Shown in pieces: positions 1 through 64,000 of a DNA stretch of 64,000 bases. How positions within the stretch are numbered: the stretch's first letter is position 1; each line of letters begins with the position of its first letter. The stretch is from a virus. The translations under genes and the position numbers were made by a program. Where the stretch lies: the IMG/VR virus record IMGVR_UViG_3300005002_000001; one strand, written 5' to 3'. The notes beneath the pieces were generated by a model. The model saw nothing but the letters and a program-made list of their open reading frames with translations. It was not told the origin of the DNA and searched no databases.

Positions 1-1464
1 GGCATCTGAGATCATTCGATATTGATTCAGATACGTCTTGAGATTATCCTTGAGGGCGTCCGGACTCAGAATCAGATTCGAGTTTGAATCCCTAGAAATG
101 ACGAAGAGTTGGCTTGCAAGAGGATTGTTGGGATTCGAGCGGACCGCGGCTCTAAAGACTCTGCCGAAGTTAGACGGCATCGTGTAGACTCGAGCCAGCA
201 AATCCTCTTTTGTCACGATTCTAGATTGCGAATTTCTGACTTGAGGGATCAGCTGCTTGAGATCATCGATTAGCGGGGGATCTTCTCCTCCTGAGGCTCT
301 GACAGAGTTGGTGACGGTCACACTCGATCTGATCGTTGCGGCATCGGCCGCCGAAGGCGCTTGCGGAAATTCCATCAAGAGAGTCTGCACGTCAACGATC
401 GATCCCGGATCGACGTTATGATCCAGACCTCCGCCCCATCGGTAGATGACAGTCATGGTCGTGTTAGACGAAATGACTCCCAGGGTTTTCGTTTGCAACA
501 AACGATTGGGATCGAGCGAAGTGATAGGAAAAGTATTCTTTCCGTAAAGCGGCAAAGCGAATTCGCTAGGATCGGGAATGACATCATCGTCTAATGATTC
601 GGCCGTGCCGCCTCCGAAAGTAAGAGTCGTCAGACGAGTACCGAGATCGACGTCCCTTCTAAACCGATAAGGCGCAGGCAAGACGCTCAGATTTTCCTGG
701 ACGAGCTCGCCGTCTTCTCCCCTGTTCGTCACTCCTTTGAAAACAACATCGTCGGAAAGATCCTTGACTTCGTAGTAAATGTTTCCCTTAGAATCGTAAA
801 CACCGACCACTTGGGTGACATTGGGATTGTTAAGAGTGATTCGTCGGAACGGAATGAATTCGTTGCCGATGCTAAACTGTTCCTGTTCGTAGAATCCCGA
901 CAAGCACATGCCCGACAAAGTCAAAAGGAATGTGATGGGAATTCCTGTCGATGTCGAACGCCCAATAACTTGGCGTGCCACCAACTTACCAGCTTTGTCG
1001 ACCTTCGAAAAATCGATGTCTTCTAGAAGGTTGAAAAGAACGCCGTTGTCGGCTGCAGCGACTGTACCGCGTTTGACGATGGGCAGTAGATCGGATCGGG
1101 GCTTGTCGCTGTTGCCGGTTCTAACGGCAGCTACTTCGATGGTAAACTCAACGGGCACGACTGACGGCGAAGCGCCGACAATTTCCACTCCGGAGTTTGT
1201 CAGATGCTTTTCGATGTTGGCTGTCTCGACAGCCTGAGTCGGATCCAACTCTGAAAATTGGTGATCGAGGTAATACGAGGTGACATCACCGACATAGGCG
1301 GCAAAATCTAGAAACAATCCACCCATGCTCGAATCGGAAAAATCCTGGATTCGATCGGGGTAATAGATTCGAGCGTATTCTAGGAGGTCCTGCCTAAGGG
1401 AGTCGAACGTCTTGTTGAGATATTTTCTGTCCCGGACCTGCTTCTTGATCGACTCGTTGGGCAT
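1..1464 (-). CDS. Baseplate wedge protein, gp6 / Baseplate-J-like (3' end runs off the window)
   Basis: Translated by hand from the ATG at ~1464 down to position 1 with no stop; the ORF track lists nothing here because the stop is outside the window. N-terminus MPNESIKKQVRDRKYLNKTFDSLRQDLLEYARIYYPDRIQDFSESSMGGLFLDFAAYVGDVTSYY matches the Baseplate_J N-terminal pattern (adpG..llel.Ayl.D.lsYY.d). It lies next to the gp25-like gene. Confidence 0.55.
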   Translation of the reverse strand, partial: MPNESIKKQVRDRKYLNKTFDSLRQDLLEYARIYYPDRIQDFSDSSMGGLFLDFAAYVGDVTSYYLDHQFSELDPTQAVETANIEKHLTNSGVEIVGASPSVVPVEFTIEVAAVRTGNSDKPRSDLLPIVKRGTVAAADNGVLFNLLEDIDFSKVDKAGKLVARQVIGRSTSTGIPITFLLTLSGMCLSGFYEQEQFSIGNEFIPFRRITLNNPNVTQVVGVYDSKGNIYYEVKDLSDDVVFKGVTNRGEDGELVQENLSVLPAPYRFRRDVDLGTRLTTLTFGGGTAESLDDDVIPDPSEFALPLYGKNTFPITSLDPNRLLQTKTLGVISSNTTMTVIYRWGGGLDHNVDPGSIVDVQTLLMEFPQAPSAADAATIRSSVTVTNSVRASGGEDPPLIDDLKQLIPQVRNSQSRIVTKEDLLARVYTMPSNFGRVFRAAVRSNPNNPLASQLFVISRDSNSNLILSPDALKDNLKTYLNQYRMISDA

Positions 1465-1519
1465 ACTCTATCCTTATCTACGTCGAAGATAAGTATATCC
1501 CGCTCTCTTTATGGGTCTA

Positions 1520-1993
1520 TCAGATGATGAAGAGATCGATTTGCAGAGATCGAGGCAGGTCTTGCACACCCGCGACGGTATAAGTGATCGTCAGACGTAT
1601 CTTACCTGTCGATTTCCGAAATTGATTATCGATCGAAGAATCAAAATCGATGAGATTGACATAGGGCATCCATCGTTCGACAGCCACTTTGATCCTCGTC
1701 ATGGCCTCTTCTTCAAAAGAATCTTGAGTCACAATTTCTGTCGTCAACTCCTGCAGATTGGCTCCGAAGAAATACTGACCCAAACGTTCTCCCCAATTTG
1801 TCTGCACCAGGTTTCGAAGATTGTCAGCAATCTGATCGGCCAGCGATAGATGCATCTTGAAGATGCCTTCGCTTCTTTCACCGACTCTTAGAGGAGTGAC
1901 GATGCCCACCGGGATCTCGGCCGGAGTCTGGGCCAATTCTTCTGATCTGACCTGAGACGATGTTTTTCCGACGCTTTTGAAAGACCGAGCCAT
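1520..1993 (-). CDS. Baseplate wedge protein, gp25/GPW-like
   Basis: Motif NLVQTNWGERLGQYFFGANLQELTTE...IKVAVERWMPYVNL matches the GPW/gp25 signature (T..GER...P.FG..L..L.F....I...I...EPR). An AAGGATA RBS sits about 9 nt upstream. Adjacent to the gp6-like gene. Confidence 0.65.
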   Translation of the reverse strand: MARSFKSVGKTSSQVRSEELAQTPAEIPVGIVTPLRVGERSEGIFKMHLSLADQIADNLRNLVQTNWGERLGQYFFGANLQELTTEIVTQDSFEEEAMTRIKVAVERWMPYVNLIDFDSSIDNQFRKSTGKIRLTITYTVAGVQDLPRSLQIDLFII

Positions 1994-2008
1994 GGTATTA
2001 CGTATCCT

Positions 2009-2986
2009 TCAGGTCAGACCGACGAGGCTGGCGACGATTTTTACGAGAGCTCCGGTTCCCAACAGGCTACCGATCAGATCGCAGAGGATCATGCCGGCAA
2101 GATTCTTGACGATGATCGTCAAAGTCGCCGCGAGGAGGGTCAGCGGGGCCAAAAAGAGGTCCTTCAGAAGGGACAGAATGAAGTCAACAATGATCTTGAT
2201 GATCTTCAGAATGAGAGCTAGCGGATCGATATCGAGACTGATTTCACCGATAAGCTGCGGAAATATTACCAGCGGTAGTTTGAATATTCCCAAAACGAGG
2301 TCAGGAAGAAAAAAACTGGGCAATCCTGGATTGGGGACGGATGGAATCGGAGGCAGCGGAATCTCAGGAATGGGAGGTTTAGGGATGGGCGGCGCCAGAA
2401 TTAGAGGAACTAAATCGACTACCAATTTAGGGTCGCCGATGCCAAAATCTCCTAGCAATATTGCTTTGGCGGCCAGGCCGGGAAGTGGCAAGATCTGAGA
2501 TAAGTTTCCCAAGACGACAAGCTGGGCCAGAATGCCCGGTAAGTCAGGAATCTTCAAGCCTTGGAATTTCGGTTTTGTTAGATCCAAAAAGATCGTCGGA
2601 TCAAAGATGGGTCCCAGAGAGGTCTTACCATCAAGATTGAGCATCTTACAAAGAGGCTCATAGAATCCCGTGACAATCAATTTCTGATAAGCTCCGTCCG
2701 GGTTGAGGACGGCGGGAGCCGATAACAAAGCCCAGGGCTCCGGCTTGAACCAGAAGAGAGGAGAAGGTCCGTTGATCGAAGGCAGCGGCGGGCCCGGAAT
2801 CGGCAAGAGCGGAACGGGCAGCAAAGGATTGAATTTAGAGATGCCCATGCCGTTTTCGTTGCCGGCAACTTGCAAGGCCAAAACTTCCGTGCAAAAACGC
2901 TCTTTAGCTTTTTTGGTAAGCTTGCCATCATCACCGAACATGCCGGCGCCCGCCGGACCCAAAATCTTGTCTTGACCGACAGGCAT
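2009..2986 (-). CDS. Hypothetical Pro/Ile/Leu-rich protein with a hydrophobic C-terminus
   Basis: 325-aa ORF packed tightly between the gp25-like gene and the GIY-YIG gene. Contains PIPKPPIPEIPLPPIPSVPNPGLP repeats and a C-terminal transmembrane-like stretch. No family recognised. Confidence 0.4.
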   Translation of the reverse strand: MPVGQDKILGPAGAGMFGDDGKLTKKAKERFCTEVLALQVAGNENGMGISKFNPLLPVPLLPIPGPPLPSINGPSPLFWFKPEPWALLSAPAVLNPDGAYQKLIVTGFYEPLCKMLNLDGKTSLGPIFDPTIFLDLTKPKFQGLKIPDLPGILAQLVVLGNLSQILPLPGLAAKAILLGDFGIGDPKLVVDLVPLILAPPIPKPPIPEIPLPPIPSVPNPGLPSFFLPDLVLGIFKLPLVIFPQLIGEISLDIDPLALILKIIKIIVDFILSLLKDLFLAPLTLLAATLTIIVKNLAGMILCDLIGSLLGTGALVKIVASLVGLT

Positions 2987-3576
2987 TACGAAGAACCCTT
3001 TTTACGGCCCTTATTCCACGGGGTCGATCCCTTTTTGGATTCGCTGATTCGCCGTTTGTGATCTTCAGAAAATGGAGTCTTTGATCGACCTTTTAAAGCA
3101 TCGCTTCTTTTTCTGTTTGATTCTTCATCATGGGACTTCCCAGTCCAATAACCTTCGTGACCTTTAAGAGATTCGCTGATCCTCTGCTTGTGTTCTTCAG
3201 AAAGCTTGGATCCTTTTTTTGCTAGACTCATTTTCTGACGAGACTCGTCAGAAGTATATTGCCCGCCGTTTCTCATGTTATAGCCGTTTGGCCACGTCGT
3301 ATTGAGGTCAGATATGAATCTTTTTTCTGCTTCATCAAGCTCTTGGGATGTCAGACATTCTTGAAGAATGTGACCTTCGAAATTTTCTGATCCATATTGT
3401 CGAATCGCTTTATGAAATTCCCAAGTGCCTCCCTTTTTTGCTTGTTGTTTATGGCCCGACCAGCGTCGTTGTAGCGTGCAAACAGTTTGACCGATGTAAG
3501 ACATGCCGGTTGTATTGCAGGTCCACTTATAGATGATTCCGTATGGCATGTCAGTAATTATGCTCCGGTATTTCAC
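2986..3576 (-). CDS. GIY-YIG homing endonuclease with NUMOD3 repeats (Seg/I-TevI-like)
   Basis: N-terminus GIIYKWTCNTTGMSYIGQT...RRWSGHK...YNMRNGG carries the GIY-YIG motifs. The C-terminus has repeated SEEHKQRISESLKGH / SEDHKRRISESKKG NUMOD3-type DNA-binding repeats. Its start overlaps the stop of the upstream gene. Confidence 0.75.
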   Translation of the reverse strand: MKYRSIITDMPYGIIYKWTCNTTGMSYIGQTVCTLQRRWSGHKQQAKKGGTWEFHKAIRQYGSENFEGHILQECLTSQELDEAEKRFISDLNTTWPNGYNMRNGGQYTSDESRQKMSLAKKGSKLSEEHKQRISESLKGHEGYWTGKSHDEESNRKRSDALKGRSKTPFSEDHKRRISESKKGSTPWNKGRKKGSS

Positions 3577-4970
3577 TTAGCCATGACTTTCGTGGCGATG
3601 ATACCGTGGGCACCACCCATCGCAAAAACTCCACCCATAGTTGTGATGAGCGGAGGGGCCGAAACTGTTCCTCCTCCATTGACCGCGCCGGCGTTGGTGC
3701 AGATGAGAGCCTTATCGGCGTCATCTCCTCCGAGCTTGATGATACCTTTGCTGGACGGAACAAAGATAATATCTCCGCTTTCCTTGATGACGATTGCGGC
3801 ACACTCGTCTTCCGGAGAATCAAATTTGGGTTGAACAAGGATGCGAATTTCCTTGCGAGCGATGAGTCTGAGATGATCGGCTTTAGCTACGATGGCCGAA
3901 GCTTCGGCTCCCTTTTTGAGAGGAGCTTCGAGGCCCTTCGTCTTGATGGCAAAATTGTCATCGGCGGCCGTCTTCATCGACACATAGATTCGAGCTAGGT
4001 CATTTTCAAAGTCAGGATCGCCTTCCTTTTCATTGTCCTCCCTCTTTTCTACTTCATCATTTTTGAGGGTGTTCTGAACCTTCTTGGGCTTGCTTTTGCT
4101 AGGCTCTTGTCCTCGCCCGACGACGATATCGATCGTGCCGGCTTTCTTTTTGACGTCCTTTTCGGGCTTGCCTTTAGCTCTCTTGCCTTTTCTTGTCTTG
4201 GCGTCGGGATTAGTCTCCGTTTCGGCTGCCGACGAAGTACGATCAGTGCCCAAAACTATCAACGTATTGTTGCTACCTTGAATAGCATGATCTCCCGGGC
4301 GGGCCGTAAACCTAGGAACTTCTTCAAAATCCGTCAATTTGCCGGCGTCAGAATCCTGGATGATCTGTTCGAATTCGTCTTCTTTGCCGTTGATCGTCGC
4401 AGTAGAAGATTGGACGATCGGTCCTTCTTTGCCTTTGATTAGCGCGCCATTGGCGAACGTCGGAGGCTCGCCCGCTTTAGTAGTAGTATCAAGTTTGCGA
4501 TCGGCGTGCGTCAGGTTGAGATCGTCGATATCCCTGGGTTCTGTCACGCGGCAGACCCAATACCCGTATTCGATATTGGCTTTAGAATTGTCCTTGAAAA
4601 CCCAGATCCTTTCTCCCGCCTTGATGGGAAGGATCATGTGCGGAGGAAAGAACGGAAAGAAAATTTCGTTCTGATTCGAGCTAGCTCCATCGTTGACCAT
4701 GGTCGCGATGATAGAATGCCTAGGCATGCGCTCGAGATATGTCTTTTGGCTGGGATTCAAATTCGAATGAAATTCCAGCTCAGCTATCCGATCCTTATCG
4801 AGAAGAGTCGGATCATAAAACACTTCTCTGACGACGGCTTGCTGAAAGGCCGGCAGAGGAGGCTGTTGCGGGATGCTAGATTCTAGCTGCCTCTGCTGAC
4901 CAATGAGTTCAGAGCCAGGCTGTGCAGCGATCTCGTGCTGCCTATTTGAAGAGTAATCGTTCTTATCCAT
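3573..4970 (-). CDS. Putative baseplate hub / central spike protein (gp5/gp27/VgrG-like OB-fold)
   Basis: N-terminal region AVVREVFYDP...LPIKAGERIWVFKDNS...YWVCRV resembles the gp5/VgrG OB-fold (vGvV.dv.DP...GRvrVr...P..G..V.v.F.dGd). The middle is Lys/Glu-rich low complexity and the C-terminus is Gly-rich. No lysozyme domain seen. The gene sits in the baseplate cluster. Confidence 0.4.
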   Translation of the reverse strand: MDKNDYSSNRQHEIAAQPGSELIGQQRQLESSIPQQPPLPAFQQAVVREVFYDPTLLDKDRIAELEFHSNLNPSQKTYLERMPRHSIIATMVNDGASSNQNEIFFPFFPPHMILPIKAGERIWVFKDNSKANIEYGYWVCRVTEPRDIDDLNLTHADRKLDTTTKAGEPPTFANGALIKGKEGPIVQSSTATINGKEDEFEQIIQDSDAGKLTDFEEVPRFTARPGDHAIQGSNNTLIVLGTDRTSSAAETETNPDAKTRKGKRAKGKPEKDVKKKAGTIDIVVGRGQEPSKSKPKKVQNTLKNDEVEKREDNEKEGDPDFENDLARIYVSMKTAADDNFAIKTKGLEAPLKKGAEASAIVAKADHLRLIARKEIRILVQPKFDSPEDECAAIVIKESGDIIFVPSSKGIIKLGGDDADKALICTNAGAVNGGGTVSAPPLITTMGGVFAMGGAHGIIATKVMAK

Positions 4971-4998
4971 CCGATTCTCTTATATGTAAGCCGCTCGG

Positions 4999-5376
4999 CT
5001 ATTTCCCTTCTATCTTTCGGAAGAGGTCCTCAGCGTCGATTTTTCCATTCTTGGTATCGGCAGCTTGCAGAAGCTCGGCCAATTTCGTCAATTGATCATT
5101 GGCTCGACTCATGCGCTCGAGATACTTGACGATCGTCGCGCCATGAATCGCATGGGCGGCAGCGTCGTTGGAAACGACCTGATAGAGCTTCATGAACATG
5201 ATGTATGAGTTTTCTCGGTCTGTGACCGCGTTCTCATAAATCTCCTTCCACAAGCTCTTCTTCTTGTCTTCGATGGTCTCGATATCATTGAGAAGTTTTG
5301 AGAATGAATCGAACTTTCCCTTGATTCGTTCTTTGCTTTCTTCTTGCAGCTTTTCGAAATCGACTTCGTCAGACAT
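4999..5376 (-). CDS. Hypothetical protein
   Basis: 125-aa ORF, charged and helical, tightly packed between flanking genes. No recognisable motif. Confidence 0.35.
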   Translation of the reverse strand: MSDEVDFEKLQEESKERIKGKFDSFSKLLNDIETIEDKKKSLWKEIYENAVTDRENSYIMFMKLYQVVSNDAAAHAIHGATIVKYLERMSRANDQLTKLAELLQAADTKNGKIDAEDLFRKIEGK

Positions 5377-5382
5377 GGTTCC

Positions 5383-6162
5383 TCAGATCTTATACTTCGA
5401 ATCCATTCGAAGCCGTCGATAGTGTTTTTTGATGATTTGCATCGTCATCGTTAGTTGCTTCGGATTGAGTCCTGAAAGCTCTCTCATATAGAGAAGGACG
5501 GCGCTCTTATTCAAAAGATCGATATTGTCGATGTTCTGAAAGACTGTAATGATCGCGTTGATACAGACTTTTTCGTTGTCTGTCTTGGCTTTGTCCTTTA
5601 TATCATTGAGGAGATCCAGGATGTTTTCGGCCGTGTTCTTATTTTCGATCATCGCTTCTTGCGAAGGGACAGTATTCCATTCCTCGATCGTTCCCAGGTC
5701 TCTCATCGAAAGACCGGTAACATCATCCATGCTGATATTCTTCTTGATCTTGGCTGCCTTCTGTTTTGTCTTGATGATCAACCAATTTTTGGCGACGACA
5801 TTGAAATATGAGAAGGCGTTCGATCCTCGCGTCGGATCGAACTTAGTGATGGTCTCAAAAAGAAAGTTGACACAATCGTTTTTAAGATCATCGTATGAGT
5901 CGTAAAGGCTCGAAAATTTGTGAATGTTGATCAGATTTTCGACTAACTTGCTGAACGCTGGCAGAATGCGAGTGACGTACAACTGCTCTCGAACCTTCTT
6001 TTCGAGGTTAGCAGATTGCTGGTATTCGACGATCGCGGCGTGCGTGTCCCTGTTGAAGTAAAGTCGAAGTTCTCGACCTTCCCCGTCGCCGCCTTCCTTT
6101 CTTCTTCTGATCTTTCTGATAGGCTTTTTCTGCTCAGTCATTATGTGGCTCGAGAGGATCAC
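5383..6162 (-). CDS. gp55-like late-transcription sigma factor
   Basis: Core FDPTRGSNAFSYFNVVAKNWLIIKTKQKAAKIKK aligns with T4 gp55 [30 protein letters not shown]. The surrounding helices are also similar. Fits the T4-like gene content of the window. Confidence 0.5.
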   Translation of the reverse strand: MILSSHIMTEQKKPIRKIRRRKEGGDGEGRELRLYFNRDTHAAIVEYQQSANLEKKVREQLYVTRILPAFSKLVENLINIHKFSSLYDSYDDLKNDCVNFLFETITKFDPTRGSNAFSYFNVVAKNWLIIKTKQKAAKIKKNISMDDVTGLSMRDLGTIEEWNTVPSQEAMIENKNTAENILDLLNDIKDKAKTDNEKVCINAIITVFQNIDNIDLLNKSAVLLYMRELSGLNPKQLTMTMQIIKKHYRRLRMDSKYKI

Positions 6163-6494
6163 TCCTCTTCTTCTTTCTTCGATCCTGAGAACTCCGAAAT
6201 CTTGTTAGCGATCAGCAACAGGCCTGAGTGCGCCTTCTTGATAGAAGTTAGTGTCTGTTTGACGACCGGGTCATCGTAAAAGACAGGAGTGTCTAGCACT
6301 TTGCCGATCTCACGATAGCTGGAGTCAATTATGTCCAACGATTCTTCTACCTGTTCTTCGAGGTCATACACTAGATTTGTCAATCTAGATGTAGCCCAGA
6401 CCCCGATCGCGATGGACGCCACGAGAAGAACAGACAGTACTACGATGATGATCGTTTCGATCATACTAGTTTGTCTCCCACCAATTCCTCCCAC
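6159..6494 (-). CDS. Small membrane protein (hypothetical)
   Basis: N-terminal transmembrane helix MIETIIIVVLSVLLVASIAIGVWA. Overlaps neighbouring genes at both ends; the start may be internal. Confidence 0.3.
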   Translation of the reverse strand: MGGIGGRQTSMIETIIIVVLSVLLVASIAIGVWATSRLTNLVYDLEEQVEESLDIIDSSYREIGKVLDTPVFYDDPVVKQTLTSIKKAHSGLLLIANKISEFSGSKKEEEE

Positions 6495-7615
6495 TTGTTG
6501 GCGACGGCCTCGAAGCTAAAGGACTGGTGAACTTTCTTTTGCAGCTCGGCCGCCCATTCCCTGGGAACGGAAGAGCTATCTCTAAACTTCTTGATCCGAC
6601 GTTTAAAGTCGTCTTCGACGACTTCGGCCCATCTAGATCCCTTCATGAAGATCTTGTTGTCGACTCGAGAAGGATCGATCTCTTTAAGCTCGTAATCGAT
6701 GTTGACAAATTTGCCCATCTGCATGAAATCCATGTGTCCGGACCAATTGGTCGCGATGACTGGCAATCCCGAAGCAGCTGCTTCCAAGATGGGAAGTCCA
6801 AATCCTTCTCCTCTCGTCAAAGTGACGAGAGCCTTGATCTTGGGATGTCTGTATAGGCCGGCGACGTCGTCGTCCGTCATCATGCCATGAATCAGATGGA
6901 ATTTCGGATTGGGGCCCGGTCGAGCCTCCTTGAGGATCTGCTTGAACATGTCGGTACAGATCTTTTTGTCGATCTTCGTCATGCGGCCGGTGTTCGTCTT
7001 GATGACGATTCCCACTTGCGAATCGTTTTTGAAAACATCGCACAGCCACTTGATCGTCCAAAAGATGTTTTTGCGATCGTTCCTCGGGTTGTTGCCGGTC
7101 AGCTGACCGAAGACGAGGAAGTTAAAGGGAGTCGAAATGTCGATGTCCACGGGCGGAACATCCTTGGCGCATGCATCAGCAAACGATTCCGGAATGACGA
7201 TGACAGGCTTTTCGATCTTGCCCGACGCTATCAAAACTTTCTTGGTGTGCTCGCTGGGGACGACGACCAGGTCCATTCGATTGCAGCACGGAATCCATTC
7301 AGGATTGCAACGATCAGTCTCGACGGCGGCTGTGACTCCCACGTTGAAGTGGCCGAGCTCGGCTTTCCATTCGTTAGGCAGCTGCAATTGGAACGTGACG
7401 TCGTGCACCGGTCGTTGGATGTTTGTTCGATCCATCAATTGTTTGATCAGACCGTCTTCTCGATCGGGATCGATGATCCAAGGAGTGTCTCCCCAGGGAA
7501 GAGTCTGCACCGATAGTTCGACGGGCTTTTGAAGCAACCAACGGGCGATTTGTCGCGCATGCACGCCGTAACCCGATTCAGTCAGGACAGGTGCTCTAAG
7601 AAGGACTGATTTCAT
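6461..7615 (-). CDS. Glycosyltransferase family 1 (GT4-like, GT-B fold)
   Basis: Motif EGFGLPILEAAASGLPVIATNWSGHMDFM is the GT4 E-x7-E / nucleotide-sugar binding signature. Confidence 0.7.
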   Translation of the reverse strand: MKSVLLRAPVLTESGYGVHARQIARWLLQKPVELSVQTLPWGDTPWIIDPDREDGLIKQLMDRTNIQRPVHDVTFQLQLPNEWKAELGHFNVGVTAAVETDRCNPEWIPCCNRMDLVVVPSEHTKKVLIASGKIEKPVIVIPESFADACAKDVPPVDIDISTPFNFLVFGQLTGNNPRNDRKNIFWTIKWLCDVFKNDSQVGIVIKTNTGRMTKIDKKICTDMFKQILKEARPGPNPKFHLIHGMMTDDDVAGLYRHPKIKALVTLTRGEGFGLPILEAAASGLPVIATNWSGHMDFMQMGKFVNIDYELKEIDPSRVDNKIFMKGSRWAEVVEDDFKRRIKKFRDSSSVPREWAAELQKKVHQSFSFEAVANKWEELVGDKLV

Positions 7616-7627
7616 CGATAATTCCTA

Positions 7628-8869
7628 TCAGAGTGAAGTGACAGACCACTGTCGTCTGTTTGATTCCCATTTTTCGAAAGTCTTGCTCAGCGTCTCATCC
7701 CAAGACTTGATCAGACGATCCATAGAAAATTCTTCTCGAGAATATTCAAGTGCCTTCATTCCGAGTTGCGCCCTTTTTTCTGGGCCATACTCGTACATTT
7801 CTGTCAAGGCTTTTGCAAAGGTCTCATGAGAGACAAAGTCTTCAAAAATGTACGGTACCAACTGAGAACCGACGAGGGATCGCACGTCGGGATCGAGACC
7901 GATTCCGTTGTGGCTGCCGTCTCGATGATCGACGACTTGCCGAGTCATGCCGCCAGTCTTGAGTGCGATGATAGGCGTCGCTGTCATCATACTTTCCAGC
8001 ATCGACAGTCCGAAGCCTTCGTTAGAAGATCTAGAAATCGTCACATCAGCACAGTTATAAAGCGCATTCATGTGATTGAATTCGTATCGATCTTTTGAGA
8101 AGATAACGTGATTCTGCATGCCCAACATATTGACGACATGGATCAGATTCGGACCTTCTTGATCTTGAGGATCTGTGTGCATCACGAGAAGGCCTTTTTT
8201 ATAACCATACTTTTTTTCCATGTCATCTAGGAACATCTTCCAGGAATAGATGACATCGCTCGGCATCTTGCGGCGGGCGTTACGACTGACCCATAGCGCG
8301 ATAAACGTATCGGTGGGCCGCCCCTGCAAGAGAGTCTCTCTGTGTTTCTTGATTTCGTCCTTCTTCATCGGGTAGAAGAGATCAGAAGGCACAGCATGCG
8401 GAACGAAGTTCGTCCTATCCGGAAACCAGTCCTTGCAGAACTCGTACGTCGGGTAGTTGATGCAATTGATAAGGTCGGTCGACTCGTAGAGGACCTTGTT
8501 GAATTCGGGAGCCGGCGGATTGTCCCAGAGGTGATTGTAGACGATGGGGCAGACTTGGTGAATCTCGTCTTCCATCTCCCACACCCAGATAAAGAATCTG
8601 GGATCGGTAAACAGCATCAATGCGTCGGGCTTTTCTTGAGCCAACGCCAGTCTAACGAGATTACGGTCTCCGAATCCATCGGTCGGTTTGATGATGAAAT
8701 CATCGTCGACAATGACTTGGTTGTAGTTGTCGTGCTTGATCGCCCCGCCGAAGCAGACGAAGCTATACTTTCCTGTGGCGACCAACCCCTTGATTAGATA
8801 ACGAGCCTGCGTTCCGACTCCGGAGGTCGACAGTGGATGATCGCTAAGTAGAAGTATCTTCTTCTTCAT
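7628..8869 (-). CDS. Glycosyltransferase family 1 (GT4-like)
   Basis: Motif NEGFGLSMLESMMTATPIIALKTGGMTRQVV matches the GT-B C-terminal domain signature. Confidence 0.7.
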   Translation of the reverse strand: MKKKILLLSDHPLSTSGVGTQARYLIKGLVATGKYSFVCFGGAIKHDNYNQVIVDDDFIIKPTDGFGDRNLVRLALAQEKPDALMLFTDPRFFIWVWEMEDEIHQVCPIVYNHLWDNPPAPEFNKVLYESTDLINCINYPTYEFCKDWFPDRTNFVPHAVPSDLFYPMKKDEIKKHRETLLQGRPTDTFIALWVSRNARRKMPSDVIYSWKMFLDDMEKKYGYKKGLLVMHTDPQDQEGPNLIHVVNMLGMQNHVIFSKDRYEFNHMNALYNCADVTISRSSNEGFGLSMLESMMTATPIIALKTGGMTRQVVDHRDGSHNGIGLDPDVRSLVGSQLVPYIFEDFVSHETFAKALTEMYEYGPEKRAQLGMKALEYSREEFSMDRLIKSWDETLSKTFEKWESNRRQWSVTSL

Positions 8870-8924
8870 TATCGTTAGAATTTAAGTCTTTCCTAACGAC
8901 TGTATATAGCGACCTACACGACCA

Positions 8925-9734
8925 TCATTTGCAGTGTTCCGTTTGGTAGAAATCACAGTATTTGCAGGAGTTTCTGTTCTTGAGAACAATTCCCCGCTTC
9001 ATTCCTGAGATGGTGTTGTTAAGGATCTTGAGGGATCGGCCGATAGCGACGGGACCAACGGAGATAGGCAATAGTTCGCACAGATCTCCCTTGCCTGACT
9101 TTTTCAAGATGACAAAGCCACATCGGATGTCCTTAGGATCGACACCATGTTTGACAGACCAAAAGTGCTTGTAGAGGATAATCTGGGATTGTACCATCGG
9201 GTCGGATTTCTTCTGCGGGCTCCACCCCCAAGCCGAAGTCTTCCAGTCGATGATCCAAATGAATTTCTTGACCTTGTTTCGTACTTTGGTCGGCACGACA
9301 AGGACGCCGTCGATGAGACCCTTGAATTTGACGTCAGACTTGTCGACGTTCTCATAAAGAAGCTCCTCAGCCGCCATGTATTCCCAGCCCGGAAACTTTT
9401 TTTCTAGGAAGCCCGGGACCTGAGACATGATTTGGGCAGCGACTTCCAACAGCTTGTCTTTTTCGGACGTTTCGAATCCAGGCTTGCCAGCGTGAGTCTC
9501 CCACGACTTATCAAGAGCTGCCTTGATGATTGACAGATCGACTACCCTCGTCTTGAGATAATGTTCGCAACCCGAGTGAACCGCCGTTCCAAAATCGAGG
9601 ATCGGACTTGGTTCGAACATATCGATCTGATCGATGTATTTGAGCTTGTGACGGTGTGGGCATTCGGTCCACTCTCTAATTTCGCTGAAAGAAACGTGTG
9701 GTTTTTTGGTGGGGAGTAAGGAAGACATTTGCAA
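8925..9734 (-). CDS. PD-(D/E)XK nuclease, Cas4/RecB-exonuclease-like, with a four-Cys cluster
   Basis: N-terminal Cys (ECPHRH) plus a C-terminal CKYCDFYQTEHC (C-x2-C-x7-C) triad is the Cas4/DUF83 Fe-S arrangement. Core IIDWKTS fits D..(D/E)xK. A minus-strand TATAAATA (plus-strand 9774-9781) lies about 40 nt upstream of the start. Confidence 0.55.
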   Translation of the reverse strand: MQMSSLLPTKKPHVSFSEIREWTECPHRHKLKYIDQIDMFEPSPILDFGTAVHSGCEHYLKTRVVDLSIIKAALDKSWETHAGKPGFETSEKDKLLEVAAQIMSQVPGFLEKKFPGWEYMAAEELLYENVDKSDVKFKGLIDGVLVVPTKVRNKVKKFIWIIDWKTSAWGWSPQKKSDPMVQSQIILYKHFWSVKHGVDPKDIRCGFVILKKSGKGDLCELLPISVGPVAIGRSLKILNNTISGMKRGIVLKNRNSCKYCDFYQTEHCK

Positions 9735-9786
9735 TGATTGTAACCCACAGACCTATACTAGTGTAGAATCGTCTATTTATAGATCA

Positions 9787-10158
9787 ATGAAGATCGACGT
9801 CAAAGAGCTCCGCAAGATTGTAAGGGAAGTCTTGGTCGAAGAGATGGACTCGGTCCATGATCGTCCGACTATCCCAGCTTCAGCCTCGGCCGGCGAAAAG
9901 CAGTTTCAGCAAGATACAGGCGGCCAGAAGTGGGGCAATCCCAAAGCCCAGCCGCAGCAAAAGACCAAGAATGATCGCGTCTGGTCCGTCGTTTCCCAGT
10001 CGATGGGTGGTGGGATGGACAACAGACAGCAACAAGCACTTCGAGGGGAACTTGACTCCTTTTTGAAGAGCAAAGACCCGTCCGAAGTGCTTATTGCCAC
10101 TGCTGAACAGCTAGCTAACGAATTCTCTCAGAGCAAGAAATCAGCTCCGCAAGGCTAG
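9787..10158 (+). CDS. Hypothetical Gln-rich protein
   Basis: The ORF track gives 9706..10158. I moved the start to the internal ATG at 9787 (MKIDVKEL) to avoid overlapping the upstream gene. Low complexity. Ends with TAG. Confidence 0.3.
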   Translation: MKIDVKELRKIVREVLVEEMDSVHDRPTIPASASAGEKQFQQDTGGQKWGNPKAQPQQKTKNDRVWSVVSQSMGGGMDNRQQQALRGELDSFLKSKDPSEVLIATAEQLANEFSQSKKSAPQG

Positions 10159-10500
10159 TCGACAAGACGAGCAAATTCGCTTGCTAGCTTCTCCGGGAGC
10201 TAGCGCGATAGCCGTCAATTGATCATCGATATCGGGCTCCCGAAAAGATGAGCAAGGAATTCCACGATCCTGGGCTCTGATCAGAAGAGCTTCGAGATCC
10301 TTTTCTGTCGGCACTGAAAGACAGGCGACGTAGTTGGAATTTCGAAACCATTCCTGATCGATTTCGGGATGATCGGCAGTAAATTGCCGGATGGCGTGAC
10401 ACGATTGGGCGATCTGATATCCGGGATCGATATCAGCTCTAGTCACGATGTAAAGCTTATCGCCTTCCTTGATGGGAAGGGGCCTGTACAGCTAACTCAT
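10141..10500 (-). CDS. Peptidyl-tRNA hydrolase PTH2-like; conserved N-terminal strand lies upstream of the GTG start and behind an in-frame TAG at codon 3
   Basis: The track ORF (10141..10446) starts at GTG and reads TRADIDPGYQIAQSCHA...PEIDQEW...VACLSVPTEKDLEALLIRAQDRGIP...LTAIALAP. This aligns with PTH2 ([21 protein letters not shown]...PELVEEW...KVVLKV..EELLEL...LGL...TVLAIGP). The frame is open upstream and reads ATG AGT TAG CTG TAC AGG CCC CTT CCC ATC AAG GAA GGC GAT AAG CTT TAC ATC GTG. That stretch encodes the conserved K-L-Y-I-V beta-1 strand (compare K-M-I-L-V-V-R-N-D-L). The ATG at 10500 overlaps the upstream gene's TGA as ATGA. Confidence 0.5.
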
Positions 10501-10847
10501 TGTGCTGCCTCCTGCTGGGGCAGCTTGTTGGACGGCCGAATGCGCGGTCCGCGCACGGGCTTCTTGATCCACTCGATCAGGCCCCAAGTTTCCTTGCGGT
10601 ACTCGTTGGGAATGCAGTGGAATTTGCCGTCGGACGGCTTGATATTCTCGGGCCAGGCCCCGAGAGCCCAAAGAGCGTATTCGACCGACACCGCGAGCGG
10701 GTTGTCGTTGCAACACTTTTCCATCTTAGAATACGGGATCCCTCGGATCAGGCCGTAAGCCAGATGATGCTCTCTCCTCCACGTGTTCCAAGGACCAAAG
10801 ACCTTGACAGCGCGGGCATATGCTTCGTTTCTCTTCATCGTTTGCAT
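10497..10847 (-). CDS. Hypothetical protein
   Basis: 116-aa ORF. Its stop overlaps the ATG of the PTH2-like frame as ATGA. No motif recognised. Confidence 0.35.
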   Translation of the reverse strand: MQTMKRNEAYARAVKVFGPWNTWRREHHLAYGLIRGIPYSKMEKCCNDNPLAVSVEYALWALGAWPENIKPSDGKFHCIPNEYRKETWGLIEWIKKPVRGPRIRPSNKLPQQEAAQ

Positions 10848-11046
10848 GGTATTCCTTCTTTCTTATTCAATCAATCGTCTCAACCGGTTAGGGAAACGAG
10901 ATCGAACGGAGGACCACGCGAACGACGTAGCTAGAGAAACTCGAATGCTGACAGCTAGAGGAAAATCATTTGCGGATAATTCTGCGAGTACGCGCCGAAC
11001 ATGGTTAATGTCTAATCACTCTGCGAAAATTGTACACGTCGATAAT

Positions 11047-11122
11047 TGGCTTTCCCGACGGGACTTGAACCCGTAACGCGCGAATTTAGAGGTCGCTGCT
11101 CTACCGATTGAGCTACGGGAAA
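11047..11122 (-). tRNA. tRNA with anticodon CUA (amber suppressor; U1-A72 and G73 resemble Gln; CCA encoded)
   Basis: Folded by hand: acceptor TTTCCCG/CGGGAAA, D arm GCTC-AATCGGTA-GAGC (G18G19 present), anticodon stem GCGA:TCGC plus a C-U mismatch, loop CUCUAAA (U33, anticodon C34U35A36, A37), variable loop GCGTT, T arm ACGGG-TTCAAGT-CCCGT, discriminator G followed by CCA. Anticodon lies at plus-strand 11087-11089. Confidence 0.65.
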
Positions 11123-11127
11123 ATGAG

Positions 11128-11201
11128 TGCCCCAGGTGGGATTCGAACCCACGATGCGCCGGTTTAGAATCGGGTGCTTTGGACCCCTAAGCTACTGGGA
11201 C
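11128..11201 (-). tRNA. Second tRNA or tRNA-like gene with anticodon-loop UUCUAAA (anticodon CUA); weak anticodon stem
   Basis: Acceptor GTCCCAG/CTGGGGC (one G-U pair), D arm GCTT-AGGGGTCCA-AAGC, T arm GTGGG-TTCGAAT-CCCAC, discriminator A, no CCA. The anticodon stem has only 3 Watson-Crick pairs (C-C and A-C mismatches), so it could be a pseudo-tRNA. Lies 5 nt from the first tRNA. The TAG stop of the phosphatase gene lies inside its 5' end. Confidence 0.45.
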
Positions 11202-11692
11202 TTCTTGGCTTCCGGAAAGGACTCCTTGATGTACTTTTCGAAAGTGGAATTGCATAATGCGTAGGGACGCCGGGCTTTTACGTGTTTGACGATGGCAGGA
11301 CCCGACCAGCCCGTCAGCTCTCGAAGAGCCAGCGCTGTTACCATGCCCGATCGATTCAGTCCGGCCATGCATGTGACGAGAACTTTTTTTCCCTGTCGCA
11401 CGGCTTCGACGACCTGCTGAGACGCAGGAATCCAGACTTTGAGGTCTCGCTCCATGCGATGGACTCTCTCATCATCGTCGCCCGGGGCGCAGATTACTTC
11501 CAGGCCCGGATAACCCGCGGCGTCTTGGTTTTCATCGGCGCACAGCACGACTACCTGGAAACCCTTTTTGGCGAGAATTTCGCCCTTTGGGGGGATCGCT
11601 CCCTGCCAGAGATTCTCGGTGATCTTGTTGATGTCCAACACGATCTGCTTCATGTAGAAGCCATCCAAGAAATCGTCATCATCGCCGGTCAT
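11192..11692 (-). CDS. Dual-specificity / tyrosine protein phosphatase
   Basis: Active-site motif VLVTCMAGLNRSG (C-x5-R). The start may be the internal M at MKQIVLD. The gene ends in TAG (11192-11194). Confidence 0.7.
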   Translation of the reverse strand: MTGDDDDFLDGFYMKQIVLDINKITENLWQGAIPPKGEILAKKGFQVVVLCADENQDAAGYPGLEVICAPGDDDERVHRMERDLKVWIPASQQVVEAVRQGKKVLVTCMAGLNRSGMVTALALRELTGWSGPAIVKHVKARRPYALCNSTFEKYIKESFPEAKKSQ

Positions 11693-11732
11693 AGACCAAT
11701 TATAGCAGGAAACGATCCCTGATTACACCAGA

Positions 11733-13178
11733 TCAGAGCGCCATGCGCTTTCTGATTTCCTCGAAAGTCGAATGAGACGTGATCCGTCCGCAGTCGAAGA
11801 CTGTGACCATCACGCTGTCGGGATGTGATTCCATACCGGCAGGGAGAGCAATCGTTCTGAGTGTGCCGTCAGGATCCCGAATGAGGTCCAGACGACCTGC
11901 TTTAGACTTTTTGCCCGGGTCCGTGATCGGGTCCTTGATGACGTCGACCGATTTGCCATCGATTTGAGCGTACGAGCACTTGAAGGCAAACTTTTGGGTG
12001 TCCCGATTGCAGTCCATCAGAAGTCCGCCGCCTGAACCCATCGCCAGGTTAGACGCGCTCCACCCCAATTCCGTAATACGGTTCAGGATGGTGACCATCG
12101 ATTTGCGATTGATGCCATCTCCCCAGATAGTACGAATGTACGAGGGAAGGACCAGATAACCTTTCGAATTGACTGTTACCGATCCGGGAGGGAGGTTCTC
12201 CTCGAGGATGGAGAGGATTTTGGGCAGGACCTCTTGAGGATCGCCCGAGTCGGGTCGAATGACGAGAGTGCCGCCCGATTTTTCGATGAGTTCTCGAACA
12301 TCGGATTCGCAAATCATTTTGGTGAACTTGTAGATGTCGTAACTGTCTCCTACGCAAGCTGACAGCTTGGGTACTCCCGCCGGGACCTGGCGCTCGACGA
12401 GCGTCTTCTGAATCCACCTGACGACGGCGTCCTTTTCTCGATCGCGACCCCAAACTGTCATCGTCGAGTGTTCTGTCGCCGGGATAGAAAATCCCGCCAT
12501 CGGGCTGTCGTAGTAATGATTGGCACACATGATGCCAGCGACAGTATCGCTACCCAAGAAGCTGAGTAGATGAGCAGCGCCCCCCAGCATCGCTTGTTCG
12601 CGCGAAGTGACTCCGCGGGCACCAAAGTCGTGATGCTTGAATCCGATCTCGGCTTCGGTGTTGTCTGACGTCTTGTCGAGAAACTTCTTCCAGACCTTCT
12701 TGACCTCGCGACTCATTGTCGCGACAGTGGATGGATACCAGACTCTAGATAGCATCGTTTCGAGCCAGTTCGTAATCCAGAAGCACATCGGATCTCGAGG
12801 AGATTCGACGGTCAGGATGACGTTGGAAGGCTTGACGATGAGGCCTTCCGGGATCGCCCGGATTTTGACAGGCAGATAGCCGTCGTACTTGTCGATGACG
12901 TGTAGCCAACCTTCTCGAAAGAAGGGCTCTCCATGAGCCAGCGCAAATGCCTCAGCTCGATCGACGTCGGCCAACGTCATCTTCTTTGAGATGTCTCTGT
13001 GGACGATGACCTGCAATCCGAAAAGAGTGCAAGTCGGGAATTCTCCACCGCGAGATTCGAAGTAGCTGAACATGACGTCCATACCATCCGGATACTCGAT
13101 GAAGTGACTAAACTTGTAGCTGTCGGTGTCCTCGATACAGCTTAGGACTAGATCAGCTTTGCGTGCGATTGTTTTCAT
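11733..13178 (-). CDS. nadV: Nicotinamide phosphoribosyltransferase (NAMPT/NadV)
   Basis: Full-length (481 aa) similarity to the NAMPT family: DSYKFSHF near the N-terminus and conserved GSGGGLL... core. Confidence 0.85.
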   Translation of the reverse strand: MKTIARKADLVLSCIEDTDSYKFSHFIEYPDGMDVMFSYFESRGGEFPTCTLFGLQVIVHRDISKKMTLADVDRAEAFALAHGEPFFREGWLHVIDKYDGYLPVKIRAIPEGLIVKPSNVILTVESPRDPMCFWITNWLETMLSRVWYPSTVATMSREVKKVWKKFLDKTSDNTEAEIGFKHHDFGARGVTSREQAMLGGAAHLLSFLGSDTVAGIMCANHYYDSPMAGFSIPATEHSTMTVWGRDREKDAVVRWIQKTLVERQVPAGVPKLSACVGDSYDIYKFTKMICESDVRELIEKSGGTLVIRPDSGDPQEVLPKILSILEENLPPGSVTVNSKGYLVLPSYIRTIWGDGINRKSMVTILNRITELGWSASNLAMGSGGGLLMDCNRDTQKFAFKCSYAQIDGKSVDVIKDPITDPGKKSKAGRLDLIRDPDGTLRTIALPAGMESHPDSVMVTVFDCGRITSHSTFEEIRKRMAL

Positions 13179-13228
13179 GATTCACTCTCCGTGATATTCC
13201 TCAAGACCCTCTCTGGATCTATGCGAGG

Positions 13229-14254
13229 TTATGCGTGCACTCGGTCCCGATAGATGAACCGATTGATGATGTGATAGTGATCAGCGAAGAACTCGGGTTC
13301 GTTCTGCGCGACGTCCCGAAGCGGCATCCACCACGCCTTGTCAGCGTCGTCAGCGCCCTTCACTCTCGGGAGCTTACCGTCGGGGAGCCTGAAGCAGAAG
13401 GCATGCGTAATGACGCGTCCGCGCAAGTCTCGATGCGGATGATCGAAGACGTCAGAATCGATGATAAGCTTCTTGAGCTCTGCCTTGTCAAGGTTGATCT
13501 CTGTCTCTTCTTTGAGCTCTCGAATGCAGCTCGTCAGGATTTTTTCGGTGGCTTTGATGTAGCCACCGGGCAGGGCGATCAAACCCTTACCGTACTTGCC
13601 GCCTCGGCGAACAACGAGAATGTGACCCGAAGCGATGCAGACAGCGTCCGTCGTGACGAACGTCGGCTGGTAAGGAGAGCCTTCCCATTCGGCTTTGTCA
13701 GAAAGGACTTGGTGAAACTCGTCATAAAGACGATCGTACTCCGGAGTCTTCATGAACTCGACGAGGTACTCGTAGACTGGTTTCGGTAGCCTAGGCTTGA
13801 TCGTGATCGTGTCCTTACGGAAGAGGGCCTCTCTGATCGAGGTTCCGTCGAGGCGCTCTGTCGACTCAAATTCGAGATGGGCTCCCCACTGGGGGAAGAG
13901 CTTCAAATAGAAGCTCGAGCGGTCCTTTTCGTGACCGATCAGTTTGATGTCGTCCGAACCGCCTGCGACGTTGTTGATCATTTCCTGGACGGCTGTCACC
14001 CAGAGATTGTTGTTATAGAGGTAGTCCTTCGCTCGGAGGATCTCTACCCTCTTGTTTTCTTCGGGAGTGAGCGTCGAGCGAATCATCTGGGAGCGCTGCT
14101 CGCTCGACCAAGGATTCGCTATCGTACTCGCTTGGTTGTCCGATCCAAGAACAACAATCAGGTTCTCGGACTCTTTAAGCGCAAAACGCACCAACTCGAG
14201 GTGCGAACTATGAAAAGGCTGGAATCTACCGATTACTACGCCAAACTTATGCAT
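13229..14254 (-). CDS. natV: Bifunctional NMN adenylyltransferase / Nudix ADP-ribose pyrophosphatase (NadM-Nudix, NatV-like)
   Basis: N-terminal nucleotidyltransferase motif GRFQPFHSSH ((H/T)xGH type). C-terminal Nudix box GGYIKATEKILTSCIRELKEETEI. Adjacent to nadV, as in KVP40-type phages. Confidence 0.85.
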   Translation of the reverse strand: MHKFGVVIGRFQPFHSSHLELVRFALKESENLIVVLGSDNQASTIANPWSSEQRSQMIRSTLTPEENKRVEILRAKDYLYNNNLWVTAVQEMINNVAGGSDDIKLIGHEKDRSSFYLKLFPQWGAHLEFESTERLDGTSIREALFRKDTITIKPRLPKPVYEYLVEFMKTPEYDRLYDEFHQVLSDKAEWEGSPYQPTFVTTDAVCIASGHILVVRRGGKYGKGLIALPGGYIKATEKILTSCIRELKEETEINLDKAELKKLIIDSDVFDHPHRDLRGRVITHAFCFRLPDGKLPRVKGADDADKAWWMPLRDVAQNEPEFFADHYHIINRFIYRDRVHA

Positions 14255-14345
14255 GATGACGCTCTCCGCGTTCTAACCAGCTCGACCCTCTTTGGGTCTC
14301 CTTGCCAGTTAATCCTAACTATATCACACTAGTCCAAAGTGTACA

Positions 14346-14657
14346 TCAGTACCCCATTTTGATACGAACTGAACCGGATGCGTCCTGCTTGATTCGACAA
14401 GCACAAGCGATTCGCTGGTTATTAGAGGTCGCACCCATGCTGTGCAACACGGCTTTTTCGTTGTCATCGGCAGGTTCGAAGACTTCGGGTCTATCGACTT
14501 CGATGAAGCATGAGCCGCAGGCTACGCCACGACAGCTATAGACGATGGGAGAACCAGGCACATCGGTTGCGTCTAGAATATCTGACCCGCATTCGATTTC
14601 CACATCCAGTCCCATTCCTTTTCTTTTTGCTTCGCAAATGAGACGTATTTTTTTCAT
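14346..14657 (-). CDS. Plant-type 2Fe-2S ferredoxin
   Basis: Motif YSCRGVACGSC (C-x4-C-x2-C) with a downstream fourth Cys (IACAC). About 100 aa. Confidence 0.65.
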   Translation of the reverse strand: MKKIRLICEAKRKGMGLDVEIECGSDILDATDVPGSPIVYSCRGVACGSCFIEVDRPEVFEPADDNEKAVLHSMGATSNNQRIACACRIKQDASGSVRIKMGY

Positions 14658-14660
14658 GTA

Positions 14661-15020
14661 TCACCGATCCCAATCGGGACCCAGTTCTCGATATTCGACA
14701 GGTCGACCCGCTTTTTCGGCGCGCTCGACGCCGAATTTCATACCCGAGCTCATACCAAGATCCGTATAGACGACGCTCTTAGCAGCTTTTTCGCTCCAAA
14801 GCATGCCGGCTTCCATGCCGAGTTTGCGTTCTTCCGGAATGGTATCGTCTAACACGCCGGGTTGCGTGTAAAGCATATGAGAGGCATACGCTGCTTCGCC
14901 TCGTTTGAAGCAATCGGCCATGCATGCTCGAGCATATCGTAGATTTCGTTCGACGTCGCCGGCAAATGGCGACTCAAGCGCGACTAAGATCAAGTTCATG
15001 GTAACATAATACCATGTCAC
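14661..15020 (-). CDS. Hypothetical protein (possibly a nucleoside 2-deoxyribosyltransferase-like fold)
   Basis: 119-aa ORF with 4 nt spacing to neighbours. The suggestion rests on a weak resemblance of LILVALESPFAGDVERNLRYARACMADC to the DUF1937/NDT-like family. Confidence 0.3.
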   Translation of the reverse strand: MTWYYVTMNLILVALESPFAGDVERNLRYARACMADCFKRGEAAYASHMLYTQPGVLDDTIPEERKLGMEAGMLWSEKAAKSVVYTDLGMSSGMKFGVERAEKAGRPVEYRELGPDWDR

Positions 15021-15041
15021 TTTTTCTTATACACGTCAACG

Positions 15042-16022
15042 TCACGTTTTGCGTTTGCTGACAGCACGACCTTGCATCTTTTCCCAGTCCCTATCCTCAG
15101 AGGGTCGGACTTCGAGATTCTTCTCCCAGACAGCGTCCAGGACTTTAGTGTCGACGCCCAGGTTGTCGGCTACTTTTTTGAGCGCATTGAGGTCCTTAGG
15201 AAAGCAATGCCCACCGAATCCCTTGACATATCGACCGTCGTGCGTAGGCACAGGTCCGGGAACGGCCCAATGACTGTTACCGAGACGAGTATCTAGACGA
15301 GCATATTCGACGACCTTGTCATAATCGATGTCTAGACCGCCTGCGTCCAAAGCTTCACAGATCTGAAACATCTCGTTAGCAAACGAGACTTTGGCCGATA
15401 GAAAGCAATTGGTGATATATTTGACCATCTCGGCAGTCGTGCTTGAGGTCTTGATTAGGGGTACTTTGGGGAAAGCGGTCTGAAAGATCAACTTGACCTT
15501 ATTGATATGAGGTCTGGGACCTCCCAGAATAATTCTGTTCTGGTTTCTCATATCGTCCAAGGCATTGGCTTCGGTCAAAAATTCTGGATTGAATACGACC
15601 CTCAGACCGGTCTTTTCAAAGAGCTTGTTCCATCTTTCCGTCGAACCCGGTGGTACCGTCGATTTGACGACAGCGATTCGTTCTCCCGGAATCTCGCTCA
15701 GCTCTCTTAGAGTATTTTCAACGATCGAAAGATCGGCCTCTCCGTCCTCAAACATAGGAGTCGGCAGGCAGACAAAATAGACCCCCGAAAAGTTTTCGAT
15801 TTTTTGGCATTCATCCACCAATTCCTGGACAGTCGTCACAGGATCGGGAGTCATGACGGCCGTCGGACCGACGTACATAGACACTTTCTCTCGGGGGTGT
15901 TTGCCTCCGTGAGCCTGCGTCCCTGCCCTGTCAAAAGTGTAGACGTTGAACCCTCTTTCGTAAAAGACGGTCGTCAGCGACCCGCCGACGAAACCTTGTC
16001 CGATGACTGCGATCGACTTCAT
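15042..16022 (-). CDS. ugd: UDP-glucose 6-dehydrogenase (UDP-glucose/GDP-mannose dehydrogenase family)
   Basis: N-terminal Rossmann motif IAVIGQGFVGGSL. Family-typical central and C-terminal dimerisation regions. Length 326 aa (short form). Confidence 0.75.
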   Translation of the reverse strand: MKSIAVIGQGFVGGSLTTVFYERGFNVYTFDRAGTQAHGGKHPREKVSMYVGPTAVMTPDPVTTVQELVDECQKIENFSGVYFVCLPTPMFEDGEADLSIVENTLRELSEIPGERIAVVKSTVPPGSTERWNKLFEKTGLRVVFNPEFLTEANALDDMRNQNRIILGGPRPHINKVKLIFQTAFPKVPLIKTSSTTAEMVKYITNCFLSAKVSFANEMFQICEALDAGGLDIDYDKVVEYARLDTRLGNSHWAVPGPVPTHDGRYVKGFGGHCFPKDLNALKKVADNLGVDTKVLDAVWEKNLEVRPSEDRDWEKMQGRAVSKRKT

Positions 16023-17113
16023 TTGTTATGCTTCTCCCAAGTGTGCAAGGCTGATGCCACTACTTGGTGCATATCATAATACATGTACGAGGCCAGGCGC
16101 CCGCCAAAAATGACATCGGGTCTCTGAGCCGCTAGCTCTTTGTATTGATCTCGCAGCTTGTTGTTAGCATCGTCATTGACGGGATAGTACGGAACCTTGT
16201 TCTCGCTCCAGTCGTCAGGATACTCCCAAGTGACGACGGTCTTTTCCCCGTCCTTCTTGAGATCGAAGTGTCGATGCTCGGTAATACGAGTATACGGAAC
16301 GTCTTTTTCCGTGTAGTTGACGACAGCGTTGCCTTGATAATCCTGACACTCGAGGACTTTCGTCTCGAATTTTAGACCCCTGTATTCGAGGCGTCCAAAC
16401 TGATACATGAAAAACTGATCAATGGGTCCGGTATAAACGATCTTGCGAGCGAGCTTATCGAGGATATGCCTGTCTTCGAAGTAATTGACTCCGAGCAATA
16501 CATCCGATCCTGCGAGAAGCTTCTCAAAGATGGCTGTGTAACCCCCGATGGGAATTCCCTGATATCGATCGTTGAAGTAATTGTCGTCATACGTCATACG
16601 AATCGGCAAACGTTTGATGATCGAAGCCGGCAACTTAGTCGGATGTCGATTCCACTGCTTTGTGGTGTAGCCTTCGATAAAGGTCTCGTAGATCTCTTTG
16701 CCAACTTGGGAAAGGATCCACTCTTCAAGATTCTTGGGATCCTTGATGTCCTGTCTGACTTCAGCTAGACGTGTTCGCGCCTCGAGCGGAGTCTTGACTC
16801 CCCACAGCTGATTGAGAGTCATCAGGTTGATAGGAAAAGAATAGATCTTGTCCTTGAAGTGGACCTTAGGTCGATTGACGTAGTGATTGAACGTCGTCCA
16901 TCGATTCATGTATTGCCAGATCTTCTCATTATCTGTGTGGAAGATATGAGGACCGTAGACGTGTACATGAATTCCCTCAATCTCTCGAGTGAAGCAGTTT
17001 CCGCCGATGTGATTGCTCTTCTCAATGACGAGGCACTTTTTGCCCGCTTCGGTCGCTTGTTGCGCAAAGACGGATCCGAATAGGCCGGCGCCGACGATCA
17101 AATAGTCATACAT
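16019..17113 (-). CDS. glf: UDP-galactopyranose mutase
   Basis: MYDYLIVGAGLFGSVFAQ...KCLVIEKSNHIGGNCFT...GIHVHVYGPHIFHT is the characteristic UGM N-terminus. 364 aa. Confidence 0.85.
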   Translation of the reverse strand: MYDYLIVGAGLFGSVFAQQATEAGKKCLVIEKSNHIGGNCFTREIEGIHVHVYGPHIFHTDNEKIWQYMNRWTTFNHYVNRPKVHFKDKIYSFPINLMTLNQLWGVKTPLEARTRLAEVRQDIKDPKNLEEWILSQVGKEIYETFIEGYTTKQWNRHPTKLPASIIKRLPIRMTYDDNYFNDRYQGIPIGGYTAIFEKLLAGSDVLLGVNYFEDRHILDKLARKIVYTGPIDQFFMYQFGRLEYRGLKFETKVLECQDYQGNAVVNYTEKDVPYTRITEHRHFDLKKDGEKTVVTWEYPDDWSENKVPYYPVNDDANNKLRDQYKELAAQRPDVIFGGRLASYMYYDMHQVVASALHTWEKHNK

Positions 17114-17138
17114 CTTACAACTCTACTCTCTGACGATC

Positions 17139-18137
17139 CTAAGTGTAAGTCGGACGAGACGTCTTAGTCCAACCTTCGTTGGAGTTATCAATGTGATCGT
17201 CGACAGTTCGAATGACATATTCGCTGACGGCCTCGTGCGTCATAAGCGGCCTCAGAGATTTAGCATTCGCCCTTATTTGCGAGCGCATCTCAGAATCCTG
17301 CAGCAACTTGTCGATCGTCGATTCCAGATTGACGTAATCAAAATCTAGACCCAACGACGCATAATGCACGTTCTCTTGCAGAGGCCAGGGTGCATTGTTT
17401 TGTTTGAGAGCTAGAATGCACTTGCCCATAATCAGAAATTCGTAGAACTTTCTGCTAGAAAGTCCGATGCCCGGATAATCGATGCAGATTTTGGATCGAT
17501 TGATCAGATCGTAATACTTGTCAGGCGGACATAAACCGTCGAACGTCTCGATTCGAAGATCTGAGCGTCGGGCCTTGATTTCTAGCAGCTTATCGTAGCC
17601 GACTTTTCGATTGCCAGGCCACCATTGATTGATGTTCCTATTCTTGGCCCAGACGAAGGGACGGTTGTGATCGTGAACTCGACCTCCCACAAAGATGACA
17701 TCGATATCACGATTGGGATGCTTGGGCAGAGAATCAGCGATCTGAATGATCTTCTCGGGTTGATTTGTCATCAGCCCCAACGGATAGACATCCAGTTTGA
17801 AAGGATAGAATTGTCGCTGATCGGAAATGGAAGCATGCTGAATTTTGAAGATGATGTAATCATCGATCTTGTGTCTCATCAAGACTTCATCGAATCTCCA
17901 CCAATTGAGTTTGCAGTCCGATGTTGTGCCGCCCGAACCATCATCGCCGTCAAAACAGATCAACCACCGCTTGCCGTCTCTTTCATAGACGCAGCAAGAC
18001 CAATTCTTTCCCAGTGTTTCGGGAGCCATTCTTACGTCTTCGACAGCCCCGGAAGCCCATCGAAAATAGTGTTTTCGAAGGAAATAGACGAGATGATCCC
18101 TAGGATCGACTCCGTAATGGGTGATTTTGCCCTTCAT
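17139..18137 (-). CDS. Hypothetical protein, possible glycosyltransferase (exostosin/GT-B-like C-terminal half)
   Basis: 332 aa. Its C-terminal region (DVIFVGG...SKICIDYPGIG.SSRKFYEFLIMGKCILA) looks like a GT-B fold. Lies inside the glycan cluster. Confidence 0.3.
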   Translation of the reverse strand: MKGKITHYGVDPRDHLVYFLRKHYFRWASGAVEDVRMAPETLGKNWSCCVYERDGKRWLICFDGDDGSGGTTSDCKLNWWRFDEVLMRHKIDDYIIFKIQHASISDQRQFYPFKLDVYPLGLMTNQPEKIIQIADSLPKHPNRDIDVIFVGGRVHDHNRPFVWAKNRNINQWWPGNRKVGYDKLLEIKARRSDLRIETFDGLCPPDKYYDLINRSKICIDYPGIGLSSRKFYEFLIMGKCILALKQNNAPWPLQENVHYASLGLDFDYVNLESTIDKLLQDSEMRSQIRANAKSLRPLMTHEAVSEYVIRTVDDHIDNSNEGWTKTSRPTYT

Positions 18138-18739
18138 TTAGAAATTCTTTCGAGGTGTTCCAAAGCCGGCTCAAGACTACGTGCGCTGACTTCTCGAATC
18201 GATTCGATGCCCGCAAGTTTGGCAGCGGTTGATCCTTCGTAAGTTCCTTCGAAGGCGACGACTTCTTGCGGGCTCAGTCCCATCTTCTGAAGAGTCCGCG
18301 TGTAGACGGAGGAATCGGGCTTGTCTAGACCGTCGTCTCCTGTCACCGTAACGTAATCTACGACCTCATTCAACCGGGTCCACTTCAAAAAGCTGATGAT
18401 AGTTCGACGGCTAGCGTTGCTAGCGACTGCAATCTTCATTCCTTTCTTTTTCATGTTTTCCAAGATTTCGAAAGCTCGTTCAGAAAACTTGGCTTCTGAC
18501 ATCATGTCGGTCGTAAAGCTATCGATGGCCCACTCAACGAGATCGATGTCTTCTTTCTTGATCTGACGAGTTTCGATCAGATAATCTAACCTAGAACCGA
18601 CGGAGCGCTTTTCGTAAGCTTTCTCCATGTCAGGGGACCAATAGTAACCGTGTTCCTTCAGAGCATTTTGAAACGCTCTCCGACGCAGACCTCGAGAATC
18701 GCAAAGAACGTTATCAAACGAAAAAATGAGACCCTTCAT
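18134..18739 (-). CDS. HAD-superfamily hydrolase
   Basis: Motif I IFSFDNVLCDS. Motif II-like VASNAS. Motif III TGDDGLDKPDS. Confidence 0.5.
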   Translation of the reverse strand: MKGLIFSFDNVLCDSRGLRRRAFQNALKEHGYYWSPDMEKAYEKRSVGSRLDYLIETRQIKKEDIDLVEWAIDSFTTDMMSEAKFSERAFEILENMKKKGMKIAVASNASRRTIISFLKWTRLNEVVDYVTVTGDDGLDKPDSSVYTRTLQKMGLSPQEVVAFEGTYEGSTAAKLAGIESIREVSARSLEPALEHLERISK

Positions 18740-19683
18740 TTCACTTCTCCTCGGTAGAGGGATTCAAAAATCTTGCGATACGGTTCGAAACCGGCGGGCA
18801 AGAGCATGCTGCTGACGTCCGGGACAGTTGGGACGGCGGCAAAGACATCAGAATTGATAGCCTCCGGAGGCAGAACTTGTTCGGCGATGCCGACAGATCT
18901 AGAAACGACGGGTACACCTACTAGACCGCATTCCAAGAGCGCCTGTGGACCACCTTCGTATCGAGCTGTCACGGGGTAGATGTCAAGCGTCTGATAGAGT
19001 TCGTTCAGCACTTCTTGAGAAGGTCGTTCGAAGAAGGAATAAGGGATTCCTTCGATTTCCAACTCATGAACTACGTACTGACGGCGCCAACCAGCGAGGA
19101 CGACGTGAGGCTGGGGCATCTCACCGATGACAATCCTGTGGTCCTTCTGCCACCGTCGGTACTTCGCGATGAGAAAGTCCACTAGCAGGTCGGGTCCTTT
19201 TTCTAGTTTAGGAGACTTGAGATCGTGACCCTCAGTATCTCTTTGAAACGATCCGATCAAATAACCATCGGTCGGCAATCCGTGCTTTTCTCGAAGCTCG
19301 TATTTGTCTCCCGTCTTCCGCCATATATTTTGATTTGCCCAGTAAGGAGCAAGGAAGATAGGTTTTTTCGTCAGAGGACGAATGAAATCGTAAGTGTGCT
19401 GATTGTAGACGTGATAGGCTGTCGTAATAGCATCTCTATCCGCAAAATCGGCTCGCTCTCGATGTCCGAATTTCTCAGGCACGATATGATGAACTGTCGT
19501 TAGGACGGTCTTTTGAGAGAGTAGATGTCCCGGAACTTCTCTCCATCTCCAATCGCTAAGCAACCAAAGAATGTGTGCTCCTCGAAGATCATAGACGGAA
19601 ATGTCAGGATTTCCTTCGATCCACTCTTTTGTCAGACGATCGCAAATCCAATCTTCAGCGGCCGGAAGAGTCCAGATTTTCAT
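18736..19683 (-). CDS. Putative GT-B glycosyltransferase
   Basis: C-terminal EGGPQALLECGLVGVPVVS resembles the GT1/GT4 nucleotide-sugar binding motif. Confidence 0.4.
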   Translation of the reverse strand: MKIWTLPAAEDWICDRLTKEWIEGNPDISVYDLRGAHILWLLSDWRWREVPGHLLSQKTVLTTVHHIVPEKFGHRERADFADRDAITTAYHVYNQHTYDFIRPLTKKPIFLAPYWANQNIWRKTGDKYELREKHGLPTDGYLIGSFQRDTEGHDLKSPKLEKGPDLLVDFLIAKYRRWQKDHRIVIGEMPQPHVVLAGWRRQYVVHELEIEGIPYSFFERPSQEVLNELYQTLDIYPVTARYEGGPQALLECGLVGVPVVSRSVGIAEQVLPPEAINSDVFAAVPTVPDVSSMLLPAGFEPYRKIFESLYRGEVK

Positions 19684-20656
19684 GTTGCCACACGGCCTTC
19701 TCGATAAACTCGACGTAAGAATCTGCCACTTTTCTGATATCGAGATACGACGGATCTACCTTGATCTTCGGTAGCTCGCCAAGGCCACCAAAGTCCGCCG
19801 GCAGATCGGGCGGATGATCGTAGTCCTTGAGGGTGAAGTCGTACTTTTCTTTTTCCGCAATGACGATTCCGTTATTCCGGACAATTTCTTTTGTTCCGCC
19901 TGTTTCGGCGCAAATGACAGGAGTTCCCTGGGAAAGGGATTCGATGACGGAATTTGGACAGTGATCTCCCCACGCCAGATGGATCATCCAATTGGAAACG
20001 ACAAAAAGTTTCAGACACTGATCGTGAGGTAATGATCCGGTATAGAAGATGTGAGGATCGGCGACTTGATGATCCGGATTGCTGCCCAGTACAACTAAGC
20101 AGCTGTTCGGATACTTCTTCTCTTTGAGATATTTGAAGCAGCGGATGTTTTCCTTGAGACGCTTCTGAGCGTGCCAATTGGCCGAACAGACGAACATCAT
20201 CTCGTATTCATTTCGAATCTTCATGAAGCCAGGCAATGATTCCTTCATGACTTCGAGATCGATGCCATTATGAATGACTTGCCCGAACTTCGGAGCTCCC
20301 CACCATTTGGTGATCTGATCTCGATTGAATTCGGATTGAAAGACTACTCCGGCGGCTCGCTTGTAAGTCTCCAGGATCCCTCTGTTTCTCCACAAAAATT
20401 CGGAAGGTTTGGACCAAATACCATCCAGCCTTTGGATCAGAGGTTTTTTGGGGTCAAGCTGGTGTGACGGTTCGATAAAGACGATGGCCACATCATAGTC
20501 AGACACATCGGCTAGTGTGTGTCCATTTTTCGCTAGCCGATCAGCTAATCGAAAAGCAAACGTATTCGGTCCCGAACGAGACGCGAAATCGACGCCCGTA
20601 AAGAGGATCTTCATCTCTTTCTGAGTTCTTGCTCGATGTCTTCGTAGAAGACGCAC
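19655..20656 (-). CDS. Glycosyltransferase family 1 (GT4-like)
   Basis: N-terminus MKILFTGVDFASRSGPNTFAFRLADRL is typical of a GT-B N-domain. C-terminal GTPVICAETGGTKEIV motif. Confidence 0.55.
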   Translation of the reverse strand: MRLLRRHRARTQKEMKILFTGVDFASRSGPNTFAFRLADRLAKNGHTLADVSDYDVAIVFIEPSHQLDPKKPLIQRLDGIWSKPSEFLWRNRGILETYKRAAGVVFQSEFNRDQITKWWGAPKFGQVIHNGIDLEVMKESLPGFMKIRNEYEMMFVCSANWHAQKRLKENIRCFKYLKEKKYPNSCLVVLGSNPDHQVADPHIFYTGSLPHDQCLKLFVVSNWMIHLAWGDHCPNSVIESLSQGTPVICAETGGTKEIVRNNGIVIAEKEKYDFTLKDYDHPPDLPADFGGLGELPKIKVDPSYLDIRKVADSYVEFIEKAVWQHENLDSSGR

Positions 20657-21018
20657 TCATTGAAGATCGGAGCGATGTGTCTCAGATCTCCTGTCGGGAT
20701 CTTGTCGATGGGCGCTTCTTGAAAGACAGGGGCTACCGAATAGTCCCAAGTCTCGGGGTCTTCCGTCAGGACTTTTGTGTCGCTGAATTTGATCGCTTCG
20801 TAGTATCTTTGCGCGATCCAATCTTTGGTGACTTCGGACGGATTGAAAGATGATTTCGAGAAGACAGAATGGACGACATCTTTGATGACAGAGTACATCT
20901 CTTCCATGTCTTCTTTTTTGAGACCCTTGCCCGTGCCCGCAAACTTTTGCAGCTTGAGGTTAAGGTGAAATTCCAGCAGTTCAGCAAACCGCGGGGGAGT
21001 TTTTGTGGCGTCGGTCAT
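20611..21018 (-). CDS. Hypothetical protein
   Basis: 135-aa ORF between a GT gene and a 2OG oxygenase. No motif recognised. Confidence 0.3.
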   Translation of the reverse strand: MTDATKTPPRFAELLEFHLNLKLQKFAGTGKGLKKEDMEEMYSVIKDVVHSVFSKSSFNPSEVTKDWIAQRYYEAIKFSDTKVLTEDPETWDYSVAPVFQEAPIDKIPTGDLRHIAPIFNECVFYEDIEQELRKR

Positions 21019-21040
21019 CAGTCAACTCTACTTCCTCTTT

Positions 21041-21838
21041 TTAAGTTGTTTTGTTTTCAACTCGTCCCTGGGACCGAATCCTTCTAAATTCTTCTAGTTC
21101 CGGAGGTTCGACCGCTCCCGGAAGCTTCTTGAAGACCGTAGATCGATAAGGCGTCGATTCTAATTCATCTTCCGAAGCGGGAGTGTAGTAGTACACAGCG
21201 AGGGATTTTCTCGACATGCCTTCGGGACATGCTAGCGGCACGGGATGTCCGTGATTGGATCCTTGATCCGTTCGAAAGACGATCAGACGGTTGAACGTCG
21301 GAAGAATAGTCTTTTCGAGTTTGGTCATGTCTCCATTCCAAATCTGAAGATGACCTTCGTATTCATCCTTCCAATCCTTGTTGAGATAGACGATTGCATT
21401 GACTTTTCGAAAGGCCTTGAGAGTTCGATGGATGTTATAGTCTTCGTGCACATCCAACTTACCTCCTGGCATGATCTGATGCAGACCTCCGCCGTTCAGA
21501 CTTGGGTCGGGAATCAGATCATTTAGCCCCGTTAGCTTCTTCAGAAATTCGACAAAAGGACCATTCATGAAATCAAAGAAACTTCGAAAACAAGGATCGA
21601 GCTGGGTCAGATCGTTGAAGGCCAGCTTCTTTTCGAGAGGATTGCTGTAAGCCCACCATTTGAATTCTTGCGGATCCGGAAACTTAGAGACGATCTCTTC
21701 CAAAGCTTCAGGCACAAAAAGATCGTCAATGACGATGTGCTGAAACGGTTGACTTTCCGCGAACTGCTGCTTCATGACTTGCGGATTGACGACCCAAGAA
21801 GCTCGATCTCGTCGGATGTAACGACCCATGTGACTCAT
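21041..21838 (-). CDS. 2OG-Fe(II) oxygenase (prolyl-4-hydroxylase-like)
   Basis: LDVHEDYN (H-x-D) plus a downstream His in SNHGHPVP, within a cupin-like beta region. Confidence 0.55.
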   Translation of the reverse strand: MSHMGRYIRRDRASWVVNPQVMKQQFAESQPFQHIVIDDLFVPEALEEIVSKFPDPQEFKWWAYSNPLEKKLAFNDLTQLDPCFRSFFDFMNGPFVEFLKKLTGLNDLIPDPSLNGGGLHQIMPGGKLDVHEDYNIHRTLKAFRKVNAIVYLNKDWKDEYEGHLQIWNGDMTKLEKTILPTFNRLIVFRTDQGSNHGHPVPLACPEGMSRKSLAVYYYTPASEDELESTPYRSTVFKKLPGAVEPPELEEFRRIRSQGRVENKTT

Positions 21839-22746
21839 TTGGAATGATCCTTGCTAATGTTTTCGTATAGCTTTTTGATATTATCGATGTGAAATTTTTT
21901 GCCAACTTCGAAAGCCGCATCGCTCATTTCTCTTCTGTGAGTCGGATCTTTCGAAAGGAGAAAATTGAGTTGCATGAGCATGTGATCTTTATCGGGCACG
22001 AACGCACACGCATTTTCTCCAAATTCTAGGTAGCTTTCGTATGGAATGCAAATTGTGGGGATCCCATAGCTCTGAAAATTAGAAAGCTTGGTGTTCGGCT
22101 TATATCTCTTCATAAGATTGATGACGTGTTCATTCATCTTGCCATCGTGCTCGGCGAAAACTATGCCGATGTCGATCTTGCGAAAGATATCGTCGCACTC
22201 TTCTCTAGTGTTGGGATGGACGGAAATGAAAAACGCATCCCAAGCAGAGCACATCTCTTCTATTTCTTTGACGGCACTTATCTGTTCGGGCAGCCCGACG
22301 TAACCTACCGTCTTGACTTTTTCTCTGAATTCTGCTCTGAGATTATCAAAGTTTGTCGTGTGATGCGGGATGACGTAAGCTGGCTTATTTGAAGCTGCTT
22401 GGACATCAGACTTTACTAGACTGTTGTTGACAACAAAGAAGTCGCACTCTTGGTGAGTGTAATCTTTCAGATTGTCGATCTTCTTGCCTCTAAAGACGGC
22501 GTCACCGACAGGCATATCGGCGATATCATATCCGACGATGCAACCTTGCTTCTTATAGAAATCGACGACGCTAGCCGAATAATTCCGTAGCAGAATGACG
22601 ATCTTGTTTTTCGATTTCTCGTTCGAGCCGAGTTCGATGAATTGGCCGCCGATTCTTTGGGCCATTTGAATCCCTCTGATATACCCAGAGGTGCGAGAAG
22701 CCATGCCAATGAATGTTATCATTTTTTGATCTGCGATTCGATCCAA
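21835..22746 (-). CDS. Hypothetical protein, possible glycosyltransferase
   Basis: 303 aa inside the glycan island with Rossmann-like alternation. No definitive motif. Confidence 0.3.
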   Translation of the reverse strand: MDRIADQKMITFIGMASRTSGYIRGIQMAQRIGGQFIELGSNEKSKNKIVILLRNYSASVVDFYKKQGCIVGYDIADMPVGDAVFRGKKIDNLKDYTHQECDFFVVNNSLVKSDVQAASNKPAYVIPHHTTNFDNLRAEFREKVKTVGYVGLPEQISAVKEIEEMCSAWDAFFISVHPNTREECDDIFRKIDIGIVFAEHDGKMNEHVINLMKRYKPNTKLSNFQSYGIPTICIPYESYLEFGENACAFVPDKDHMLMQLNFLLSKDPTHRREMSDAAFEVGKKFHIDNIKKLYENISKDHSK

Positions 22747-23684
22747 CGATACGTCTTCTCTAGACCTACGCGGAGAGGTTGTTTAGGAGCCCAAAGCAGT
22801 TCTTTTTGGATGAGCCTATTGTCTGAAGACCTGCCTCGAACTCCAAGAGGTCCTGGGATGTGATCTATGTCGATCTTCTTGTTGGCGATCTTAGCGATCA
22901 TTTGAGCCAGTTCGTTGATCGTGACCATCTCATCAGACCCGATGTTGACCGGCCCGACGAACTTTGAATTCATCAGCCGATCGACGCCTTCGAGACATTC
23001 GTCGATGTATAGAAAAGAACGAGTCTGTTCTCCGTCTCCCCACACTTCGATGCGTCCATCCGATGATGCTACCTTTCTGCAAAGGGCAGCGGGAGCTTTT
23101 TCTCGTCCACCCGTCCAAGTACCTTCGGGTCCGAAGATGTTATGGAATCTGGCGATCCGAACATCGAGTTTCTTGTTCCTTGCGAAAGAAAGATAAAGAC
23201 GTTCACTAAAGAGTTTCTCCCACCCATATTCGCTGTCAGGATTAGCGGGATAAGCGGAAGATTCTTCGCAATTCGGATTCTGCGGATCGAGTTGATTCTC
23301 TTCGGGATAGATGCATGCAGACGAAGAATAAAAGATCTTCGGATTCAACCCTTGCTTGACAATGACGTCTAGAACATTCAAATTGATCGTCGCCGAGTTG
23401 TGCATGATATCGGCGTCGTTCTCTTTTGTGAAGATGAAACCCGCGCCGCCCATATCGGCCGCCAATTGGTAGACCTCGTCAGGTACGCAAGCGAGCATCA
23501 ATTCCTTGACATCTTCGTAATCTCGAAGATCGCAAATCATAAACTCACAACCCAACGATCGAAGATCGACGTATTCGTGTTCCTTGAGGTCGGCTCCCCA
23601 TACCTCATATCCTCTTTTCAGGAGGCTTTGGACGAGATGTCCGCCGATAAATCCTCCTGCACCTAAGACAAGTGCCCGCTTCAT
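22719..23684 (-). CDS. NAD-dependent epimerase/dehydratase (SDR family nucleotide-sugar enzyme)
   Basis: N-terminal LVLGAGGFIGGHL. Catalytic YxxxK (YGWEK). Confidence 0.75.
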   Translation of the reverse strand: MKRALVLGAGGFIGGHLVQSLLKRGYEVWGADLKEHEYVDLRSLGCEFMICDLRDYEDVKELMLACVPDEVYQLAADMGGAGFIFTKENDADIMHNSATINLNVLDVIVKQGLNPKIFYSSSACIYPEENQLDPQNPNCEESSAYPANPDSEYGWEKLFSERLYLSFARNKKLDVRIARFHNIFGPEGTWTGGREKAPAALCRKVASSDGRIEVWGDGEQTRSFLYIDECLEGVDRLMNSKFVGPVNIGSDEMVTINELAQMIAKIANKKIDIDHIPGPLGVRGRSSDNRLIQKELLWAPKQPLRVGLEKTYRWIESQIKK

Positions 23685-23701
23685 GCTATGAATCTACACA
23701 A

Positions 23702-24538
23702 TTACTTTTTCAAGTATTCAGCGCTCTTCAAAACGCCTTCTTTGTTCGGAACATAACAATGATGCATGAAATATTCGTGCGTTTCCATGACGGGAATCTG
23801 ATATTTGTGGAGCCAATAGTTGTTGGACGTTTGGTCTACGCAGGCCCACATTTTGGCGGTGACGCCGGGCTTGTCGGGAAATCGACTGACGGAACTGATA
23901 TCCACATCGGCGCCCGCTTGACACAACGCTGGAATTTCACGGGCTTTGGGCGCAAAATCGGGGTGGACGCTCCAGATTCCCGTATTGAAAATCTTGAATC
24001 GATCGGTGCCGAAGGCTTTCTGCGCTGCCATCTTTTCGCCCCAATAGTCCTTGCCGTTATTACATTCTCGCTCGAATTTCCAAACGTGACTGCCGCGATG
24101 ATCGTAGAATTTCTGATCGAGCGGCTTGAGACACGTTAGATCATTGTCTAACTTGACGACTCTCTTTCCTTTGAGACCGATGCCGGTAACGAATTCATGC
24201 ATAGAGCTGATGAGCGGCCAAAAGCAGTACTTGTTGGCTTTCCATTCATCGATCATCTCTTTGTCTTCGTGGATAGTGAATCCGTATCCTTTTTCGAGCA
24301 GGAAATCCGAATCGACTCGATACTGACGAAGCTTTTCGAGTAGCAGCTGCTTGTCGTCGGTCAAGATCCGATAGTCAATAGTGGGATTGAAATGCAAAAT
24401 AGTAGCGATGGAGGCCGCCGAATAGCTGAAGATGTAATCTTTGCCTCGATACGCCGACTGCGCCCAATGCCGCCCTGAATTTTCCATGGTCGGAATGTCG
24501 TAATCAAAAATGAGGCTATAGAAGACCGTCTCGATCAT
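23702..24538 (-). CDS. Hypothetical protein, possible GT-A glycosyltransferase (DxD motif)
   Basis: VVKLDNDLTCL is a DxD-like motif. Lies in the glycan cluster. Confidence 0.3.
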   Translation of the reverse strand: MIETVFYSLIFDYDIPTMENSGRHWAQSAYRGKDYIFSYSAASIATILHFNPTIDYRILTDDKQLLLEKLRQYRVDSDFLLEKGYGFTIHEDKEMIDEWKANKYCFWPLISSMHEFVTGIGLKGKRVVKLDNDLTCLKPLDQKFYDHRGSHVWKFERECNNGKDYWGEKMAAQKAFGTDRFKIFNTGIWSVHPDFAPKAREIPALCQAGADVDISSVSRFPDKPGVTAKMWACVDQTSNNYWLHKYQIPVMETHEYFMHHCYVPNKEGVLKSAEYLKK

Positions 24539-25263
24539 CGCTTTCTGATTCCTCGGATGTTGGGATCGATGGAATACGTCTCAAACATTTCTTTCATCGT
24601 TTGAGGATATTGATCGATGTTCCACTTTCCTCTGTTGATGGCTGTGCATACATAGGGCCAAACGAGGCTATCGTAGTGAAAGGCTCCGATCTTTTGCTCT
24701 CCGTTATAACAGAAGACACCACGAATATTGGCTTCTCGACAACCAATATTCCAATGTTCGGCTTCCAACCATTTTTCTGACTTTACCCTAGTGTAGAGCT
24801 CCAACAACCTTTCCTTGTTCCACATAGTCGCCTGCATCGAAAACGCGTCGTTGGTTTCCATGTGAACCTCGTACAGATCTTCTCCTGCTGGACGATCGAG
24901 CGGAGTCTGATAGCCGCAGCGAATCAATCTAACGTAATCGTACTTTCCCTGATCCAAGACTTCTTGGTATCGCTGCAATCGAAATGAGTTCGGGTTGGCG
25001 AACATGATGAAATCTTCTTGAAGATAGATGACGTACCTTTCAGGTATTTGCTTCAAAGCTTCTGTGTATTGCTTCCAATAAGGCTCAGCATCGTCGTGTT
25101 CGATAACCTGATGTTCTTTGAAATCGAAAAGTTGAGACGAGCCCTTGTCGCTTAGGACGTAGCTCTTGATTCCCTTGAGGTGCTTGCTCAGCTGACCGAA
25201 ATGCATGGGCCAAACGTCCTTGTATTTCGAAGTAGTGTACGTAATGACACACAAATCTTTCAT
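24535..25263 (-). CDS. Hypothetical protein
   Basis: 242-aa ORF whose ends overlap both neighbours by 4 nt. Confidence 0.3.
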   Translation of the reverse strand: MKDLCVITYTTSKYKDVWPMHFGQLSKHLKGIKSYVLSDKGSSQLFDFKEHQVIEHDDAEPYWKQYTEALKQIPERYVIYLQEDFIMFANPNSFRLQRYQEVLDQGKYDYVRLIRCGYQTPLDRPAGEDLYEVHMETNDAFSMQATMWNKERLLELYTRVKSEKWLEAEHWNIGCREANIRGVFCYNGEQKIGAFHYDSLVWPYVCTAINRGKWNIDQYPQTMKEMFETYSIDPNIRGIRKR

Positions 25264-26252
25264 TTGACGATCCTTTGCATGATTTCGTCGGCACGAGATT
25301 GGCTAGAGTGGAAATTCTTTGCAAACTTGTGTCCCTTTTGTCCGATCTCAGAGCAGAGATCGGGATGATCGAGAAGCAAATTTGCCGATTTTTCTAGCTC
25401 TTTGACATCAGAAAACGAGACAGCTTCGACCCAATCACACAGCGGCTTGGGCATCACGATGTTATAACGCTGATAGAGGCAGCAAGCGCTAGCGCCCAGG
25501 GCTTCCCAGAATCGATCGCAGCAGTCTCCACCACCCCAAGCATCGATGACAATACGAGATCGAGACATCATATCAGAAAAAGCGGCTCGATCGAAGCCCG
25601 ATCCGATGACAATCTTCTTATCAGGGCGAAGTTTCTGAATTCGTTGACAAACTTCGATGGCCTGTTTTCTAAGACCCGTTTTTGTATGTCCAAAGGAGCA
25701 GAAGATATCGATGTCCTTGTCTTTTGTAGGATATACGTGTCGGTCAAAAAGACCGAAAGGCAACGGCACGATCCCACGATCTACATCTTGTTGGTGACAC
25801 TCCCTTTTGAAGTATGTTCCGACCCTTTGAAACATTTTTTCGTCGATCCACGGTGAACCGCGGCGCTTGCCCGGATCGAGCAAACTATCTCTAGCTTGGG
25901 TCGGCCCGTCCCAGCCGGTGCAGCTCCATTCGCTACCATCAATGTAAGCCGTGCGTTCTCGAGGAAAATTGTTCAGAGAGTCCAGAAGATGATATTTGGG
26001 CGCTCGATTACCACGTACTTTGCCAAAAAAGACAAGTAGAGCATCGAATGTTTTAGCGACTTCGATAAAGTCATTGTCATTTAGCACCTCTTCGGGTCTG
26101 ATACCATTACTCAGATCAGAAGCGACGATCTGATCCCCTCGTTTTCTGAGGCCTTCGATGACAAGTTCGACCAGATAATCTTGCTTGCCGTCCGGTGTGA
26201 TGCAACCCACGATCATCAGATATTTTCCAACTGTTCTCGATAAAGCTGACAC
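25260..26252 (-). CDS. Hypothetical protein, possible GT-B glycosyltransferase
   Basis: The C-terminal half (IVIGSGFDR...VIDAWGGGDCCDRFWEALGASACCL) resembles a GT-B C-domain. Confidence 0.3.
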   Translation of the reverse strand: MSALSRTVGKYLMIVGCITPDGKQDYLVELVIEGLRKRGDQIVASDLSNGIRPEEVLNDNDFIEVAKTFDALLVFFGKVRGNRAPKYHLLDSLNNFPRERTAYIDGSEWSCTGWDGPTQARDSLLDPGKRRGSPWIDEKMFQRVGTYFKRECHQQDVDRGIVPLPFGLFDRHVYPTKDKDIDIFCSFGHTKTGLRKQAIEVCQRIQKLRPDKKIVIGSGFDRAAFSDMMSRSRIVIDAWGGGDCCDRFWEALGASACCLYQRYNIVMPKPLCDWVEAVSFSDVKELEKSANLLLDHPDLCSEIGQKGHKFAKNFHSSQSRADEIMQRIVK

Positions 26253-27175
26253 ATTTTTTCTGATGAAAGAGACTGCCTATGATCCGCCGCTTTTTGTCTA
26301 AACTCCGTCATAGCTGCTTTTACCTGCTGGATCGCCTGAAACAGAGACGTCTCATCGTACGAAATGCCGTAGCGTTCGCACATTTCGTTGACGCCTCCAC
26401 CATTCTTGTGATAAAGAACAGGCATGCCGCATGCGGCGCCTTCGATATGATGCATGCCGCAGGCTTCGAAACGAGCTCCCGTCAAGTAAACGTCATGATT
26501 GCCGATCTCTTTGGCTAGCTCAGGACCGTATAGAGGAGGCACGATCTTCGTCTTGACAGGTTTGTAGTCCTTGAAGTATCTACCGACATAGGTGAATTCG
26601 ATGTCATCATTGGTCTGCATGTATTTGTCTAGACCGATGTAAGCGTCGAAGCCCTTGTTAAAGTTGTCAGACCAGTGATGAGTGACTATCTTCAACTTTC
26701 GATCGTCGAGAGGCGGTCTTTCTTGCGGCACATAGAGATCTAGATTGCAACCATTCGTGATGACAGTATGTGGGCGGTTCGGATCGAATCCTCGTTGAAC
26801 GTAGTAGTCTCTTAGCCATTTGCTGATGAATACGGTATGGTCAGCGACAGCAGCATTGGCTTCGATATTCAATTGATCCAGAAAATTGGTGCCTCGAGCG
26901 ATATCCGTATCATTGATCCGATGGATCACTCTAACTTTGGGATTCAAAAGCTTATAAGCCTTGATCTTGTTGACATCGTTGATGCCATCCTCAGGCCGAG
27001 GATCGATCATCATGATCGTATTGATGCCGTAAGAAAAGTTGTGCACGACAGTATGACCCTGAGCCGTCATATAGTCCGAAAACAAAGTGACGAAATGGGT
27101 GCCGCCGCCCCAGGGAGTTCTTTTGGGTTGTCTGTTGATCAGAATTTTCATAGCGGCCTGTAGTATTCGATGCAC
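26216..27175 (-). CDS. Glycosyltransferase family 1 (GT4-like)
   Basis: Motif FEACGMHHIEGAACGMPVLYHKNGGGVNEM matches the GT4 E..G...E..A.G.PV signature. Confidence 0.6.
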   Translation of the reverse strand: MHRILQAAMKILINRQPKRTPWGGGTHFVTLFSDYMTAQGHTVVHNFSYGINTIMMIDPRPEDGINDVNKIKAYKLLNPKVRVIHRINDTDIARGTNFLDQLNIEANAAVADHTVFISKWLRDYYVQRGFDPNRPHTVITNGCNLDLYVPQERPPLDDRKLKIVTHHWSDNFNKGFDAYIGLDKYMQTNDDIEFTYVGRYFKDYKPVKTKIVPPLYGPELAKEIGNHDVYLTGARFEACGMHHIEGAACGMPVLYHKNGGGVNEMCERYGISYDETSLFQAIQQVKAAMTEFRQKAADHRQSLSSEKMCQLYREQLENI

Positions 27176-28143
27176 TCTCTCAGAGCGTGTTTGGAATCGA
27201 CGAATCGAAAGTTGGGTAAAAGTTTCATGACTTTCGACGTATTGATGGCATAGATCTTGTCATGACCAGGACGATCTTCAACAAACTTGATCGTATCCAA
27301 AAACGGAACTTCTGAACCGAGTTGCTTGTGGATCAATTGGCAGACTACGATGTTTGACAACGAAGTTGCCATCTTGCCGACGTTATAAACGTCATTTTTG
27401 ATCTCTCCGTTGGCAAATTTGATCGTCAGTTGCCTGATCATGTTGGCATTATCGACGACATAGAACCACTCTCTGATCTGGCTGCCGTCTCCGTATAGAG
27501 GGAACTTTTTGCCTTCAAAACAGCTTTTGATGTACTTCGGAATGAATTTTTCAGGGTGCTGTCTGGGTCCGTAATTGTTAGACGGCCGAATGATCAGATA
27601 TCGAGTACCGTATGTGTTAGCATGACTAACGACTAGATGCTCAGCCGCGGCCTTGGTGGCCGAGTATGGATTCGTCGGGTTGAGTCTATCTGTCTCCAAG
27701 AATCCGTCATCCTTAGCCGGGCCGTAGACTTCATCGGTCGAAATGTGAACAAGAGAAGCGCCTGTCCGACGGCAAGCTTCAAGCACACTCAGCGTCCCGT
27801 TGACGTTGCTCGTAACAAAAGGCTGGGGATCTCGAATCGAATTATCGACATGCGTCTCGGCGGCAAAATGTACGACAACCTTCACATCATTTTCGACGAT
27901 TGCCCTGACTAGGGTCGACGTCTCGTTGATATCATTTTGGTAGAATGGAATTCTCCACTCAGAGAACATGTTCAGCATATGCAGATTGCTAGCATACGAC
28001 AGTTTATCATAAGCTACGACTCCGGAGATTTCGTTCCACTTTTTCTTTCGACAAGCCTCGATAAAGTGACTAGCGATGAATCCGGCGGCGCCCGTTACGA
28101 GTACTTTCGTCACTTGGAGACTCCGTAGTTCTGAATGCACCAA
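27148..28143 (-). CDS. rmlB: dTDP-glucose 4,6-dehydratase
   Basis: KVLVTGAAGFIASHF. Motif FAAETHVDNSI. TDEVYG. Catalytic YSATK. Confidence 0.85.
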   Translation of the reverse strand: MVHSELRSLQVTKVLVTGAAGFIASHFIEACRKKKWNEISGVVAYDKLSYASNLHMLNMFSEWRIPFYQNDINETSTLVRAIVENDVKVVVHFAAETHVDNSIRDPQPFVTSNVNGTLSVLEACRRTGASLVHISTDEVYGPAKDDGFLETDRLNPTNPYSATKAAAEHLVVSHANTYGTRYLIIRPSNNYGPRQHPEKFIPKYIKSCFEGKKFPLYGDGSQIREWFYVVDNANMIRQLTIKFANGEIKNDVYNVGKMATSLSNIVVCQLIHKQLGSEVPFLDTIKFVEDRPGHDKIYAINTSKVMKLLPNFRFVDSKHALRECIEYYRPL

Positions 28144-28934
28144 TCGAGAGCCTCTTGACCCGATCTAGGAACGTAACCTGTCGAGATAAGCTTGGTGATA
28201 TCCTGGACGGTGTTAACACGTTTGACAGCAATCGTCTTCAAATAATCTCGATAATCGATCTTTGAAACGTTCAACGTCGGATCGATCTTTTTGAGGGCTG
28301 ACGCAATTTCAAAAGGAGACAGCAGCCCTGAATTAGCACAGTTGTAGATGCCAGTCGCGCCGACAGAGATGAGATGATCCATCATCTCTTTGAAGTCCTC
28401 GATGCACGTGACAGAGTTGGGTTCATCGATGCATGCGAGATCTTTCTTTTTCAGAAATTTCGTCAGCATGTTTGTGTCGTTCGGAACCGGAGAGATCATC
28501 TGTCGCGGACGAAGGATGAGATAATCCTTTAGATCGTGATTGACGATCAGATCGTCGGCCCAGGCTTTTGTTCGAGAATACCAGGCGGCCGGGACCGGAA
28601 CGTCATCTTCTCTAAAAAGCTTGTGATTGCCATCAAAGATGCAGCCGCTGCTAATGTGCACAAGCTTCAACCCCAATCGATGACAGGCTGACGCGACCAT
28701 CAACGGGCCCATCGTATTGATCAAATAGCTGTCGACCTTGTTTTGTTCGCACCACTCTAAGCTGATTTTAGCGGCCGTATTGATGACAACGGTTCCAGGA
28801 GCGCACTCTTTGTGAAGAGCGCGGTAAACGGATCCAAAATCGGTGATTTCGATCTTGTCATGACCCAGAACAATATCTTCAGGGTTGCGGATGATGTTGG
28901 CGACTTTGCCGTTACCGATGATCGTTCTTTTCAT
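28110..28934 (-). CDS. rmlD: dTDP-4-dehydro-6-deoxyhexose reductase (RmlD-like)
   Basis: Short SDR of 274 aa with VINTAA and LVHISSGCIFDG, typical of RmlD. Overlaps rmlB. Confidence 0.6.
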   Translation of the reverse strand: MKRTIIGNGKVANIIRNPEDIVLGHDKIEITDFGSVYRALHKECAPGTVVINTAAKISLEWCEQNKVDSYLINTMGPLMVASACHRLGLKLVHISSGCIFDGNHKLFREDDVPVPAAWYSRTKAWADDLIVNHDLKDYLILRPRQMISPVPNDTNMLTKFLKKKDLACIDEPNSVTCIEDFKEMMDHLISVGATGIYNCANSGLLSPFEIASALKKIDPTLNVSKIDYRDYLKTIAVKRVNTVQDITKLISTGYVPRSGQEALDWCIQNYGVSK

Positions 28935-29679
28935 TTTGCCCCCGCTTACGTAGCATGTCGCAAGCTCGTTCGTAACTTTCGTGAGTGCCGGCGTCGACCC
29001 ATCCGCATTCGACTCGATATGTTTTTCCGTCCATGCGCTTTACCATAAAGCTATTGACGTCGCTAATTTCGTATTCTCCGCGAGCCGAGATGACTAGCTT
29101 TCGGATGATTCTAAAGACAGCAGGAGTGTACAGATACAGTCCAAGCACGGCATCTCGGCTTGGAGGCTCTGTTGGTTTTTCAATGATATCGATTACTTGA
29201 CCTGCGTCGTTGTATGCGACTACACCAAACCGCTGGGGATCGGGGACTTCTCTAACGAAGAGTCCATACTCATCATCCGATGAAACAAATGATGAGATGT
29301 GTTTGCTGATCGACGATGGATCCTCGAAGATATTATCGCCGAGAATGACAGCGAACTTGTCGTGACCGACAAAATCTTCGCACATTCCTAGCGCTGCAGC
29401 GATGCCATTGGCTTTGTCCTGGACTCTGTATGTCAGTCGACAATTGTAATCTTTTCCCGATCCAAGCAATTGGGCCAACGCTCCAAAGTGCTCAGGTCCG
29501 CTAACAATCATCACATCATCGATGCCGGCGGCGAGCAAAGTGCTCAGCACATGTTCGATTATGGTCTGCCGACCAATCGGAAGAAGCGATTTATTGGTAG
29601 CACGAGTCAACGGGTATAGGCGAGATCCAGTGCCGCCGGCCAAGATGATACCCTTCTTTTTCATTCGTACTTCTTCCAT
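28912..29679 (-). CDS. rmlA: Glucose-1-phosphate thymidylyltransferase (sugar nucleotidyltransferase)
   Basis: KGIILAGGTGSRLYPLTRATNKSLLPI is the canonical G-x-G-T-R-L signature. Confidence 0.8.
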   Translation of the reverse strand: MEEVRMKKKGIILAGGTGSRLYPLTRATNKSLLPIGRQTIIEHVLSTLLAAGIDDVMIVSGPEHFGALAQLLGSGKDYNCRLTYRVQDKANGIAAALGMCEDFVGHDKFAVILGDNIFEDPSSISKHISSFVSSDDEYGLFVREVPDPQRFGVVAYNDAGQVIDIIEKPTEPPSRDAVLGLYLYTPAVFRIIRKLVISARGEYEISDVNSFMVKRMDGKTYRVECGWVDAGTHESYERACDMLRKRGQNEKNDHR

Positions 29680-29871
29680 TTCCCTTTTTCAACAATTTCC
29701 GTATTTTCGAAAAATTTAGAAGATTTCAATAGGCCATGGCTGTATTTTTCTATTACAATCACGTCTCCCCTTCTGAGTCTAAAGAGAAAACGAATCTTAC
29801 TCTTTTTGCGATTGAAATCTCGATCGGGTCCTTCAATTAAGAGTAGGCCATTAAGGTATACTTTTTCATCT

Positions 29872-30627
29872 TTATTCAATAAATCCTCTAGCTCTCAAAA
29901 ATAGAGCTTCATCGCGTTGAAAGCGGGCATCGGGCGTCTGGTAGGTCTCCGGAACATCTTTGATGCTATAGTGATACATGCATCGAGGGAGATAAGCATG
30001 TTTCTTCGACTTGTAAAGAGCCGGTAGATAGATCGCTTGGTCACCCGCGCGTCGAATGTATTCACCGTCTGGACCTCGGAAATTGTCGTCCTTGACACCG
30101 TTCAGCAGATGCTTTCGAAAAGTTTTGAGGTGCGACGATACCCACGGATGACGATAGGGATCAGCCCCGGGTGGCATGGGACCTGAGATGTTTTTGTCGC
30201 TGAAGGACCAGCGATGGTTGGTCCACAGCAGATCGCATCCCGATTCCTTGTAAGCGGAATCGATGATAGTCAAAGCATCCAGATCGGTGAGCCAATCGTC
30301 GGCGTCGATTCGACAGATGATGTCATCGTCTTTGCAATCTTTCATGCCCCAAAGAACATTGGCGACTTCCCATCGCTTTTCGGAATTCCAATGGCAGTTG
30401 ATCTTCCTTTCGACGTCTCCCATGACAAGTTCGCTAGGATCTCCGATCAAAGCACCGAATGATCTCAAAATGCTGCTGCACTTGCCTCGTTCGGCTTCCG
30501 AAGAGCAGTCATCGATCAGATTGATCTTCCAATTATCGTACGACTGTCCGCAAATCGAATGTAAAAATCGTGGCAACGTGGCCGACATGTTAAACATCGG
30601 CGCTACGAAAACGAATCTGTTGCTCAT
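29872..30627 (-). CDS. Glycosyltransferase family 2 (GT-A)
   Basis: VFVAPMFNMSATLPRFLHSICGQSYDNWKINLIDDCSS: N-terminal GT2 region with a DxD motif. Confidence 0.5.
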   Translation of the reverse strand: MSNRFVFVAPMFNMSATLPRFLHSICGQSYDNWKINLIDDCSSEAERGKCSSILRSFGALIGDPSELVMGDVERKINCHWNSEKRWEVANVLWGMKDCKDDDIICRIDADDWLTDLDALTIIDSAYKESGCDLLWTNHRWSFSDKNISGPMPPGADPYRHPWVSSHLKTFRKHLLNGVKDDNFRGPDGEYIRRAGDQAIYLPALYKSKKHAYLPRCMYHYSIKDVPETYQTPDARFQRDEALFLRARGFIE

Positions 30628-31694
30628 CCCACCCTCAGAGTCTGGCCCGATTGGGCCGATTGACGAATCGCCATTAGTAGCCGAAAATCATTCCAGCCCT
30701 GTTGAGCATCATAGATCAGCGGCGATCCCATTTTTACGTGATCTTTGAAGTTGGACAGCAGATACTCGATAGCTTCTTGATGATCTCCCAATTTGGGGTA
30801 AGACGCCTGCCAAACAACTTTTCTGCCTCGTTCAGGCAATTCTGCTTCTATCTTCACTGTCTTTCCCTCGATCGAATCTTCAAGCGGAATTCTTTCGATA
30901 TCGACAGGAGGGTTGAACGTACTTCCCCCGGCTTTCAAAATGTAGAGCGAAAAATCATTGTCATCATTTGAGATGGTTCCCTTTTCGCAGTAGATTCTCA
31001 ATGATCTTGGCCGCCGGAATCGGCATCGATTACCGATGGAGCTGAAGTTATAGACGGCGGTCTGACCCGATTCGAATTTTATCGTTCCGAAGTCCCAATT
31101 TTCGACGTGATGTTGCAAGTTGAAATTACCATCGAGATAGGGAGGAACTTGCATCGAATGAGACGTGCCTTGAATGGTGATTGGTCGCTTCGAAAATCCG
31201 ATGTAACGTCGTAGTTGAGCCAAGCCGTGATATTCAAAAGTCCGACAATCATTCATTACAACGTGCGGAGGACCAAGAAATTCGTATGCATTTTCAAGCA
31301 GCTTCATTTTGAACTGCTCGCTCGGCAAGAATGCTGTCTGTTCAGCGACTGCTACTGATACGCCCTTATGACGAGCGTACTCGGGCACCGCTTTGCTCCA
31401 AATGGGAGTTTCTACGAAGATAGGTTTGCCGAAATTGATGAGACTAAGAGTGACCTGCTCGATGGCTCCGGAGTTGACAACAACTACAAGAGCGTCCGAC
31501 TGTTCGGCTAGATCTTTCTCATTTGAGAAGTGCTTGAATCCGAATTTGTCGACGACCATCTTAGCTTTGTCTGGATTTCGATTCCAGAAACCGACGACCT
31601 CGTACTTGTCCTTCAGATAATCGAAGATGGGGGCGTAGTAATCTTGCATGCGTCTTCCAGCGCCCCAAATGCCGATTTTGAGCTTGTCATTCAT
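30624..31694 (-). CDS. Gfo/Idh/MocA-family NAD(P)-dependent oxidoreductase (sugar dehydrogenase)
   Basis: N-terminal KIGIWGAGRRMQDYYAPIF...EVVGFWNRNPDKAK is the Rossmann/GFO_IDH_MocA pattern. Confidence 0.6.
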   Translation of the reverse strand: MNDKLKIGIWGAGRRMQDYYAPIFDYLKDKYEVVGFWNRNPDKAKMVVDKFGFKHFSNEKDLAEQSDALVVVVNSGAIEQVTLSLINFGKPIFVETPIWSKAVPEYARHKGVSVAVAEQTAFLPSEQFKMKLLENAYEFLGPPHVVMNDCRTFEYHGLAQLRRYIGFSKRPITIQGTSHSMQVPPYLDGNFNLQHHVENWDFGTIKFESGQTAVYNFSSIGNRCRFRRPRSLRIYCEKGTISNDDNDFSLYILKAGGSTFNPPVDIERIPLEDSIEGKTVKIEAELPERGRKVVWQASYPKLGDHQEAIEYLLSNFKDHVKMGSPLIYDAQQGWNDFRLLMAIRQSAQSGQTLRVG

Positions 31695-32407
31695 AACGGA
31701 TAGGCCTTGTCTTCGAAGATCTTCTTCAAACGATCGTGATTTTCTTTGCCTTTGAATCGTCTGTCATATTGCTGAGGATCGACAAACGAATACATGACAC
31801 GAATGGATCCTTTAGGATTGACATCCGGAATGACGCCGTGTAGCAACGACGTATCAAAAAGCAAGGCATGATCATTTGATGTGCCCAGGGCATTCGTCTC
31901 ATATTTTCGAATGAGCATCTCATCAAACTTTTGATCATTGATCATGGTCCGATGGGATCCCAAGATGTATTTGAGGCGCGGTTCGTGACCCTCAAATTCG
32001 GGATAGAAGATTATCTTATGCGCCGGCGGCATTGCTCCGACGACAGGATTGTCTCCAAATTGGTAGGTGTCACGATGCCAGTCCTGGTATGATCGACCCG
32101 GATCGGTCTTTACGACTTGGATGTGAGCTAGCGTCAGATTTCTGCATGTAATCTGGTCTAGCAAGTAAGGTAGATTGCCATCGACGACAAGATCTATAAA
32201 AGCCTCGTCATAATCGTAAACAGTCGGACGAAGAGTGTAAGAATTGAGACTTTGTTCCCAACTAAATCCTTCTTTGATCTTGCCTTGCCACAGATCCTTG
32301 AGGATCGGCAAAACCCTAGAAGAATTGACAGGTATGAACGTCAGACCCTCGATGTAGTATCGCTCGGAGTCTGTCAAGTTCGAGCGATCGAATTCGACAA
32401 GTTTCAT
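31691..32407 (-). CDS. Phytanoyl-CoA dioxygenase-like 2OG-Fe(II) oxygenase
   Basis: WHRD (H-x-D) and a distal His (GSHRT), in a PhyH-like arrangement. Confidence 0.4.
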   Translation of the reverse strand: MKLVEFDRSNLTDSERYYIEGLTFIPVNSSRVLPILKDLWQGKIKEGFSWEQSLNSYTLRPTVYDYDEAFIDLVVDGNLPYLLDQITCRNLTLAHIQVVKTDPGRSYQDWHRDTYQFGDNPVVGAMPPAHKIIFYPEFEGHEPRLKYILGSHRTMINDQKFDEMLIRKYETNALGTSNDHALLFDTSLLHGVIPDVNPKGSIRVMYSFVDPQQYDRRFKGKENHDRLKKIFEDKAYPL

Positions 32408-33289
32408 TTACCACTCCCAGAGTTCGGATTTCTTTTCGAACTGCTTTCGAGTTTCGAGAGCTGTCTTGATGCCTTCGGCATTGGTCAGTAGGACCTGCCC
32501 GTACTGGATCTCTTCGTCTTTCATCTGACGATCGTCCAAAAACATGCGGCGGTCGAGGACGATAAGCTCCTTCGTCGGATCTTCGATCTTGTCGATGACC
32601 TTCGAACACTGGATATTCTCGTCGGAAGTATCCGGGTTGTAATCATCGAAAAGCAAGAAACAATTCCAGCGGTCCTTGCAGAGGTCCCAGTCGGTTTGCA
32701 CGGCCTCGGCCCGATGATCGCCGTCGATGTAGACTAGATCAAACTTTTCGGGAGGCATTTGAGTGAGCGCCGCTTGCGACGTTCCCTTGACGAACTTGAT
32801 CAGGTTGAGCCACTCGGGCGGGAAGATTTGGGCGATCATCCGCAGATGTTCCTCGTTGAAAACGGGATCGATAGTCGTCACTGCTCCCGGTTCAGTAACA
32901 CCCATTTCGCTCAGCGCCCGAGCGGCACAAACGGCAGCGTAGCCGCGGCCAAAACCGATCTCGAGGAAATTTTTGAGATTGTGTTGCTTGATGAGGTAAT
33001 GAATCAAGATACCACGCTCGTAGTTGGGCCTGAAGAAAGCGCCGGCTTTGTTCCAAAGCTCGCTGTTCTTGTCTCGATTTTTCTTGGCGGTGAATTCACC
33101 GATCCAATCGAAATCGCCCAAAGCGACGCTAGCCGGGTCGACGTCCATCGCTCGAAGCTTGTCCTGGATCATAATTCTCTTCATCTTGCAATCCTTCTTC
33201 AAAATCCGTCGTTGTTTTCTTCCCGATAGAGGATGACAGGTTCGCCCTTCATTAGGACTTTCTTCTTCCATTCGGGATGCTTTTCGCAA
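32408..33289 (-). CDS. Class I SAM-dependent methyltransferase (TylF/CmcI-like sugar O-methyltransferase)
   Basis: Motif I FLEIGFGRGYAA. Characteristic FDLVYIDGDHRAEAV. Confidence 0.6.
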   Translation of the reverse strand: MRKASRMEEESPNEGRTCHPLSGRKQRRILKKDCKMKRIMIQDKLRAMDVDPASVALGDFDWIGEFTAKKNRDKNSELWNKAGAFFRPNYERGILIHYLIKQHNLKNFLEIGFGRGYAAVCAARALSEMGVTEPGAVTTIDPVFNEEHLRMIAQIFPPEWLNLIKFVKGTSQAALTQMPPEKFDLVYIDGDHRAEAVQTDWDLCKDRWNCFLLFDDYNPDTSDENIQCSKVIDKIEDPTKELIVLDRRMFLDDRQMKDEEIQYGQVLLTNAEGIKTALETRKQFEKKSELWEW

Positions 33290-33801
33290 AATTCATCCAC
33301 CGCGGCAGCGACGCCATGCTTCTCGGTCTCGACAGGCTTGGTGGCATCCTTGACTTCTGAGTAATCCTCCCGAGTCGAATAAAACAGATCCTTGTCGGCC
33401 CATCGTCCGTGATAATCGTCGATGATTATAATCGAATCCCTGAGCACATTGTTAGTCGTCAGCAGCTCGAGTTCTTTGGAGACGGTGTAGTAATTGTGAT
33501 CGCCGTCCAAAAAGATGAGCTGGTACTTCGAATCATTGGCCGGCAAGAAATCGAGGCTGTTGCCTTGAATCAGATTGAGTCGCTGGTTTTCGTTGAGACC
33601 GAAGTACGTCGCGATGACCTTGACTTCGTCTCGAATCAGGACGTCGACAGCATCGTGAATGAATCGTTTTTTCATCATCATGAGGTGATGAATGATGGGA
33701 AAGGTAGTCTGGCCCCGATCGACGCCGATCTCGAGGATCTTCGGACTTTCGAAGAGACTCAAAAATTCGACGGCAAAAGGGATATATCCGTGATGAGCCA
33801 T
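33199..33801 (-). CDS. Class I SAM-dependent methyltransferase (TylF/MycF-like sugar O-methyltransferase)
   Basis: ILEIGVDRGQT and QLIFLDGDHNYYTV. A paralog of the preceding gene. The start ATG at 33801 overlaps the upstream TGA as TGATG (the track ORF begins at an upstream GTG, 33804). Confidence 0.6.
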   Translation of the reverse strand: MAHHGYIPFAVEFLSLFESPKILEIGVDRGQTTFPIIHHLMMMKKRFIHDAVDVLIRDEVKVIATYFGLNENQRLNLIQGNSLDFLPANDSKYQLIFLDGDHNYYTVSKELELLTTNNVLRDSIIIIDDYHGRWADKDLFYSTREDYSEVKDATKPVETEKHGVAAAVDEFCEKHPEWKKKVLMKGEPVILYREENNDGF

Positions 33802-35744
33802 CACTTATCTCCCTTCTTGACGCCGCTACACCAACCTTGCATGCATGCCGGTTGCGGCTTCGATGCTCTGATCCAAGGGGTAGGCTTCGAAAAGTCGATT
33901 CGATTGTGGAAAATCCACCCACCCATTCGATCCTTCATCTTGATCGCTAGCTCCTTGATTTCGTCATCAGTGACTTGAGACCAGGGCTTGTCAAAGAATT
34001 TGTTGTTGGCGGCCGTATCTTCCTGAGAATGATTGTACAGAGACGTCCAGTGCTTAGACCAGAAGTTCTTGTAAGTGTGAATCTTGCGCTCCAAATCATA
34101 CCACGAATAGTGGTAGACGCCCGGCACGTTGACACACACCTGATTGAACCATTGGATGTACGCCTCGAGCGCCTGTGGGTTACCCTGCAGCGCTGCCTGA
34201 CGAGCTCCTTCGACTTCCTGCTGGTAAAAAGTGGCGAAAGGAACCCTCTCTAGGGTGTCTTTGTAGATGTAATCATCGCCATCCGAACCAGCGGAATACA
34301 TCGTACCGTCGGTATCGATCTTGCGTTGGTCTTTGGGCAACCCGTGCGTGATGCGTGGATTATTACGACTCAACCTCCATTTCCACGGATTGACGTCGAC
34401 TCGAATCTTGGTCTCGTCTCCCCAGTATTCGATGACGGGCAGAGCGAGGAGATCAGCTTCCTTCGGGAAGGCCGCGACGACCTGCTTGATCTTTTCGTAA
34501 TCAGATTCGTGCACGACCTCGTCGATGTCGACCTGCCACAGGAAATCTCCCGTGCAGCGTTCGCGCGCGACGGCCTTCTGCTGTCCATTGAAGAGAGCGA
34601 AGCGCTTGTCGTTCCAATCCCTAACGTGTTGGAAGGGTTTGATACGCGGATCGAGCTTTTGCAGCTCTTGCAGACGCTCCCAAGTCCCGTCCGTCGAGCC
34701 GCCGTCGACGATGACGACCTCGTCGCAGAATCCCAAAAGAGATCCGATGGACTCTTCCCAGGGATAGTTCTGCTCGATGCAATTGCGAGTTTGCGTGTAA
34801 CCTGAGATAGTCGTCTTGTGGTCGGCTAGCTCGCGGACAGCGTCCCAGAATCGACCCGGAGAATTCTCGAGGTAATTCGAAATGGTTTCAGGTTCGTCGG
34901 ATGCAAACCAATTTTCTGAGGCATGCTGGACATGCGAATTGAGGTGTAGCTTGCATCCCAGAAGTTTGGCTTCGATTACCATCCGCGGACACGTATCTCC
35001 GCCGCGGGGGAGGTAAGCAAATCCTTCGGCCTGAGCGATTCTTTCGAGAGCTTGATCGTATGGCACGTTCCAAAGAACGTCTACCGGATAGTTCTGCTCT
35101 TGGGCCCACTTTTGGGCGTCTTCGAAACCCTTGATCCAGGAATTCGAGCCTAGGACGATCCACTTGTCGGATTTCTTGCCCTGGTTTTTCTTCCGAAGAT
35201 CGGCCATGGCTGACAGGTGCTTCTTCGAAAAGACTGAAGATAGCACGGTGCTTTTGACCGATCTTAGATCGGGAAAGCGCTCGTAATACCGTTCGGCTTG
35301 CTGTTGCGACATCCAGAAGATGCTCTTGGCTCTCGAAAAGAATGTCGAGATGAGCTTACCACCCGGTTGCTTATCACAATCGCAGGGCTTACCTTCGGTG
35401 TCCTGATGCTTTTCGATAGAGCGATGCTTGCAGAATTTGTAGTCGTACTCGACGATCGAGTAATTCGTTCGCTGAGCTATTAGCGTCAGCAGGCTAGGAT
35501 CGACCTGAGAGATATTGCCGAAGATCCAGTACTTGCCTAAATTGGCCGCCACTGTTTCGGCGGACAGTTCAGCCGATCTAATGCGATGCAGCTTGAAGGG
35601 TGACGTCTCGAGGAGAGCTTCTGTCGTAAGCTCAGCTCCTCCCTCGTAGTCGCTAGCGAACATGTCCGAAACGAAGATGATCTTGGCGTCAGGCGGCAGC
35701 GATTGGTTGGGCCTGATGAATACTCGTTTGGTAAAGTCCAGCAT
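33801..35744 (-). CDS. Large multi-domain glycosyltransferase (contains a GT2 domain)
   Basis: 647 aa. FCDEVVIVDGGSTDGTWERL is the GT2 DxD-type signature in the C-terminal half. The N-terminal half is a separate alpha/beta domain. Confidence 0.55.
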   Translation of the reverse strand: MLDFTKRVFIRPNQSLPPDAKIIFVSDMFASDYEGGAELTTEALLETSPFKLHRIRSAELSAETVAANLGKYWIFGNISQVDPSLLTLIAQRTNYSIVEYDYKFCKHRSIEKHQDTEGKPCDCDKQPGGKLISTFFSRAKSIFWMSQQQAERYYERFPDLRSVKSTVLSSVFSKKHLSAMADLRKKNQGKKSDKWIVLGSNSWIKGFEDAQKWAQEQNYPVDVLWNVPYDQALERIAQAEGFAYLPRGGDTCPRMVIEAKLLGCKLHLNSHVQHASENWFASDEPETISNYLENSPGRFWDAVRELADHKTTISGYTQTRNCIEQNYPWEESIGSLLGFCDEVVIVDGGSTDGTWERLQELQKLDPRIKPFQHVRDWNDKRFALFNGQQKAVARERCTGDFLWQVDIDEVVHESDYEKIKQVVAAFPKEADLLALPVIEYWGDETKIRVDVNPWKWRLSRNNPRITHGLPKDQRKIDTDGTMYSAGSDGDDYIYKDTLERVPFATFYQQEVEGARQAALQGNPQALEAYIQWFNQVCVNVPGVYHYSWYDLERKIHTYKNFWSKHWTSLYNHSQEDTAANNKFFDKPWSQVTDDEIKELAIKMKDRMGGWIFHNRIDFSKPTPWIRASKPQPACMQGWCSGVKKGDK

Positions 35745-35821
35745 GGGTCCATTGTAGCTCCTTGCGACCCATTGTTTAGAATGTCTGACGATGTCGTGCA
35801 GTTTGTCACGTCGACGCTCTT

Positions 35822-35921
35822 AACTTAAGCTTTAATTAAACAATCCCTCTGCGCACCAATATTCTTTAATTAACTCTTAAGTATTAAGCGGTTGGTCCCC
35901 AGTTCCCTTAAGCTTAAAACG
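35822..35921. promoter_or_regulatory. Divergent intergenic region with an imperfect 19-nt inverted repeat (ACTTAAGCTTTAATTAAAC / ACTTAAGAGTTAATTAAAG) and a third CTTAAGCTT copy
   Basis: Seen directly: arms at about 35823-35841 and 35864-35882 (16/19 match), separated by 22 nt. A third CCCTTAAGCTTAAAAC copy lies at about 35905-35920. The region sits between the start of the minus-strand block (35744) and the first plus-strand gene (35964). Confidence 0.4.
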
Positions 35922-35963
35922 CGTACGCGCGAGCACGCTCCCGAACGACGCATACTTAGAAAG

Positions 35964-36455
35964 ATGAAGGACGACGCGGCTTTGAAGGCTGTCATCGATA
36001 GTCTCGAGCGTACCCTGAGTCACATCCAAGAAAAGCTTAAGTCGGCCCATGTGCTCAACGGTGGGTTCGATCGGCTGATGGAAAAAGTCGATTCGATTGA
36101 GGATACGCAAGAAAAAATCTTGGGTGAGCTCAATACGGTCAAAGCTACGATCTACGATCCCGATACAGGCATTTACTCCCGTATCAAAGCTGTCGACGAT
36201 CGTGGAGACGAACGCGGCCACACCATCGACAAGACTATCTCTGATATCAAAGTGTCACAGGATAAGATCGCCGAAACGACCAAAGACCACGCGTCCGAAG
36301 TTCAGAAAGTGAAGGATCTCGAAAAGAAAGTCGAGGACCTCACCAAGTGGAAAGCTAACGCTAACAAGATCATCTGGGCCATTGTCGTTCCCATCGTAAC
36401 GACCTTCGGCAAGATCATCTACGATTTTCTGGCGGCGCATGTACAATTGAAGTAG
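35964..36455 (+). CDS. Hypothetical coiled-coil protein with a C-terminal transmembrane helix
   Basis: The track ORF (35892..36455) starts at TTG. I used the internal ATG at 35964 (MKDDAALKAV). C-terminal IIWAIVVPIVTTFGKIIYDFL. Ends with TAG; the next in-frame stop (TGA) is 9 codons downstream. Confidence 0.4.
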   Translation: MKDDAALKAVIDSLERTLSHIQEKLKSAHVLNGGFDRLMEKVDSIEDTQEKILGELNTVKATIYDPDTGIYSRIKAVDDRGDERGHTIDKTISDIKVSQDKIAETTKDHASEVQKVKDLEKKVEDLTKWKANANKIIWAIVVPIVTTFGKIIYDFLAAHVQLK

Positions 36456-36460
36456 TTTCG

Positions 36461-37600
36461 ATGTACAGTTGGAGGATGAAAGCCCTCCAGGCGTTCGTCA
36501 AAGCATCGGGAACTCGCACTGTATTGGGATCCGATTCGAAGGTCATATCCGACGATCTCCAAAAGTTTCGTCACTTTCGTTCGTTGGTAGAACCTGTCGA
36601 AAGGTCTAAGTACGACAGCCTAGTGTTGCATTGGTACGTAGCCGAAAATACGGCTCCCGATGCTGGTGACCTCTTTTGTCACATGCTTTCAGGCAAGAAG
36701 ATCGACTGTCTGAATTCGAGCAAGATTAGGCGCTCAGAGCTTAAGGGACTACTTCCCGACAGTCTAGATCTTGAGATGCTGATGACGTGCTACGACTTGA
36801 TAGGCGTAGAGGGATCCATCGAAGTAAATTCAGGAAAAGATGATCGCGTCGATGTGCATGACAGCTATCGTTTTGAATTGACGTCGGCCATCGAAGTGAA
36901 GCCCTGGATCAGATCGTCCGCCAAAGTCATGCTAGTCGATGGCTACATCGAACAGGTCTCAGAGATCCATCACATCTTGCAAAAATGCAGCGAAAGCAAA
37001 GTGCCGCTGCTGATCTTTGCAAGAGGATATTCGGCCGATGTATTGCACACCATCAGCGTCAACGTGATGCGGCAGACGATTGACATTTTGCCTTTTACGA
37101 TCAAACTCGATCTGGGTCAAGTCAATGACTTCTACGATCTGAGCATCCTGACGGGAGCGCAGGTCATTTCTAGCGAAAAGGGACAGCTTATATCGTCATC
37201 AAAATTCGAAGAGATGCCGTCAGTGACATATGTCAGGTATTCTCCGTACGAAAAGATGCTCATCATGCGGAATGATTCGACAAGGCCGCAAGTTTTGCAA
37301 CATTTACGCAAGCTTAGGGAAAAGCTCGAGTCGACCGATGCTTACAATCTTAGTGAGTTGACGGGCCGAATTCGTAAGATGACTAGCCTCGTCTGCATGG
37401 TATCTTTGAAAGATGATATGTCGTTTCAAATCAGACGAGACGCTTTCAAACGATCCAGTCGTCTAATCGATCACTATTCGAGATACGGTCTCGCTCACAC
37501 GTCAGTCGGTGATTATCCGAAATCTTCTTATGATATAGCGTCGCGGCATGCGTCTGACGCTCTAGAGAAGTTGGAGTCGACCGTCACTTTGCATTTTTAG
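36461..37600 (+). CDS. GroEL/Cpn60-like protein, truncated; intermediate and apical domains only, no equatorial ATPase motifs
   Basis: Alignment to E. coli GroEL residues ~165-440. [40 protein letters not shown] aligns to [89 protein letters not shown] aligns to [63 protein letters not shown] aligns to [34 protein letters not shown] aligns to LQERVAKLAGGVAVIKVGA. No GDGTTT and no C-terminal equatorial half. Ends TAG followed by TGA. Confidence 0.55.
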   Translation: [379 protein letters not shown]

Positions 37601-38543
37601 TGAGATAATCGTAAAAACGCCGAAACGTATCGATCGTGTTTTTGTTGGCAGGATCGTTCATGTTCTTGGCTCCGATAGCTGTCATAGCCGTTTGAAAGTC
37701 CGGGAAATTTTTGGCAGCTTTTTGGCCCTTAACCTTTTGCGCGCTAGCGGGAGCGTTGGCCGTCCCGGCTCCCGTTTGCTGGGCTTGCGTGGGCTGCACA
37801 CCGACCGACTTTCCTGAAGCGTCCTTACCCGTCGTCTGCTGCTCCCCACCCGCGGCTAGCTGATTAGCAGCCTGCTGAGGATTGGATTGGGTCAGGGTTT
37901 TGGCGTCCTGGCTAGAGATAGGAAGACCCGGCGCCGACTTGGCTCGATTGGCTAGTTGTTCGATTTCAGCAGGAGATAGATTGAAAAATTCTGTTGCCAT
38001 CACACCAACGTCTTTGACGAATGGCATCTTCTTGCTGCCGAATATTCCCCCAGGCGGCGTAAAAGCATTCTGCAAGACTTTGACGATCTGGGTTCGATTG
38101 GCGGGAGATTTTGCGAATGCCTGACTTAGCGGCTGGTCAGCCTGCGGACCTTGGGCATTCGGATCGAGGTTCATCTTCTTCAGAAGAGAAATGACTGTTG
38201 GCATCGCTCTGAAACCTTGCAACACGCTGGCTTCGAAAGTGATGAAATCCTTCAGATCATCGACGATCTTGTACTTGTCGTTGACATTTTGAGCTAGCTT
38301 CTTCCAGAGCCCGCCCTCGCCCGATAGTTTTTGTGCTGCCAGCTCTTTAGCTTGGTTGATAGCTTGATTCAGCTGAGGAACTTTATTGCGGATGGGTGCG
38401 ATCATGCCTTCTAGAGTGCTAATCGTTTGCACCATCTGCTGCAACTTCTGCTGGTCTAGAGCCTCCAGCAGCCTCTTCTGATCATAAAGTTCTTTGAGCG
38501 TAAGAGACATGTTTAACGCCCTATAAGTATGTTTTACATTCAT
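37584..38543 (-). CDS. Hypothetical Gln/Ala-rich coiled-coil protein
   Basis: 319 aa. The only minus-strand gene inside the plus-strand block. Low-complexity Q/A/G-rich C-terminus. Confidence 0.4.
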   Translation of the reverse strand: MNVKHTYRALNMSLTLKELYDQKRLLEALDQQKLQQMVQTISTLEGMIAPIRNKVPQLNQAINQAKELAAQKLSGEGGLWKKLAQNVNDKYKIVDDLKDFITFEASVLQGFRAMPTVISLLKKMNLDPNAQGPQADQPLSQAFAKSPANRTQIVKVLQNAFTPPGGIFGSKKMPFVKDVGVMATEFFNLSPAEIEQLANRAKSAPGLPISSQDAKTLTQSNPQQAANQLAAGGEQQTTGKDASGKSVGVQPTQAQQTGAGTANAPASAQKVKGQKAAKNFPDFQTAMTAIGAKNMNDPANKNTIDTFRRFYDYLTKNAK

Positions 38544-38552
38544 GTAAGAGTC

Positions 38553-38807
38553 ATGAGCAACCAGAAACTGAAGAATGATCTGACCAAGTCGGCTTGGACG
38601 CTGTCAGCCACGATTAAAGACGTCGTCGCAAGGAATCTGCTAAAGGCAATCGGGACCAAAGAGATCGTCGTTCCTAAGGAATATCAGACGAAGCTCATTT
38701 ATCTCGTACAAGCGTCTGTCGATTCCGCTTTCGAAAGCTCTGTCAAGCAGTTCCAAAAGGACGTTGACAAAGCATCCGATGCGGCCGAGGCCGCTAAAAA
38801 AAAATGA
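38553..38807 (+). CDS. Hypothetical protein
   Basis: The track ORF starts at 38529. The ATG at 38553 has an AAGAG RBS. Lys/Ala-rich tail. Confidence 0.3.
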   Translation: MSNQKLKNDLTKSAWTLSATIKDVVARNLLKAIGTKEIVVPKEYQTKLIYLVQASVDSAFESSVKQFQKDVDKASDAAEAAKKK

Positions 38808-38857
38808 CGAGCCCGTCGGCGTTTCGACGAGTCTTGAGCTGGATGGGAATCTGACTA

Positions 38858-39313
38858 ATGCTGTCAGGCCAGAGACACTCGATCAGGTGCAATTGCATCC
38901 TGACGCAGCACATGAGCCGAAGGGACCCGCCCCTGTTTCATTTCGTGGCTTTTTCCGTCGTCGAAGACGATAACGTCAAGCCCAAAATCGTTCAATGTCC
39001 CAATTGCGGTGTCTTGCACCGCATCCTGGACATCGGAAAATCCAAAATTCTGACAGGCAAAGAGGAGTCTCGCTCGTTAGTGACATTTGACGATGTCAAA
39101 GCGTCAGTGCCTCCCAATCTTGCCAAGATACTAGAGCAGCATGATCTTGACATGACTCAATGGGAAGCCGCTCGATTCATTTTTGAAAATCAGAGATGGG
39201 GAGATCACGTCGTTCTTTCTGACGAGTCGGTGGATAAAGTCAGATATGTCAAGTACGTTCGAATCCTAGGAAATGATCTGTACAGAGTCGATACGCAAGA
39301 ATTCGAGGAATGA
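38858..39313 (+). CDS. Hypothetical protein with a Zn-ribbon-like CPNC motif
   Basis: 151 aa. The stop overlaps the next start. QCPNCGV motif. A competing overlapping ORF (38764..38973) was judged less likely. Confidence 0.35.
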   Translation: MLSGQRHSIRCNCILTQHMSRRDPPLFHFVAFSVVEDDNVKPKIVQCPNCGVLHRILDIGKSKILTGKEESRSLVTFDDVKASVPPNLAKILEQHDLDMTQWEAARFIFENQRWGDHVVLSDESVDKVRYVKYVRILGNDLYRVDTQEFEE

Positions 39314-39567
39314 TGTCAGACGAAAAGAAGTTTTACGGTACTCTCGGCGTCGACAAAGATGCCAAACGAATGAATGACTGTAGGGATATCGTTCGATCCA
39401 TTTCCCAATTTGGAGTCGATGATCAGCAGATACTGACGATAATCAGGCTGCTGGCTTTGGAGATGGAAGATCACGAAGCACACGTTAGGATCGTCGAGCT
39501 TCTGAAGGATATCGGAAATAGCTGTTTCTTGATCGAAAAGGAGAATGTCGATGGGCAGAAGACTTAA
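39310..39567 (+). CDS. Hypothetical protein
   Basis: 85 aa. Overlaps neighbours by 4 nt and 23 nt. Ends TAA TAA. Confidence 0.3.
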   Translation: MMSDEKKFYGTLGVDKDAKRMNDCRDIVRSISQFGVDDQQILTIIRLLALEMEDHEAHVRIVELLKDIGNSCFLIEKENVDGQKT

Positions 39568-40150
39568 TAATTCGGCCCGAACCGCCGACAAGAATAGCTC
39601 CGATTCCGAACTCGTTATCGTCAGTCCAGGAAATTCTAATGATCGGATCGTTTTCCTATCAGGAGACGTCAACGAGCACTCGATATCTACGATCATTACT
39701 CAGCTGATCAGCCTGGCCAATCAAAGCCCGTCTTTCCCCATCTATCTGATCATTAGCACGTATGGTGGATCGATCGATGAGATGTTCAGTCTTTACGACA
39801 CGATCAAATTTCTGCCGTGTCCCGTTCATACCGTCGCGTTAGGAAAGGTCATGTCAGCAGGCGTGCTTCTACTGTCAGCAGGCGTGAAAGGCAAACGACT
39901 CATCGGCAGAAACGCCCGCATCATGATGCACGCCGTCTCAACAGCTCACCAAGGCAACGTCTTTCAGGTCATGAATGATGCGCAAGAGACCCAGAGACTT
40001 CAGATGCTGATGGTCGAATCTTTAGCTAGAGAGACCAAAATGACCAAGGAACATGTCCAGGAGATCATGATCAAAGGGCACGATCACTACATGACTCCCA
40101 TGGAAGCCATCAAACTCGGGATCGTCGACAAAATTATCGGATCTAGTTAA
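39545..40150 (+). CDS. clpP: ATP-dependent Clp protease proteolytic subunit (ClpP-like serine peptidase)
   Basis: AAGGAGA RBS. GKVMSAGVLLLSAG fits the ClpP Ser motif. MMHAVS fits the His region. About 200 aa, typical size. Confidence 0.7.
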   Translation: MSMGRRLNNSARTADKNSSDSELVIVSPGNSNDRIVFLSGDVNEHSISTIITQLISLANQSPSFPIYLIISTYGGSIDEMFSLYDTIKFLPCPVHTVALGKVMSAGVLLLSAGVKGKRLIGRNARIMMHAVSTAHQGNVFQVMNDAQETQRLQMLMVESLARETKMTKEHVQEIMIKGHDHYMTPMEAIKLGIVDKIIGSS

Positions 40151-40244
40151 TTCGTGCGCGAACTGGAGAACATTTATTTTTACAGTCGCCCCAGGAGCGA
40201 TATATTTATGGATATCCAATCAAAACGATTGGGGAGGTCATCTC

Positions 40245-40463
40245 ATGAGTGATAATGATGTTGTGCTGTCGAAGTGGTCCGATTTGAAGAAACTGATCGA
40301 GGGTCTCGATCTTGACGTTCACAAGAACGCCGCCGGAAACGCTGCTGCAGGAGTCCGAGCCCGCAAGGGTCTTCGTGCTCTGAAGAAGGCGACGGGGGAT
40401 CTTGTGAAGCAGAGCGTCGCTCTCGACAAGGGCAAGAAGGCCGCTAAGGCGGCCACCAAGTGA
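40245..40463 (+). CDS. Histone H1-like DNA-binding protein (Hc1-like)
   Basis: DVHKNAAGNAAAGVRARKGLRALKKATGDLVKQSVALDKGKKAAKAATK resembles chlamydial Hc1 KAEKGNKAAAQRVRTESIKLEKIAKVYRKESIKAEK. Lys/Ala-rich tail. GGGGAGG RBS. Confidence 0.45.
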   Translation: MSDNDVVLSKWSDLKKLIEGLDLDVHKNAAGNAAAGVRARKGLRALKKATGDLVKQSVALDKGKKAAKAATK

Positions 40464-40500
40464 TCTTTTGACCACGAGGTTACTAGCTGCCAACGGCCCT

Positions 40501-40528
40501 TAGGGGCCGTTGTCTTTTAAACTGATCG
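40501..40528 (+). terminator. Rho-independent terminator
   Basis: Hairpin CAACGGCCC-TTAG-GGGCCGTTG followed by TCTTTT, directly downstream of the Hc1-like gene. Confidence 0.6.
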
Positions 40529-40565
40529 AAGTCCGAAAGGGACCTACTTATGATACGAGGAATGC

Positions 40566-40892
40566 ATGTCAACTAGAGCAGTAAGAACAGAAATCGCACT
40601 GCAAGGCCTTGATCCTCGATTGCCTCACAGCAAAGTCGATAAGAAGGGACGTCTCGTTCCTCACGGCGCCGGCCCGGGAGCCGCTCCTGCTGAGGTTATC
40701 GAAGTTCCGGTGGCAGTCGTCGAGGAACCCAAGGTAAAGAATGCCCTTGTTCAGCTCGAATCCGAACCTGAAGAGACTAAGACGGAAGTCGAAGTCGTAG
40801 AGGAATCGAAGCAAGATGCGCCAGAGACCGAAGAGGCTCCGAAGAAGAAGCCTGGTAAGAAAGAGAAGAAGGTTGTCAGTACAGATCCTTGA
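40566..40892 (+). CDS. Hypothetical acidic protein with a Lys-rich tail
   Basis: 108 aa. Glu-rich repeats and a KKKPGKKEKK tail. Confidence 0.35.
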   Translation: MSTRAVRTEIALQGLDPRLPHSKVDKKGRLVPHGAGPGAAPAEVIEVPVAVVEEPKVKNALVQLESEPEETKTEVEVVEESKQDAPETEEAPKKKPGKKEKKVVSTDP

Positions 40893-41143
40893 TCTTACGA
40901 CTGATATTCTTTTCGATCTGACAGATCCGCATCCTAGTAAGTCCGAAAATTTTGCCGACATCCTGAAGGGTCTTAGGACCGTCTTGAGCAGCGATGATGG
41001 CACAGTTCTGCGAACCTTGATGATCGATCCAGTTGCGACAGCCTTTTCTCTGACACGCAACGCCGTACTTGGCTTGGATCGAAAAACATGTGATTCCTTC
41101 GACAACGTTGTCTTGGATGACTGCTAGCTTTTTGCCTTCCATG
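40876..41143 (-). CDS. Small sigma-70 region-4-like HTH protein
   Basis: Hand translation ends ...DGPKTLQDVGKIFGLTRMRICQIEKNISRKIKDLY*, matching sigma region 4.2 (TLEEVG..FGVTRERIRQIE..ALRKL). I used the internal ATG at 41143; the longer track ORF (to 41343) would run into the phoH start. The overlapping plus ORF 40816..41127 was rejected. Confidence 0.5.
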
Positions 41144-41193
41144 TGGATTGATTTGAATTTACTGCACACGCTCAAGCTGTACAGATTATCGAA

Positions 41194-42546
41194 GTGAATG
41201 AAAGTAGGAATATGATGGAAAAAACGTATGTTCTTGATACGAACGTCCTTGTCACCGACAGCAACGCAATCTATGCGTTTGAAAACAGCGAGATTGTGAT
41301 TCCGCTCGTCGTGCTCGAGGAATTGGATCGTCTCAAGAATCACCCCGACGACCGGGGTCGTGCCGCTCGCCAGGTCAACAGAATGTTGGATGATCTGCGA
41401 AAGGATGGAAATCTTAGCAAAGGAGTCAAGATCGAGAGGACGAAGAGCACACTCCGAGTCGTTTCAGTCGATCAAAAATCCATTAAGAAGCTTCCTCTAG
41501 AGCTGCAAGATACGTCTCGTTGTGACAATGTCATCATCGCCACCGCCCTGCAGGAATCGCAGAAGGCGACCCGGGGCAAACCTCGAGAAGTGAAGATGAT
41601 CAGCAAGGATATCAACGTTAGAGTCAAGTGCGACTCTCTGGGACTTCCTTCTGAAGATTATCTCAAAGCTCGACCTGTCAGCGATAGCTCGGCTTTTTAC
41701 ACCGGGTACGATACGATCGACGTCGAACCCGAAGTGATCGATGCGATCTGCACGGAAGGATGGGTGCAATATTCTCATGACTTCTTCCCCAATCACTACG
41801 TCAATCTTCGTACGCATAGCGATCCTAGCAAGTCAGTATTGGCTCGGGCCAAAGAGCCCGGCTTCTTGGTCAGGATCAAAGACGTAGATCAGGCTTTCGG
41901 TCTGAAACCCCGAAATCTGGAGCAGCGATTTTCTTTAGATCTGCTCTTTGACAACTCGGTCAAGCTTGTGACCCTTTGCGGCGCCGCCGGCACCGGCAAG
42001 ACGCTGTTGGCTGTTGCGGCAGGCATGCAGCACGTCCTCGAAGCTCCCGCCAAATATGATCGATTGATCATCACTCGACCGGTGCAGCCTGTCGGCCGAG
42101 ATATCGGATTCTTGCCCGGAACGCTCCAAGAAAAAATGGATCCGTGGATCGCTCCTATCAAAGACAATCTCGATCATCTGTGTCGAGCCAAGAAAACTCG
42201 AAAGGACGAGCCCTATCTCGACCTGCTTCTTCGCAACAAGAAGATCGAAATCGAAGCCATCACATACATCAGAGGTCGATCGATTCCGAACTCCTATATC
42301 ATCATCGACGAGGCGCAGAACCTGTCGATGCACGAACTCAAGACGATCATCACTCGAGCGGGAGATGGTAGCAAGATCGTGCTGACGGGAGATATCGAGC
42401 AGATCGACAACAACCACGTCGACATGTATACTAACGGTCTGACGAACGCCGTCGAAGCCTTCAAGGATTACAGGATCTCGGGTCACATCACACTGACAAA
42501 GGGGGAGCGTAGTGAGCTAGCGACGTTGGCGAGTAAGATCCTGTGA
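41194..42546 (+). CDS. phoH: PIN-domain PhoH-like ATPase (PhoH2/YlaK type)
   Basis: N-terminal PIN (YVLDTNVLVTD...VIPLVVLEELD). Walker A LCGAAGTGKTLLAV. Walker B IIIDEAQN. Confidence 0.85.
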   Translation: MNESRNMMEKTYVLDTNVLVTDSNAIYAFENSEIVIPLVVLEELDRLKNHPDDRGRAARQVNRMLDDLRKDGNLSKGVKIERTKSTLRVVSVDQKSIKKLPLELQDTSRCDNVIIATALQESQKATRGKPREVKMISKDINVRVKCDSLGLPSEDYLKARPVSDSSAFYTGYDTIDVEPEVIDAICTEGWVQYSHDFFPNHYVNLRTHSDPSKSVLARAKEPGFLVRIKDVDQAFGLKPRNLEQRFSLDLLFDNSVKLVTLCGAAGTGKTLLAVAAGMQHVLEAPAKYDRLIITRPVQPVGRDIGFLPGTLQEKMDPWIAPIKDNLDHLCRAKKTRKDEPYLDLLLRNKKIEIEAITYIRGRSIPNSYIIIDEAQNLSMHELKTIITRAGDGSKIVLTGDIEQIDNNHVDMYTNGLTNAVEAFKDYRISGHITLTKGERSELATLASKIL

Positions 42547-42584
42547 TCTGACATCGTCAGAATCGGTATATTATAGAGTAGTCA

Positions 42585-43895
42585 ATGGCTACTCTGATAC
42601 AGTCCATCAATCACTTTATGACCGGGTCCATCAAGGGCTCGGCCGAAGTGTTTGCTTCTATCTTTTACCTGTTGGACACGTACGGCCCGCAATGCGGCAT
42701 CCGTAGAGTGGCGTATAACACGGGAAGCTATCCGCAAGGCGCGGGTATGTACTACGGAAACACGGAAGCATCCTCAAGCAATAACGCTTGGGCCTGCTTC
42801 CACTGGGCTACGGCTGAGAATCCGTTCTTCATGCTGATCCAGTATGCGACATCCTCAGTCGATTCTTTTCCGTTTGGAAATGTCTTGCAAGGAGCCCAGG
42901 GCGTCCTCAAGGGAAATGATCCGTCCATTAGTCAGGGAGGAGTCGGCATCCAGTTTGCCGCCATTCCGTACAGCCTCACGCGTCTCGAGGATATTGATAT
43001 CTGGAACGGAAGCAGGTTTTCCAACGGAAAGGATCGGAAAAATTTTCCGTGTCCCTGGAACACGGCATCCAATGACGTAGTCATCTTCCCGCGGGCTAAT
43101 AACGAAGTCCCAGGCCGAGATTCGGGTCAGCTGAAACCGTCTTTGCCCGGGTTCTATCAGAGATGGGCCGCCGGCGGCATCAATGCTCCTAATCTCGGAG
43201 ACCAGGCGATCACTCGATCGATGTATTCGTGTCTTGTCTCTCAGAATGATCTTGCGTCTAGAAGTATGATGTGGCACATCATGGCTGATGGTGATGCTTT
43301 CATGTTTCTTAAGAATCACGGAACATCATCTTCGTCTTTTAGTTACTCGGGTCTGTATTTCGGACCGTATGAAGAAGCCGTCGGATTCAATTCGAAGATG
43401 CGCTACGTCATGATCAATCATCAGACGTCCGCTTTCAATGATCCGCCGTTTTCTCCTCTTTCTTCGGGTACGTACTACGGAGAAAGAACGGGAACGGGCA
43501 GCCTCGACGGCGGCGTCGCGTTTCCGACGTGCATTAGTGGATGTTTTGCGGCCGCTCTAGAAATTCCGACATTCATTAGCGATTCGAAATTCACTCCCGC
43601 TCGTCTCTTTTCTAGAAGCGCTGATGCCCCCATCTATGACGAATTTCCTTGGGGTCTAGCAGCTTACGATCCCGAAGGACAGGCTTTTGGATTCTGCGGT
43701 AGCATCAGATTCATGAGAGCCCTGTGGGGAGTTCCGACGCACACGGTGTTTCCGCAAAGTCTAAGAGCTGCATTCGGAAATTCTGTAACGGGCAGCGTCA
43801 AGATAACGGTTCCGTGGTTCACGGGATCCCAGTACTTGCCCGGGGCTAATCTACATGTGACGGGCACGCAGCTGATGTTTACGACTACTTATTGA
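42585..43895 (+). CDS. Paralog 1 of a 9-member tandem family (putative virion structural protein; family unrecognised)
   Basis: Shares the family signature blocks: N-terminal F..F.SG, G(I/V).R.AYNTG, NNAWACF.(W/F)A.A.NPF..LIQY, PW.G(S/T), FPRANN, Y(F)GPY, NDPPF, GGVAFP, and C-terminal (I/V)PW(F/D)(T/G)G. Confidence 0.5.
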   Translation: MATLIQSINHFMTGSIKGSAEVFASIFYLLDTYGPQCGIRRVAYNTGSYPQGAGMYYGNTEASSSNNAWACFHWATAENPFFMLIQYATSSVDSFPFGNVLQGAQGVLKGNDPSISQGGVGIQFAAIPYSLTRLEDIDIWNGSRFSNGKDRKNFPCPWNTASNDVVIFPRANNEVPGRDSGQLKPSLPGFYQRWAAGGINAPNLGDQAITRSMYSCLVSQNDLASRSMMWHIMADGDAFMFLKNHGTSSSSFSYSGLYFGPYEEAVGFNSKMRYVMINHQTSAFNDPPFSPLSSGTYYGERTGTGSLDGGVAFPTCISGCFAAALEIPTFISDSKFTPARLFSRSADAPIYDEFPWGLAAYDPEGQAFGFCGSIRFMRALWGVPTHTVFPQSLRAAFGNSVTGSVKITVPWFTGSQYLPGANLHVTGTQLMFTTTY

Positions 43896-43901
43896 GGCTC
43901 A

Positions 43902-45146
43902 ATGGCGACCATCGGATTCATCGAAAATAGGATCAGACCCACCCCCAGCCCGGGTACCGATTATTACATGACGATCTTTCAATTCCTCTCTAGCAGTTAT
44001 GCTATCGGAGAAGGAATCGAACTACTCGCGTACAATACGGGAACGTTGTCGACCCCCGGCATCGGCGGCATGAATTACTCTGATGAACCGAACAGGGTAG
44101 GCAACAATTCTATCGCTTTGTTCCGATTCAACATGGCGACCCCGCCCTTTTATGTGTTGATGCAATTTGCGTCCGGATCGGCGTTCGGAGCAGGTGAGCA
44201 AGCTTTTGCTCCTAATACGCTGACTACTCTGACAGCTTCGCTATATGGAAATTCATCTGGCAACGGCGGCACCGATAGAACGATCACTCCTAACTTCGCT
44301 CATTCTCAAGGAGCGACGGCCATTGCGGTTGCCTGTCGAGCCGATGGGGGAAATCCGTGGAATGGAACGTTAGCGTTCGGCAACGCAGTCAAAGGAAATC
44401 CCGTATGGATTTCCGGATCTTCTCAACTTTGCGTTTGGCCGCGCTCCAATGGACAAAGCGGATCTTTTGACGTGACGAGTTCAGCCTTCAATCCGTCCGT
44501 TCATTACAGACGACACAACATGTTTCCGCTTGTTTCGAACGGTAACATGGCTAACAAACACTCTACTGTCTCTGTCGTTGCCAATCGAGAAAACCTGTTG
44601 ATCGCGACCGATGTGGGAAATTCGGGATCATCGACATTTTGGTACTTCGGCAAGTACAACGCCCGACCGGGACTAGTCCCCGAAGTACCGTATGTGTGTC
44701 TCTGCACGACATCCAGCGTCAATGACCCTCCTTTCAAAGTCCGACCTCACAAATTCGGAACTTTGGATGGAACGCCTGAAGAAGGCGGCGTTGCCCACCC
44801 GACTGCGTCCTTCGGAGTTCGACAGTGTTCTTTGGATTACATGAGAACATTTGTCAATACGGTTAATCTGCATCCCAATACGATGTTCGGATTTCCTCAC
44901 AAATTCGACCAATTCGTCTACTTCTTGCTGTTGGATGAGGATCCTAATCAGTACGGTTACCTCGGCACCATTGATTTCTTCAGACTAGTTTATGGAACGG
45001 TGCCCAGAGGAGTTTCGAGAACTAGACAGTGGGCTATCTTCGGCAGTACGGTGCCATATAGCGCTAAGCTTTTGATTCCCTGGGACAATCTATCTCCTGC
45101 CGGTTCGGGAGGAAATAGAAGAGGAAGGATTTTCTCACGTGACTGA
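43902..45146 (+). CDS. Paralog 2 of the tandem family
   Basis: AIAVACRADGGNPWNGTLAFGNAVKGNPVW...VWPRSNG...FWYFGKYN...PYVCL...NDPPF...GGVAHPT...GYLGTIDFFR...IPWDN. Confidence 0.5.
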   Translation: MATIGFIENRIRPTPSPGTDYYMTIFQFLSSSYAIGEGIELLAYNTGTLSTPGIGGMNYSDEPNRVGNNSIALFRFNMATPPFYVLMQFASGSAFGAGEQAFAPNTLTTLTASLYGNSSGNGGTDRTITPNFAHSQGATAIAVACRADGGNPWNGTLAFGNAVKGNPVWISGSSQLCVWPRSNGQSGSFDVTSSAFNPSVHYRRHNMFPLVSNGNMANKHSTVSVVANRENLLIATDVGNSGSSTFWYFGKYNARPGLVPEVPYVCLCTTSSVNDPPFKVRPHKFGTLDGTPEEGGVAHPTASFGVRQCSLDYMRTFVNTVNLHPNTMFGFPHKFDQFVYFLLLDEDPNQYGYLGTIDFFRLVYGTVPRGVSRTRQWAIFGSTVPYSAKLLIPWDNLSPAGSGGNRRGRIFSRD

Positions 45147-45348
45147 ACCACTTTATGCAGGAGATTATTTCACAACTCTTTTGCCGGCATTCCCACCGGT
45201 CGTTTTCGGTGTTAAAGACTATAACCTCGATAGAGAACGATTTCAGAAGGTATATTCTTACATTCGAGCCAAGCAAATTTGGGTCTTCAGAGTGTCCGAT
45301 GATCCGCCCATTCCTGATGCATATCAGGGTCGATTGAGTCCATACTGA
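45139..45348 (+). CDS. Small hypothetical ORF between paralogs 2 and 3
   Basis: 69 aa with a GTG start and no internal Met. Its stop overlaps the paralog-3 ATG as TGATG, suggesting translational coupling. Confidence 0.25.
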   Translation: MTEPLYAGDYFTTLLPAFPPVVFGVKDYNLDRERFQKVYSYIRAKQIWVFRVSDDPPIPDAYQGRLSPY

Positions 45349-47066
45349 TGCCGACGTATACTGTTCAGCTAGACGGTCTGTTGTCGACGACAAACTCGAC
45401 AGAGGGACCGTTATGCGCTGCGATGTTTGCCACCGTCAAAGATTTTTTGCTCAATAATGCAGCGACTCTGGGAACTCAGCTAATAGCTGAGGGCGGTGGA
45501 TTTGCATATAGCGGTCAAAGACTACAAAATGGTTTGGGTCCGCCGGCCATTAACGATCCCCAAGCTAATTTCATTCCTGCTGATCCTGGCTGCGTCGCCG
45601 CGAACGCCTTTCGAAAAGGCTATAGCTTTTATGTTTGGGATGTCGTTCATGGAGGAACGTCCGGACAGTGGTGCTGCATTCGTTTTGCTTCAGCTTCAGT
45701 ACCCTTTGACGTATTTCTTCATAATTTTAGCGGCTCGCGGACTAGAGAAGGCCGGCCCACGGCTACATGGACAGCAGACACATCGGACTCTATTCCGAAT
45801 CAGCAGGGATATCGTACGAATACATTTCTGGCTTCCGCCGGCCCGCTAACCAACATCGACTGCCCTCCGCTTAGTCCATCTCCGGGAGGCAACGATTATT
45901 CTCTTCAAACAAGGACTGAAGAAGGAATTCCCTCGGCTTTCACCGAAGGTGATTACACTATTTTTGCTCGCACCGGATTCTATTATCTTGGTCTTTCTCG
46001 TACGACTGGCGGCGATCAGCGCATGCGCGGCGGCGGATTCGCAATTCAAATCGCCCAACGTGCCGATGGTGGAGAACCTTGGAGTTTGGGAACAGGAAAC
46101 CAAACTGGATATTTCATTCCTCCGGTGTATGATGGAATTACTAGCGCTAGCCTCTTAACTCCAAATTATTTGAATCATTGGACAGCTGGAGGAAGCACAC
46201 TTGGAGTCTTTCCAATTTCTAATGCGACATTGTCAAGTTATCCGACGACGGCTTCATTGGGGGGAAATCACGCGACGTCGTCTAACAATCTTTATCCGAT
46301 CATGACTGATCGTGGGACGGCTCAAGGATATTGGCAAACTCGATATCATTTGTTGGCTGACAGAGACAATTTGTTGATTGTAACGAGTGATGCATCCAAT
46401 ATTACGAACGTATACGATTACAAATTTTGTTACTTTGGAAAGTACATTACCCTTAAAGAAGAGCGATCAAATTATCCTTGGACGATGCAAGTACCATACG
46501 TTTTCTTGGCGACAAATACCGGTGCAGGTAATGAACCGACCATTCCCGTTGGACGATCGCTGATTGATTCGACATTCATAGAACCGGTTGTTTGGGGCTC
46601 GTGGCAAGGATTTAATATGTGGGAAGGGGGAGCGTGGTATCCGTCCGCGTCTCAAGGAGTAACATCAGTGATGTTAGATCTTCCCAATCGATCTAGAGAT
46701 CCGAGCCTCAATCCCAACAGACTTATCGGCAATGGTACTCCACAATATGATCGATATTCTATCGGTCTTTGGTTGACCGGGTCGGCCGGCCGATCCCATC
46801 CTGGTATCTCCTATTTAGGAAGAATGAATGATCTCATTCGAGCGATATCGGGTCTCGCATGTCACGATCAAACTGCAGACTTGAAGTTTGCTGTCGTGGG
46901 AAATTCGCAAACAACAGGAATGACTTCGAATTTTAACGTTGATTCTTCTGGTCCTTTTTCCTTTTTGAGACAGAAGATGGTCATTCCGTGGAACGGTTCG
47001 ACTCTGATCGGAGCAAATTCATCTCCTTCCGGTCTGACCGGTAGCATTACGACGGTGCTCACATGA
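45348..47066 (+). CDS. Paralog 3 of the tandem family (longest, 572 aa)
   Basis: ANAFRKGYSFYVWDVVHGG...IAQRADGGEPWSLGTGNQTG...YFGKY...PYVFL...IPWNGS. Carries extra insertions relative to the others. Confidence 0.5.
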   Translation: MPTYTVQLDGLLSTTNSTEGPLCAAMFATVKDFLLNNAATLGTQLIAEGGGFAYSGQRLQNGLGPPAINDPQANFIPADPGCVAANAFRKGYSFYVWDVVHGGTSGQWCCIRFASASVPFDVFLHNFSGSRTREGRPTATWTADTSDSIPNQQGYRTNTFLASAGPLTNIDCPPLSPSPGGNDYSLQTRTEEGIPSAFTEGDYTIFARTGFYYLGLSRTTGGDQRMRGGGFAIQIAQRADGGEPWSLGTGNQTGYFIPPVYDGITSASLLTPNYLNHWTAGGSTLGVFPISNATLSSYPTTASLGGNHATSSNNLYPIMTDRGTAQGYWQTRYHLLADRDNLLIVTSDASNITNVYDYKFCYFGKYITLKEERSNYPWTMQVPYVFLATNTGAGNEPTIPVGRSLIDSTFIEPVVWGSWQGFNMWEGGAWYPSASQGVTSVMLDLPNRSRDPSLNPNRLIGNGTPQYDRYSIGLWLTGSAGRSHPGISYLGRMNDLIRAISGLACHDQTADLKFAVVGNSQTTGMTSNFNVDSSGPFSFLRQKMVIPWNGSTLIGANSSPSGLTGSITTVLT

Positions 47067-48259
47067 CACTAATAGCTTCCATTGAACACAGATACACTTC
47101 TCGACGCGTCTACCAAGAAGCGTTCGTCAATCTTTACAATTTTTTGAGTGGAACATGCGCTCCTATCGGCGTGCAGTTGATCGCCAATAATAGTGGATCT
47201 AACGGCACAGGATTCGGATTCTGGGACAGCCCGCTGTCAGCCAGTCACAATGCTTGGGCGTGTTTCAAATTTGCATCAGCGACTAATCCTTTTTATACGC
47301 TGATTCAATATACGGAAAATGTTAACTTCGGTACCGCCCCGGGCAATCCGGGTCTGGCAGACGGTGCAGCTGGACAGTATCGAATGGCTGTCGCTGTGGC
47401 TTTCTGTTCGGGAGGGGCAAGTCCTTGGGGTGGGACATCAGCAAGTTTAGGAGCCGACATCAAGAGTACTCCGGTTTGGACGTCAGCATCAGCGCCACTA
47501 TTCGTCTTTCCGAGATCCAATAATCCAACGGGAAGCCATCTGACGAACAAAGAGAACACGATGACGTTTTTTAGATCGACCAATTACTCGCAAGTCGATC
47601 TCTTCAATATGACGACCGAAGGCGGAACGGGAGCCGTTACTCATTTCTTTGCTGATGAGAACAACTTTCTTTTTATGGCTGATCCTGGAGCTTTGGGAAA
47701 TTACAGCGTCATCTATTTCGGGAAATACTCCCCTCGATCTGATATCATTCCTGATTTTCCTTATGTTAGCATGGGTCTTTATACGGATTCTACCGACAGA
47801 GTTCCTATGACGTATACGGCAGATTACGGTTCAACCGCAGGAACCCTGTCAAATACAACATTTCCAGGAGGAATCGTGCATCCTTCGTCTTCTTTCGGAG
47901 TTCGAACGTGTAAGGTATTACTGAATTCGATGTTCATGCAATCGAGATATCATCCCAACAAGTCGATTACGACAGCATCCAATCGTTATGATCTCCATCG
48001 ACCTCAATTGGCAATTTTTGAAGATCCCAATCATTACGGCTATTTGGGTATGATCAATTTCTTTAGAATGGGATGGGGTATTCCGACAGCCGCCGTCTCC
48101 TCTTCCGGAGACTACGCCGCTTTCAATGTGCATTTAGCATTTACGATGAACCGTCCATGGAACACGTATCTCAAAATGATCGTTCCATGGACGGGATCCG
48201 TGCAGCCTTACTCTTTGACTAGCAGACTCGGAGTGCAATTTACGAGGTCGTTTGTTTAA
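47063..48259 (+). CDS. Paralog 4 of the tandem family
   Basis: HNAWACFKFASATNPFYTLIQY...AVAFCSGGASPWGGTS...TPVWT...VFPRSNN...IYFGKYS...PYVSM...GGIVHPSS...GYLGMINFFR...VPWTGS. Confidence 0.5.
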   Translation: MTLIASIEHRYTSRRVYQEAFVNLYNFLSGTCAPIGVQLIANNSGSNGTGFGFWDSPLSASHNAWACFKFASATNPFYTLIQYTENVNFGTAPGNPGLADGAAGQYRMAVAVAFCSGGASPWGGTSASLGADIKSTPVWTSASAPLFVFPRSNNPTGSHLTNKENTMTFFRSTNYSQVDLFNMTTEGGTGAVTHFFADENNFLFMADPGALGNYSVIYFGKYSPRSDIIPDFPYVSMGLYTDSTDRVPMTYTADYGSTAGTLSNTTFPGGIVHPSSSFGVRTCKVLLNSMFMQSRYHPNKSITTASNRYDLHRPQLAIFEDPNHYGYLGMINFFRMGWGIPTAAVSSSGDYAAFNVHLAFTMNRPWNTYLKMIVPWTGSVQPYSLTSRLGVQFTRSFV

Positions 48260-49743
48260 TGGCTCGGCGAGGTCTGATCAATTGTCACATCGATGGTAGG
48301 GGCCAGCATGCTCCGTATCAAACTCCCGTTTCTCCGATCGGATCTGAAATGTACGGTGCCCATGGTTCGTACATGTCTAATGAGATGTTCGTTACTCTCT
48401 TCAACTTTTTTAGTAGTGCGACCGCTCAGAGTTTAGGAATTCAAAGAAGGGCTTACTTCCAGGGAGGACAGTCTCAAAATCTTTGTTATCCGATGCTTGA
48501 ATTTATGACTGCTTCCCAGTGGGCGGGCACGGGCACGGGTTATTGGGATCAGGCGAATCCCATGGGAAATCATGCTTGGGCGGCTTTTGAATTCACTCTA
48601 GGATCTCCTTCATTTTGGATTTTTATGCAATGGGGAGCCACGACCGGAGCCGCTGGAGGAGCTTCAGGTGAGCAAGGATATTTCACGTCACAAGCTTTCG
48701 GATTGAGCGGATCGGGTGGACAAGCAAGCGGTTCTCTTGGAAACCCTTATGCATCTGACGCTAGCAATATTGGAGGTCACACCGCGTTAACAGTAGCCGG
48801 TCACACTCGACTCGCGGGTTGCGGAATTTCTGTCGCTTTCATGAATGACGGATCATCTCCGTGGAATGGTACGATCAACAACAATGGGGCAGACACAAAG
48901 GGAGCGCCGCTTTGGAAAGCTTCTGCCATGGCATTTCCGAGAGCCAACAACGATCGTGGAATGTTTGCTTCATCAAAAGATTTACTGTTCGGATTGATGT
49001 ACGAAGGAAACAGCTGTTTCGTTACGACGAGAGTCAGTTCCCCGGGAAGTGGTCAACCTCAACTATCCATGACTGGTCTGGGCATGTCAAAGTACGTGCC
49101 CATCTATGACAATTCCGATGTTCTTTATCATACTATCATCGAAGAAGATAAGTTATGTATTTTGATCGATCATTCAGGCATAGGTTGCTACAGCATGTTC
49201 TATTATGGTCCGTACGTTCCCTATTCATCAGGTAGTATCGCTCCGAGAATAGCTCTTCATAAGTATCTTAATAACAATGATGCTGCGGGCGTGCTCTCAC
49301 TCGGAAATAACCAAGTGTATGGTGGATTTGATATGGGTCTCATCAATGCTTCGAATCAGTTTTCCGATCAAACCATGGGAGATTATGCTTATCATCAAGG
49401 TGGTGTGACGCATCCTGTGTCTGCTTCTGTCGTCGGTTGCAGTTTGGACACTTTTCCCAACTCTTATTTTGACAGTCCGCGTCGATTTCAGACGGATATC
49501 AGAGGACCGTGGTTGACCAGTTTCCCCCTAGTTTATATGAACGAATTTCCTGAACGCCGGGCCCTATTGGGAGAGATCAGATGGTTTTCGATCATTGCAA
49601 ATATCAGATCTGGAGCTCTACTCAATACCGGATCACTTTTGGCCGTAGGTAATACCGAGCTTGGAACTTTCAAAGCAGTTGTTCCTTGGTTCACAGGATC
49701 GATTCCGGGTATTTATGGATCGAGGCTCGGTCAATCCCGATGA
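48259..49743 (+). CDS. Paralog 5 of the tandem family
   Basis: NHAWAAFEFTLGSPSFWIFMQWG...DGSSPWNGTINNNGADTKGAPLWK...FPRANND...FYYGPY...GGVTHP...VPWFTGS. Confidence 0.5.
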   Translation: MARRGLINCHIDGRGQHAPYQTPVSPIGSEMYGAHGSYMSNEMFVTLFNFFSSATAQSLGIQRRAYFQGGQSQNLCYPMLEFMTASQWAGTGTGYWDQANPMGNHAWAAFEFTLGSPSFWIFMQWGATTGAAGGASGEQGYFTSQAFGLSGSGGQASGSLGNPYASDASNIGGHTALTVAGHTRLAGCGISVAFMNDGSSPWNGTINNNGADTKGAPLWKASAMAFPRANNDRGMFASSKDLLFGLMYEGNSCFVTTRVSSPGSGQPQLSMTGLGMSKYVPIYDNSDVLYHTIIEEDKLCILIDHSGIGCYSMFYYGPYVPYSSGSIAPRIALHKYLNNNDAAGVLSLGNNQVYGGFDMGLINASNQFSDQTMGDYAYHQGGVTHPVSASVVGCSLDTFPNSYFDSPRRFQTDIRGPWLTSFPLVYMNEFPERRALLGEIRWFSIIANIRSGALLNTGSLLAVGNTELGTFKAVVPWFTGSIPGIYGSRLGQSR

Positions 49744-49749
49744 TGCTTA

Positions 49750-51168
49750 ATGCCCAAAGGTGTTTTAAATTGCTCAGCAGAAGGTAGGATGTTTCATCGG
49801 TTCACCCCTAATTTCACGGGTGAACATACCTTCAACGTCAGCGCAATTGACGTTTTCACTAACGTAATTTCTGCTTTCGATTCTTCGATGGCCGTTAACT
49901 ATGGTATTTTTCGAAGGGCGAGCAATTTTGGCCTGACGGGAAATGCGACGAATAATATTTCGAGATTCACCGAAGCTAGCATCCTAACCAATCCAGGAAA
50001 CGGCCTGACAAGGTGGGATGCTGGCGCGCCCCCTGGAAACAACGCTTGGGCTGTTTACGAATTCACGCAAGCTTCGGTTCCCTTTTGGGTATTAATACAG
50101 TACGCTAAAGAATCTATCGATTTTAGCTATCAACGATTGGGAGAACCGCCCGGCGCCCCGGGTTCGACACAAAGCATCATGTCAAATACGACTCCGACGA
50201 CTCAAAATAGAAACAACGGAGTCAATATTGCTATAGCTTTTATGCTTGATGGAACTTCTCCATGGACCGGGTCAACTAACAACGATGGATCAGACACCAA
50301 AAGCAATCCTGTTTGGAAAACGGACGCTATCAAATTTCCTCGTGGAAATGACGAAGGCGGCTGGGAATTTTTGACTTCGGATCGAATGATTCCTATCATT
50401 CACGAAACATCTATCATTTACAATCCCGGTTATTCGACGACACAGCATAATCCGAATCCCTCCGCTGTAGCTTATGACGCGTTCAACATGCTATATCACA
50501 TCATCTTCGATCAGAATAATATTCTGATTTTTTTTGATGTCAATGGCCAAGGAAATGCCGGTAGTCTGTTCTATTACGGGAAATTCAAGCCTTATCACTC
50601 TAACAATCCGGCTCCGTATGTCTGTTTGTATCGAAACAATTGTTATGATGACACTAGCGAATCTCTAACTGTGGCTGAAGATAGGCAGAAGCAATATACG
50701 CCATATGGTAGTGTCAATTCCAATTCGACCTTTACGGTCACTAGCAACACGACCAACAATTTCATGCAGCCCTATTTAAATTCAGGGCCTAGGCAAGCCA
50801 TCAATGGAGGTGTATATCATCACGCTCGTCGACACAGCGTGGGGTGTCTGATAGGAGTCGCTCCTCATCTGAACTATGATTTGAGACAAATTCCTAACAT
50901 GCAAATGAAACAGGATAATTCAGGTCAATTTAGACATATGACTTCATACCCGGACGTCTTAGGATTCGAATATCCCAGTCGATATGGCTATATGGGTCGT
51001 CTCAGCTTCTTCAAAGTTGCGAAGAATGTTAGACACGGTCATTTCTTTTCTGATTCTGAAATGATCATTGGCAATCCAGCTGTCGGTTCTAACAAGATGA
51101 TCATCCCGTGGGACGCTAACACCGAATACGGTCTTTTTGGAAATAGATTCGGAGCGGCTTGGTTATGA
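49750..51168 (+). CDS. Paralog 6 of the tandem family
   Basis: NNAWAVYEFTQASVPFWVLIQYAKE...DGTSPWTGSTNNDGSDTKSNPVWK...FPRGNDEGG...FYYGKF...PYVCL...GGVYHH...IPWDAN. Confidence 0.5.
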   Translation: MPKGVLNCSAEGRMFHRFTPNFTGEHTFNVSAIDVFTNVISAFDSSMAVNYGIFRRASNFGLTGNATNNISRFTEASILTNPGNGLTRWDAGAPPGNNAWAVYEFTQASVPFWVLIQYAKESIDFSYQRLGEPPGAPGSTQSIMSNTTPTTQNRNNGVNIAIAFMLDGTSPWTGSTNNDGSDTKSNPVWKTDAIKFPRGNDEGGWEFLTSDRMIPIIHETSIIYNPGYSTTQHNPNPSAVAYDAFNMLYHIIFDQNNILIFFDVNGQGNAGSLFYYGKFKPYHSNNPAPYVCLYRNNCYDDTSESLTVAEDRQKQYTPYGSVNSNSTFTVTSNTTNNFMQPYLNSGPRQAINGGVYHHARRHSVGCLIGVAPHLNYDLRQIPNMQMKQDNSGQFRHMTSYPDVLGFEYPSRYGYMGRLSFFKVAKNVRHGHFFSDSEMIIGNPAVGSNKMIIPWDANTEYGLFGNRFGAAWL

Positions 51169-52574
51169 CATTTCGGGGGCTTTTGAACTGTGATGTTGAT
51201 TATCGATCCCCTTGGTTTGAAAACGGGTTATCACTTGGCGCGATGGGAACCATCGATCAACAGATCTTTGTGACACTCTTCAAGTTTATGTCAGGTTCCG
51301 TCGGTCAAAGTTTGGGAATTCGATTACGAGCTCATAATTTTGGAAGAAACAACGATCTAAATTTCAATTATGGATGGAGATCTGGCGGCAGCTCTTCTAT
51401 GAATTATTGGGACGAAAATTCACCTGCTGGTAATAACGCATTCGGAGTCTTTGAGTTTACGCAAGCATCTCCTCCTCTCTGGGTCTGTTTGCAGTATCAT
51501 GGCTATAGCTTCAACTCTTCGCTGAGCCCTAACAGTTCACCAACAACTCCGACATATCCCCAGTCTTCTGTGGGACCAAACGGAAATGAATCGGGCGTCT
51601 TTATCTCATGCGCCTTTAGACAGGACGGCGCTCGTCCGTGGAATGGAACTATTGCTAATACGGGATCAGACACCAAAGCCAATCCTGTTTGGAACAGCGG
51701 ATCAGCTATTTTTCCTCGAGCTTCGGCATTTGGAGGTGATAGAGAATCAGCCGCGGATGCCGTCATGAGATTGACTCCTCGCGCCGGGAGCGTCCGCGGG
51801 CAGGTGGGAGGATCAGATTCGACATTTGTTGATAACCCGACAGCGTCGTTCGATAAAAATTCAGGTGTATACCATTTCATAGTTTCAGAAGATTCGCTAC
51901 TTTTTGTGATGGATCCCAAAGGCATTGGCAATTATAGCTGCGTCTTCTATATGGGTAAGTACGATCAGATTCGAACGGCTCTGTCTGAAAGCCTCAACTG
52001 GTGTAACTACGTCTGCCTGCAACTGATGAACACTGACAGTTCACCCAATCGTCCCATTCTTCCGCGCTATGGAGAATCTACGATTGGTTCTATCATTCCG
52101 TTCGGTCCTCGTAGCATTAATCAAACTGCCTATCCTACATCCGGATCATCTGCCAATCCCGATCATGGGCTTAATGAAACGTGGATAGGCGGCGGAGCAA
52201 ACAACGTCTATACTAATCGAGTAGAAGCCACTATCATCGATAGAAATCAACTTATCGAAGATACAAATTTGTTGACGCCAATCTATCTTAGACATCCCAA
52301 TCGTGCCGCATCTAATCCGACAGGTCGAACCCCGGGACGTTTTGATATGTTCACGATTCCTATCGCATGTTTCGGAGATCATTTTGGCTATGGCAAGTTG
52401 GGAGAGATCAGTACTTTTTACATGGTCTTTGGTTTACCCTCGAATGCGACGATCAACAATAAACAGTGGGCAGTCGTGGGTGATGCTCAAGTGAATTCGA
52501 TTAAGCTAGCAATTCCCTGGGACGGTATTTCTGATCCCGGAACGGCCGGCGGTCGAGGAGGAATTTCTTTCTAA
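51159..52574 (+). CDS. Paralog 7 of the tandem family
   Basis: NNAFGVFEFTQASPPLWVCLQYHG...DGARPWNGTIANTGSDTKANPVWN...FPRASAFGG...FYMGKY...IPWDGIS. Confidence 0.5.
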   Translation: MVMTFRGLLNCDVDYRSPWFENGLSLGAMGTIDQQIFVTLFKFMSGSVGQSLGIRLRAHNFGRNNDLNFNYGWRSGGSSSMNYWDENSPAGNNAFGVFEFTQASPPLWVCLQYHGYSFNSSLSPNSSPTTPTYPQSSVGPNGNESGVFISCAFRQDGARPWNGTIANTGSDTKANPVWNSGSAIFPRASAFGGDRESAADAVMRLTPRAGSVRGQVGGSDSTFVDNPTASFDKNSGVYHFIVSEDSLLFVMDPKGIGNYSCVFYMGKYDQIRTALSESLNWCNYVCLQLMNTDSSPNRPILPRYGESTIGSIIPFGPRSINQTAYPTSGSSANPDHGLNETWIGGGANNVYTNRVEATIIDRNQLIEDTNLLTPIYLRHPNRAASNPTGRTPGRFDMFTIPIACFGDHFGYGKLGEISTFYMVFGLPSNATINNKQWAVVGDAQVNSIKLAIPWDGISDPGTAGGRGGISF

Positions 52575-53953
52575 TGCCGATGGCAGGACTAGTCAATCAA
52601 GGGTGGAAGTACGCACCCTTCCCTGATCCGGTGTATCCCTCGCCTGCAGCGAGAGTCATCGTATACGATCACACGTTTGTAAACTTCTTTAGATTCTTGT
52701 CGGGCACGTGCGCTCCCATGGGTGTTCGACTTCGAGCTTATCACACAGGCTCGGGATCTCCCAATGGCGGCATGAACGCTATGGATTCGGGCTATAAACC
52801 TCATGGCGATCACGCTTGGTACACTTTTGAATTTACGCAAGCCAATCCTCCCTTTTGGCTGCACGCATGGATCGGTGTGTTTGGTGGATTCGACGGGGGC
52901 GGCGCCGCCGCCCCCGCATTGACAGACGGAGGCGATAGCGGAAATAATCGTCATTGGTCGATTGCCGTTGCATGTCGGTCAGACGGAGGTTGCCCGTGGA
53001 ACGGTTCGACATCTAGCAGCGGCATCGACACTAAAGGATCGACGGTTTGGTCTGCTACCGCCGGAGGAGGATCTGGAACATTATATGTTTGGCCACGGTC
53101 CAACAATCCCGGAGGATCCCACAATACCAACAAACAAAATACTGCTGGAGCTTTTTCTGATAATACTGAGTCGCTTTTTGTTTATGACAGCGGCTTTGAG
53201 CCGACGTCTTTCGCTCATTTTTTCGCAGGCCCCGATTGGTATCTCATGTTTAACGAAGCGGGAGGTAATGGCATTTGTTACTGGGATCACTTCGGCAATT
53301 ACATTCCTATTCCCGCTATTAGCGGAACGTGTCCTCACTACTTTATGGCTAACTTTAAGGGTCGTATGTCCAATGGTCATGGCACATACGATCAGTTTAT
53401 GCATGAATTAGCAGGTTTTCAAGGATTTGGCTCTTTGAATGGAGGTTCGTTTGATGCTTCTACCTTCGGAAGTTTTGCTGGATCAGATTTCGCTGTCGAT
53501 GGATTAAGTACGGGAGGAATTGCTGTCCCATCTTCTGCATCGACTAGTCCTGTGAGAGTCATGCATTGGTCTATGCCCTCTATTTTTCCTTATGTTATTC
53601 ATGGCATGTCAGCTGGAAATCTAGCAGCTAATTCGGGATCAGCTTGGATCGATGAATGGACTCCGTATTTGTATGTCGGAGAATTTCCATATGGAACGGG
53701 TTCAGCGGGCTACGTTGGAGTAGCCCGCGATTTAAAGATCGTAGGTGGTGGAGTGCAGCACATGTCACTTAATGCCCAGCGAACTAAAGCCGCTATTCAT
53801 TGCTTTCCGTACCTTTTTGGGGACGTTCTCAATGGTTTTACAAGCTACAATGATATTAGTCCGACTCATTTGTCTATTGTGACACCCTGGACTTCTTCTA
53901 TCTATCCTTATCATAACGTGACGTCAGACGGCACTTCCTTTTACATTCCCTGA
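52574..53953 (+). CDS. Paralog 8 of the tandem family
   Basis: DHAWYTFEFTQANPPFWLHAWIG...DGGCPWNGSTSSSGIDTKGSTVWS...VWPRSNNPGG...TPWTSS. Confidence 0.5.
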   Translation: MPMAGLVNQGWKYAPFPDPVYPSPAARVIVYDHTFVNFFRFLSGTCAPMGVRLRAYHTGSGSPNGGMNAMDSGYKPHGDHAWYTFEFTQANPPFWLHAWIGVFGGFDGGGAAAPALTDGGDSGNNRHWSIAVACRSDGGCPWNGSTSSSGIDTKGSTVWSATAGGGSGTLYVWPRSNNPGGSHNTNKQNTAGAFSDNTESLFVYDSGFEPTSFAHFFAGPDWYLMFNEAGGNGICYWDHFGNYIPIPAISGTCPHYFMANFKGRMSNGHGTYDQFMHELAGFQGFGSLNGGSFDASTFGSFAGSDFAVDGLSTGGIAVPSSASTSPVRVMHWSMPSIFPYVIHGMSAGNLAANSGSAWIDEWTPYLYVGEFPYGTGSAGYVGVARDLKIVGGGVQHMSLNAQRTKAAIHCFPYLFGDVLNGFTSYNDISPTHLSIVTPWTSSIYPYHNVTSDGTSFYIP

Positions 53954-53959
53954 GAATCC

Positions 53960-55204
53960 ATGGCACTACACGGTACAGTAAATCATACGATATGGAGGCC
54001 TGTAAACAATCAAGAGGTCGAATTTCGTCACGCGTTCAACGACATGTTCGTCGCGACCTATCGCTTTTTGAATTCGTCTACCGCTCAATCGATGGGTATC
54101 TTTCGACGAGCTTGCAACTTCAACAATCAATTTTCAGATTGTGATTTCAAATATCGTCAGTCTTCTCCCCCGCCAGGGAACAATGCTTGGGCGCTTTTTG
54201 AATTTTCATCCGCAAATTTACCCTTTTGGTTGCTTATTCAACAAAGTGATGCTTTAAGCAATAATTCATTTGGTATCGGTGCAGGAGAACCGGCCGACAA
54301 TGATTGGTCAGGAAAGATCAGCGGGTTTGCTTTTTCTGTCGCTTTAAGAGAAGATGGAGGAAGTCCATGGGCTGGTTCAACTCTCAACGACGGTAACGAT
54401 TCTAAAGCTCGTCCGGTCTGGACGCCGGGACCGTCTAGACTAGCGATGTTTCCGATTAGCAATGGTTCCAAAGGACAATGGAGAGTTGCTCGATCAGGCA
54501 TGCACCCGATCTCTTTATGGATCGATGCTAACAACACTCGAACTAGATGCACGCTTTATCATTTTTTGGCCAGCGAAGATGGCATCACATTTTTGATGGG
54601 ACATGATGGTGGTACAAATTACGACATTACATTTTTCGGAAAATACAATCCGCTAAATGCTTCCACATTTTCGACTTCGTACGTTTTCTTCGGAACTCTG
54701 ACGGACAATTTGGGATTTTTCAACACGGGATATTCTGATGAGATTTGGCCATGGCACGGCGGCGGCGGTGCCTATGGATCTCGTCATTTTGGATCAAATT
54801 TGGTTGGCATGACATACGCCGGAGGAAACTCACTTTCAGGACAGGACTACTACTGGACGGGAGGAATTCTGGATAAGAATACTTTCACTTCCGTTCCGAT
54901 GGCGATCTCTCTGCCGATGCAGATTCATTACTATCGTTATTACGCCAGAAGGCTCGTTCTGAATCCAGCCCTCAAAAAAATCGATGTTTTTAACTTCCCT
55001 ATTGCATCTGATGGGTTAGGCCGAGGAATCGTAGGCGAACTCAATAATTTGAAGTACGTTCACACATTGCCCAATCACGCCACTATTCATGGTAGAAAAT
55101 TTGCTGTATTTGGTAGAACTGCTGCCCAGGGAAAAATCATGTCGCAATGGGCGCCCGGAATTCCTCCCGGAAGGTATACGAATGTATTTGGAGAGCAATT
55201 TTAA
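53960..55204 (+). CDS. Paralog 9 of the tandem family
   Basis: NNAWALFEFSSANLPFWLLIQQSD...DGGSPWAGSTLNDGNDSKARPVWT...FPISNGS...TFFGKYN...SYVFF. Confidence 0.5.
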   Translation: MALHGTVNHTIWRPVNNQEVEFRHAFNDMFVATYRFLNSSTAQSMGIFRRACNFNNQFSDCDFKYRQSSPPPGNNAWALFEFSSANLPFWLLIQQSDALSNNSFGIGAGEPADNDWSGKISGFAFSVALREDGGSPWAGSTLNDGNDSKARPVWTPGPSRLAMFPISNGSKGQWRVARSGMHPISLWIDANNTRTRCTLYHFLASEDGITFLMGHDGGTNYDITFFGKYNPLNASTFSTSYVFFGTLTDNLGFFNTGYSDEIWPWHGGGGAYGSRHFGSNLVGMTYAGGNSLSGQDYYWTGGILDKNTFTSVPMAISLPMQIHYYRYYARRLVLNPALKKIDVFNFPIASDGLGRGIVGELNNLKYVHTLPNHATIHGRKFAVFGRTAAQGKIMSQWAPGIPPGRYTNVFGEQF

Positions 55205-55758
55205 TGGCTCTCGTTCTGATGGTGACTCAATCGCTTAGTGATGGCTACAGAATCTCTCCGGAGACATTGTCAGCCCATATGAGCTCATCAGATTACATAT
55301 CAGCTTCGGTCGGTTACGTTTTCTCGACGACGGATTATCCAGAGACGATTTGTTATATCGTTTCGTCATCATTTGCTACTGAGATCTATGGAGAAGTTTT
55401 CGAAGCCCGCCCTCCCGAATACAACGCGGTGACGCCGCTCATTCCGTCCGAAATGTTAGTTGCCGCCGTCGGACAATTCGTTCCTAGGCGAAATTACTAT
55501 ATGTCAAGCTCTTTTGCTGATGATACGACGCAGGATGTTTCGACGTTCATTGCTCGATCTTCTGACTATACAGGTCTGACAGCTAGCATTTCTACGCTTG
55601 ATACGATTGAACTCGGCACGACATCGAATGTCGAACCTGATGAGCCGCCGTTCCCTGACCCACCTCCCGTCGGTCCCTACGATATGAATCGATTCCGAAA
55701 GACGTATACCCACGTACGTGTAAGGCCTAGAATCAGGAAATACAGTTCGTCTCCGTGA
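55204..55758 (+). CDS. Hypothetical Ser/Thr-rich protein with a Pro-rich C-terminal segment
   Basis: The track ORF starts at 55147. The ATG at 55204 overlaps the paralog-9 stop as TAATG. S/T-rich with PDEPPFPDPPPVGPY. Confidence 0.35.
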   Translation: MALVLMVTQSLSDGYRISPETLSAHMSSSDYISASVGYVFSTTDYPETICYIVSSSFATEIYGEVFEARPPEYNAVTPLIPSEMLVAAVGQFVPRRNYYMSSSFADDTTQDVSTFIARSSDYTGLTASISTLDTIELGTTSNVEPDEPPFPDPPPVGPYDMNRFRKTYTHVRVRPRIRKYSSSP

Positions 55759-55782
55759 TCGACTTCTTACTTATGGACAACA

Positions 55783-56763
55783 ATGGGACTGCTTGATTCC
55801 AAGACACGCATTCTAGATACGCAAGTGACCCTTGAGGGACGGCGGCAGATCTCTACAGGTCGATTCAAGATCGAATGGATCTCTTTGACAGACGGTTCGA
55901 CCTTTTACGAGGCTGATGCTGTTTCGGGATCGTCCGACGCTACCAAACGATTGTACCTGGAAACATGCCATCTTCCGCAAGATCAGATCACTTTTGAAGC
56001 CGACGATTCGGGCAAGCTGATGCCGTTTCGAAATGACAGAAACATTATCGTCAAGAGCGGCAAGATCTTCTCCGGTAGCATCAATATCACGGGCTCGTTT
56101 GCCAACGATTACGAGCTGATCGAAAATGAGCAGTTTGCCAGTCTGGCTTCATCTTTGCTTTCTTCATCTTTGGACAATTTCAAGAAGTGTCGGATGATCG
56201 GCACTATCGATCCGATCTTCGAAGATGATCTTTTCTTGGCAGGTCCTTCAGATATTAGTTTCGTCATCACTGATGAGCAACCTATCGACGATGTGCGGGC
56301 CCAATCGGCCAATATCAATCACCTAGAATCCTTTTTCCAGGATCGAAGGATGATGCATCTTGACAACTTCATGTACCTTCCTCCTGTCATGAAGACCGAG
56401 GATGCTGTGGACCTGACCAATCCAGACCAAGCTAGAATATTCAGAATCGGAGAATATGCAGCACTTGGCCCGGTCGATAAGTCAGATTATTCTGAGTTCG
56501 AAGAGGAACTGCTGACTGCCGAACGAACCGGGTTCTGTAAGACAGTGAGGTTCGATCCTACTAGTCGAAACAACCGAATCGGAGCTCAGTTTTTCGAAAT
56601 TCGAAAGAATGACATTCTAAAGCTTGAAGCCATCGATTTCGGGTCGTATCGAACGGACGATCCGGATCGTCCGATCAAGAAAGTATTCTTTCTAGGCAAA
56701 GTCATGGTCGACGACAACGGCAACTACACGTTCATCCATCTCTTTACGCTGGTGTTCGACTGA
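55783..56763 (+). CDS. Hypothetical protein (probably virion-associated)
   Basis: 326 aa. Its stop overlaps the next start. No motif recognised. Confidence 0.4.
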   Translation: MGLLDSKTRILDTQVTLEGRRQISTGRFKIEWISLTDGSTFYEADAVSGSSDATKRLYLETCHLPQDQITFEADDSGKLMPFRNDRNIIVKSGKIFSGSINITGSFANDYELIENEQFASLASSLLSSSLDNFKKCRMIGTIDPIFEDDLFLAGPSDISFVITDEQPIDDVRAQSANINHLESFFQDRRMMHLDNFMYLPPVMKTEDAVDLTNPDQARIFRIGEYAALGPVDKSDYSEFEEELLTAERTGFCKTVRFDPTSRNNRIGAQFFEIRKNDILKLEAIDFGSYRTDDPDRPIKKVFFLGKVMVDDNGNYTFIHLFTLVFD

Positions 56764-59249
56764 TGTTTGCAATTCCTCCGCGCACAACCAAAAAGATCAC
56801 GCTTGATGATGATTTCGCTGAGCTTGTCGATGTGACGAGCGATGGTAGCTTGATCTTTCAGATCACGTATGGCATCAATCAAAGCGAAGTTATCGACAGC
56901 GGCGTATCCAATATCAAAGCTAGTGTCTTTGCTACTCGTAAGAGGGAAGTTTCTATCTTCGAAAACAGAAAAGGCCAGAGAGCGTCCCCAGCCGAGATTA
57001 TTTCGAACATTCAGGGTTTGCAGCGGACGTATCGAAGCATCGCTAAGTCTAACGAACAAAATCTGTTAGCTCATGCGATATCCGATGCTACGTCTAGAGT
57101 CAACAATCAATTGGTCTCATTCATTACGTCTCCAGCGTATCAGAAGACTCAGGGATATCTTTCTAGAATCACTCAGATCTACAAGACAAAAGTCTTTCTG
57201 AAAGAAGTAGCTGCTGTCGAAAATGATGAGGATTTGGATCATCCTATCTTGCAGACTAATCGAAACACCTTGCCTGATATCGACTACCAATCGACCGTCA
57301 AGGCATCGATCAAGAGCATGATACTGAAAAAGAGCGTCGACCCGTCAAGCGTTGTCAATCTTTCTAAAGATAGAGTTTCGGCCGTCGCGAACCTCCGAGG
57401 AGTCTATATCAAACCCGATCGCCCGACAGGATATCGATGGGGAGACGACGAAAATGCGAACGTCATCCGTCAGACGTTTACGCAGATGGTTCCGAACACG
57501 ACTCTCAAAGTGACGACATCTAGCGCTATTACGACGGAAAAATTGATCCAAGTCATCGAGACAGTACCGCAAGACAAGATCAAGGTTCCCGTTACCGTAT
57601 CGGTTCCGGCTGAAAAGATGAGCTCGCCTCGAGGATCGATCAGCACATTTTTCGTTCGATTGGACGTCGTCAATCGATGTGGAGTCATCGTAGATTCGAT
57701 CGAACAGGAGATTGACGTCGCTTTTCATCTTAGGATGTTCAATACACCCAAGATCGCTCCCGAAGTCAAGTTTGCTCGTTACGATTCATTCAGCAAAGGC
57801 ACTCTACAGGTTTTCCAGCAGGATCCTCGAGCTACTAGCGTCCGCGTATACAAGAAGTTCATTTCTCACGTTTCCAACGAACTGGATGACTACGTTTTGA
57901 TCGGAGAATTCAGCGTCGTCAAGGGAGCGGGATTTGCTAGCATCCCTATCGATATCGCTCGACGAGATACTAGCGTCTATCGAGTCATCCCTGTCAGCTC
58001 CGACGGTATCCAGGGATACGAATTTACGAATATCGTCATCAATCCTCCCGGAGGCAACAAGAACAAGTATCGATACGTGTCGTTGACTTCTAAAATCGTG
58101 GAAAATGGAGTGGCACTGGAAGTCAGAGAATTGCCTCCTGATGTCGTTGCCTTTCGAATTCTTCGTCGTAACAAGACGATTTTTGAATCGACTCCGACGA
58201 CGGTGGGCGACGACGTCATTTACGTAGATCGATCGCAAGATGACCAGATCTATACCGTCGTCGATAATCAATCTAAAGCTGACAACGTTTACGAATACAC
58301 TGTCGATCTGATCTATCGCAACGGCACGTCAGACATTTCGGGCTACGTGCTGGTCGAATACTTGCCCCTCGTAGAGAATCTAGTCGATACTCGAATCGTC
58401 GATCTACAGACATCTACGGATCCGATCAACCCCGACGTCACATTCAGGATCGAATCTAAACTGATTGACGGCAATCTGGATGCCGTCAAGAACCTGCTTG
58501 AGAAGCAGGGGCTGTCTCAGTTTTTCTCTGATAGCGTTCTCAAAGAAAGAGACAAGCTTAAGAAGCTTATTGCGCACCAAGTGACTCGAGTCAATTTGAC
58601 AACGGGTCAAAGAGAGAACTTCGGAGTCGTAACGAATGAATTCTTTACTGATTCTGAATTGGGAAGAATCAACTCTGTGCAGCCTCTTAAGCCTGGCTAT
58701 CGATATCGATATGATATTAGTACCTTGCTCCGAGCTCCCGAGACCCTTTTTGAATCGATCGACAAAGAAGCAATCGATCCAGTCACGAAGAAGCCGTATT
58801 CTTACAAGCCTTCGAAGTTTTTGCATCCGATCACGATGAAAAAAGGAAACATCCTGGAAAGAGAAGCTCAGCTGTCTCGATATGCCAAAGATGACATGTC
58901 TTTCGGAAACGTCGGCGACCAGGTCTCGACCGAAGTGTCGTTTGCCCAAGAGCAGCTAGCCCTGACTGATGTTCGAGCCTTCAAATACGATCGTCATCAC
59001 GTCCTTTTACAGTGGACTCTAGATGGCGCATCTCAGCTGGTTGAGAATTTTATCGTCGTCCTAGAAGAGAATGGGATGTCTGTTCCAATCGGAAAAGTCC
59101 ATGCTATTGACGAGAAAAGGAAGTATGAGTTCATCCATACTTTGACGACAAATGACGTTGGCAACTACGTATACAACATCACGCCGGTCTTTACGAATTA
59201 CGCTATGGGTCCGGAAGTGAAGTCAAATGCAGTCGTGGTGACTCAATAA
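56763..59249 (+). CDS. Large hypothetical protein, 828 aa (probably a virion structural component)
   Basis: Long uninterrupted ORF translationally coupled to its neighbours. No motif recognised by eye. Confidence 0.45.
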   Translation: MFAIPPRTTKKITLDDDFAELVDVTSDGSLIFQITYGINQSEVIDSGVSNIKASVFATRKREVSIFENRKGQRASPAEIISNIQGLQRTYRSIAKSNEQNLLAHAISDATSRVNNQLVSFITSPAYQKTQGYLSRITQIYKTKVFLKEVAAVENDEDLDHPILQTNRNTLPDIDYQSTVKASIKSMILKKSVDPSSVVNLSKDRVSAVANLRGVYIKPDRPTGYRWGDDENANVIRQTFTQMVPNTTLKVTTSSAITTEKLIQVIETVPQDKIKVPVTVSVPAEKMSSPRGSISTFFVRLDVVNRCGVIVDSIEQEIDVAFHLRMFNTPKIAPEVKFARYDSFSKGTLQVFQQDPRATSVRVYKKFISHVSNELDDYVLIGEFSVVKGAGFASIPIDIARRDTSVYRVIPVSSDGIQGYEFTNIVINPPGGNKNKYRYVSLTSKIVENGVALEVRELPPDVVAFRILRRNKTIFESTPTTVGDDVIYVDRSQDDQIYTVVDNQSKADNVYEYTVDLIYRNGTSDISGYVLVEYLPLVENLVDTRIVDLQTSTDPINPDVTFRIESKLIDGNLDAVKNLLEKQGLSQFFSDSVLKERDKLKKLIAHQVTRVNLTTGQRENFGVVTNEFFTDSELGRINSVQPLKPGYRYRYDISTLLRAPETLFESIDKEAIDPVTKKPYSYKPSKFLHPITMKKGNILEREAQLSRYAKDDMSFGNVGDQVSTEVSFAQEQLALTDVRAFKYDRHHVLLQWTLDGASQLVENFIVVLEENGMSVPIGKVHAIDEKRKYEFIHTLTTNDVGNYVYNITPVFTNYAMGPEVKSNAVVVTQ

Positions 59250-62200
59250 TGGCTCTTCTGAATACGCTGTCATTCAAATCTACCTCGGTGGCTCCTAAGC
59301 TATCGATACAGCCGACGCTCAAAACTCTTGTAACGTCAGTCGGGGTCGCTCCTGCATTGTCAGCGGGCTCGACAGTGACTTTCAAACCTATTTCAACGAC
59401 TCCCGTTTCTTCGTTGTTGACCGCCAAACCCAACATTCTAACGGCCTCGCCGCTGTCATCGATTGCTACTGCTCGTTTTCCTATCGCCGAACTGGTCAGA
59501 CCCATCAGGTTGCTGACGATCAAACCTCTAGCTCCGCTCATCACGGTGGCTGCCATCAAGTCCAGAGCCGATCGAGATTCGGATCAAAAGGCTTTCTCAC
59601 AAAAATTTCAAGCTCTTGACAAGAAGTTTTCTCCTTACGAAAACCTGACCGGTCTTTCGAGCCAGCGTCCCGAACTGATGATGCTGACGGAATTCAAGCC
59701 CATCTTTAACGAGAACTTCGATAAGCAAAGCGTCAGTACTTTCACGGGCAAAGATTTTGTGTCCGGGCTCAACGACTACGGAGACTTTATCGACATCCAG
59801 CTGCAGGTCAAAAACCTGTATCACTACAACATCGCTAAGATGATCAAAGAACTGAAGGATAAGGATCCTGACGTCAAGAAAGATCTCGAAGATAGAGAAG
59901 TCGCGTTCCTTGAAGCGATGGAGACGACCATTCGAAATGTCAACCATCTTTACGATCTGTCTCGAGCTCTAGAGACGAATAAGGACACTTTTAATCTCAA
60001 ATCAGATACTTTCACTATTTCTTGGGAGACGATCGTTCGAACCTATTTCTACGACTATTACTCGTGGTTCATTCCCTATTTGGGAGTTTCTAGAAACTAC
60101 ACGTATGTGACCCCCTCGAAATTTCTAACGAAGTTTGGTTATCAACCGCAAGGCATCGCTAGCTTTGCGAGCACCAAGATCTACTTGCAGCTGCTGGCAG
60201 AATTCCGAAATCTCATTTCGAATTACTCGGCTAAATTGTTGAACCAATCGATCGATCGTCAGAAGTCTGACTTCAAGGCTGTCAGCATCAACACGAATGC
60301 TAACAACACTTGGTACGATGTTAGTCGTAATGCTACAGATATCGAAAGCCCTGTCTATAATGACATCGCTCGTCTTAATGGGCGTTCTGTCGGCGCCGCC
60401 GTCCCTCGCCTGGCTAGCTTTTTCGAGCAGATCGATAAATCTTTCGCCCCTGCTTTTTCTAGGCCCGAAGACAAGATCTCATTCTATTCTCACTTCCTGT
60501 CGAGAGAATTCAGATATTCGTCGGCGCTATCAAACGCGGACACACAGACATTCCTCGCTCAGACTTATGGGTATACCGTCAATACGCAGGGATCGAATTT
60601 CAATGTCTTTGATTTCATGATCGGTAGGATCGGAACCAAGATCACAGATGCGTTCGCTAATTCGGCTGGAGGATCAAATTCTATCGTTTCTCCAGCGCAG
60701 ATCCAAAATGGCGATACGTTGGTTCTTCCATTCGAAAACAAGTACCTCGAGCTTGACGGATCGATTTTCACACCCGGATCCGAGTATCTGATCGATTCGA
60801 TTTTCGAAAATGCGCAGACGGCGTCTCCCGATGGTTCACCGCTAGATGTCAGCAGGCTGGAAAACTACGCCAACACTACAAATCAAGTCGCCAACAAATT
60901 CAGCGAATTCGTCGACCGCATGAGGTTTTTCTACCAGGTTCCCTCTGATGGTTATTCGTACTACTACCGACTGTCATACAACAACAGATCGACGATGGAA
61001 TCTCCGCAAAGATTTGCTGAAACCATCTATGATGGTTTGCTGTCGGGACGTCAAGTTCCGAAATACGAGATCGCTAATGATCCGATGTCGGCACTGCTGA
61101 ATCTAGCATACAAAGACAAGACCCTCAAGGCTTTGCTCTACATGTATGTCATCATTTCCAATTCCGGAAATCCGTCAGTTTCCAATGTCGGTCAGGCCGA
61201 AATTCGTCGCCAGATCAATTTTTCGTTGGGTACGTCGTTGTTTATCAACAACGACCAGTCAGCTCTAGATCGGATCATCCAGGAAATCCAGTCTAGACTA
61301 GCGACTCTCGTTACGACTCGATTCAATTACCTCTACAACGATATCTTCAATGTCTTTGGCTTCTATACGACGCAATTCAAACCGTACTACTACACGTCGG
61401 CCATGCAAACGTATCGAGATGTCAAGTTCGGATCCAGCTTTAATGAGATCACGGCCGAAAACATCGCTAATAGCTTGAGAAAAGGCTCACCTGCCCTGAA
61501 CTTTTTGAAGAATACCATCGCGTCCATTCAAAATGCGTTCAAGAGCAATCAAGCTTTCGTCGATACTAGAACTCGTTATTCTGACATCAACGATTCGCTT
61601 GTAGTAGCTCTTGCGATGGAGTTGTGCCTGACTGTTTTTGACAACCACATCAATACGAGGTTTCTCAATCGTTTCATTACTCGAGGCGCGAGCTCGATCG
61701 GACGTGAGTATTACACTATCTCCAATAAACAGTCCAATACGGGCGCTAGCGTTAGCCTGGCTCAAACCAAAATAGCTGATGAAGTCGATTTGACGATTCA
61801 GTGCATCACTGGCATCACAGCGATGCTTCGTAGAGTAGTTGATTCTTCCTTGGTCATTGTCAATCGAGTTCGAAATGCGGAGACAGTTCGCGTATTGAAT
61901 GAAGTTATCGCGACGCTTGGGGACAGAAAATATCTCGGAAACTTGATGAACGAACAGCAGCTTGTGCTAGCAAAAGCTAGTACTGACGAGGTCCGGCTCA
62001 AACTGTTTTCGAAAGCACGAACCGCCGATGTGGCCATCGGTGCAGCCAAAGCTCGTCAGGCGTCCGATGATCTGTCTATTCTAGATGATACGACCATTTC
62101 TGGTAATCTTAGAAATGCTTTTTATGCTTTCTTCGCGCAGGACAAATTTGCTAGCAAGAAGTCATTCAATAGCAGAATTTTGACGGTCGGCGTGCCAAAC

Positions 62201-63226
62201 GGGTTTACTCAGAGCATCAGAGAAAAGATCCGTCTAGACAAGATGGACAAGAACTATAGCAAGAAGCAGGTTGACGTCGTCGATCTAACGTGTTACAAGG
62301 TCGACGTAGAATTCCAAGACGTAATCTTCAAGCCGCAGAAATTCATGTTTGAAATGTCGCGTTTCGTTCTCAAAAACGAATATGACATTGCACCTGTGGG
62401 AATCGATGCCGATATGAGATCGATTGTGCGTGCCGTGCCGACGAGGGATTACTCGGTCGAAGTTTACGATCAAGTCGATCTTCTCAACAAGAAAGCGCTC
62501 GAAAAGACCCCTCTCTTTACAGATCCGCAGTATTCTTTCCTTTCTCCTGAACAGAAGATGAGCATGCTGCAAAATCACATCGCAAGCCATTTCCTAGAAA
62601 TCTATCTGAGGATGTTAACAGGCGTCGCGACGAACGAATTTGCCTTTGAGCTTCTTCTGAATCAAAATGATAGAGTCGGAGATAAGCACACAATCGAAGA
62701 ACAGTTTATGAAGAAACTGATCACATCGAGAGTGCAATCTCGCATCGATAGACCCGTGAATTGGGAAGATATCGTTGCCTTTGGCTTTCTTGAAGCTATT
62801 TCTAGAAAGAAAGTCGATATCATCGAGAAGGACATCAAAACTGTGCAAGATTTGGCTCGAGTAAGCACAGTCGTTTCGAATCCGGACTACGAGGCTCGTC
62901 GCTTGCTTCGTCCTAAGGAATTCGAAAGAATATTCCACGTAATCATTGATCCTGATGATTTCGAAATTGATGTGCAAGAGACGCAAAAGACGACTCAAGG
63001 TCGAGAAGCCATGGCCAAGCTTCTGAAGCAGAAGATTCTAGTCGACATCGATGAGAATTCCATAGTTACAAGCGACAGGGCATACGTCGACAAGCGGTAT
63101 AAGATTGTCGATAGGCTAGTGAGCGAAAACAACCTCATCTTTGAGAAGTACTTCGTCACATTCGAGACCGTACTTCCTAGTACGATCGATCCGAACGATC
63201 CCTCAAACATCAAGAAAGACAAATGA
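59249..63226 (+). CDS. Very large hypothetical protein, 1325 aa (probably a virion structural component)
   Basis: Long uninterrupted ORF. The N-terminal about 110 aa is Ser/Thr/Pro/Leu/Ala-rich (MALLNTLSFKSTSVAPKLSIQPTLKTLVTSVGVAPALS...). No catalytic motif recognised. Confidence 0.45.
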   Translation: MALLNTLSFKSTSVAPKLSIQPTLKTLVTSVGVAPALSAGSTVTFKPISTTPVSSLLTAKPNILTASPLSSIATARFPIAELVRPIRLLTIKPLAPLITVAAIKSRADRDSDQKAFSQKFQALDKKFSPYENLTGLSSQRPELMMLTEFKPIFNENFDKQSVSTFTGKDFVSGLNDYGDFIDIQLQVKNLYHYNIAKMIKELKDKDPDVKKDLEDREVAFLEAMETTIRNVNHLYDLSRALETNKDTFNLKSDTFTISWETIVRTYFYDYYSWFIPYLGVSRNYTYVTPSKFLTKFGYQPQGIASFASTKIYLQLLAEFRNLISNYSAKLLNQSIDRQKSDFKAVSINTNANNTWYDVSRNATDIESPVYNDIARLNGRSVGAAVPRLASFFEQIDKSFAPAFSRPEDKISFYSHFLSREFRYSSALSNADTQTFLAQTYGYTVNTQGSNFNVFDFMIGRIGTKITDAFANSAGGSNSIVSPAQIQNGDTLVLPFENKYLELDGSIFTPGSEYLIDSIFENAQTASPDGSPLDVSRLENYANTTNQVANKFSEFVDRMRFFYQVPSDGYSYYYRLSYNNRSTMESPQRFAETIYDGLLSGRQVPKYEIANDPMSALLNLAYKDKTLKALLYMYVIISNSGNPSVSNVGQAEIRRQINFSLGTSLFINNDQSALDRIIQEIQSRLATLVTTRFNYLYNDIFNVFGFYTTQFKPYYYTSAMQTYRDVKFGSSFNEITAENIANSLRKGSPALNFLKNTIASIQNAFKSNQAFVDTRTRYSDINDSLVVALAMELCLTVFDNHINTRFLNRFITRGASSIGREYYTISNKQSNTGASVSLAQTKIADEVDLTIQCITGITAMLRRVVDSSLVIVNRVRNAETVRVLNEVIATLGDRKYLGNLMNEQQLVLAKASTDEVRLKLFSKARTADVAIGAAKARQASDDLSILDDTTISGNLRNAFYAFFAQDKFASKKSFNSRILTVGVPNGFTQSIREKIRLDKMDKNYSKKQVDVVDLTCYKVDVEFQDVIFKPQKFMFEMSRFVLKNEYDIAPVGIDADMRSIVRAVPTRDYSVEVYDQVDLLNKKALEKTPLFTDPQYSFLSPEQKMSMLQNHIASHFLEIYLRMLTGVATNEFAFELLLNQNDRVGDKHTIEEQFMKKLITSRVQSRIDRPVNWEDIVAFGFLEAISRKKVDIIEKDIKTVQDLARVSTVVSNPDYEARRLLRPKEFERIFHVIIDPDDFEIDVQETQKTTQGREAMAKLLKQKILVDIDENSIVTSDRAYVDKRYKIVDRLVSENNLIFEKYFVTFETVLPSTIDPNDPSNIKKDK

Positions 63227-64000
63227 GCATCTCTTTACCGTCTAAGGAAGTCATCGTAGTCGATGTTCCCGAGGTCAGGGAATTCAAGGTGGGTTTTGTC
63301 TACAATTTTCATGTTCCTGACGAGCTAATCTCAGAAGACGCTACGAATATTCCTGCTAGCATCCTGGCCAAACCGGCCGAACACTTTGACGCCGATTATA
63401 TCGATTTCGTCCGAACCAGGATTCCTAGACATGTCCGCTTCGATTTTTCTCCCGTCTTCATGCAGAATCCGACTCTCGAGTTGACGGACGAGCAGCGTCG
63501 AGACGTGTCTGCCAACAGACAGATCCACCAGGGAGATCTACTGAGGAAGTTCTACGATCGGATTATCGGAGAGCAAGAATTTGCTAGCCTTTCGTATAAC
63601 GTCGTCAATTTCACGGATCAGGGAATCGAAAAGAAGCTGTACGATTTTGTTTCGGGATCGTTGGAAGTCATTCTTGAAGATGCGGACATCACTGTCTCAG
63701 CCAAAGGTAAGAAGGAAGCGGACTACAAAAAAGAGCTAGCAGCCAAGAGATCCAAGAATAGAAAAGATCTGCAGACATTGCAGAGGAAGATTTCTTACGC
63801 AAATCGTCTGACAGGCAAGGACATCGGAACAGATTTCTTGCAGAGAAGCATGCAACAACCTCGAGAAGAAGGTGTTTTCTTCCTCGAAAATGATGGCAAA
63901 AAGTTGACAGATCGAGACGTGTCGGTCGATAACCTGAAGAAGGTATCTCTCAAATCTCAGATCAATTCGAAGGTATACGACACCATCGTCAAAACTGCTC
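63223..64000 (+). CDS. Hypothetical protein (5' part; continues beyond the window)
   Basis: The ATG at 63223 overlaps the upstream TGA as ATGA. The frame stays open to the window end (MSISLPSKEVIVVDVPEV...). Confidence 0.4.
   Translation, partial: MSISLPSKEVIVVDVPEVREFKVGFVYNFHVPDELISEDATNIPASILAKPAEHFDADYIDFVRTRIPRHVRFDFSPVFMQNPTLELTDEQRRDVSANRQIHQGDLLRKFYDRIIGEQEFASLSYNVVNFTDQGIEKKLYDFVSGSLEVILEDADITVSAKGKKEADYKKELAAKRSKNRKDLQTLQRKISYANRLTGKDIGTDFLQRSMQQPREEGVFFLENDGKKLTDRDVSVDNLKKVSLKSQINSKVYDTIVKTA

What the first reader, a model, noticed from the sequence alone, without database searches (positions are those of the whole stretch)
15042..35744. About 21-kb glycan-biosynthesis island inside a phage genome
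The contiguous minus-strand block encodes:
- Ugd (UDP-GlcA)
- Glf (UDP-Galf)
- RmlA, RmlB and RmlD for dTDP-6-deoxyhexose
- an SDR epimerase and a Gfo/Idh/MocA sugar dehydrogenase
- two TylF/CmcI-type sugar O-methyltransferases
- two 2OG/PhyH-type oxygenases and a HAD hydrolase
- at least eight GT-A/GT-B glycosyltransferases, including a 647-aa multi-domain GT2

Two more GT4 genes lie at 6461-8869. This is enough machinery to build a complex, methylated heteropolysaccharide, with furanosyl-Gal, uronic acid and 6-deoxyhexose precursors available. There is no recognisable Wzx/Wzy/Wzz or ABC exporter in the island, so it is not a standard host-derived O-antigen cassette.

It could direct either modification of the host envelope (superinfection exclusion or serotype conversion) or glycosylation of virion proteins.
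Basis: partly seen in the sequence, partly recalled or inferred. Interest (0 to 1): 0.7.

Follow-up and report, generated by a model that had tools for sequence, protein, structure and literature searches.

The report
Variable sugar-building cassette in large phage
A large uncultured phage carries about 21 kb of sugar-activating, sugar-modifying and sugar-transferring genes, inserted between three glycosyltransferase genes that its whole phage lineage shares; such islands are already known from big aquatic phages, and what the sugars are attached to is still unknown.

Summary
Window 15042-35744 is one minus-strand block of 23 genes. Fourteen have clear family assignments: a Ugd-like dehydrogenase, Glf, RmlA-, RmlB- and RmlD-like enzymes, an Fcl-like SDR, Gfo/Idh/MocA, two Methyltransf_24 methyltransferases, one 2OG oxygenase, HAD and others. 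Seven are glycosyltransferase (GT) genes with eight GT domains. None has a membrane segment.

The block is phage-borne. gp25-like baseplate, gp55-like sigma, PIN-PhoH, ClpP and baseplate-like genes flank it.

The main new point is comparative. The 647-aa protein is a GT-B + GT-A fusion (model pLDDT 90). It and the GT4 pair at 6461-8869 are core genes of a very abundant uncultured lineage with contigs up to 370 kb. In some members these genes are adjacent. In others, 3 to more than 10 kb of differing sugar genes lie between them. Close relatives share this window's cassette.

So this is an expandable cassette feeding a lineage-wide, soluble glycosylation system with no exporter of its own. The acceptor is unresolved:
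- virion proteins: about 0.4
- host envelope: about 0.3
- phage DNA: about 0.15

LPS-like islands in large cyanophages and pelagimyophages are prior art, so this is a new member of a known kind. Interest is moderate.

The parts
33801..35744 (-). Core 647-aa bifunctional glycosyltransferase. It has an N-terminal GT-B (GT4-like) domain at about residues 20-308, a GT-A/GT2 domain at about 310-470, and a conserved C-terminal domain of unknown role. It forms the upstream anchor of the cassette.
33199..33804 (-). SAM-dependent methyltransferase (Methyltransf_24).
   Evidence: Pfam E 5.3e-9. The orthologue in L164 is 83% identical.
32408..33289 (-). SAM-dependent (O-)methyltransferase (Methyltransf_24 / Methyltransf_3).
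   Evidence: Pfam E 1.4e-15. Homologues occur in 10 of the 80 loci anchored on the 647-aa protein.
31691..32407 (-). Unassigned 238-aa protein, possibly a PhyH-like oxygenase.
   Evidence: No Pfam or PHROG hit. The sequence contains WHRD...H motifs. The only PDB hit is the weak 4nao 'putative oxygenase', E 0.33.
30624..31694 (-). Gfo/Idh/MocA NAD-dependent sugar oxidoreductase.
   Evidence: Pfam E 1.1e-12. NCBIfam gives a weak match to UDP-GlcNAc 3-dehydrogenase.
29872..30627 (-). GT2 (GT-A) glycosyltransferase. It is semi-core, usually the first gene after the 647-aa gene in relatives.
   Evidence: Pfam E 5e-10. Present in 38 of the 80 loci anchored on the 647-aa protein.
28912..29679 (-). 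RmlA-like sugar-1-phosphate nucleotidyltransferase.
   Evidence: Pfam NTP_transferase E 1.1e-51. TIGR01207 scores 206 bits, below the equivalog cut-off.
28110..28934 (-). RmlD-like NDP-4-keto-6-deoxyhexose reductase.
   Evidence: Pfam RmlD_sub_bind E 2.5e-23. TIGR01214 scores 87 bits, below the cut-off.
27148..28143 (-). RmlB-like NDP-glucose 4,6-dehydratase.
   Evidence: TIGR01181 scores 307.5 bits. Pfam Epimerase E 7e-59.
26216..27175 (-). GT-B (GT1/GT4-like) glycosyltransferase.
   Evidence: Weak Pfam hits to Glycos_transf_1 and Glyco_trans_1_2. Homologues occur in 15 loci.
25260..26252 (-). GT-B glycosyltransferase (Glyco_trans_1_2).
   Evidence: Pfam E 1.3e-9.
24535..25263 (-). Unassigned 242-aa protein.
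   Evidence: The only hit is Glyco_tranf_2_5 at E 0.06. There is no PDB, PHROG or hhalign support.
23702..24538 (-). Unassigned 278-aa protein.
   Evidence: No significant hit.
22719..23684 (-). Extended SDR of the GDP-fucose-synthase (3,5-epimerase/4-reductase) type. It is a possible substitute for the missing RmlC.
   Evidence: Pfam Epimerase E 3.4e-42. The best NCBIfam match is GDP-L-fucose synthase at 94.9 bits, below the cut-off.
21835..22746 (-). Unassigned 303-aa protein.
   Evidence: No hit.
21041..21838 (-). 2OG-Fe(II) oxygenase of the prolyl-hydroxylase-like family. It is not of the TET/JBP type.
   Evidence: Pfam 2OG-FeII_Oxy_3 E 2.9e-16. NCBIfam gives weak matches to the peptide oxygenases YhhC and FlmC.
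20611..21018 (-). Unassigned 135-aa protein.
   Evidence: No hit.
19655..20656 (-). GT4 glycosyltransferase. It is semi-core.
   Evidence: Pfam Glycos_transf_1 E 2e-10. phrog_2170 E 3e-17. Present in 31 of the 80 loci anchored on the 647-aa protein.
18736..19683 (-). GT-B (GT1/GT4-like) glycosyltransferase.
   Evidence: Pfam Glyco_trans_1_4 E 5e-6. Homologues occur in 14 loci.
18134..18739 (-). HAD hydrolase of the beta-phosphoglucomutase / sugar-phosphatase type.
   Evidence: Pfam HAD_2 E 2e-23. TIGR02009 E 6e-15.
17139..18137 (-). Probable GT-B glycosyltransferase, a paralogue of 25260-26252.
   Evidence: blastp E 3.9e-5. hhalign gives probability 96%, E 2.9e-9 over 201 columns.
16019..17113 (-). 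UDP-galactopyranose mutase (Glf).
   Evidence: Pfam GLF E 2.6e-79. The protein is identical in JGI contig Ga0068519_1000029.
15042..16022 (-). Short NDP-sugar 6-dehydrogenase (Ugd-like) without the C-terminal UDP-binding domain. It is semi-core, and in many relatives it is the cassette gene that lies next to Exo.
   Evidence: TIGR03026 scores 192 bits over positions 2-295 of 413. phrog_9148 E 8e-52. Homologues at 57-80% identity occur in 27 of the 80 loci anchored on the sigma factor.
9735..15041 (-). Non-glycan cargo in the same variable interval: PTH2-like protein (10141-10446), two tRNA-CUA genes (11047-11201), a dual-specificity phosphatase, NAMPT, NMNAT-Nudix, a 2Fe-2S ferredoxin and DUF7768.
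   Evidence: Pfam, ARAGORN and Rfam. Presence varies between relatives.
8925..9734 (-). PD-(D/E)XK exonuclease. It is a core gene and the downstream anchor of the variable interval.
   Evidence: Pfam PDDEXK_1 E 4.5e-17. phrog_69. It is adjacent to the 647-aa gene in relatives that lack the island.
7628..8869 (-). Core GT4 glycosyltransferase (GT4a).
   Evidence: Pfam Glycos_transf_1 E 9e-12. phrog_2170 E 2e-25. The best sequence hits among solved structures are GT4-family GT-B enzymes, among them a sucrose-phosphate synthase (6kih), TreT and BshA. Present in 72/80 loci at a median 61% identity. It is 34% identical to GTs of Flavobacterium phage immuto and Microcystis phage Mel-JY01.
6461..7615 (-). 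Core GT4 glycosyltransferase (GT4b), a paralogue of GT4a.
   Evidence: Pfam Glyco_trans_1_4 E 1.6e-10 and GT4-conflict at 30.5 bits. Present in 79/80 loci at a median 56% identity. hhalign against GT4a gives probability 96%.

Best explanation
Shown: the region is a phage-borne, lineage-variable sugar cassette. It sits at a recombination-prone site between three conserved glycosyltransferase genes of a widespread lineage of large, distantly T4-like environmental phages. Those genes are the 647-aa GT-B+GT-A fusion and the GT4a/GT4b pair.

Inferred mechanism:
1. During infection the cassette makes activated sugars in the cytoplasm. These are an NDP-6-deoxyhexose (RmlA-like, then RmlB-like, then the RmlD-like or Fcl-like reductase, with no RmlC), UDP-galactofuranose (Glf), and probably a uronic acid (the short Ugd-like enzyme).
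2. It tailors them by Gfo/Idh/MocA oxidation and methylation.
3. Its six extra soluble GTs, together with the four core GT domains, assemble a strain-specific oligo- or polysaccharide directly on a soluble, phage-made acceptor. No lipid carrier, flippase or exporter of its own is involved.

The acceptor I think most likely is the phage's own virion proteins (capsid, tail or baseplate fibres). That would give a conserved core glycan with variable outer decoration, as in chlorovirus capsids and Megavirinae fibrils.

Confidence that it is a phage-borne variable glycan cassette anchored by core GTs is about 0.85. Confidence in virion proteins as the acceptor is about 0.4, which is the figure given below.
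For: - Gene content.
- All 23 island proteins lack transmembrane segments.
- Codon usage of the island matches the neighbouring core genes (r 0.94).
- The core GTs are as conserved as the late sigma factor and more conserved than gp25 or the exonuclease. Median identities are GT4a 61%, GT4b 56%, sigma 62%, Exo 49% and gp25 49%.
- The 647-aa family has more than 2146 members at 50-60% identity and is absent from isolate genomes. This argues for a conserved, phage-intrinsic acceptor rather than variable host glycans.
- In seven relatives the 647-aa gene abuts Exo-GT4a-GT4b. In others 3 to more than 10 kb of differing sugar genes intervene.
- The variable genes are classic glycan-tailoring enzymes: methyl-, sulfo-, formyl- and amino-transferases, GMD and cupins.
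- Close relatives share this window's cassette.
- The GT-A domain of the 647-aa protein is closest to SunS, a peptide glycosyltransferase.
- A prolyl-hydroxylase-like oxygenase lies in the island.
- Experimentally studied precedents exist: clade-specific clusters of 6-33 genes that glycosylate Megavirinae fibrils (PMC10117803), and glycans on mycobacteriophage capsid and tail-tube subunits (as summarised in PMC12619734).
Against: - No glycan has been observed on any virion of this lineage, and the phage is uncultured.
- The capsid and tail-tube genes are not in the window, so no target can be examined.
- Fold similarity cannot identify the acceptor. The same GT-A and GT-B folds serve teichoic-acid, lipid, small-molecule and DNA glycosyltransferases (bioRxiv 10.1101/2023.12.21.572611).
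- The core GT pair lies in a nuclease / late-sigma neighbourhood rather than in a structural module. Its cultured homologues lie next to replication genes.
- No late-promoter signal was found.
- The published view for similar islands in cyanophages and pelagimyophages is host O-antigen modification (PMC7824862, PMC7029224).
- The Ugd-like enzyme lacks a domain normally needed for activity.
Confidence: 0.4

Rival explanations
1. Host-envelope remodelling. The soluble phage GTs and sugar pathways act on the host's undecaprenyl-phosphate-linked intermediates. They use the host's own initiating transferase, flippase or ABC exporter, and ligase. The infected cell then displays an altered O-antigen or capsule that blocks superinfection by competing phages or changes grazer recognition.
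For: - This is the standard published reading for LPS-like clusters in P-SSM2-type cyanophages and in pelagimyophage hypervariable islands. Those clusters are likewise polymorphic between related phages (PMC7824862, PMC7029224, PMC12801897).
- Bacterial O-antigen GTs are also mostly soluble or peripheral, so the lack of TM segments does not exclude it.
- The gene families in the variable region are those of O-antigen loci.
- GT4b scores above the Pfam cut-off for 'GT4 in conflict systems'.
- The island lies near a baseplate/receptor-binding-like gene array, as in the pelagimyophage host-recognition cluster.
Against: - There is no initiating phosphoglycosyltransferase, flippase, polymerase, chain-length regulator, ABC transporter or ligase.
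- Host Wzx/Wzy enzymes are usually specific for their own repeat unit (established knowledge).
- The three core GT genes persist at 50-60% identity across a huge lineage, even where no sugar genes accompany them. That is hard to reconcile with acceptors as variable as host surface glycans.
- No lysogeny genes are in the window.
Confidence: 0.3
2. DNA hypermodification. The core GTs (GT4a, GT4b and the 647-aa protein) glycosylate a hydroxylated base in phage DNA, as T4 alpha- and beta-glucosyltransferases and the recently described 5hmC / 5-hydroxycytosine glycan pathways do. The variable cassette supplies unusual sugars that diversify the modification against host restriction and glycosylase defences.
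For: - In T4 the DNA alpha-glucosyltransferase lies between recombination-nuclease gene 47 and late sigma factor gene 55. Here the GT4 pair lies between a PD-(D/E)XK exonuclease and the gp55-like sigma factor.
- The nuclease-GT-GT arrangement recurs in Flavobacterium phage immuto and Microcystis phage Mel-JY01.
- A phage DNA-glycosylation cluster can include Glf (PMC13326640).
- DNA is a perfectly conserved acceptor.
Against: - None of the 61 window ORFs matches thymidylate-synthase-like hydroxymethylases, TET/JBP dioxygenases or C5 DNA methyltransferases. These define such clusters.
- The island's oxygenase is of the prolyl-hydroxylase type.
- There is no profile similarity to T4 a-gt (probability below 10%).
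- Known DNA glycans have 1-3 sugars. Here there are 10 GT domains, and relatives also carry methyl-, sulfo-, formyl- and amino-transferases.
- The gene order relative to transcription is inverted, and the nuclease family differs from T4.
- Only about a fifth of the genome is visible, so the absence of base-hydroxylating enzymes is not conclusive.
Confidence: 0.15
3. Some other soluble product. Candidates are an intracellular or released polysaccharide, for example a methylated cytoplasmic polysaccharide or a matrix glycan made by the two-domain 647-aa protein acting as a co-polymerase, or a glycosylated small molecule.
For: - Two-domain GTs such as chondroitin and heparosan synthases are polymerases and appear among the fold matches.
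- A methylmannose-polysaccharide mannosyltransferase is among the GT-B matches.
- Methyltransferases dominate the variable gene pool.
Against: There is no precedent in phages and no export route. Nothing in the neighbourhood points to a small-molecule scaffold: there are no PKS, NRPS or terpene genes.
Confidence: 0.1

Closest known systems
LPS/O-antigen-like gene clusters of large T4-like aquatic myophages: Prochlorococcus phage P-SSM2 (15-gene cluster), Synechococcus phages S-SCSM1 and S-SCSM2R (13 GTs, 22 genes), and pelagimyophage hypervariable islands (PMC7824862, PMC12801897, PMC7029224)
   Same: Both are large phage-borne sets of NDP-sugar synthesis genes (including UDP-glucose dehydrogenase and epimerases) plus many GTs of several families. 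Both are polymorphic between related phages, lie in plastic regions between conserved T4-like modules, have no exporter, and have an untested function.
   Different: The phage lineage is different. There was no megablast or tblastn match of the 647-aa protein to any of 50,697 deposited phage records. Here the cassette is bracketed by three lineage-wide core GT genes that remain when the cassette is absent. That feature is not described for the cyanophage clusters. The contents also differ here: Glf, an RmlABD-like module without RmlC, and Methyltransf_24 enzymes.
Fibril and capsid glycosylation gene clusters of giant viruses: Megavirinae clusters of 6-33 genes (PMC10117803, PMC9614988), and chlorovirus multi-domain GTs (the latter from my own knowledge)
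   Same: Both combine virus-encoded nucleotide-sugar pathways for bacterial-type sugars with soluble, partly multi-domain GTs and methyltransferases. Cluster content is clade-specific. The glycan is built in the cytoplasm without the cell's secretory or lipid-carrier route.
   Different: Those viruses infect eukaryotes, and the glycans have been chemically shown on virions. Here nothing has been measured. No sequence relationship was tested beyond shared folds (chlorovirus B736L appears among the GT-B matches).
Moraphages, a lineage of 200-307 kb aquatic phages with four core glycosyltransferase orthogroups (PMC12619734)
   Same: Both are large aquatic, distantly T4-like phages. Their core genes include PhoH, a sigma factor, T4-type baseplate and neck proteins, and several GTs. 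Rhodothermus phage RM378 appears as a distant relative both in that paper's tree and in my GT4a search.
   Different: I could not test identity of the lineages because no moraphage sequences are held. The paper does not describe a variable sugar cassette between the core GTs.
Phage DNA glycosylation systems: T4 a-gt and b-gt, 5hmC-glycan BGCs, and arabinosyl/galactosyl 5-hydroxycytosine pathways (bioRxiv 10.1101/2023.12.21.572611, PMC13326640)
   Same: Both have GT-A (TarP-like) and GT-B (GT4-like) enzymes, accompanying sugar-nucleotide genes (epimerase, HAD, nucleotidyltransferase, in one case Glf), and variability between phages. The T4-like adjacency of nuclease, GT and gp55 is also shared.
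   Different: No base-hydroxylating or methylating partner enzyme is in the window. There are far more GTs and tailoring enzymes than any known DNA glycan needs. No sequence-profile similarity to T4 a-gt was found.
Mycobacteriophage virion glycosylation (Freeman et al. 2023; the paper is not held and is cited as summarised in PMC12619734)
   Same: Phage-encoded soluble GTs modify the phage's own capsid and tail-tube subunits.
   Different: Those operons have only a few genes, and the phages are actinobacteriophage siphoviruses. No homology was tested.

Membership tests
Phage-borne LPS-like glycan island of large T4-like aquatic phages | Lies inside a phage genome, flanked by phage core genes. 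| tested here: met
   gp25-like baseplate, gp55-like sigma, a GIY-YIG homing endonuclease, an exonuclease, PIN-PhoH, ClpP and baseplate-like paralogues lie on both sides. Homologous loci lie on viral contigs up to 370 kb. The 647-aa family occurs only in MAG contigs among 185,579 species genomes.
Phage-borne LPS-like glycan island of large T4-like aquatic phages | Combines nucleotide-sugar synthesis and modification genes with several GT families. | tested here: met
Phage-borne LPS-like glycan island of large T4-like aquatic phages | Content is polymorphic between related phages. | tested here: met
   The interval between the 647-aa gene and Exo ranges from 42 bp to 9.3 kb in the 12 loci where both ends are held, and exceeds 10 kb in others. 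The 747 ORFs downstream of the 647-aa gene fall into 225 gene families.
Phage-borne LPS-like glycan island of large T4-like aquatic phages | Modifies the host's O-antigen or capsule (the function proposed in the literature). | not testable with these tools
   This needs LPS/CPS analysis of infected cells.
Bacterial Wzx/Wzy- or ABC-transporter-dependent O-antigen/capsule locus | Has an initiating phosphoglycosyltransferase (WecA/WbaP type). | tested here: not met
   No Pfam hit of that kind and no polytopic membrane protein among the 23 island ORFs.
Bacterial Wzx/Wzy- or ABC-transporter-dependent O-antigen/capsule locus | Has a flippase, polymerase and chain-length regulator, or an ABC exporter. 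| tested here: not met
   No island protein has a convincing TM segment. No such Pfam family was found.
Phage DNA glycosylation cluster (T4 a-gt/b-gt; 5mYOX- or ThyS-associated GT clusters) | The GT is genetically linked to an enzyme that creates the acceptor base: a ThyA-like hydroxymethylase, or a C5-methyltransferase plus TET-like 5mYOX. | tested here: inconclusive
   No such family was found among the 61 window ORFs. The window is only part of a genome that is probably over 250 kb.
Phage DNA glycosylation cluster (T4 a-gt/b-gt; 5mYOX- or ThyS-associated GT clusters) | Sequence relationship to a known DNA glycosyltransferase. | tested here: not met
   [not shown]
Phage DNA glycosylation cluster (T4 a-gt/b-gt; 5mYOX- or ThyS-associated GT clusters) | Glycosylated bases are present in virion DNA. 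| not testable with these tools
   This needs nucleoside LC-MS/MS.
Virus-encoded virion glycosylation system (Megavirinae / chlorovirus / mycobacteriophage type) | Has virus-encoded soluble GTs, including multi-domain ones, plus its own nucleotide-sugar pathways, with clade-specific content. | tested here: met
   The 647-aa protein is a GT-B+GT-A fusion. Sugar pathways are present. Content is variable.
Virus-encoded virion glycosylation system (Megavirinae / chlorovirus / mycobacteriophage type) | Glycan is covalently attached to virion structural proteins. | not testable with these tools
   This needs glycostaining or glycoproteomics of purified virions.
GtrABC-type serotype-conversion cassette of temperate phages | Has the membrane proteins GtrA (flippase), GtrB (bactoprenol GT) and GtrC, next to an integrase/att site. 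| tested here: not met
   There are no membrane proteins in the island. No integrase-family hit was found in the window.
dTDP-L-rhamnose pathway (RmlABCD) | All four enzymes are present, including the RmlC 3,5-epimerase. | tested here: not met
   RmlA-, RmlB- and RmlD-like proteins are present but score below the equivalog cut-offs. No dTDP_sugar_isom/cupin hit was found. The same RmlA-RmlD-RmlB trio travels without RmlC in relatives L017, L018 and L039.

The most novel reading that the evidence does not exclude
A globally abundant lineage of large tailed phages has glycosylation of its own particles (or genome) as a core, conserved trait. The trait would be carried out by a GT-B+GT-A fusion enzyme and a GT4 pair. 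A hot-swappable cassette of sugar genes between them would give each strain a different complex, methylated glycan coat. This would be the tailed-phage counterpart of giant-virus fibril glycosylation, and an O-antigen-like 'serotype' system for viruses of bacteria.
Probability: 0.35. Interest if true: 0.75.

Novelty: new member of a known kind. Interest (0 to 1): 0.45.

Why it matters
LPS-like gene islands have been noted in large aquatic phages since the first cyanomyovirus genomes. What they do has never been tested. The usual assumption is that they modify the host surface.

This locus adds a constraint. Three GT genes are conserved across thousands of metagenomic relatives and persist where the sugar cassette is missing. 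That points to a conserved, probably phage-made acceptor.

If these phages coat their virions (or DNA) with strain-specific glycans, it would change how we think about phage host range, particle stability, grazing and adsorption in water and soil. It would also widen virus-encoded glycosylation beyond giant viruses and mycobacteriophages.

The analysis also names cultured phages that carry the homologous GT pair with an adjoining sugar cluster, so the question can be tested at the bench. They are Flavobacterium phage vB_FspM_immuto and Microcystis phage Mel-JY01.

Tried and rejected
1. Cultured close relatives. Megablast of 23 kb and tblastn of the 647-aa and 465-aa proteins against 50,697 phage records found nothing. 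Only GT4a has distant cultured homologues.
2. Host chromosome or prophage flank. Rejected, because phage genes lie on both sides, codon usage is uniform, and homologues lie only on viral or MAG contigs.
3. Timing from promoters. One TATAAATA lies upstream of the exonuclease against 0.75 expected. Sigma-70-like sites are below the shuffled expectation. No T4-type late motif is enriched upstream of the 647-aa gene, Exo, GT4a, gp25 or Ugd in up to 83 relatives. No conclusion could be drawn.
4. Assigning the five unknown island ORFs. Pfam at E up to 5, PHROGs, PDB phmmer and in-house hhalign against the window's GT families gave nothing significant. I therefore do not count them as GTs.
5. A link between the 647-aa family and the hypothetical protein that follows the GT pair in Mel-JY01. 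hhalign probability was 0.2%.
6. Homology of the core GTs to T4 a-gt. None was found.
7. Collagen-like or Ser/Thr-rich target proteins in the window. None was found.
8. Stop-codon recoding linked to the suppressor-type tRNAs. Stop-codon usage in relatives does not track anticodon type.
9. My interim reading that the nearest relative had swapped the island. This was wrong and has been corrected. L172 shows the same genes at 79-94% identity. Only Ugd is mosaic, and NAMPT/NMNAT are absent.

Full report
**1. What is there**

The window has a long minus-strand block (1520-35744) followed by a plus-strand block (36461-63226). Inside the first block, 15042-35744 holds 23 tightly packed ORFs.

Assignments from Pfam, NCBIfam and PHROGs:
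- 15042: a Ugd-like dehydrogenase. It passes the NDP-sugar dehydrogenase subfamily cut-off but covers only positions 2-295 of 413, so the C-terminal UDP-binding domain is missing.
- 16019: Glf (E 2.6e-79).
- 18134: a HAD hydrolase of the beta-phosphoglucomutase type.
- 21041: a prolyl-hydroxylase-like 2OG oxygenase.
- 22719: an extended SDR whose best match is GDP-fucose synthase.
- 27148, 28110 and 28912: RmlB-, RmlD- and RmlA-like enzymes. All score below NCBI's equivalog cut-offs, so the nucleotide and sugar specificity is not fixed.
- 30624: a Gfo/Idh/MocA oxidoreductase.
- 32408 and 33199: two Methyltransf_24 methyltransferases.
- 18736, 19655, 25260, 26216, 29872 and 33801: glycosyltransferases.

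The ORF at 17139 is a paralogue of 25260 (blastp E 3.9e-5; hhalign probability 96%). Five ORFs stay unassigned after Pfam at E up to 5, PHROGs, PDB sequence search and in-house profile comparison (20611, 21835, 23702, 24535, 31691). The ORF at 31691 has a WHRD...H motif and only a PDB hit at E=0.33 to an oxygenase. No RmlC was found.

None of the 23 proteins has a convincing transmembrane segment. The island therefore encodes no initiating phosphoglycosyltransferase, flippase, polymerase or exporter.

There are seven supported GT genes carrying eight GT domains in the island, plus the two GT4 genes at 6461-8869.

**2. It is phage DNA**

The following genes flank the island:
- a gp25-like baseplate wedge protein (1520-1993)
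- a GIY-YIG/NUMOD3 homing endonuclease (2986-3576)
- a gp55-like late sigma factor (5383-6162)
- a PD-(D/E)XK exonuclease (8925-9734)
- NAMPT and NMNAT-Nudix (11733-14254)
- ClpP (39545-40150)
- PIN-PhoH (41194-42546)

Island GC and codon usage match the neighbouring core genes (GC 0.478 against 0.486; r 0.94).

An identical stretch lies on JGI contig Ga0068519_1000029. No deposited phage genome matches at the DNA level.

**3. The island is a variable insertion between lineage-wide core GT genes**

The 647-aa protein found 80 or more full-length homologues at 45-61% identity on IMG/VR contigs up to 322 kb. The sigma factor found 80 or more on contigs up to 370 kb. The protein database holds more than 2146 homologues of the 647-aa protein, nearly all about 640 aa. 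Among one genome per 185,579 bacterial and archaeal species there were only 7 hits, all on MAG contigs. One of those is a single 305-kb contig.

I mapped every window protein onto 160 loci with tblastn:
- GT4a is present in 72/80 sigma-anchored loci and GT4b in 79/80. Median identities are 61% and 56%.
- The same set gives sigma 62%, exonuclease 49% and gp25 49%.

Gene-order maps show several states:
- Seven relatives (L030, L038, L041, L042, L044, L045, L062) have the order 647-aa gene, Exo, GT4a, GT4b, u111, sigma, u125, u465, gp25. Only 42-843 bp separate the 647-aa gene from Exo.
- Others have 5-9 kb of sugar genes in that gap, for example L028 and L049.
- In most, the gap exceeds the 10 kb held.
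- A second sub-lineage has PhoH, Exo, GT4a, GT4b, then a protein matching only the N-terminal domain of the 647-aa protein, then GT4c, then variable genes.

The 747 ORFs downstream of the 647-aa gene in 80 loci fall into 225 families, 123 of them singletons. A Pfam census of 150 family representatives is dominated by glycan-tailoring enzymes. These are several methyltransferase families, GT1 and GT2, cupins, sulfotransferases, nucleotidyltransferases, DegT aminotransferases, formyltransferases and Gfo/Idh/MocA. The representative of the largest ORF family is a GDP-mannose 4,6-dehydratase.

At short evolutionary distance the cassette is stable:
- L164 (NCBI JAXOUH010026281.1) is collinear with window 23.6-45.5 kb at 72-77% DNA identity.
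- The nearest relative (IMGVR_UViG_3300044998_000776) has the 2OG oxygenase, GT4c, GTd, HAD, GTg and Glf in the same order at 79-94% protein identity.
- That relative also carries two extra GIY-YIG-like inserts, has a mosaic Ugd, and lacks NAMPT/NMNAT.

Semi-core cassette genes are the small GT2 (38/80 loci), GT4c (31/80) and the short Ugd-like enzyme. In many relatives that enzyme lies directly upstream of Exo at 57-80% identity.

The variable interval in this window therefore runs from about 9.7 to 33.8 kb. It also carries cargo unrelated to glycans.

**4. The core enzymes**

Foldseek ranks SunS first, then the teichoic-acid GTs RmlT, TarS and TarP, then two-domain polysaccharide synthases. 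Invariant columns include the GT-A DGGSxD and DxDE motifs, an ExxxxxxxE-type GT-B motif, and a Cys/His cluster (C105, H113, C121, C123).

GT4a and GT4b are paralogous GT4 enzymes (hhalign probability 96%). GT4b also passes the cut-off of Pfam's 'GT4 in conflict systems' family.

Fold does not identify the acceptor. The same folds serve lipid, teichoic-acid, small-molecule, protein and DNA glycosyltransferases. Published phage DNA GTs are described as TarP-like and MshA/sucrose-phosphate-synthase-like (bioRxiv 10.1101/2023.12.21.572611; PMC13326640).

**5. How it most likely works**

Shown:
- the gene content
- the solubility of all products
- the phage location
- the core-plus-variable architecture

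Inferred pathway:
- The RmlA-like enzyme activates glucose-1-phosphate.
- The RmlB-like enzyme makes the NDP-4-keto-6-deoxyhexose.
- Without RmlC, either the RmlD-like reductase gives a D-configured 6-deoxyhexose, or the Fcl-like SDR performs 3,5-epimerisation and reduction to an L-sugar.
- Glf gives UDP-galactofuranose.
- The short Ugd-like enzyme may give a uronic acid, if it works without its C-terminal domain.
- Gfo/Idh/MocA and the methyltransferases tailor the sugars.
- Ten GT domains assemble the glycan in the cytoplasm.

Choice of acceptor:
- The three core GT genes persist across the lineage even where no sugar genes accompany them, and at a conservation matching the sigma factor. I therefore infer that the acceptor is conserved and phage-made rather than a host surface glycan.
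- Between protein and DNA, I favour virion proteins (about 0.4). The number of GTs and the variety of methyl, sulfo, formyl and amino tailoring in relatives fit a surface glycan far better than a base modification of one to three sugars. The nearest studied systems with this architecture are giant-virus fibril and capsid glycan clusters (PMC10117803).
- Host-envelope remodelling (about 0.3) is the published default for similar islands (PMC7824862, PMC7029224). It cannot be excluded, because O-antigen GTs are also soluble.
- DNA glycosylation (about 0.15) has a positional argument. T4 has gene 47, a-gt and gene 55 next to each other. Here and in the cultured relatives a nuclease sits next to the GT pair.
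- Against DNA, the window has no base-hydroxylating enzyme and the core GTs have no profile similarity to T4 a-gt.

**6. Comparison and novelty**

Large glycan-gene islands in big aquatic T4-like phages are established at the genomic level:
- a 15-gene cluster in P-SSM2, polymorphic between relatives (PMC7824862)
- 13 GTs and 22 genes in S-SCSM2R (PMC12801897)
- GT-rich hypervariable islands in pelagimyophages (PMC7029224)

A recently described lineage of 200-307 kb aquatic phages, the moraphages, has four core GT orthogroups plus PhoH and a sigma factor (PMC12619734). It may be the same or a sister lineage, but I could not test that.

The finding is thus a new member of a known kind. What is added here:
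- the anatomy of an expandable cassette bracketed by core GT genes
- the GT-B+GT-A structure of the 647-aa protein
- the abundance of the family and its restriction to phages
- the identification of cultured phages with the homologous GT pair

Function remains untested, and the phage is uncultured.

**7. Verdict**

The mechanism is plausible but the acceptor is unresolved. Interest is 0.45.

Noticed in passing
window 11047-11122 (-) and 11127-11201 (-): Two tandem bona fide tRNAs (Rfam 59 and 53 bits) both carry the anticodon CUA, which reads the amber stop codon UAG. A PTH2-like peptidyl-tRNA hydrolase (10141-10446) lies about 600 bp downstream, beyond an unassigned 116-aa ORF. In the window only 4 of 61 genes end in TAG.
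   Followed up: partly
the same gene neighbourhood (between the phosphatase/NAD-salvage genes and the PTH2-like gene) in 32 of the 60 loci scanned, among them L082, L086, L090-L103, L108, L111-L140: Relatives carry one or two tRNAs at the same position, but the anticodons differ. Types seen are CUA (amber), UUA (ochre, L099), and many with a U-UCA-A anticodon region, often in an 8-nt loop. ARAGORN calls the last group Glu, 'ttca' or 'tc'; they could read UGA. Stop-codon usage of long ORFs does not track the tRNA type: TGA is still 71% of stops in the UCA-type loci. No recoding is evident, so the role of these tRNAs is unexplained.
   Followed up: partly
[not shown]
   Followed up: partly
window 11733-14254 (-): NAMPT plus a bifunctional NMNAT-Nudix form a two-gene NAD+ salvage module. 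It is present between Ugd and the exonuclease in many relatives. A clean indel of about 2 kb (window 12110-14106) removes it from the nearest relative.
   Followed up: partly
window 2986-3576 (-); L172 1874-2215 and 4998-5300: This is a GIY-YIG/NUMOD3 homing endonuclease. Its counterparts in phages that are otherwise 90-95% identical share only 29-42% identity. The nearest relative has two further GIY-YIG-like inserts inside the glycan cassette. These mobile nucleases may drive cassette shuffling.
   Followed up: partly
window 15042-16022 (-); L082/L172: The Ugd-like dehydrogenase lacks the C-terminal UDP-binding domain, yet it is one of the best conserved cassette genes (57-80% identity). In the nearest relative it is mosaic: 65% protein identity amid 86-94% neighbours, with a duplicated 3' fragment and about 1.2 kb of extra DNA.
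   Followed up: partly
window 33801-35744 (-), residues 105-123 of the protein: An invariant Cys/His cluster (C105, H113, C121, C123) sits in the GT-B domain of the 647-aa family. It is possibly a metal site and is unusual for GT4-like enzymes.
   Followed up: no
L165-L171 (genome-contig hits): Homologues of the 647-aa protein occur in MAGs labelled Gammaproteobacteria, Halobacteriovorax, Methylococcaceae (a single 305-kb contig), Alphaproteobacteria, Pelagibacter and Acidobacteriota. These are most likely phage contigs binned into bacterial MAGs, so they are not evidence of host identity.
   Followed up: no
window 2009-2986 (-) and 6159-6494 (-): The 325-aa protein is 14% proline and has four hydrophobic segments at its C-terminal end. 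A 111-aa protein with one strong hydrophobic segment lies between GT4b and the sigma factor and is conserved in 49 of the 80 sigma-anchored loci. Neither has an assigned function.
   Followed up: no

Follow-up and report, generated by a model that had tools for sequence, protein, structure and literature searches.

In this study, we describe a reduced relative of GroEL, here called mini-GroEL, that is encoded on the plus strand at 36461..37600 of the window, i.e., the whole stretch of 64,000 nucleotides of viral DNA that was analysed. Judged by its sequence, mini-GroEL is a member of the chaperonin superfamily by descent, and it fails the defining features of a chaperonin, namely the ATPase, a full equatorial domain and the curated profile thresholds. 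Our preferred reading, to which we give about an even chance, is that of a group I chaperonin-derived protein with intact apical and intermediate domains, whose equatorial ATPase domain is reduced to a stub of ~115 residues without a nucleotide pocket and which would serve as an ATP-independent binding platform. We show that the gene is functional and strongly conserved, and that it is among the core genes of a large clade of uncultured large/jumbo phages. Full-text searches of the literature found no description of a phage GroEL family that is equatorially reduced and devoid of the ATP site, and the reduced nature of the family appears to be undescribed. The open reading frame of 379 aa was recovered with the same coordinates as in the original prediction. 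Since all close homologues begin at the second Met (MKA/MEA...), the true start is probably Met6 at 36476, which would yield a protein of 374 aa.

The similarity to the intermediate and apical domains of GroEL that had been noticed earlier is significant. In a phmmer search of the PDB, E. coli GroEL (1aon) was matched at E=1.8e-8, residues 83-316 of the query corresponding to GroEL 137-380, and entries of isolated GroEL apical domains were matched as well. PHROG 5725 ('chaperonin groEL') matched at E=8e-14, and the lowest E among the NCBIfam GroEL models was 9e-16. When the profile of the whole mini-GroEL family was used, GroEL entries of the PDB were found at E=1e-28 to 1e-33 over a span of GroEL 47-415, and hhalign of the family against GroEL returned a probability of 99.3%. 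The identity of mini-GroEL to GroEL is about 20%. The alignment proposed in the original prediction, to GroEL 165-440, is shifted, and the secure span is GroEL ~137-415. The NCBIfam GroEL models gave mini-GroEL scores of 47-57 bits against curated cut-offs of 352-600 bits. Both the best model, NF009487 (57.2 bits, cut-off 352), and TIGR02348 (46.8 bits, cut-off 582) are below threshold, and the GroEL3 model, which is among the best NCBIfam matches (E=1.5e-14), reached 53.5 bits against a cut-off of 600. Pfam Cpn60_TCP1 (PF00118) did not match mini-GroEL at E<=10, and the precomputed Pfam annotation shows no domain on any family member. One member was automatically named 'chaperonin GroEL (HSP60 family)' at NCBI, which indicates that annotation pipelines can label the family. 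Compared with GroEL/Cpn60 (PF00118, TIGR02348), to which it is homologous in the apical and intermediate domains, mini-GroEL is ~170 aa shorter, has an equatorial stub and no nucleotide/Mg residues, and comes without a GGM tail and without a GroES gene. The chlamydial GroEL2 and GroEL3 (NF038370, NF038369) are divergent GroEL relatives like mini-GroEL, but they are full-length (~510-530 aa) cellular proteins.

A protein that is ~170 aa shorter than GroEL and has no Pfam Cpn60_TCP1 match at E<=10 could be a decaying or mis-assembled GroEL, i.e., a pseudogene, a truncated ORF or one half of a split gene. We regard the probability of this as negligible, on the following grounds. A HMMER search of 1.84 billion cluster representatives, defined at the 50% identity level, yielded 706 family representatives at E<1e-10, i.e., about 700 clusters, and canonical GroELs scored far lower than family members in the same search. 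The best 150 of the 706 proteins are 225-490 aa long, mostly 360-480, and a word-indexed search returned 14 relatives of 373-428 aa without a Pfam domain. In 89 loci the family ORF comprises 369-493 aa, with one value of 548 aa that probably reflects an over-extended start, so that the shortness noticed earlier is conserved family-wide. Two length classes were distinguished, a short one (369-428 aa, 55 distinct proteins, mini-GroEL of the window included) and a long one (452-493 aa, 19 distinct proteins). Between the window gene and its closest relative, pN was 0.083 and pS 0.73, which indicates strong purifying selection. The length class conserved in hundreds of clusters, together with this pN/pS, excludes a truncation artefact and a pseudogene, and the confident AlphaFold2 model described below also argues against decay.

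A split gene was ruled out separately. A GroEL HMM run over the six frames of the 64-kb window with filters off found mini-GroEL and no other GroEL-like piece (next best E=1.3), and none of 89 related loci contains a second GroEL-like ORF. The profiles of the neighbours cc163, p92, p151 and p85 bear no relation to GroEL, with hhalign probabilities of 0.3% or less. In line with the original prediction, neither an adjacent exon nor a frameshift nor another gene thus completes mini-GroEL to a full-length chaperonin. Among full-length proteins, P0175 (552 aa) matches the family profile best; it is encoded on a phage-like HSP20-Cpn10-Cpn60-Hc1 contig (Hc1 weak). It was considered as an evolutionary intermediate and set aside as a lead only, its contig being without the p151, p85 or PhoH context.

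All contigs that carry the family are viral or metagenomic. One motif scan recovered it on 143 viral IMG/VR contigs of up to 460 kb, and a protein identical to mini-GroEL of the window is also encoded on a 162-kb JGI contig. In 50,697 GenBank phage records, tblastn with the window protein and two distant members found full-length GroELs only, and none of 185,579 species-representative genomes contained a relative when scanned with two family motifs. At the DNA level, a megablast of 15 kb revealed no similarity to GenBank phages. Mini-GroEL provides a marker for a clade of uncultured large phages that is widespread and poorly known.

The domain anatomy was studied on an AlphaFold2 model, which was built on an alignment (A1) of the 14 relatives from the word-indexed search and has a mean pLDDT of 85.3 and a pTM of 0.62. 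In this model, 359 of the 379 residues superpose on a whole Cpn60 subunit, so nearly the whole chain, termini included, maps on the chaperonin subunit. The first intermediate segment (36698..36859, plus strand; aa ~80-133) corresponds to GroEL ~134-190 by phmmer and hhalign, the apical domain (36860..37396, plus strand; aa ~134-312) to GroEL 191-376, and the second intermediate segment (37397..37483, plus strand; aa ~313-341) to GroEL 377-408, including helix M. The apical domain carries the motifs IDG.IE.VSEIHH (GroEL 223-235, start of helix H) and FARG.S.DV..T..VN..R (helix I) as well as a further motif of 11 letters. The N-terminal equatorial stub (36461..36697, plus strand) comprises aa 1-79, predicted to form a short helix, a beta-hairpin at aa ~20-28 that is a candidate stem-loop, and a long helix. 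The latter ends in the family motif AE..(s/a)PG, which in a MAFFT alignment with GroEL occupies the position of the phosphate loop GDGTTT. The C-terminal stub (37484..37597, plus strand; aa 342-379) replaces ~140 aa of the C-terminal equatorial half of GroEL; in the model it forms a hairpin and a single helix of ~20 aa and ends with a hydrophobic strand (TVTLHF). Its resemblance to GroEL 497-519 is weak and non-significant (P=0.03), and GroEL ~417-496 has no counterpart in mini-GroEL.

The original prediction had described this protein as one with an unrelated N-terminus and no equatorial domain. Direct comparison with GroEL agrees with the first statement insofar as the N-terminal ~80 aa alone reach a hhalign probability of <1%, and aa 1-99 and 317-379 alone stay <3%. 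The GroEL match of the N-terminal stub is insecure, the profile alignment beginning at GroEL ~47 and running to ~110. However, the N-terminus of the short forms is homologous to that of the long forms (hhalign 97%, E=1e-10), and the long forms are collinear with GroEL: residues 68-414 were aligned by hhalign to GroEL 61-416, and in the long form P0135 residues 65-398 were aligned to 71-412 of the NCBIfam model (E=8.5e-31). Because of the homology between short and long forms, the collinearity of the latter with GroEL, the profile span of 47-415 and the superposition on the whole Cpn60 subunit, the equatorial domain is, as judged from sequence and model, vestigial and not absent. Apart from the intermediate and apical domains, mini-GroEL has ~79 residues at the N-terminus and 38 at the C-terminus instead of the ~270 of GroEL, when the complete equatorial domain is taken as GroEL 1-133 plus 409-548, and the earlier statement that the domain is missing has to be replaced by that of a reduced stub of ~115 aa. 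By sequence comparison, the long forms keep most of the N-terminal half of the equatorial domain, and the short forms have trimmed that too. As a side observation, the best local match of the N-terminal stub aligns AE..PGg with GroEL 408-416 (EEGivPGGG; P=0.1).

The loss of the ATP site was followed column by column in a residue table of 74 distinct family proteins. The nucleotide/Mg site of GroEL consists of GDGTTT (86-91), D52, D398, G414-416, N479/A480 and D495. All of these positions are replaced or deleted in the family table. GroEL 31-33 are deleted, D87 and T89-T91 are replaced by G/F/D/L, and the phosphate loop D87-T91 is filled by AE..(s/a)PG(s/a/g)(F/G), in which no Asp or Thr is conserved. 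The position of the catalytic Asp398 of GroEL is variable in the family and is an Arg in mini-GroEL of the window. Deletions also remove the adenine/ribose contacts at 479-495 and most of the inter-ring contacts (109, 434, 461-464), and G414-G416 are either deleted or replaced. Both the alignments and the column table bear out the earlier observation that neither the GDGTTT loop nor the C-terminal equatorial residues are present, and the view that mini-GroEL is a natural, phage-encoded GroEL derivative without a nucleotide site is likewise supported. An ATP-driven folding cycle would be impossible for such a protein.

In contrast to the ATP site, which is lost, the apical domain kept its structural residues. 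Many positions that are invariant in the family are invariant structural positions of GroEL, and D224, T261, N265, R268, D291, S302, G306, R368 and G410 are all retained. Of the family-specific motifs, IDG.IE.VSEIHHLL is the most conserved. It corresponds to GroEL 223-237, the strand plus the first turns of helix H, which line the GroES- and substrate-binding groove on one side. The eight classical residues of this groove, which GroEL requires to bind GroES and substrates, are Y199, Y203, F204, L234, L237, L259, V263 and V264. Among the 74 proteins, L237, L259 and V264 are retained. The position of L234 is a His in 48 of the 55 short forms and an Asp in most long forms, and V263 has given way to Lys, Arg or Ser. 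Instead of Y203, most short forms have Leu or Ala and most long forms Phe; Y199 is deleted, and F204 is deleted in the short forms. From these substitutions it seems that the groove is still a working surface, but no longer a generic hydrophobic trap. A groove that is partly His/Lys means that generic hydrophobic holdase activity is not a given, and the shift from a hydrophobic to a His/Glu/Lys chemistry suggests that the clients are defined proteins and not unfolded protein in general. The comparison with 'minichaperones' drawn in the original prediction is for this reason a loose one, as mini-GroEL also keeps both intermediate segments and the stub. The artificial minichaperones (GroEL 191-345/376; PDB 1kid, 1jon) are monomeric fragments with the native hydrophobic groove, whereas mini-GroEL is a natural protein with an altered groove, both intermediate segments and an equatorial stub.

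The state of the groove also bears on whether mini-GroEL is directed at the chaperonin of the host. As a modulator or decoy, it would redirect or block folding in the host, either by binding the GroES of the host or by capping its GroEL or co-assembling with it. The fold of the apical domain is well preserved in the model, and no phage-encoded GroES was found: phmmer detected Cpn10/GroES neither in the six frames of the window (best E=1.5) nor among the ORFs of the 89 loci (best E=0.54), where the query was the E. coli GroES sequence, with which a very divergent gp31-like protein would be missed. Gp31-type co-chaperonins are a known means by which other phages manipulate GroEL. On the other hand, the surface that would bind GroES is the one that changed, with L234 replaced by His, V263 by Lys/Ser, Y203 replaced and Y199 and F204 deleted. 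Mixed rings with host GroEL are unlikely because of the identity of about 20% and the loss of most of the equatorial contact surface. A role within the phage agrees better with the conservation over very diverse phages, whose hosts are presumably diverse as well, and we consider an action on the host chaperonin quite unlikely. PADLOC gave no defence-system match for mini-GroEL.

According to the preferred reading, mini-GroEL would probably be a passive, ATP-independent platform that binds particular phage, and possibly host, polypeptides. These polypeptides would be captured on the apical domain during infection, where the old GroES/substrate groove, now His/Glu/Lys, might select the defined clients, and mini-GroEL would perhaps act in concert with the genes that are conserved around it. 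The model of mini-GroEL is that of a monomer, in which the hairpin at aa 20-28 and the hydrophobic C-terminal strand sit at the positions of the GroEL stem-loop and C-terminal strand, the elements by which adjacent subunits are tied to each other, and this makes an oligomeric ring a plausible candidate. As the assignment of the termini to ring contacts comes from the AlphaFold2 model and the MAFFT placement, it is suggestive only. The partly polar groove argues against classical holdase behaviour also in the preferred reading, and the terminal stubs on which a ring would depend have no independently significant GroEL similarity.

The genomic neighbourhood of mini-GroEL is conserved. Judged by its recognisable genes, the window derives from a large dsDNA phage: it encodes a GIY-YIG/NUMOD3 homing endonuclease, NAMPT plus NMNAT/NUDIX, a PD-(D/E)XK nuclease and a long sugar-modification cluster, and furthermore ClpP, Hc1 and PIN-PhoH. 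In 74 distinct loci, a conserved block was found that consists of GT2, cc163, mini-GroEL, sometimes p92, p151, p85, ClpP, Hc1 and PIN-PhoH. Its left border is a GT2 glycosyltransferase of 647 aa (33801..35744, minus strand), which heads the long sugar-modification cluster. Across loci this protein measures ~645 aa and is encoded on the strand opposite to mini-GroEL. The coiled-coil protein cc163 (35964..36455, plus strand) has a C-terminal TM helix, and its gene stops 5 nt short of that of mini-GroEL. In most of the 74 distinct loci it is directly upstream of mini-GroEL, on either strand, and profile searches with cc163 gave coiled-coil-type matches only. Always downstream of mini-GroEL lies p151 (38858..39313, plus strand), a Zn-ribbon protein with an alpha/beta domain and the invariant residues His7, Cys11, Cys13, Cys47, Cys50 and His54. 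It is always followed by p85 (39310..39567, plus strand), a small, conserved helical protein, and p151 and p85 accompany mini-GroEL in 89 of 90 loci. Neither p151 nor the 1325-aa protein had a match among the phage records, and no function could be recognised from searches with the conserved neighbours of mini-GroEL. Further downstream are the genes for a ClpP-type serine protease (39545..40150, plus strand), an Hc1-type histone-like protein (40245..40463, plus strand; Pfam Hc1 on orthologues), which is conserved in the block and followed by a terminator-like hairpin at 40491-40512 in a terminator scan, and a PIN-PhoH ATPase (41212..42546, plus strand), with which the conserved block ends. This synteny may reflect only a conserved genome backbone and not a functional module. 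Nevertheless, the compact set of co-conserved genes around mini-GroEL (coiled-coil/TM, Zn-ribbon, 85-aa protein, ClpP) makes a joint function directly testable.

The close association with a coiled-coil/TM protein leads to another interpretation, in which the chaperonin fold was exapted as a pure interaction or structural module without chaperone-like action, similar to the CCT-like domain of PIKfyve. Mini-GroEL might then be a virion or assembly-scaffold component or part of a membrane-tethered complex with cc163. The lost ATP site and the polar groove would be expected of such a module, and the gene tightly adjoins that of cc163 in most loci, in either orientation. No capsid, portal or tail genes are recognisable nearby, and the present data do not separate this interpretation from the binding-platform reading; we regard it as possible, with roughly one chance in a handful. 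The CCT-like domain of PIKfyve/Fab1 is itself chaperonin-derived and has lost the ATPase, as has mini-GroEL, which by analogy would be a binding module.

It is tempting to speculate about the neighbouring protease. The ClpP of the window (Pfam CLP_protease, E=7e-41) scores higher with models of cellular ClpP (139 bits) than with those of prohead proteases (50 bits), and by eye Ser, His and Asp are found in the expected motif contexts MSAG, MMH and HDH. GroEL rings and ClpP rings are both seven-fold. Potentially, a heptameric chaperonin-like ring might dock on the heptameric face of ClpP or hand over substrates, as a symmetry-matched cap or gate that captures substrates without ATP. This partnership appears unlikely, although a same-strand ClpP with an apparently intact triad is found 0.7-3.3 kb downstream of mini-GroEL in 51 of the 55 short-form loci, the protease is closer to the cellular enzymes than to prohead proteases, and no ClpX/ClpA-like gene is present among the window genes scanned. 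ClpP occurs at this distance in only 1 of the 19 long-form loci; within 10 kb, it is absent from the other 18 and from four short-form loci, all of which have mini-GroEL, p151 and p85. These ClpP-less loci of both classes show that mini-GroEL does not depend on ClpP. Moreover, no ClpP-docking loop motif sets the ClpP-linked forms apart, and the ring itself is a candidate structure suggested by the model. In its most specific version, a nucleotide-free heptameric ring of mini-GroEL would cap the seven-fold face of the phage ClpP and feed or gate substrates, which we hold to be very unlikely. If true, a Clp protease would have an ATP-independent regulatory particle that matches its symmetry and derives from a chaperonin, and we know of no precedent for a chaperonin-derived ring paired with a Clp protease.

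To our knowledge, the characterised chaperonins, cellular or viral, are all ATP-driven machines, and the only ATP-free versions known to us are laboratory fragments and one embedded eukaryotic domain. Some phage-encoded chaperonins work without a co-chaperonin. The chaperonins EL gp146, OBP gp246 and AR9 gp228 and the virioplankton GroELs are, like mini-GroEL, GroEL homologues encoded by large dsDNA phages, but those that were characterised are full-length proteins with an ATP site. All matches to the mini-GroEL model in BFVD are 511-782 aa long, the full-length phage chaperonins among them 511-609 aa. The virioplankton GroELs conserve 21 of the 25 ATP/Mg positions (Marine et al., 2017; PMC5649160). 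With mini-GroEL, a whole natural family of ~700 clusters is at hand that lacks the ATPase and keeps the apical and intermediate domains, and it represents a natural experiment on a chaperonin apical ring or module without energy input. The moraphages, large aquatic phages of Bacteroidota, have Hc1 and PhoH, and GroEL is not mentioned in their description, where 'minichaperone' denotes small heat-shock proteins (PMC12619734). They may be the same lineage as the mini-GroEL phages or a neighbouring one.

The 3' end of the gene also overlaps by 17 nt with a convergent gene for a 319-aa protein (37584..38543, minus strand), which is found in part of the clade only and had no family matches in profile searches. 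The stop codon TAG at 37598-37600 and the in-frame TGA that directly follows it, both reported before, are confirmed by the sequence. This TAG-TGA is a trivial tandem stop, and the overlap with the convergent gene is the more relevant feature of the two.

The first annotated ATG of the mini-GroEL gene (window 36461) is probably not the true start, and translation probably begins instead at the second Met codon at 36476. The second Met is the N-terminus in all close mini-GroEL homologues, and a GGAGG motif sits directly upstream of it (spacer of 0). The best full-length chaperonin match to the mini-GroEL family profile is P0175 (552 aa, E=7e-33), which is encoded on another contig, L091, in an HSP20-Cpn10-Cpn60 operon of phage-like character with a weak Hc1-like gene downstream (L091 1329..4097). 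The p151, p85 and PhoH context was not found around this operon. P0175 may reflect what the mini-GroEL family looked like ancestrally.

Downstream of mini-GroEL, a stand-alone ClpP is encoded on the plus strand (window 39545..40150), which resembles cellular ClpP more closely than it does the prohead proteases of phages (139 bits against cellular ClpP models versus 50 bits against prohead proteases, NCBIfam). The scanned window genes revealed no partner of the ClpX/ClpA type. ClpP was found in the clade of short-form mini-GroEL proteins, whereas the long-form clade lacks ClpP near the mini-GroEL gene. The following plus-strand gene (window 40245..40463) encodes a 72-aa protein homologous to Hc1, the histone-like protein of chlamydiae, as indicated by Pfam PF07432 matches of its orthologues, and is kept across the whole clade. 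A promoter-like site lies upstream of this gene (window 40179..40206), and a terminator-like, GC-rich hairpin of 9 bp with a T run follows it (window 40491..40512).

After PhoH, nine paralogous genes are arranged in tandem on the plus strand (window 42585..55204), encoding proteins of 436, 414, 572, 398, 494, 472, 469, 459 and 414 aa that share 22-31% identity among themselves (blastp, E-values as low as 1e-56); none of them matches a Pfam or PHROG family. The first array members are also present in the close relatives L001 and L003; in the more distant relatives L004 and L006, PhoH is directly followed by a trio of 326-, 828- and 1325-aa genes.

On the minus strand, genes lie back to back over ~20 kb (window 15042..35744); among them, Pfam matches of the L001 orthologues and direct scans identified glycosyltransferases (GT1, GT2), sugar epimerases/dehydratases, a nucleotidyltransferase and methyltransferases. 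For a phage, such a glycan-synthesis cluster is unusually large. NAMPT (481 aa) and the adjoining bifunctional NMNAT/NUDIX protein (341 aa; window 11733..14254, minus strand) are an NAD+ salvage pair of the phage.

The window also encodes a GIY-YIG/NUMOD3 homing endonuclease (window 2986..3549, minus strand), and L003 carries an inserted resolvase and Cas12f1-like TnpB gene (L003 4793..6572) just 5' of the pair formed by mini-GroEL and the coiled-coil/TM gene cc163.

Follow-up and report, generated by a model that had tools for sequence, protein, structure and literature searches.

A nine-gene array of diverged phage paralogs with the predicted fold of JBD30 tail-fibre-forming proteins

What do nine diverged copies of one gene, kept side by side in a single phage, build? 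The window analysed here (64,000 nucleotides of IMG/VR record IMGVR_UViG_3300005002_000001) carries nine consecutive ORFs at 42585-55204, all on the + strand and all at the positions given by an earlier, sequence-only reading of this DNA (Table 1). That reading took the proteins for an unrecognised family and offered two possibilities: a multi-component virion structure such as paralogous fibres, or a diversified receptor-binding repertoire. The match of a modelled member to the side-fibre building blocks of Pseudomonas phage JBD30 suggests that the nine genes most likely build a many-part tail fibre.

Table 1. Features of the array and its surroundings in the 64-kb window
Feature	Position	Strand	Product and remarks
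Paralog 1 (par1)	42585..43895	+	436 aa
Paralog 2 (par2)	43902..45146	+	414 aa
69-aa ORF	45139..45348	+	Motif DRERFQKVYSYIRAKQ; in the only long gap of the array; gene-called in L001 and L002
Paralog 3 (par3)	45348..47066	+	572 aa; most divergent member, large insertions
Paralog 4 (par4)	47063..48259	+	398 aa; shortest and most conserved; member modelled with AF2
Paralog 5 (par5)	48259..49743	+	494 aa
Paralog 6 (par6)	49750..51168	+	472 aa
Paralog 7 (par7)	51165..52574	+	469 aa from ATG; 471 aa from TTG at 51159
Paralog 8 (par8)	52574..53953	+	459 aa
Paralog 9 (par9)	53960..55204	+	414 aa
184-aa ORF	55204..55758	+	C-terminal second motif copy NRFRKTYTHVRVRP; directly after par9
PIN-PhoH fusion gene	41194..42546	+	Pfam PhoH 9e-51, PIN_4 6e-27; upstream anchor of insertion slot
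326-aa protein	55783..56763	+	Strongly conserved core gene of jumbo-phage clade
828-aa and 1325-aa proteins	56763..63226	+	Start/stop overlaps with preceding genes; conserved downstream block
gp25-type baseplate wedge / sheath initiator	1520..1993	-	Pfam GPW_gp25; phrog_43, phrog_261

Nine tightly packed paralogs and their conservation

Common descent of the nine ORFs was borne out by BLASTP, which was significant in 35 of the 36 pairs (E 1e-56 to 1e-3); the weak pairs were par3/par5 and par3/par6, and both genes are tied to the family through the remaining paralogs. Measured over long alignments, pairwise identity was 22-32%, lower than the 25-45% judged by eye, and the block NDPPF, listed earlier as common to all nine, occurs in par1 and par2 only. 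No further family members were found among the remaining ORFs of the window. The proteins are indeed poor in Lys (1.2-2.7%) and Glu (1.5-3.0%) and rich in Gly (9-14%) and Ser (8-11%). Columns that are nearly invariant across the family hold Gly, Trp, Pro, Ala, Asp and Lys, which we read as a structural and not a catalytic set.

From par1 to par9 the junctions measure +6, +201, -4, -1, +6, -4 (-10 from the TTG start of par7), -1 and +6 nt. Overlaps, described earlier as 1-10 nt throughout the array, are present at four junctions; the others are three 6-nt gaps and the 201-nt gap between par2 and par3, which is occupied by the conserved 69-aa ORF. The par7 ATG and the stop codon of par6 overlap as ATGA, and the par6 start at 49750 preserves an N-terminal G(L/V)(L/I)NC block common to par5 and par7. 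Scanning for promoters and terminators did no better than on shuffled sequence. Recoding of TAG, an idea connected with two tRNA(CUA) genes, was rejected: TAG still terminates 7 of 62 genes, and in code 11 the array stays open.

At the level of sequence the family remains as unrecognised as it first appeared. Searches of all nine paralogs against Pfam, PHROGs and NCBIfam yielded no usable family; none exceeded a curated Pfam threshold, the one sub-threshold match being that of par8 to DUF4623 (E 0.087). Sequence searches of the PDB with single proteins and profiles returned nothing, and 50,697 GenBank phages gave no match either to the array by megablast or to par4 and three single-copy relatives by tblastn. 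In metagenomes, where the sequence-only reading had proposed to look, the family comprises about 530 clusters, all without annotation. Copy number is 1, 4, 7 or 9 depending on the lineage. This variation implies that one copy can suffice, and that the fold does not demand nine distinct positions.

The window, L001, L002, L006 and L012 each have nine copies, and no loss, pseudogene or extra copy was seen among the nine in four independent relatives. All nine L002 orthologs are intact (dN 0.06-0.25), with identities of 83% for par1, 85% for par2, 69% for par3 and 91% for par4; par3, par6 and par8 fall at 69-74%. A dN/dS analysis, suggested earlier for the paralogs among themselves, was run on these orthologs and indicates purifying selection where it is measurable: dN/dS between the window and L002 was 0.03-0.06 in the four orthologs with unsaturated dS (0.06 for par1). 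The L012 genes are collinear with par1-par9 at 32-64% identity, and the matching paralog is the best BLAST match in eight of nine cases. The exception is the third L012 gene, whose best match is par4 and which position alone pairs with par3; this positional equivalent is about 405 aa long, against 572 aa in the window.

Predicted fold and its relatives

A template-free, single-chain AF2 model of par4 (pLDDT 84, pTM 0.88) is rich in beta structure, in line with the guess made earlier from composition. The sole Foldseek matches of this model in the PDB were chains K and G of 8rk3 (E 1.7e-6 and 3.5e-6), which are gp47 and gp48 of JBD30, described as 'tail fibre forming proteins' (PMC11445458). 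In that phage the two paralogs pair as heterodimers, three heterodimers stack in each arm, and three such lateral arms on the baseplate bind the host type IV pilus (PMC11445458). On the strength of the model, the nine-gene family is predicted to share the three-dimensional fold of gp47 and gp48. The array proteins showed neither the traits of classical trimeric fibres or tailspikes (a fibrous or beta-helical trimer fold, a known fibre domain) nor a double jelly-roll or HK97 major capsid fold.

A confident match to a known family had been named as the result that would remove the family's novelty. Such a match exists by fold, through Foldseek on the par4 model, but not by sequence: hhalign of 37- and 150-sequence family profiles against gp47 and gp48 gave probabilities <1%, in a comparison of low power because JBD30 was represented by a single sequence. 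It is thus the predicted fold alone that points to homology. Unrecognised by sequence but not by fold, the family is no new kind of protein but an unusual enlargement of a fibre type whose structure dates from 2024.

The likeness to JBD30 has limits in both gene content and setting. Both systems consist of adjacent, diverged paralogs, but JBD30 has two such genes and the array nine, and the array subunits are 80-250 residues longer than gp47 and gp48, with extra loops. The JBD30 genes lie between those for the tape measure and the distal tail protein of a 37-kb siphophage, whereas the array sits between PIN-PhoH and a late block, in a phage that is large and carries a contractile-type baseplate gene.

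Among predicted structures in BFVD, the par4 model matched 'virion structural proteins' of three siphophages, Xanthomonas phage FoX4, Burkholderia phage KL1 and Achromobacter phage AchV4 (E 7e-9 to 3e-4, probability 1.0), which have the same predicted fold. A similarly folded pair, gp67/gp68 of phage Lydia, has been modelled on JBD30 (PMC11946847). In these four phages the genes form pairs in small siphophage tail modules, and tblastn against GenBank phages showed no sequence similarity to the nine-gene family.

BFVD matches were also found in jumbo myophages: Atu_ph07, phage G and probably the 218-kb Bacillus myophage 0305phi8-36. The last of these matches had E values of 1.5e-3 to 2.9e-2, weaker than the tool's 1e-3 line, at probabilities of 0.98-0.99; the entries concerned (A7KUT2-4) were equated with gp158-160 by three exact protein lengths in order, not by name. 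An assignment of these entries to the curly-fibre proteins of 0305phi8-36 was rejected, since the lengths fit gp158-160 and the published candidates are gp119, gp129 and gp131. The gp158, gp159 and gp160 genes are tandem paralogs (24-26% identity) in the baseplate/fibre region, three as against nine, with shorter products (267-293 aa), each annotated as virion-detected by mass spectrometry. Judging from the models, they are probably distant fold relatives of the array proteins.

The long tail fibre of phage T4 (gp34-gp37) also comprises several side-by-side gene products, some of them mutually related, which have fibrous folds and form elongated trimers. The resemblance lies in a fibre being made from several neighbouring genes; the array subunits are predicted to be globular and single-domain, and Foldseek found no fold match of the par4 model to the T4 long tail fibre.

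The array as an accessory cassette downstream of PIN-PhoH

The nine-gene cassette is an accessory, lineage-specific insert between PIN-PhoH and a late block that is conserved in a large clade of uncultured jumbo phages. Of the 44 related IMG/VR loci with PhoH upstream, 34 have it at <100 nt from their counterpart of the 326-aa gene. Most members of the clade thus have no array in this slot, and the inserts found there consist of nine, seven or an unrelated six genes. The six-gene arrays (L014, L038, L050, L054, L055 and others) alternate as A-B-A-B-A-B and, like the nine-gene array, are tandem diverged paralogs, with subunits of 430-560 aa; they occupy the same slot, flanked by PIN-PhoH and the 326-aa gene. 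Neither these nor the four-gene L094 array could be accepted as diverged family members, as a profile-profile signal was absent. These observations identify a cassette-exchange site in a large clade of uncultured jumbo phages without a GenBank phage match.

A six-frame search of the window placed the motif [RK][FY]xKxY[ST][HYF]x[RK] at two sites only, one in the 69-aa ORF and one at 55690, in the ORF that follows par9; this ORF, read earlier as 203 aa, starts at 55204 and encodes 184 aa, as in relatives. L002 and L012 have the motif at these two positions too, and L009 (the same contig as L002) has it at the second. A motif-bearing small ORF closes the non-homologous six-gene arrays of L014, L028, L030 and L054, which have RF(R/Q)K(T/A)Y at the same two places. 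The motif is confined to loci with an insert in the PhoH/326-aa slot.

Downstream of the slot, the gene order (326, 828 and 1325 aa) is preserved in L009, L012 and L014. The 326-aa protein has 485 homologues on contigs of up to 357 kb (about 45-50% identity over the full length among the matches listed), and 196 relatives were found in IMG/VR; its AF2 model was too poor for a fold search (pLDDT 57). A one-genome-per-species scan found no copy of its gene, and so no host clue. The 326-aa, 828-aa and 1325-aa proteins had no match in Pfam, PHROGs, NCBIfam or the PDB, nor did the 326-aa and 828-aa proteins by tblastn among the 50,697 GenBank phages; a metagenome scan with the 1325-aa protein recovered only contigs ending just past that gene. 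Just upstream there is a gene for a ClpP-type protease, and a 29-kb glycan-biosynthesis locus lies nearby.

The array has no recognisable tail module around it. Some 40 kb separate it from the gp25-type gene, which is on the opposite strand; the GPW_gp25 match of that gene scores 27.6 bits against a cut-off of 27.2, and phrog_43 and phrog_261 are both 'baseplate wedge subunit'. Its presence points to a contractile-tail baseplate in the array phage. Tail context is found in L011, a myophage contig whose single family member follows sheath, tube, tape-measure and Dit-like genes and is flanked by a spike-like gene (Pfam PF18352) and the sheath initiator. In L003 and L010 a family member adjoins Laminin_G_3 proteins; hhalign of the family profiles against a 390-aa neighbour in L003 gave no signal.

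A probable hetero-oligomeric fibre and its alternatives

We consider it more likely than not that the nine genes supply the diverged, paralogous subunits of a virion appendage, most likely a hetero-oligomeric side fibre or arm on the baseplate of a large contractile-tailed phage. Each subunit would be a globular, beta-rich protein with the gp47/gp48 fold, a JBD30-type building block multiplied to nine distinct genes. The genes would be expressed as one tightly packed unit with start/stop overlaps, and the nine proteins would hold distinct, fixed positions in a bead-like fibre. Hetero-oligomeric assembly, attachment to the baseplate and a role in host adsorption are what we infer. The interpretation first put forward is upheld in part. 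Its structural side is supported by the fold, by the baseplate context in L011 and by the virion proteins of 0305phi8-36 that are probable fold relatives.

Of the two possibilities raised at the outset, paralogous fibre parts fit better than a repertoire of alternative receptor-binding proteins, in which each of the nine would form its own appendage, as homomers or pairs, for a different host structure and so broaden or switch host range. Several observations would suit such a repertoire: the JBD30 arms themselves bind a receptor, the pilus; conservation against L002 is uneven (69-74% in par3, par6 and par8, 91% in par4); par3 has large lineage-specific loop insertions; lineages differ in having seven or nine copies, with single-copy relatives besides; and the slot is a hot spot of cassette replacement. 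We nevertheless regard it as rather unlikely, because the nine genes retain one-to-one counterparts in unchanged order at identities as low as 32%, nothing being lost, decayed or added in four independent relatives, and because dN/dS is low wherever measurable. This ordered retention across deep divergence under purifying selection is what favours a multi-component fibre; the start/stop overlaps suggest matched expression, and the sole solved precedent, JBD30, is heteromeric.

A place elsewhere on the virion, as capsid decoration, head fibres or neck whiskers, with the fold likeness reflecting a common building block, would agree with the distance of the array from the gp25-type gene, with the protease gene upstream, and with a downstream block (326, 828, 1325, 654, 238, 410, 146 and 794 aa in L009) that could hold head genes. 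The sole solved relatives are baseplate arms, and the L011 member is embedded in baseplate gene order, which make this location improbable. Least likely by far is a non-structural role for the nine, as enzymes such as hydrolases or as factors in host takeover. The authors of the JBD30 study raised such a role on placing gp47 in the nitrilase superfamily (PMC11445458); this, and the glycan-biosynthesis genes nearby, could be taken to favour enzymes. Neither gp47 nor gp48 has a Pfam match at E <= 0.01, however, and no enzyme family was matched by the nine, whose near-invariant residues look structural and whose probable distant fold relatives were detected in virions.

If the preferred reading of a hetero-oligomeric fibre is right, a likely role can now be assigned to a family of about 530 clusters that had no annotation. 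The JBD30-type arms described in 2024 are built from two globular paralogs and are not trimeric rods; an expansion to seven and nine distinct genes, stably inherited, suggests a mode of building that can be taken much further. The nine subunits and the two motif proteins provide targets for multimer modelling and metaproteomics. The 69-aa and 184-aa products, with RF(R/Q)K(T/V)Y, are candidate adaptors or assembly factors that would dock the fibre to a conserved virion part.

More tentatively, the hetero-oligomeric fibre might be a single asymmetric structure with each bead encoded by its own gene and the order fixed, possibly along with length and shape. The motif proteins would dock it, its Ser/Thr/Asn-rich surface would perhaps be glycosylated by the phage's 29-kb locus, and the PhoH/326-aa slot would serve as a general plug-in site at which jumbo phages exchange entire fibre cassettes of nine, seven or six genes.

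Composition and fold of the nine-gene array

The sequence-only reading had described nine tandem homologous plus-strand ORFs, a description that was borne out with small corrections (coordinates of all features are collected in the table). All-against-all BLASTP linked 35 of the 36 paralog pairs (E 1e-56 to 1e-3) and detected no further family members among the other ORFs of the window. The proposed homology therefore held, at 22-32% identity over most of the length rather than the 25-45% estimated by eye. Most of the signature blocks were reproduced in the alignment, with NDPPF limited to paralogs 1 and 2 (par1 and par2), and the 1-10 nt overlaps described for the array occurred at only four junctions, the rest being gaps (in order, +6, +201, -4, -1, +6, -4, -1 and +6 nt). 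The 201-nt junction is occupied by a 69-aa ORF that is gene-called in relatives. As had been claimed, the proteins are poor in Lys (1.2-2.7%) and Glu (1.5-3.0%). No obvious Shine-Dalgarno sites were seen by eye in the 20 nt before the array-gene starts (window positions 42565-63226), an absence that may hint at a host group rarely using them.

The paralogs yielded no useful sequence match in Pfam, PHROGs, NCBIfam, PDB sequences or GenBank phages. A metagenome profile search, which the sequence-only reading had proposed, was run against 1.84 billion cluster representatives (a library without annotation) and recovered 531 members at E ≤ 1e-3 and 400 at E ≤ 1e-30; most of the best 150 of the 531 are 360-410 aa long. 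The family is thus real and fairly large despite the empty sequence libraries, and it is unannotated.

An AlphaFold2 model of paralog 4 (par4), built from a 37-sequence alignment and no templates, was confident (pLDDT 84, pTM 0.88) and mostly beta, in agreement with the earlier guess of beta-rich proteins. When this model was compared to the PDB with Foldseek, the only matches were two chains of the baseplate of the Pseudomonas siphophage JBD30 (8RK3; E 1.7e-6 and 3.5e-6), so that a family rightly called unrecognised by sequence is recognisable by fold. The matched chains are the 'tail fibre forming proteins' gp47 and gp48, whose folds are similar; they form heterodimers, three of which make up each arm (PMC11445458). 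JBD30 has three such bent lateral arms, anchored at the upper baseplate protein and the distal tail protein, and it is these arms that bind the type IV pilus (PMC11445458). The same two-protein fibre was later described in phage Lydia (PMC11946847). Sequence comparison gave no signal relating gp47 or gp48 to the window family, and the link to JBD30 therefore stands on fold.

In BFVD, the par4 model also matched 'virion structural proteins' of siphophages FoX4, KL1 and AchV4, and proteins of jumbo myophages Atu_ph07 and phage G. Weaker matches (E 1.5e-3 to 2.9e-2) were to three consecutive-accession entries of 293, 270 and 267 aa, which we take to be ORF158, ORF159 and ORF160 of Bacillus phage 0305phi8-36 on the basis of their exactly agreeing lengths and order. 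These three ORFs lie in a baseplate/fibre region, are mutual paralogs (24-26% identity), and are each annotated as virion-detected by mass spectrometry.

Genomic setting and conservation of the family

One related contig (L011) carries a single family member within a myophage tail/baseplate gene order: sheath, tube, chaperone, tape measure, Dit-like, Pam3_gp18-like, spike-like (Pfam PF18352), the member, then sheath initiator and wedge. In two others (L003 and L010) a lone member adjoins Laminin_G_3 proteins, and L013 has four members in tandem. In the window, about 40 kb separate the array from a baseplate wedge gene of gp25 type, and the phage therefore probably has a contractile-type baseplate. 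The truncated ORF that follows this gene has no Pfam match; by eye, its N-terminus looks like that of a gp6/gpJ-type baseplate protein.

All nine members are carried by two genomes near-identical to the window (L001 and L006), by a diverged relative with saturated dS (L002), and by a much more distant one (L012). Every ortholog is intact in L002 (identity 69-91%, dN 0.06-0.25), and the four array genes with measurable dS gave dN/dS of 0.03-0.06, similar to PhoH and ClpP. The L012 genes are collinear with par1-par9 at 32-64% identity, and the matching paralog is the best match for eight of the nine; the third gene corresponds to par3 by position only, its best match being par4. Each paralog forms a separate ortholog group in a distance tree. 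Par4 shows the strongest conservation, and every single-copy relative matches it best.

The insertion slot and interpretation of the array

For the 326-aa protein encoded downstream of the array there are 485 protein relatives, those listed being about 45-50% identical, on contigs that reach 369 kb, and 196 relatives of its gene occur in IMG/VR. Searches of Pfam, PHROGs, NCBIfam, PDB, GenBank phages and one genome per bacterial species gave no match; the gene belongs to the strongly conserved core of a large uncultured clade of jumbo phages. The N-terminal third is invariant and predicted to be disordered, and AlphaFold2 failed on the protein (pLDDT 57 despite a 53-sequence alignment).

Of the 44 IMG/VR loci with PIN-PhoH visible upstream of this gene, 34 have PhoH ending less than 100 nt from the gene and lack an array. 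Arrays are limited to some lineages, with nine members in the window group and seven in IMGVR_UViG_3300005683_000047 (PhoH, four members, 116-aa motif ORF, three members, 95-aa ORF, 326-type gene). About ten loci have six-gene arrays drawn from two other families, mostly alternating A-B-A-B-A-B, as in L014 and, in the same slot, megaphages L038, L040, L050, L054 and L055; this arrangement recalls the three gp47-gp48 heterodimers per JBD30 arm. In L094 the slot holds four paralogs of yet another family. Even in profile-profile comparison, neither the six-gene nor the L094 families showed homology to the window family. The cassette is an accessory insert in a conserved slot.

A short motif, [RK][FY]xKxY[ST][HYF]x[RK], is present in precisely two copies per array, whichever the array type. 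Its looser form is (T/N)R(F/Y)(R/Q/K)K(T/V/A)Y(S/T)(Y/H/F)xR, and a proline-rich stretch often precedes it. L014 has it at the C-termini of the second gene and of a small array-ending ORF, and it was also found in L002, L012, L028, L030, L054 and L099. Among 80 IMG/VR loci scanned, the motif was limited to those with a slot insert. Its role could be that of a signal for docking or assembly.

The evidence best supports a hetero-oligomeric side fibre on the baseplate, with the nine proteins as its subunits. They would co-assemble at the baseplate and act in adsorption, the fibre being built as in JBD30 by stacking globular paralogs, with the motif proteins possibly serving as adaptors or assembly factors. 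Alternatively, the nine could be a repertoire of separate receptor-binding proteins, as uneven conservation among paralogs, loop insertions and copy number that varies by lineage would suggest; strict retention of all nine argues against this, and we regard it as unlikely. We consider another virion location for the nine proteins distinctly improbable, and a non-structural role very improbable indeed.

JBD30 (2024) had already provided both the building block and a fibre composed of paralogous globular subunits. What is new beyond the family itself is the expansion of this block to seven and nine distinct genes, a plug-in slot that takes alternative cassettes, and a motif common to differing arrays.

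Other features of the window

The glycan biosynthesis block is unusually large for a phage. It encodes at least six group-1 (GT4-like) glycosyltransferases and one GT2, two NAD-dependent epimerase/dehydratases, UDP-glucose dehydrogenase, UDP-galactopyranose mutase, a GFO/IDH/MocA oxidoreductase and a methyltransferase. The block could serve to modify the host surface, or else virion proteins, the Ser/Thr/Asn-rich paralogs for instance.

Coordinates of features in the window and in one related contig
Feature	Position	Strand	Remarks
ORF of at least 489 aa	within 1-1993	-	after gp25-type gene; cut by window start
gp25-type baseplate wedge gene	1520-1993	-	just above Pfam cut-off
Homing endonuclease	2986-3576		GIY-YIG-type PHROG matches; near gp25-type gene
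Late sigma factor	5383-6162		near gp25-type gene
Sugar-nucleotide/glycan biosynthesis block	6461-35744	-	about 29 kb
Two adjacent tRNA genes	11047-11201	-	anticodon CUA (would read TAG stop)
Nicotinamide phosphoribosyltransferase	11733-13178	-	NAD salvage
Cytidylyltransferase-like/Nudix fusion	13229-14254	-	NAD salvage
ClpP-type protease gene	39545-40150
72-aa ORF	40245-40463		Lys/Ala-rich; after ClpP-type gene
Paralogs 1-9	42585-55204	+	436, 414, 572, 398, 494, 472, 471, 459, 414 aa
69-aa motif ORF	45139-45348		after paralog 2
184-aa motif ORF	55204-55758		after paralog 9; motif at C-terminus
326-aa protein gene	55783-56763		just downstream of array
L014 six-gene array	996-9461 of L014		ENA ERZ27274791 k133_3844997, 357 kb; strict A-B-A-B-A-B; same slot

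TAG is the rarest stop among 62 long ORFs in the window (TGA 41, TAA 12, TAG 7) and still ends seven of them; the genome thus seems to keep the standard code with amber-suppressor tRNAs aboard. The Nudix fusion is probably an NMN adenylyltransferase-Nudix protein. The 72-aa ORF has a counterpart in L001 and L002 that carries the label chlamydial Hc1 histone-like protein (Pfam PF07432).
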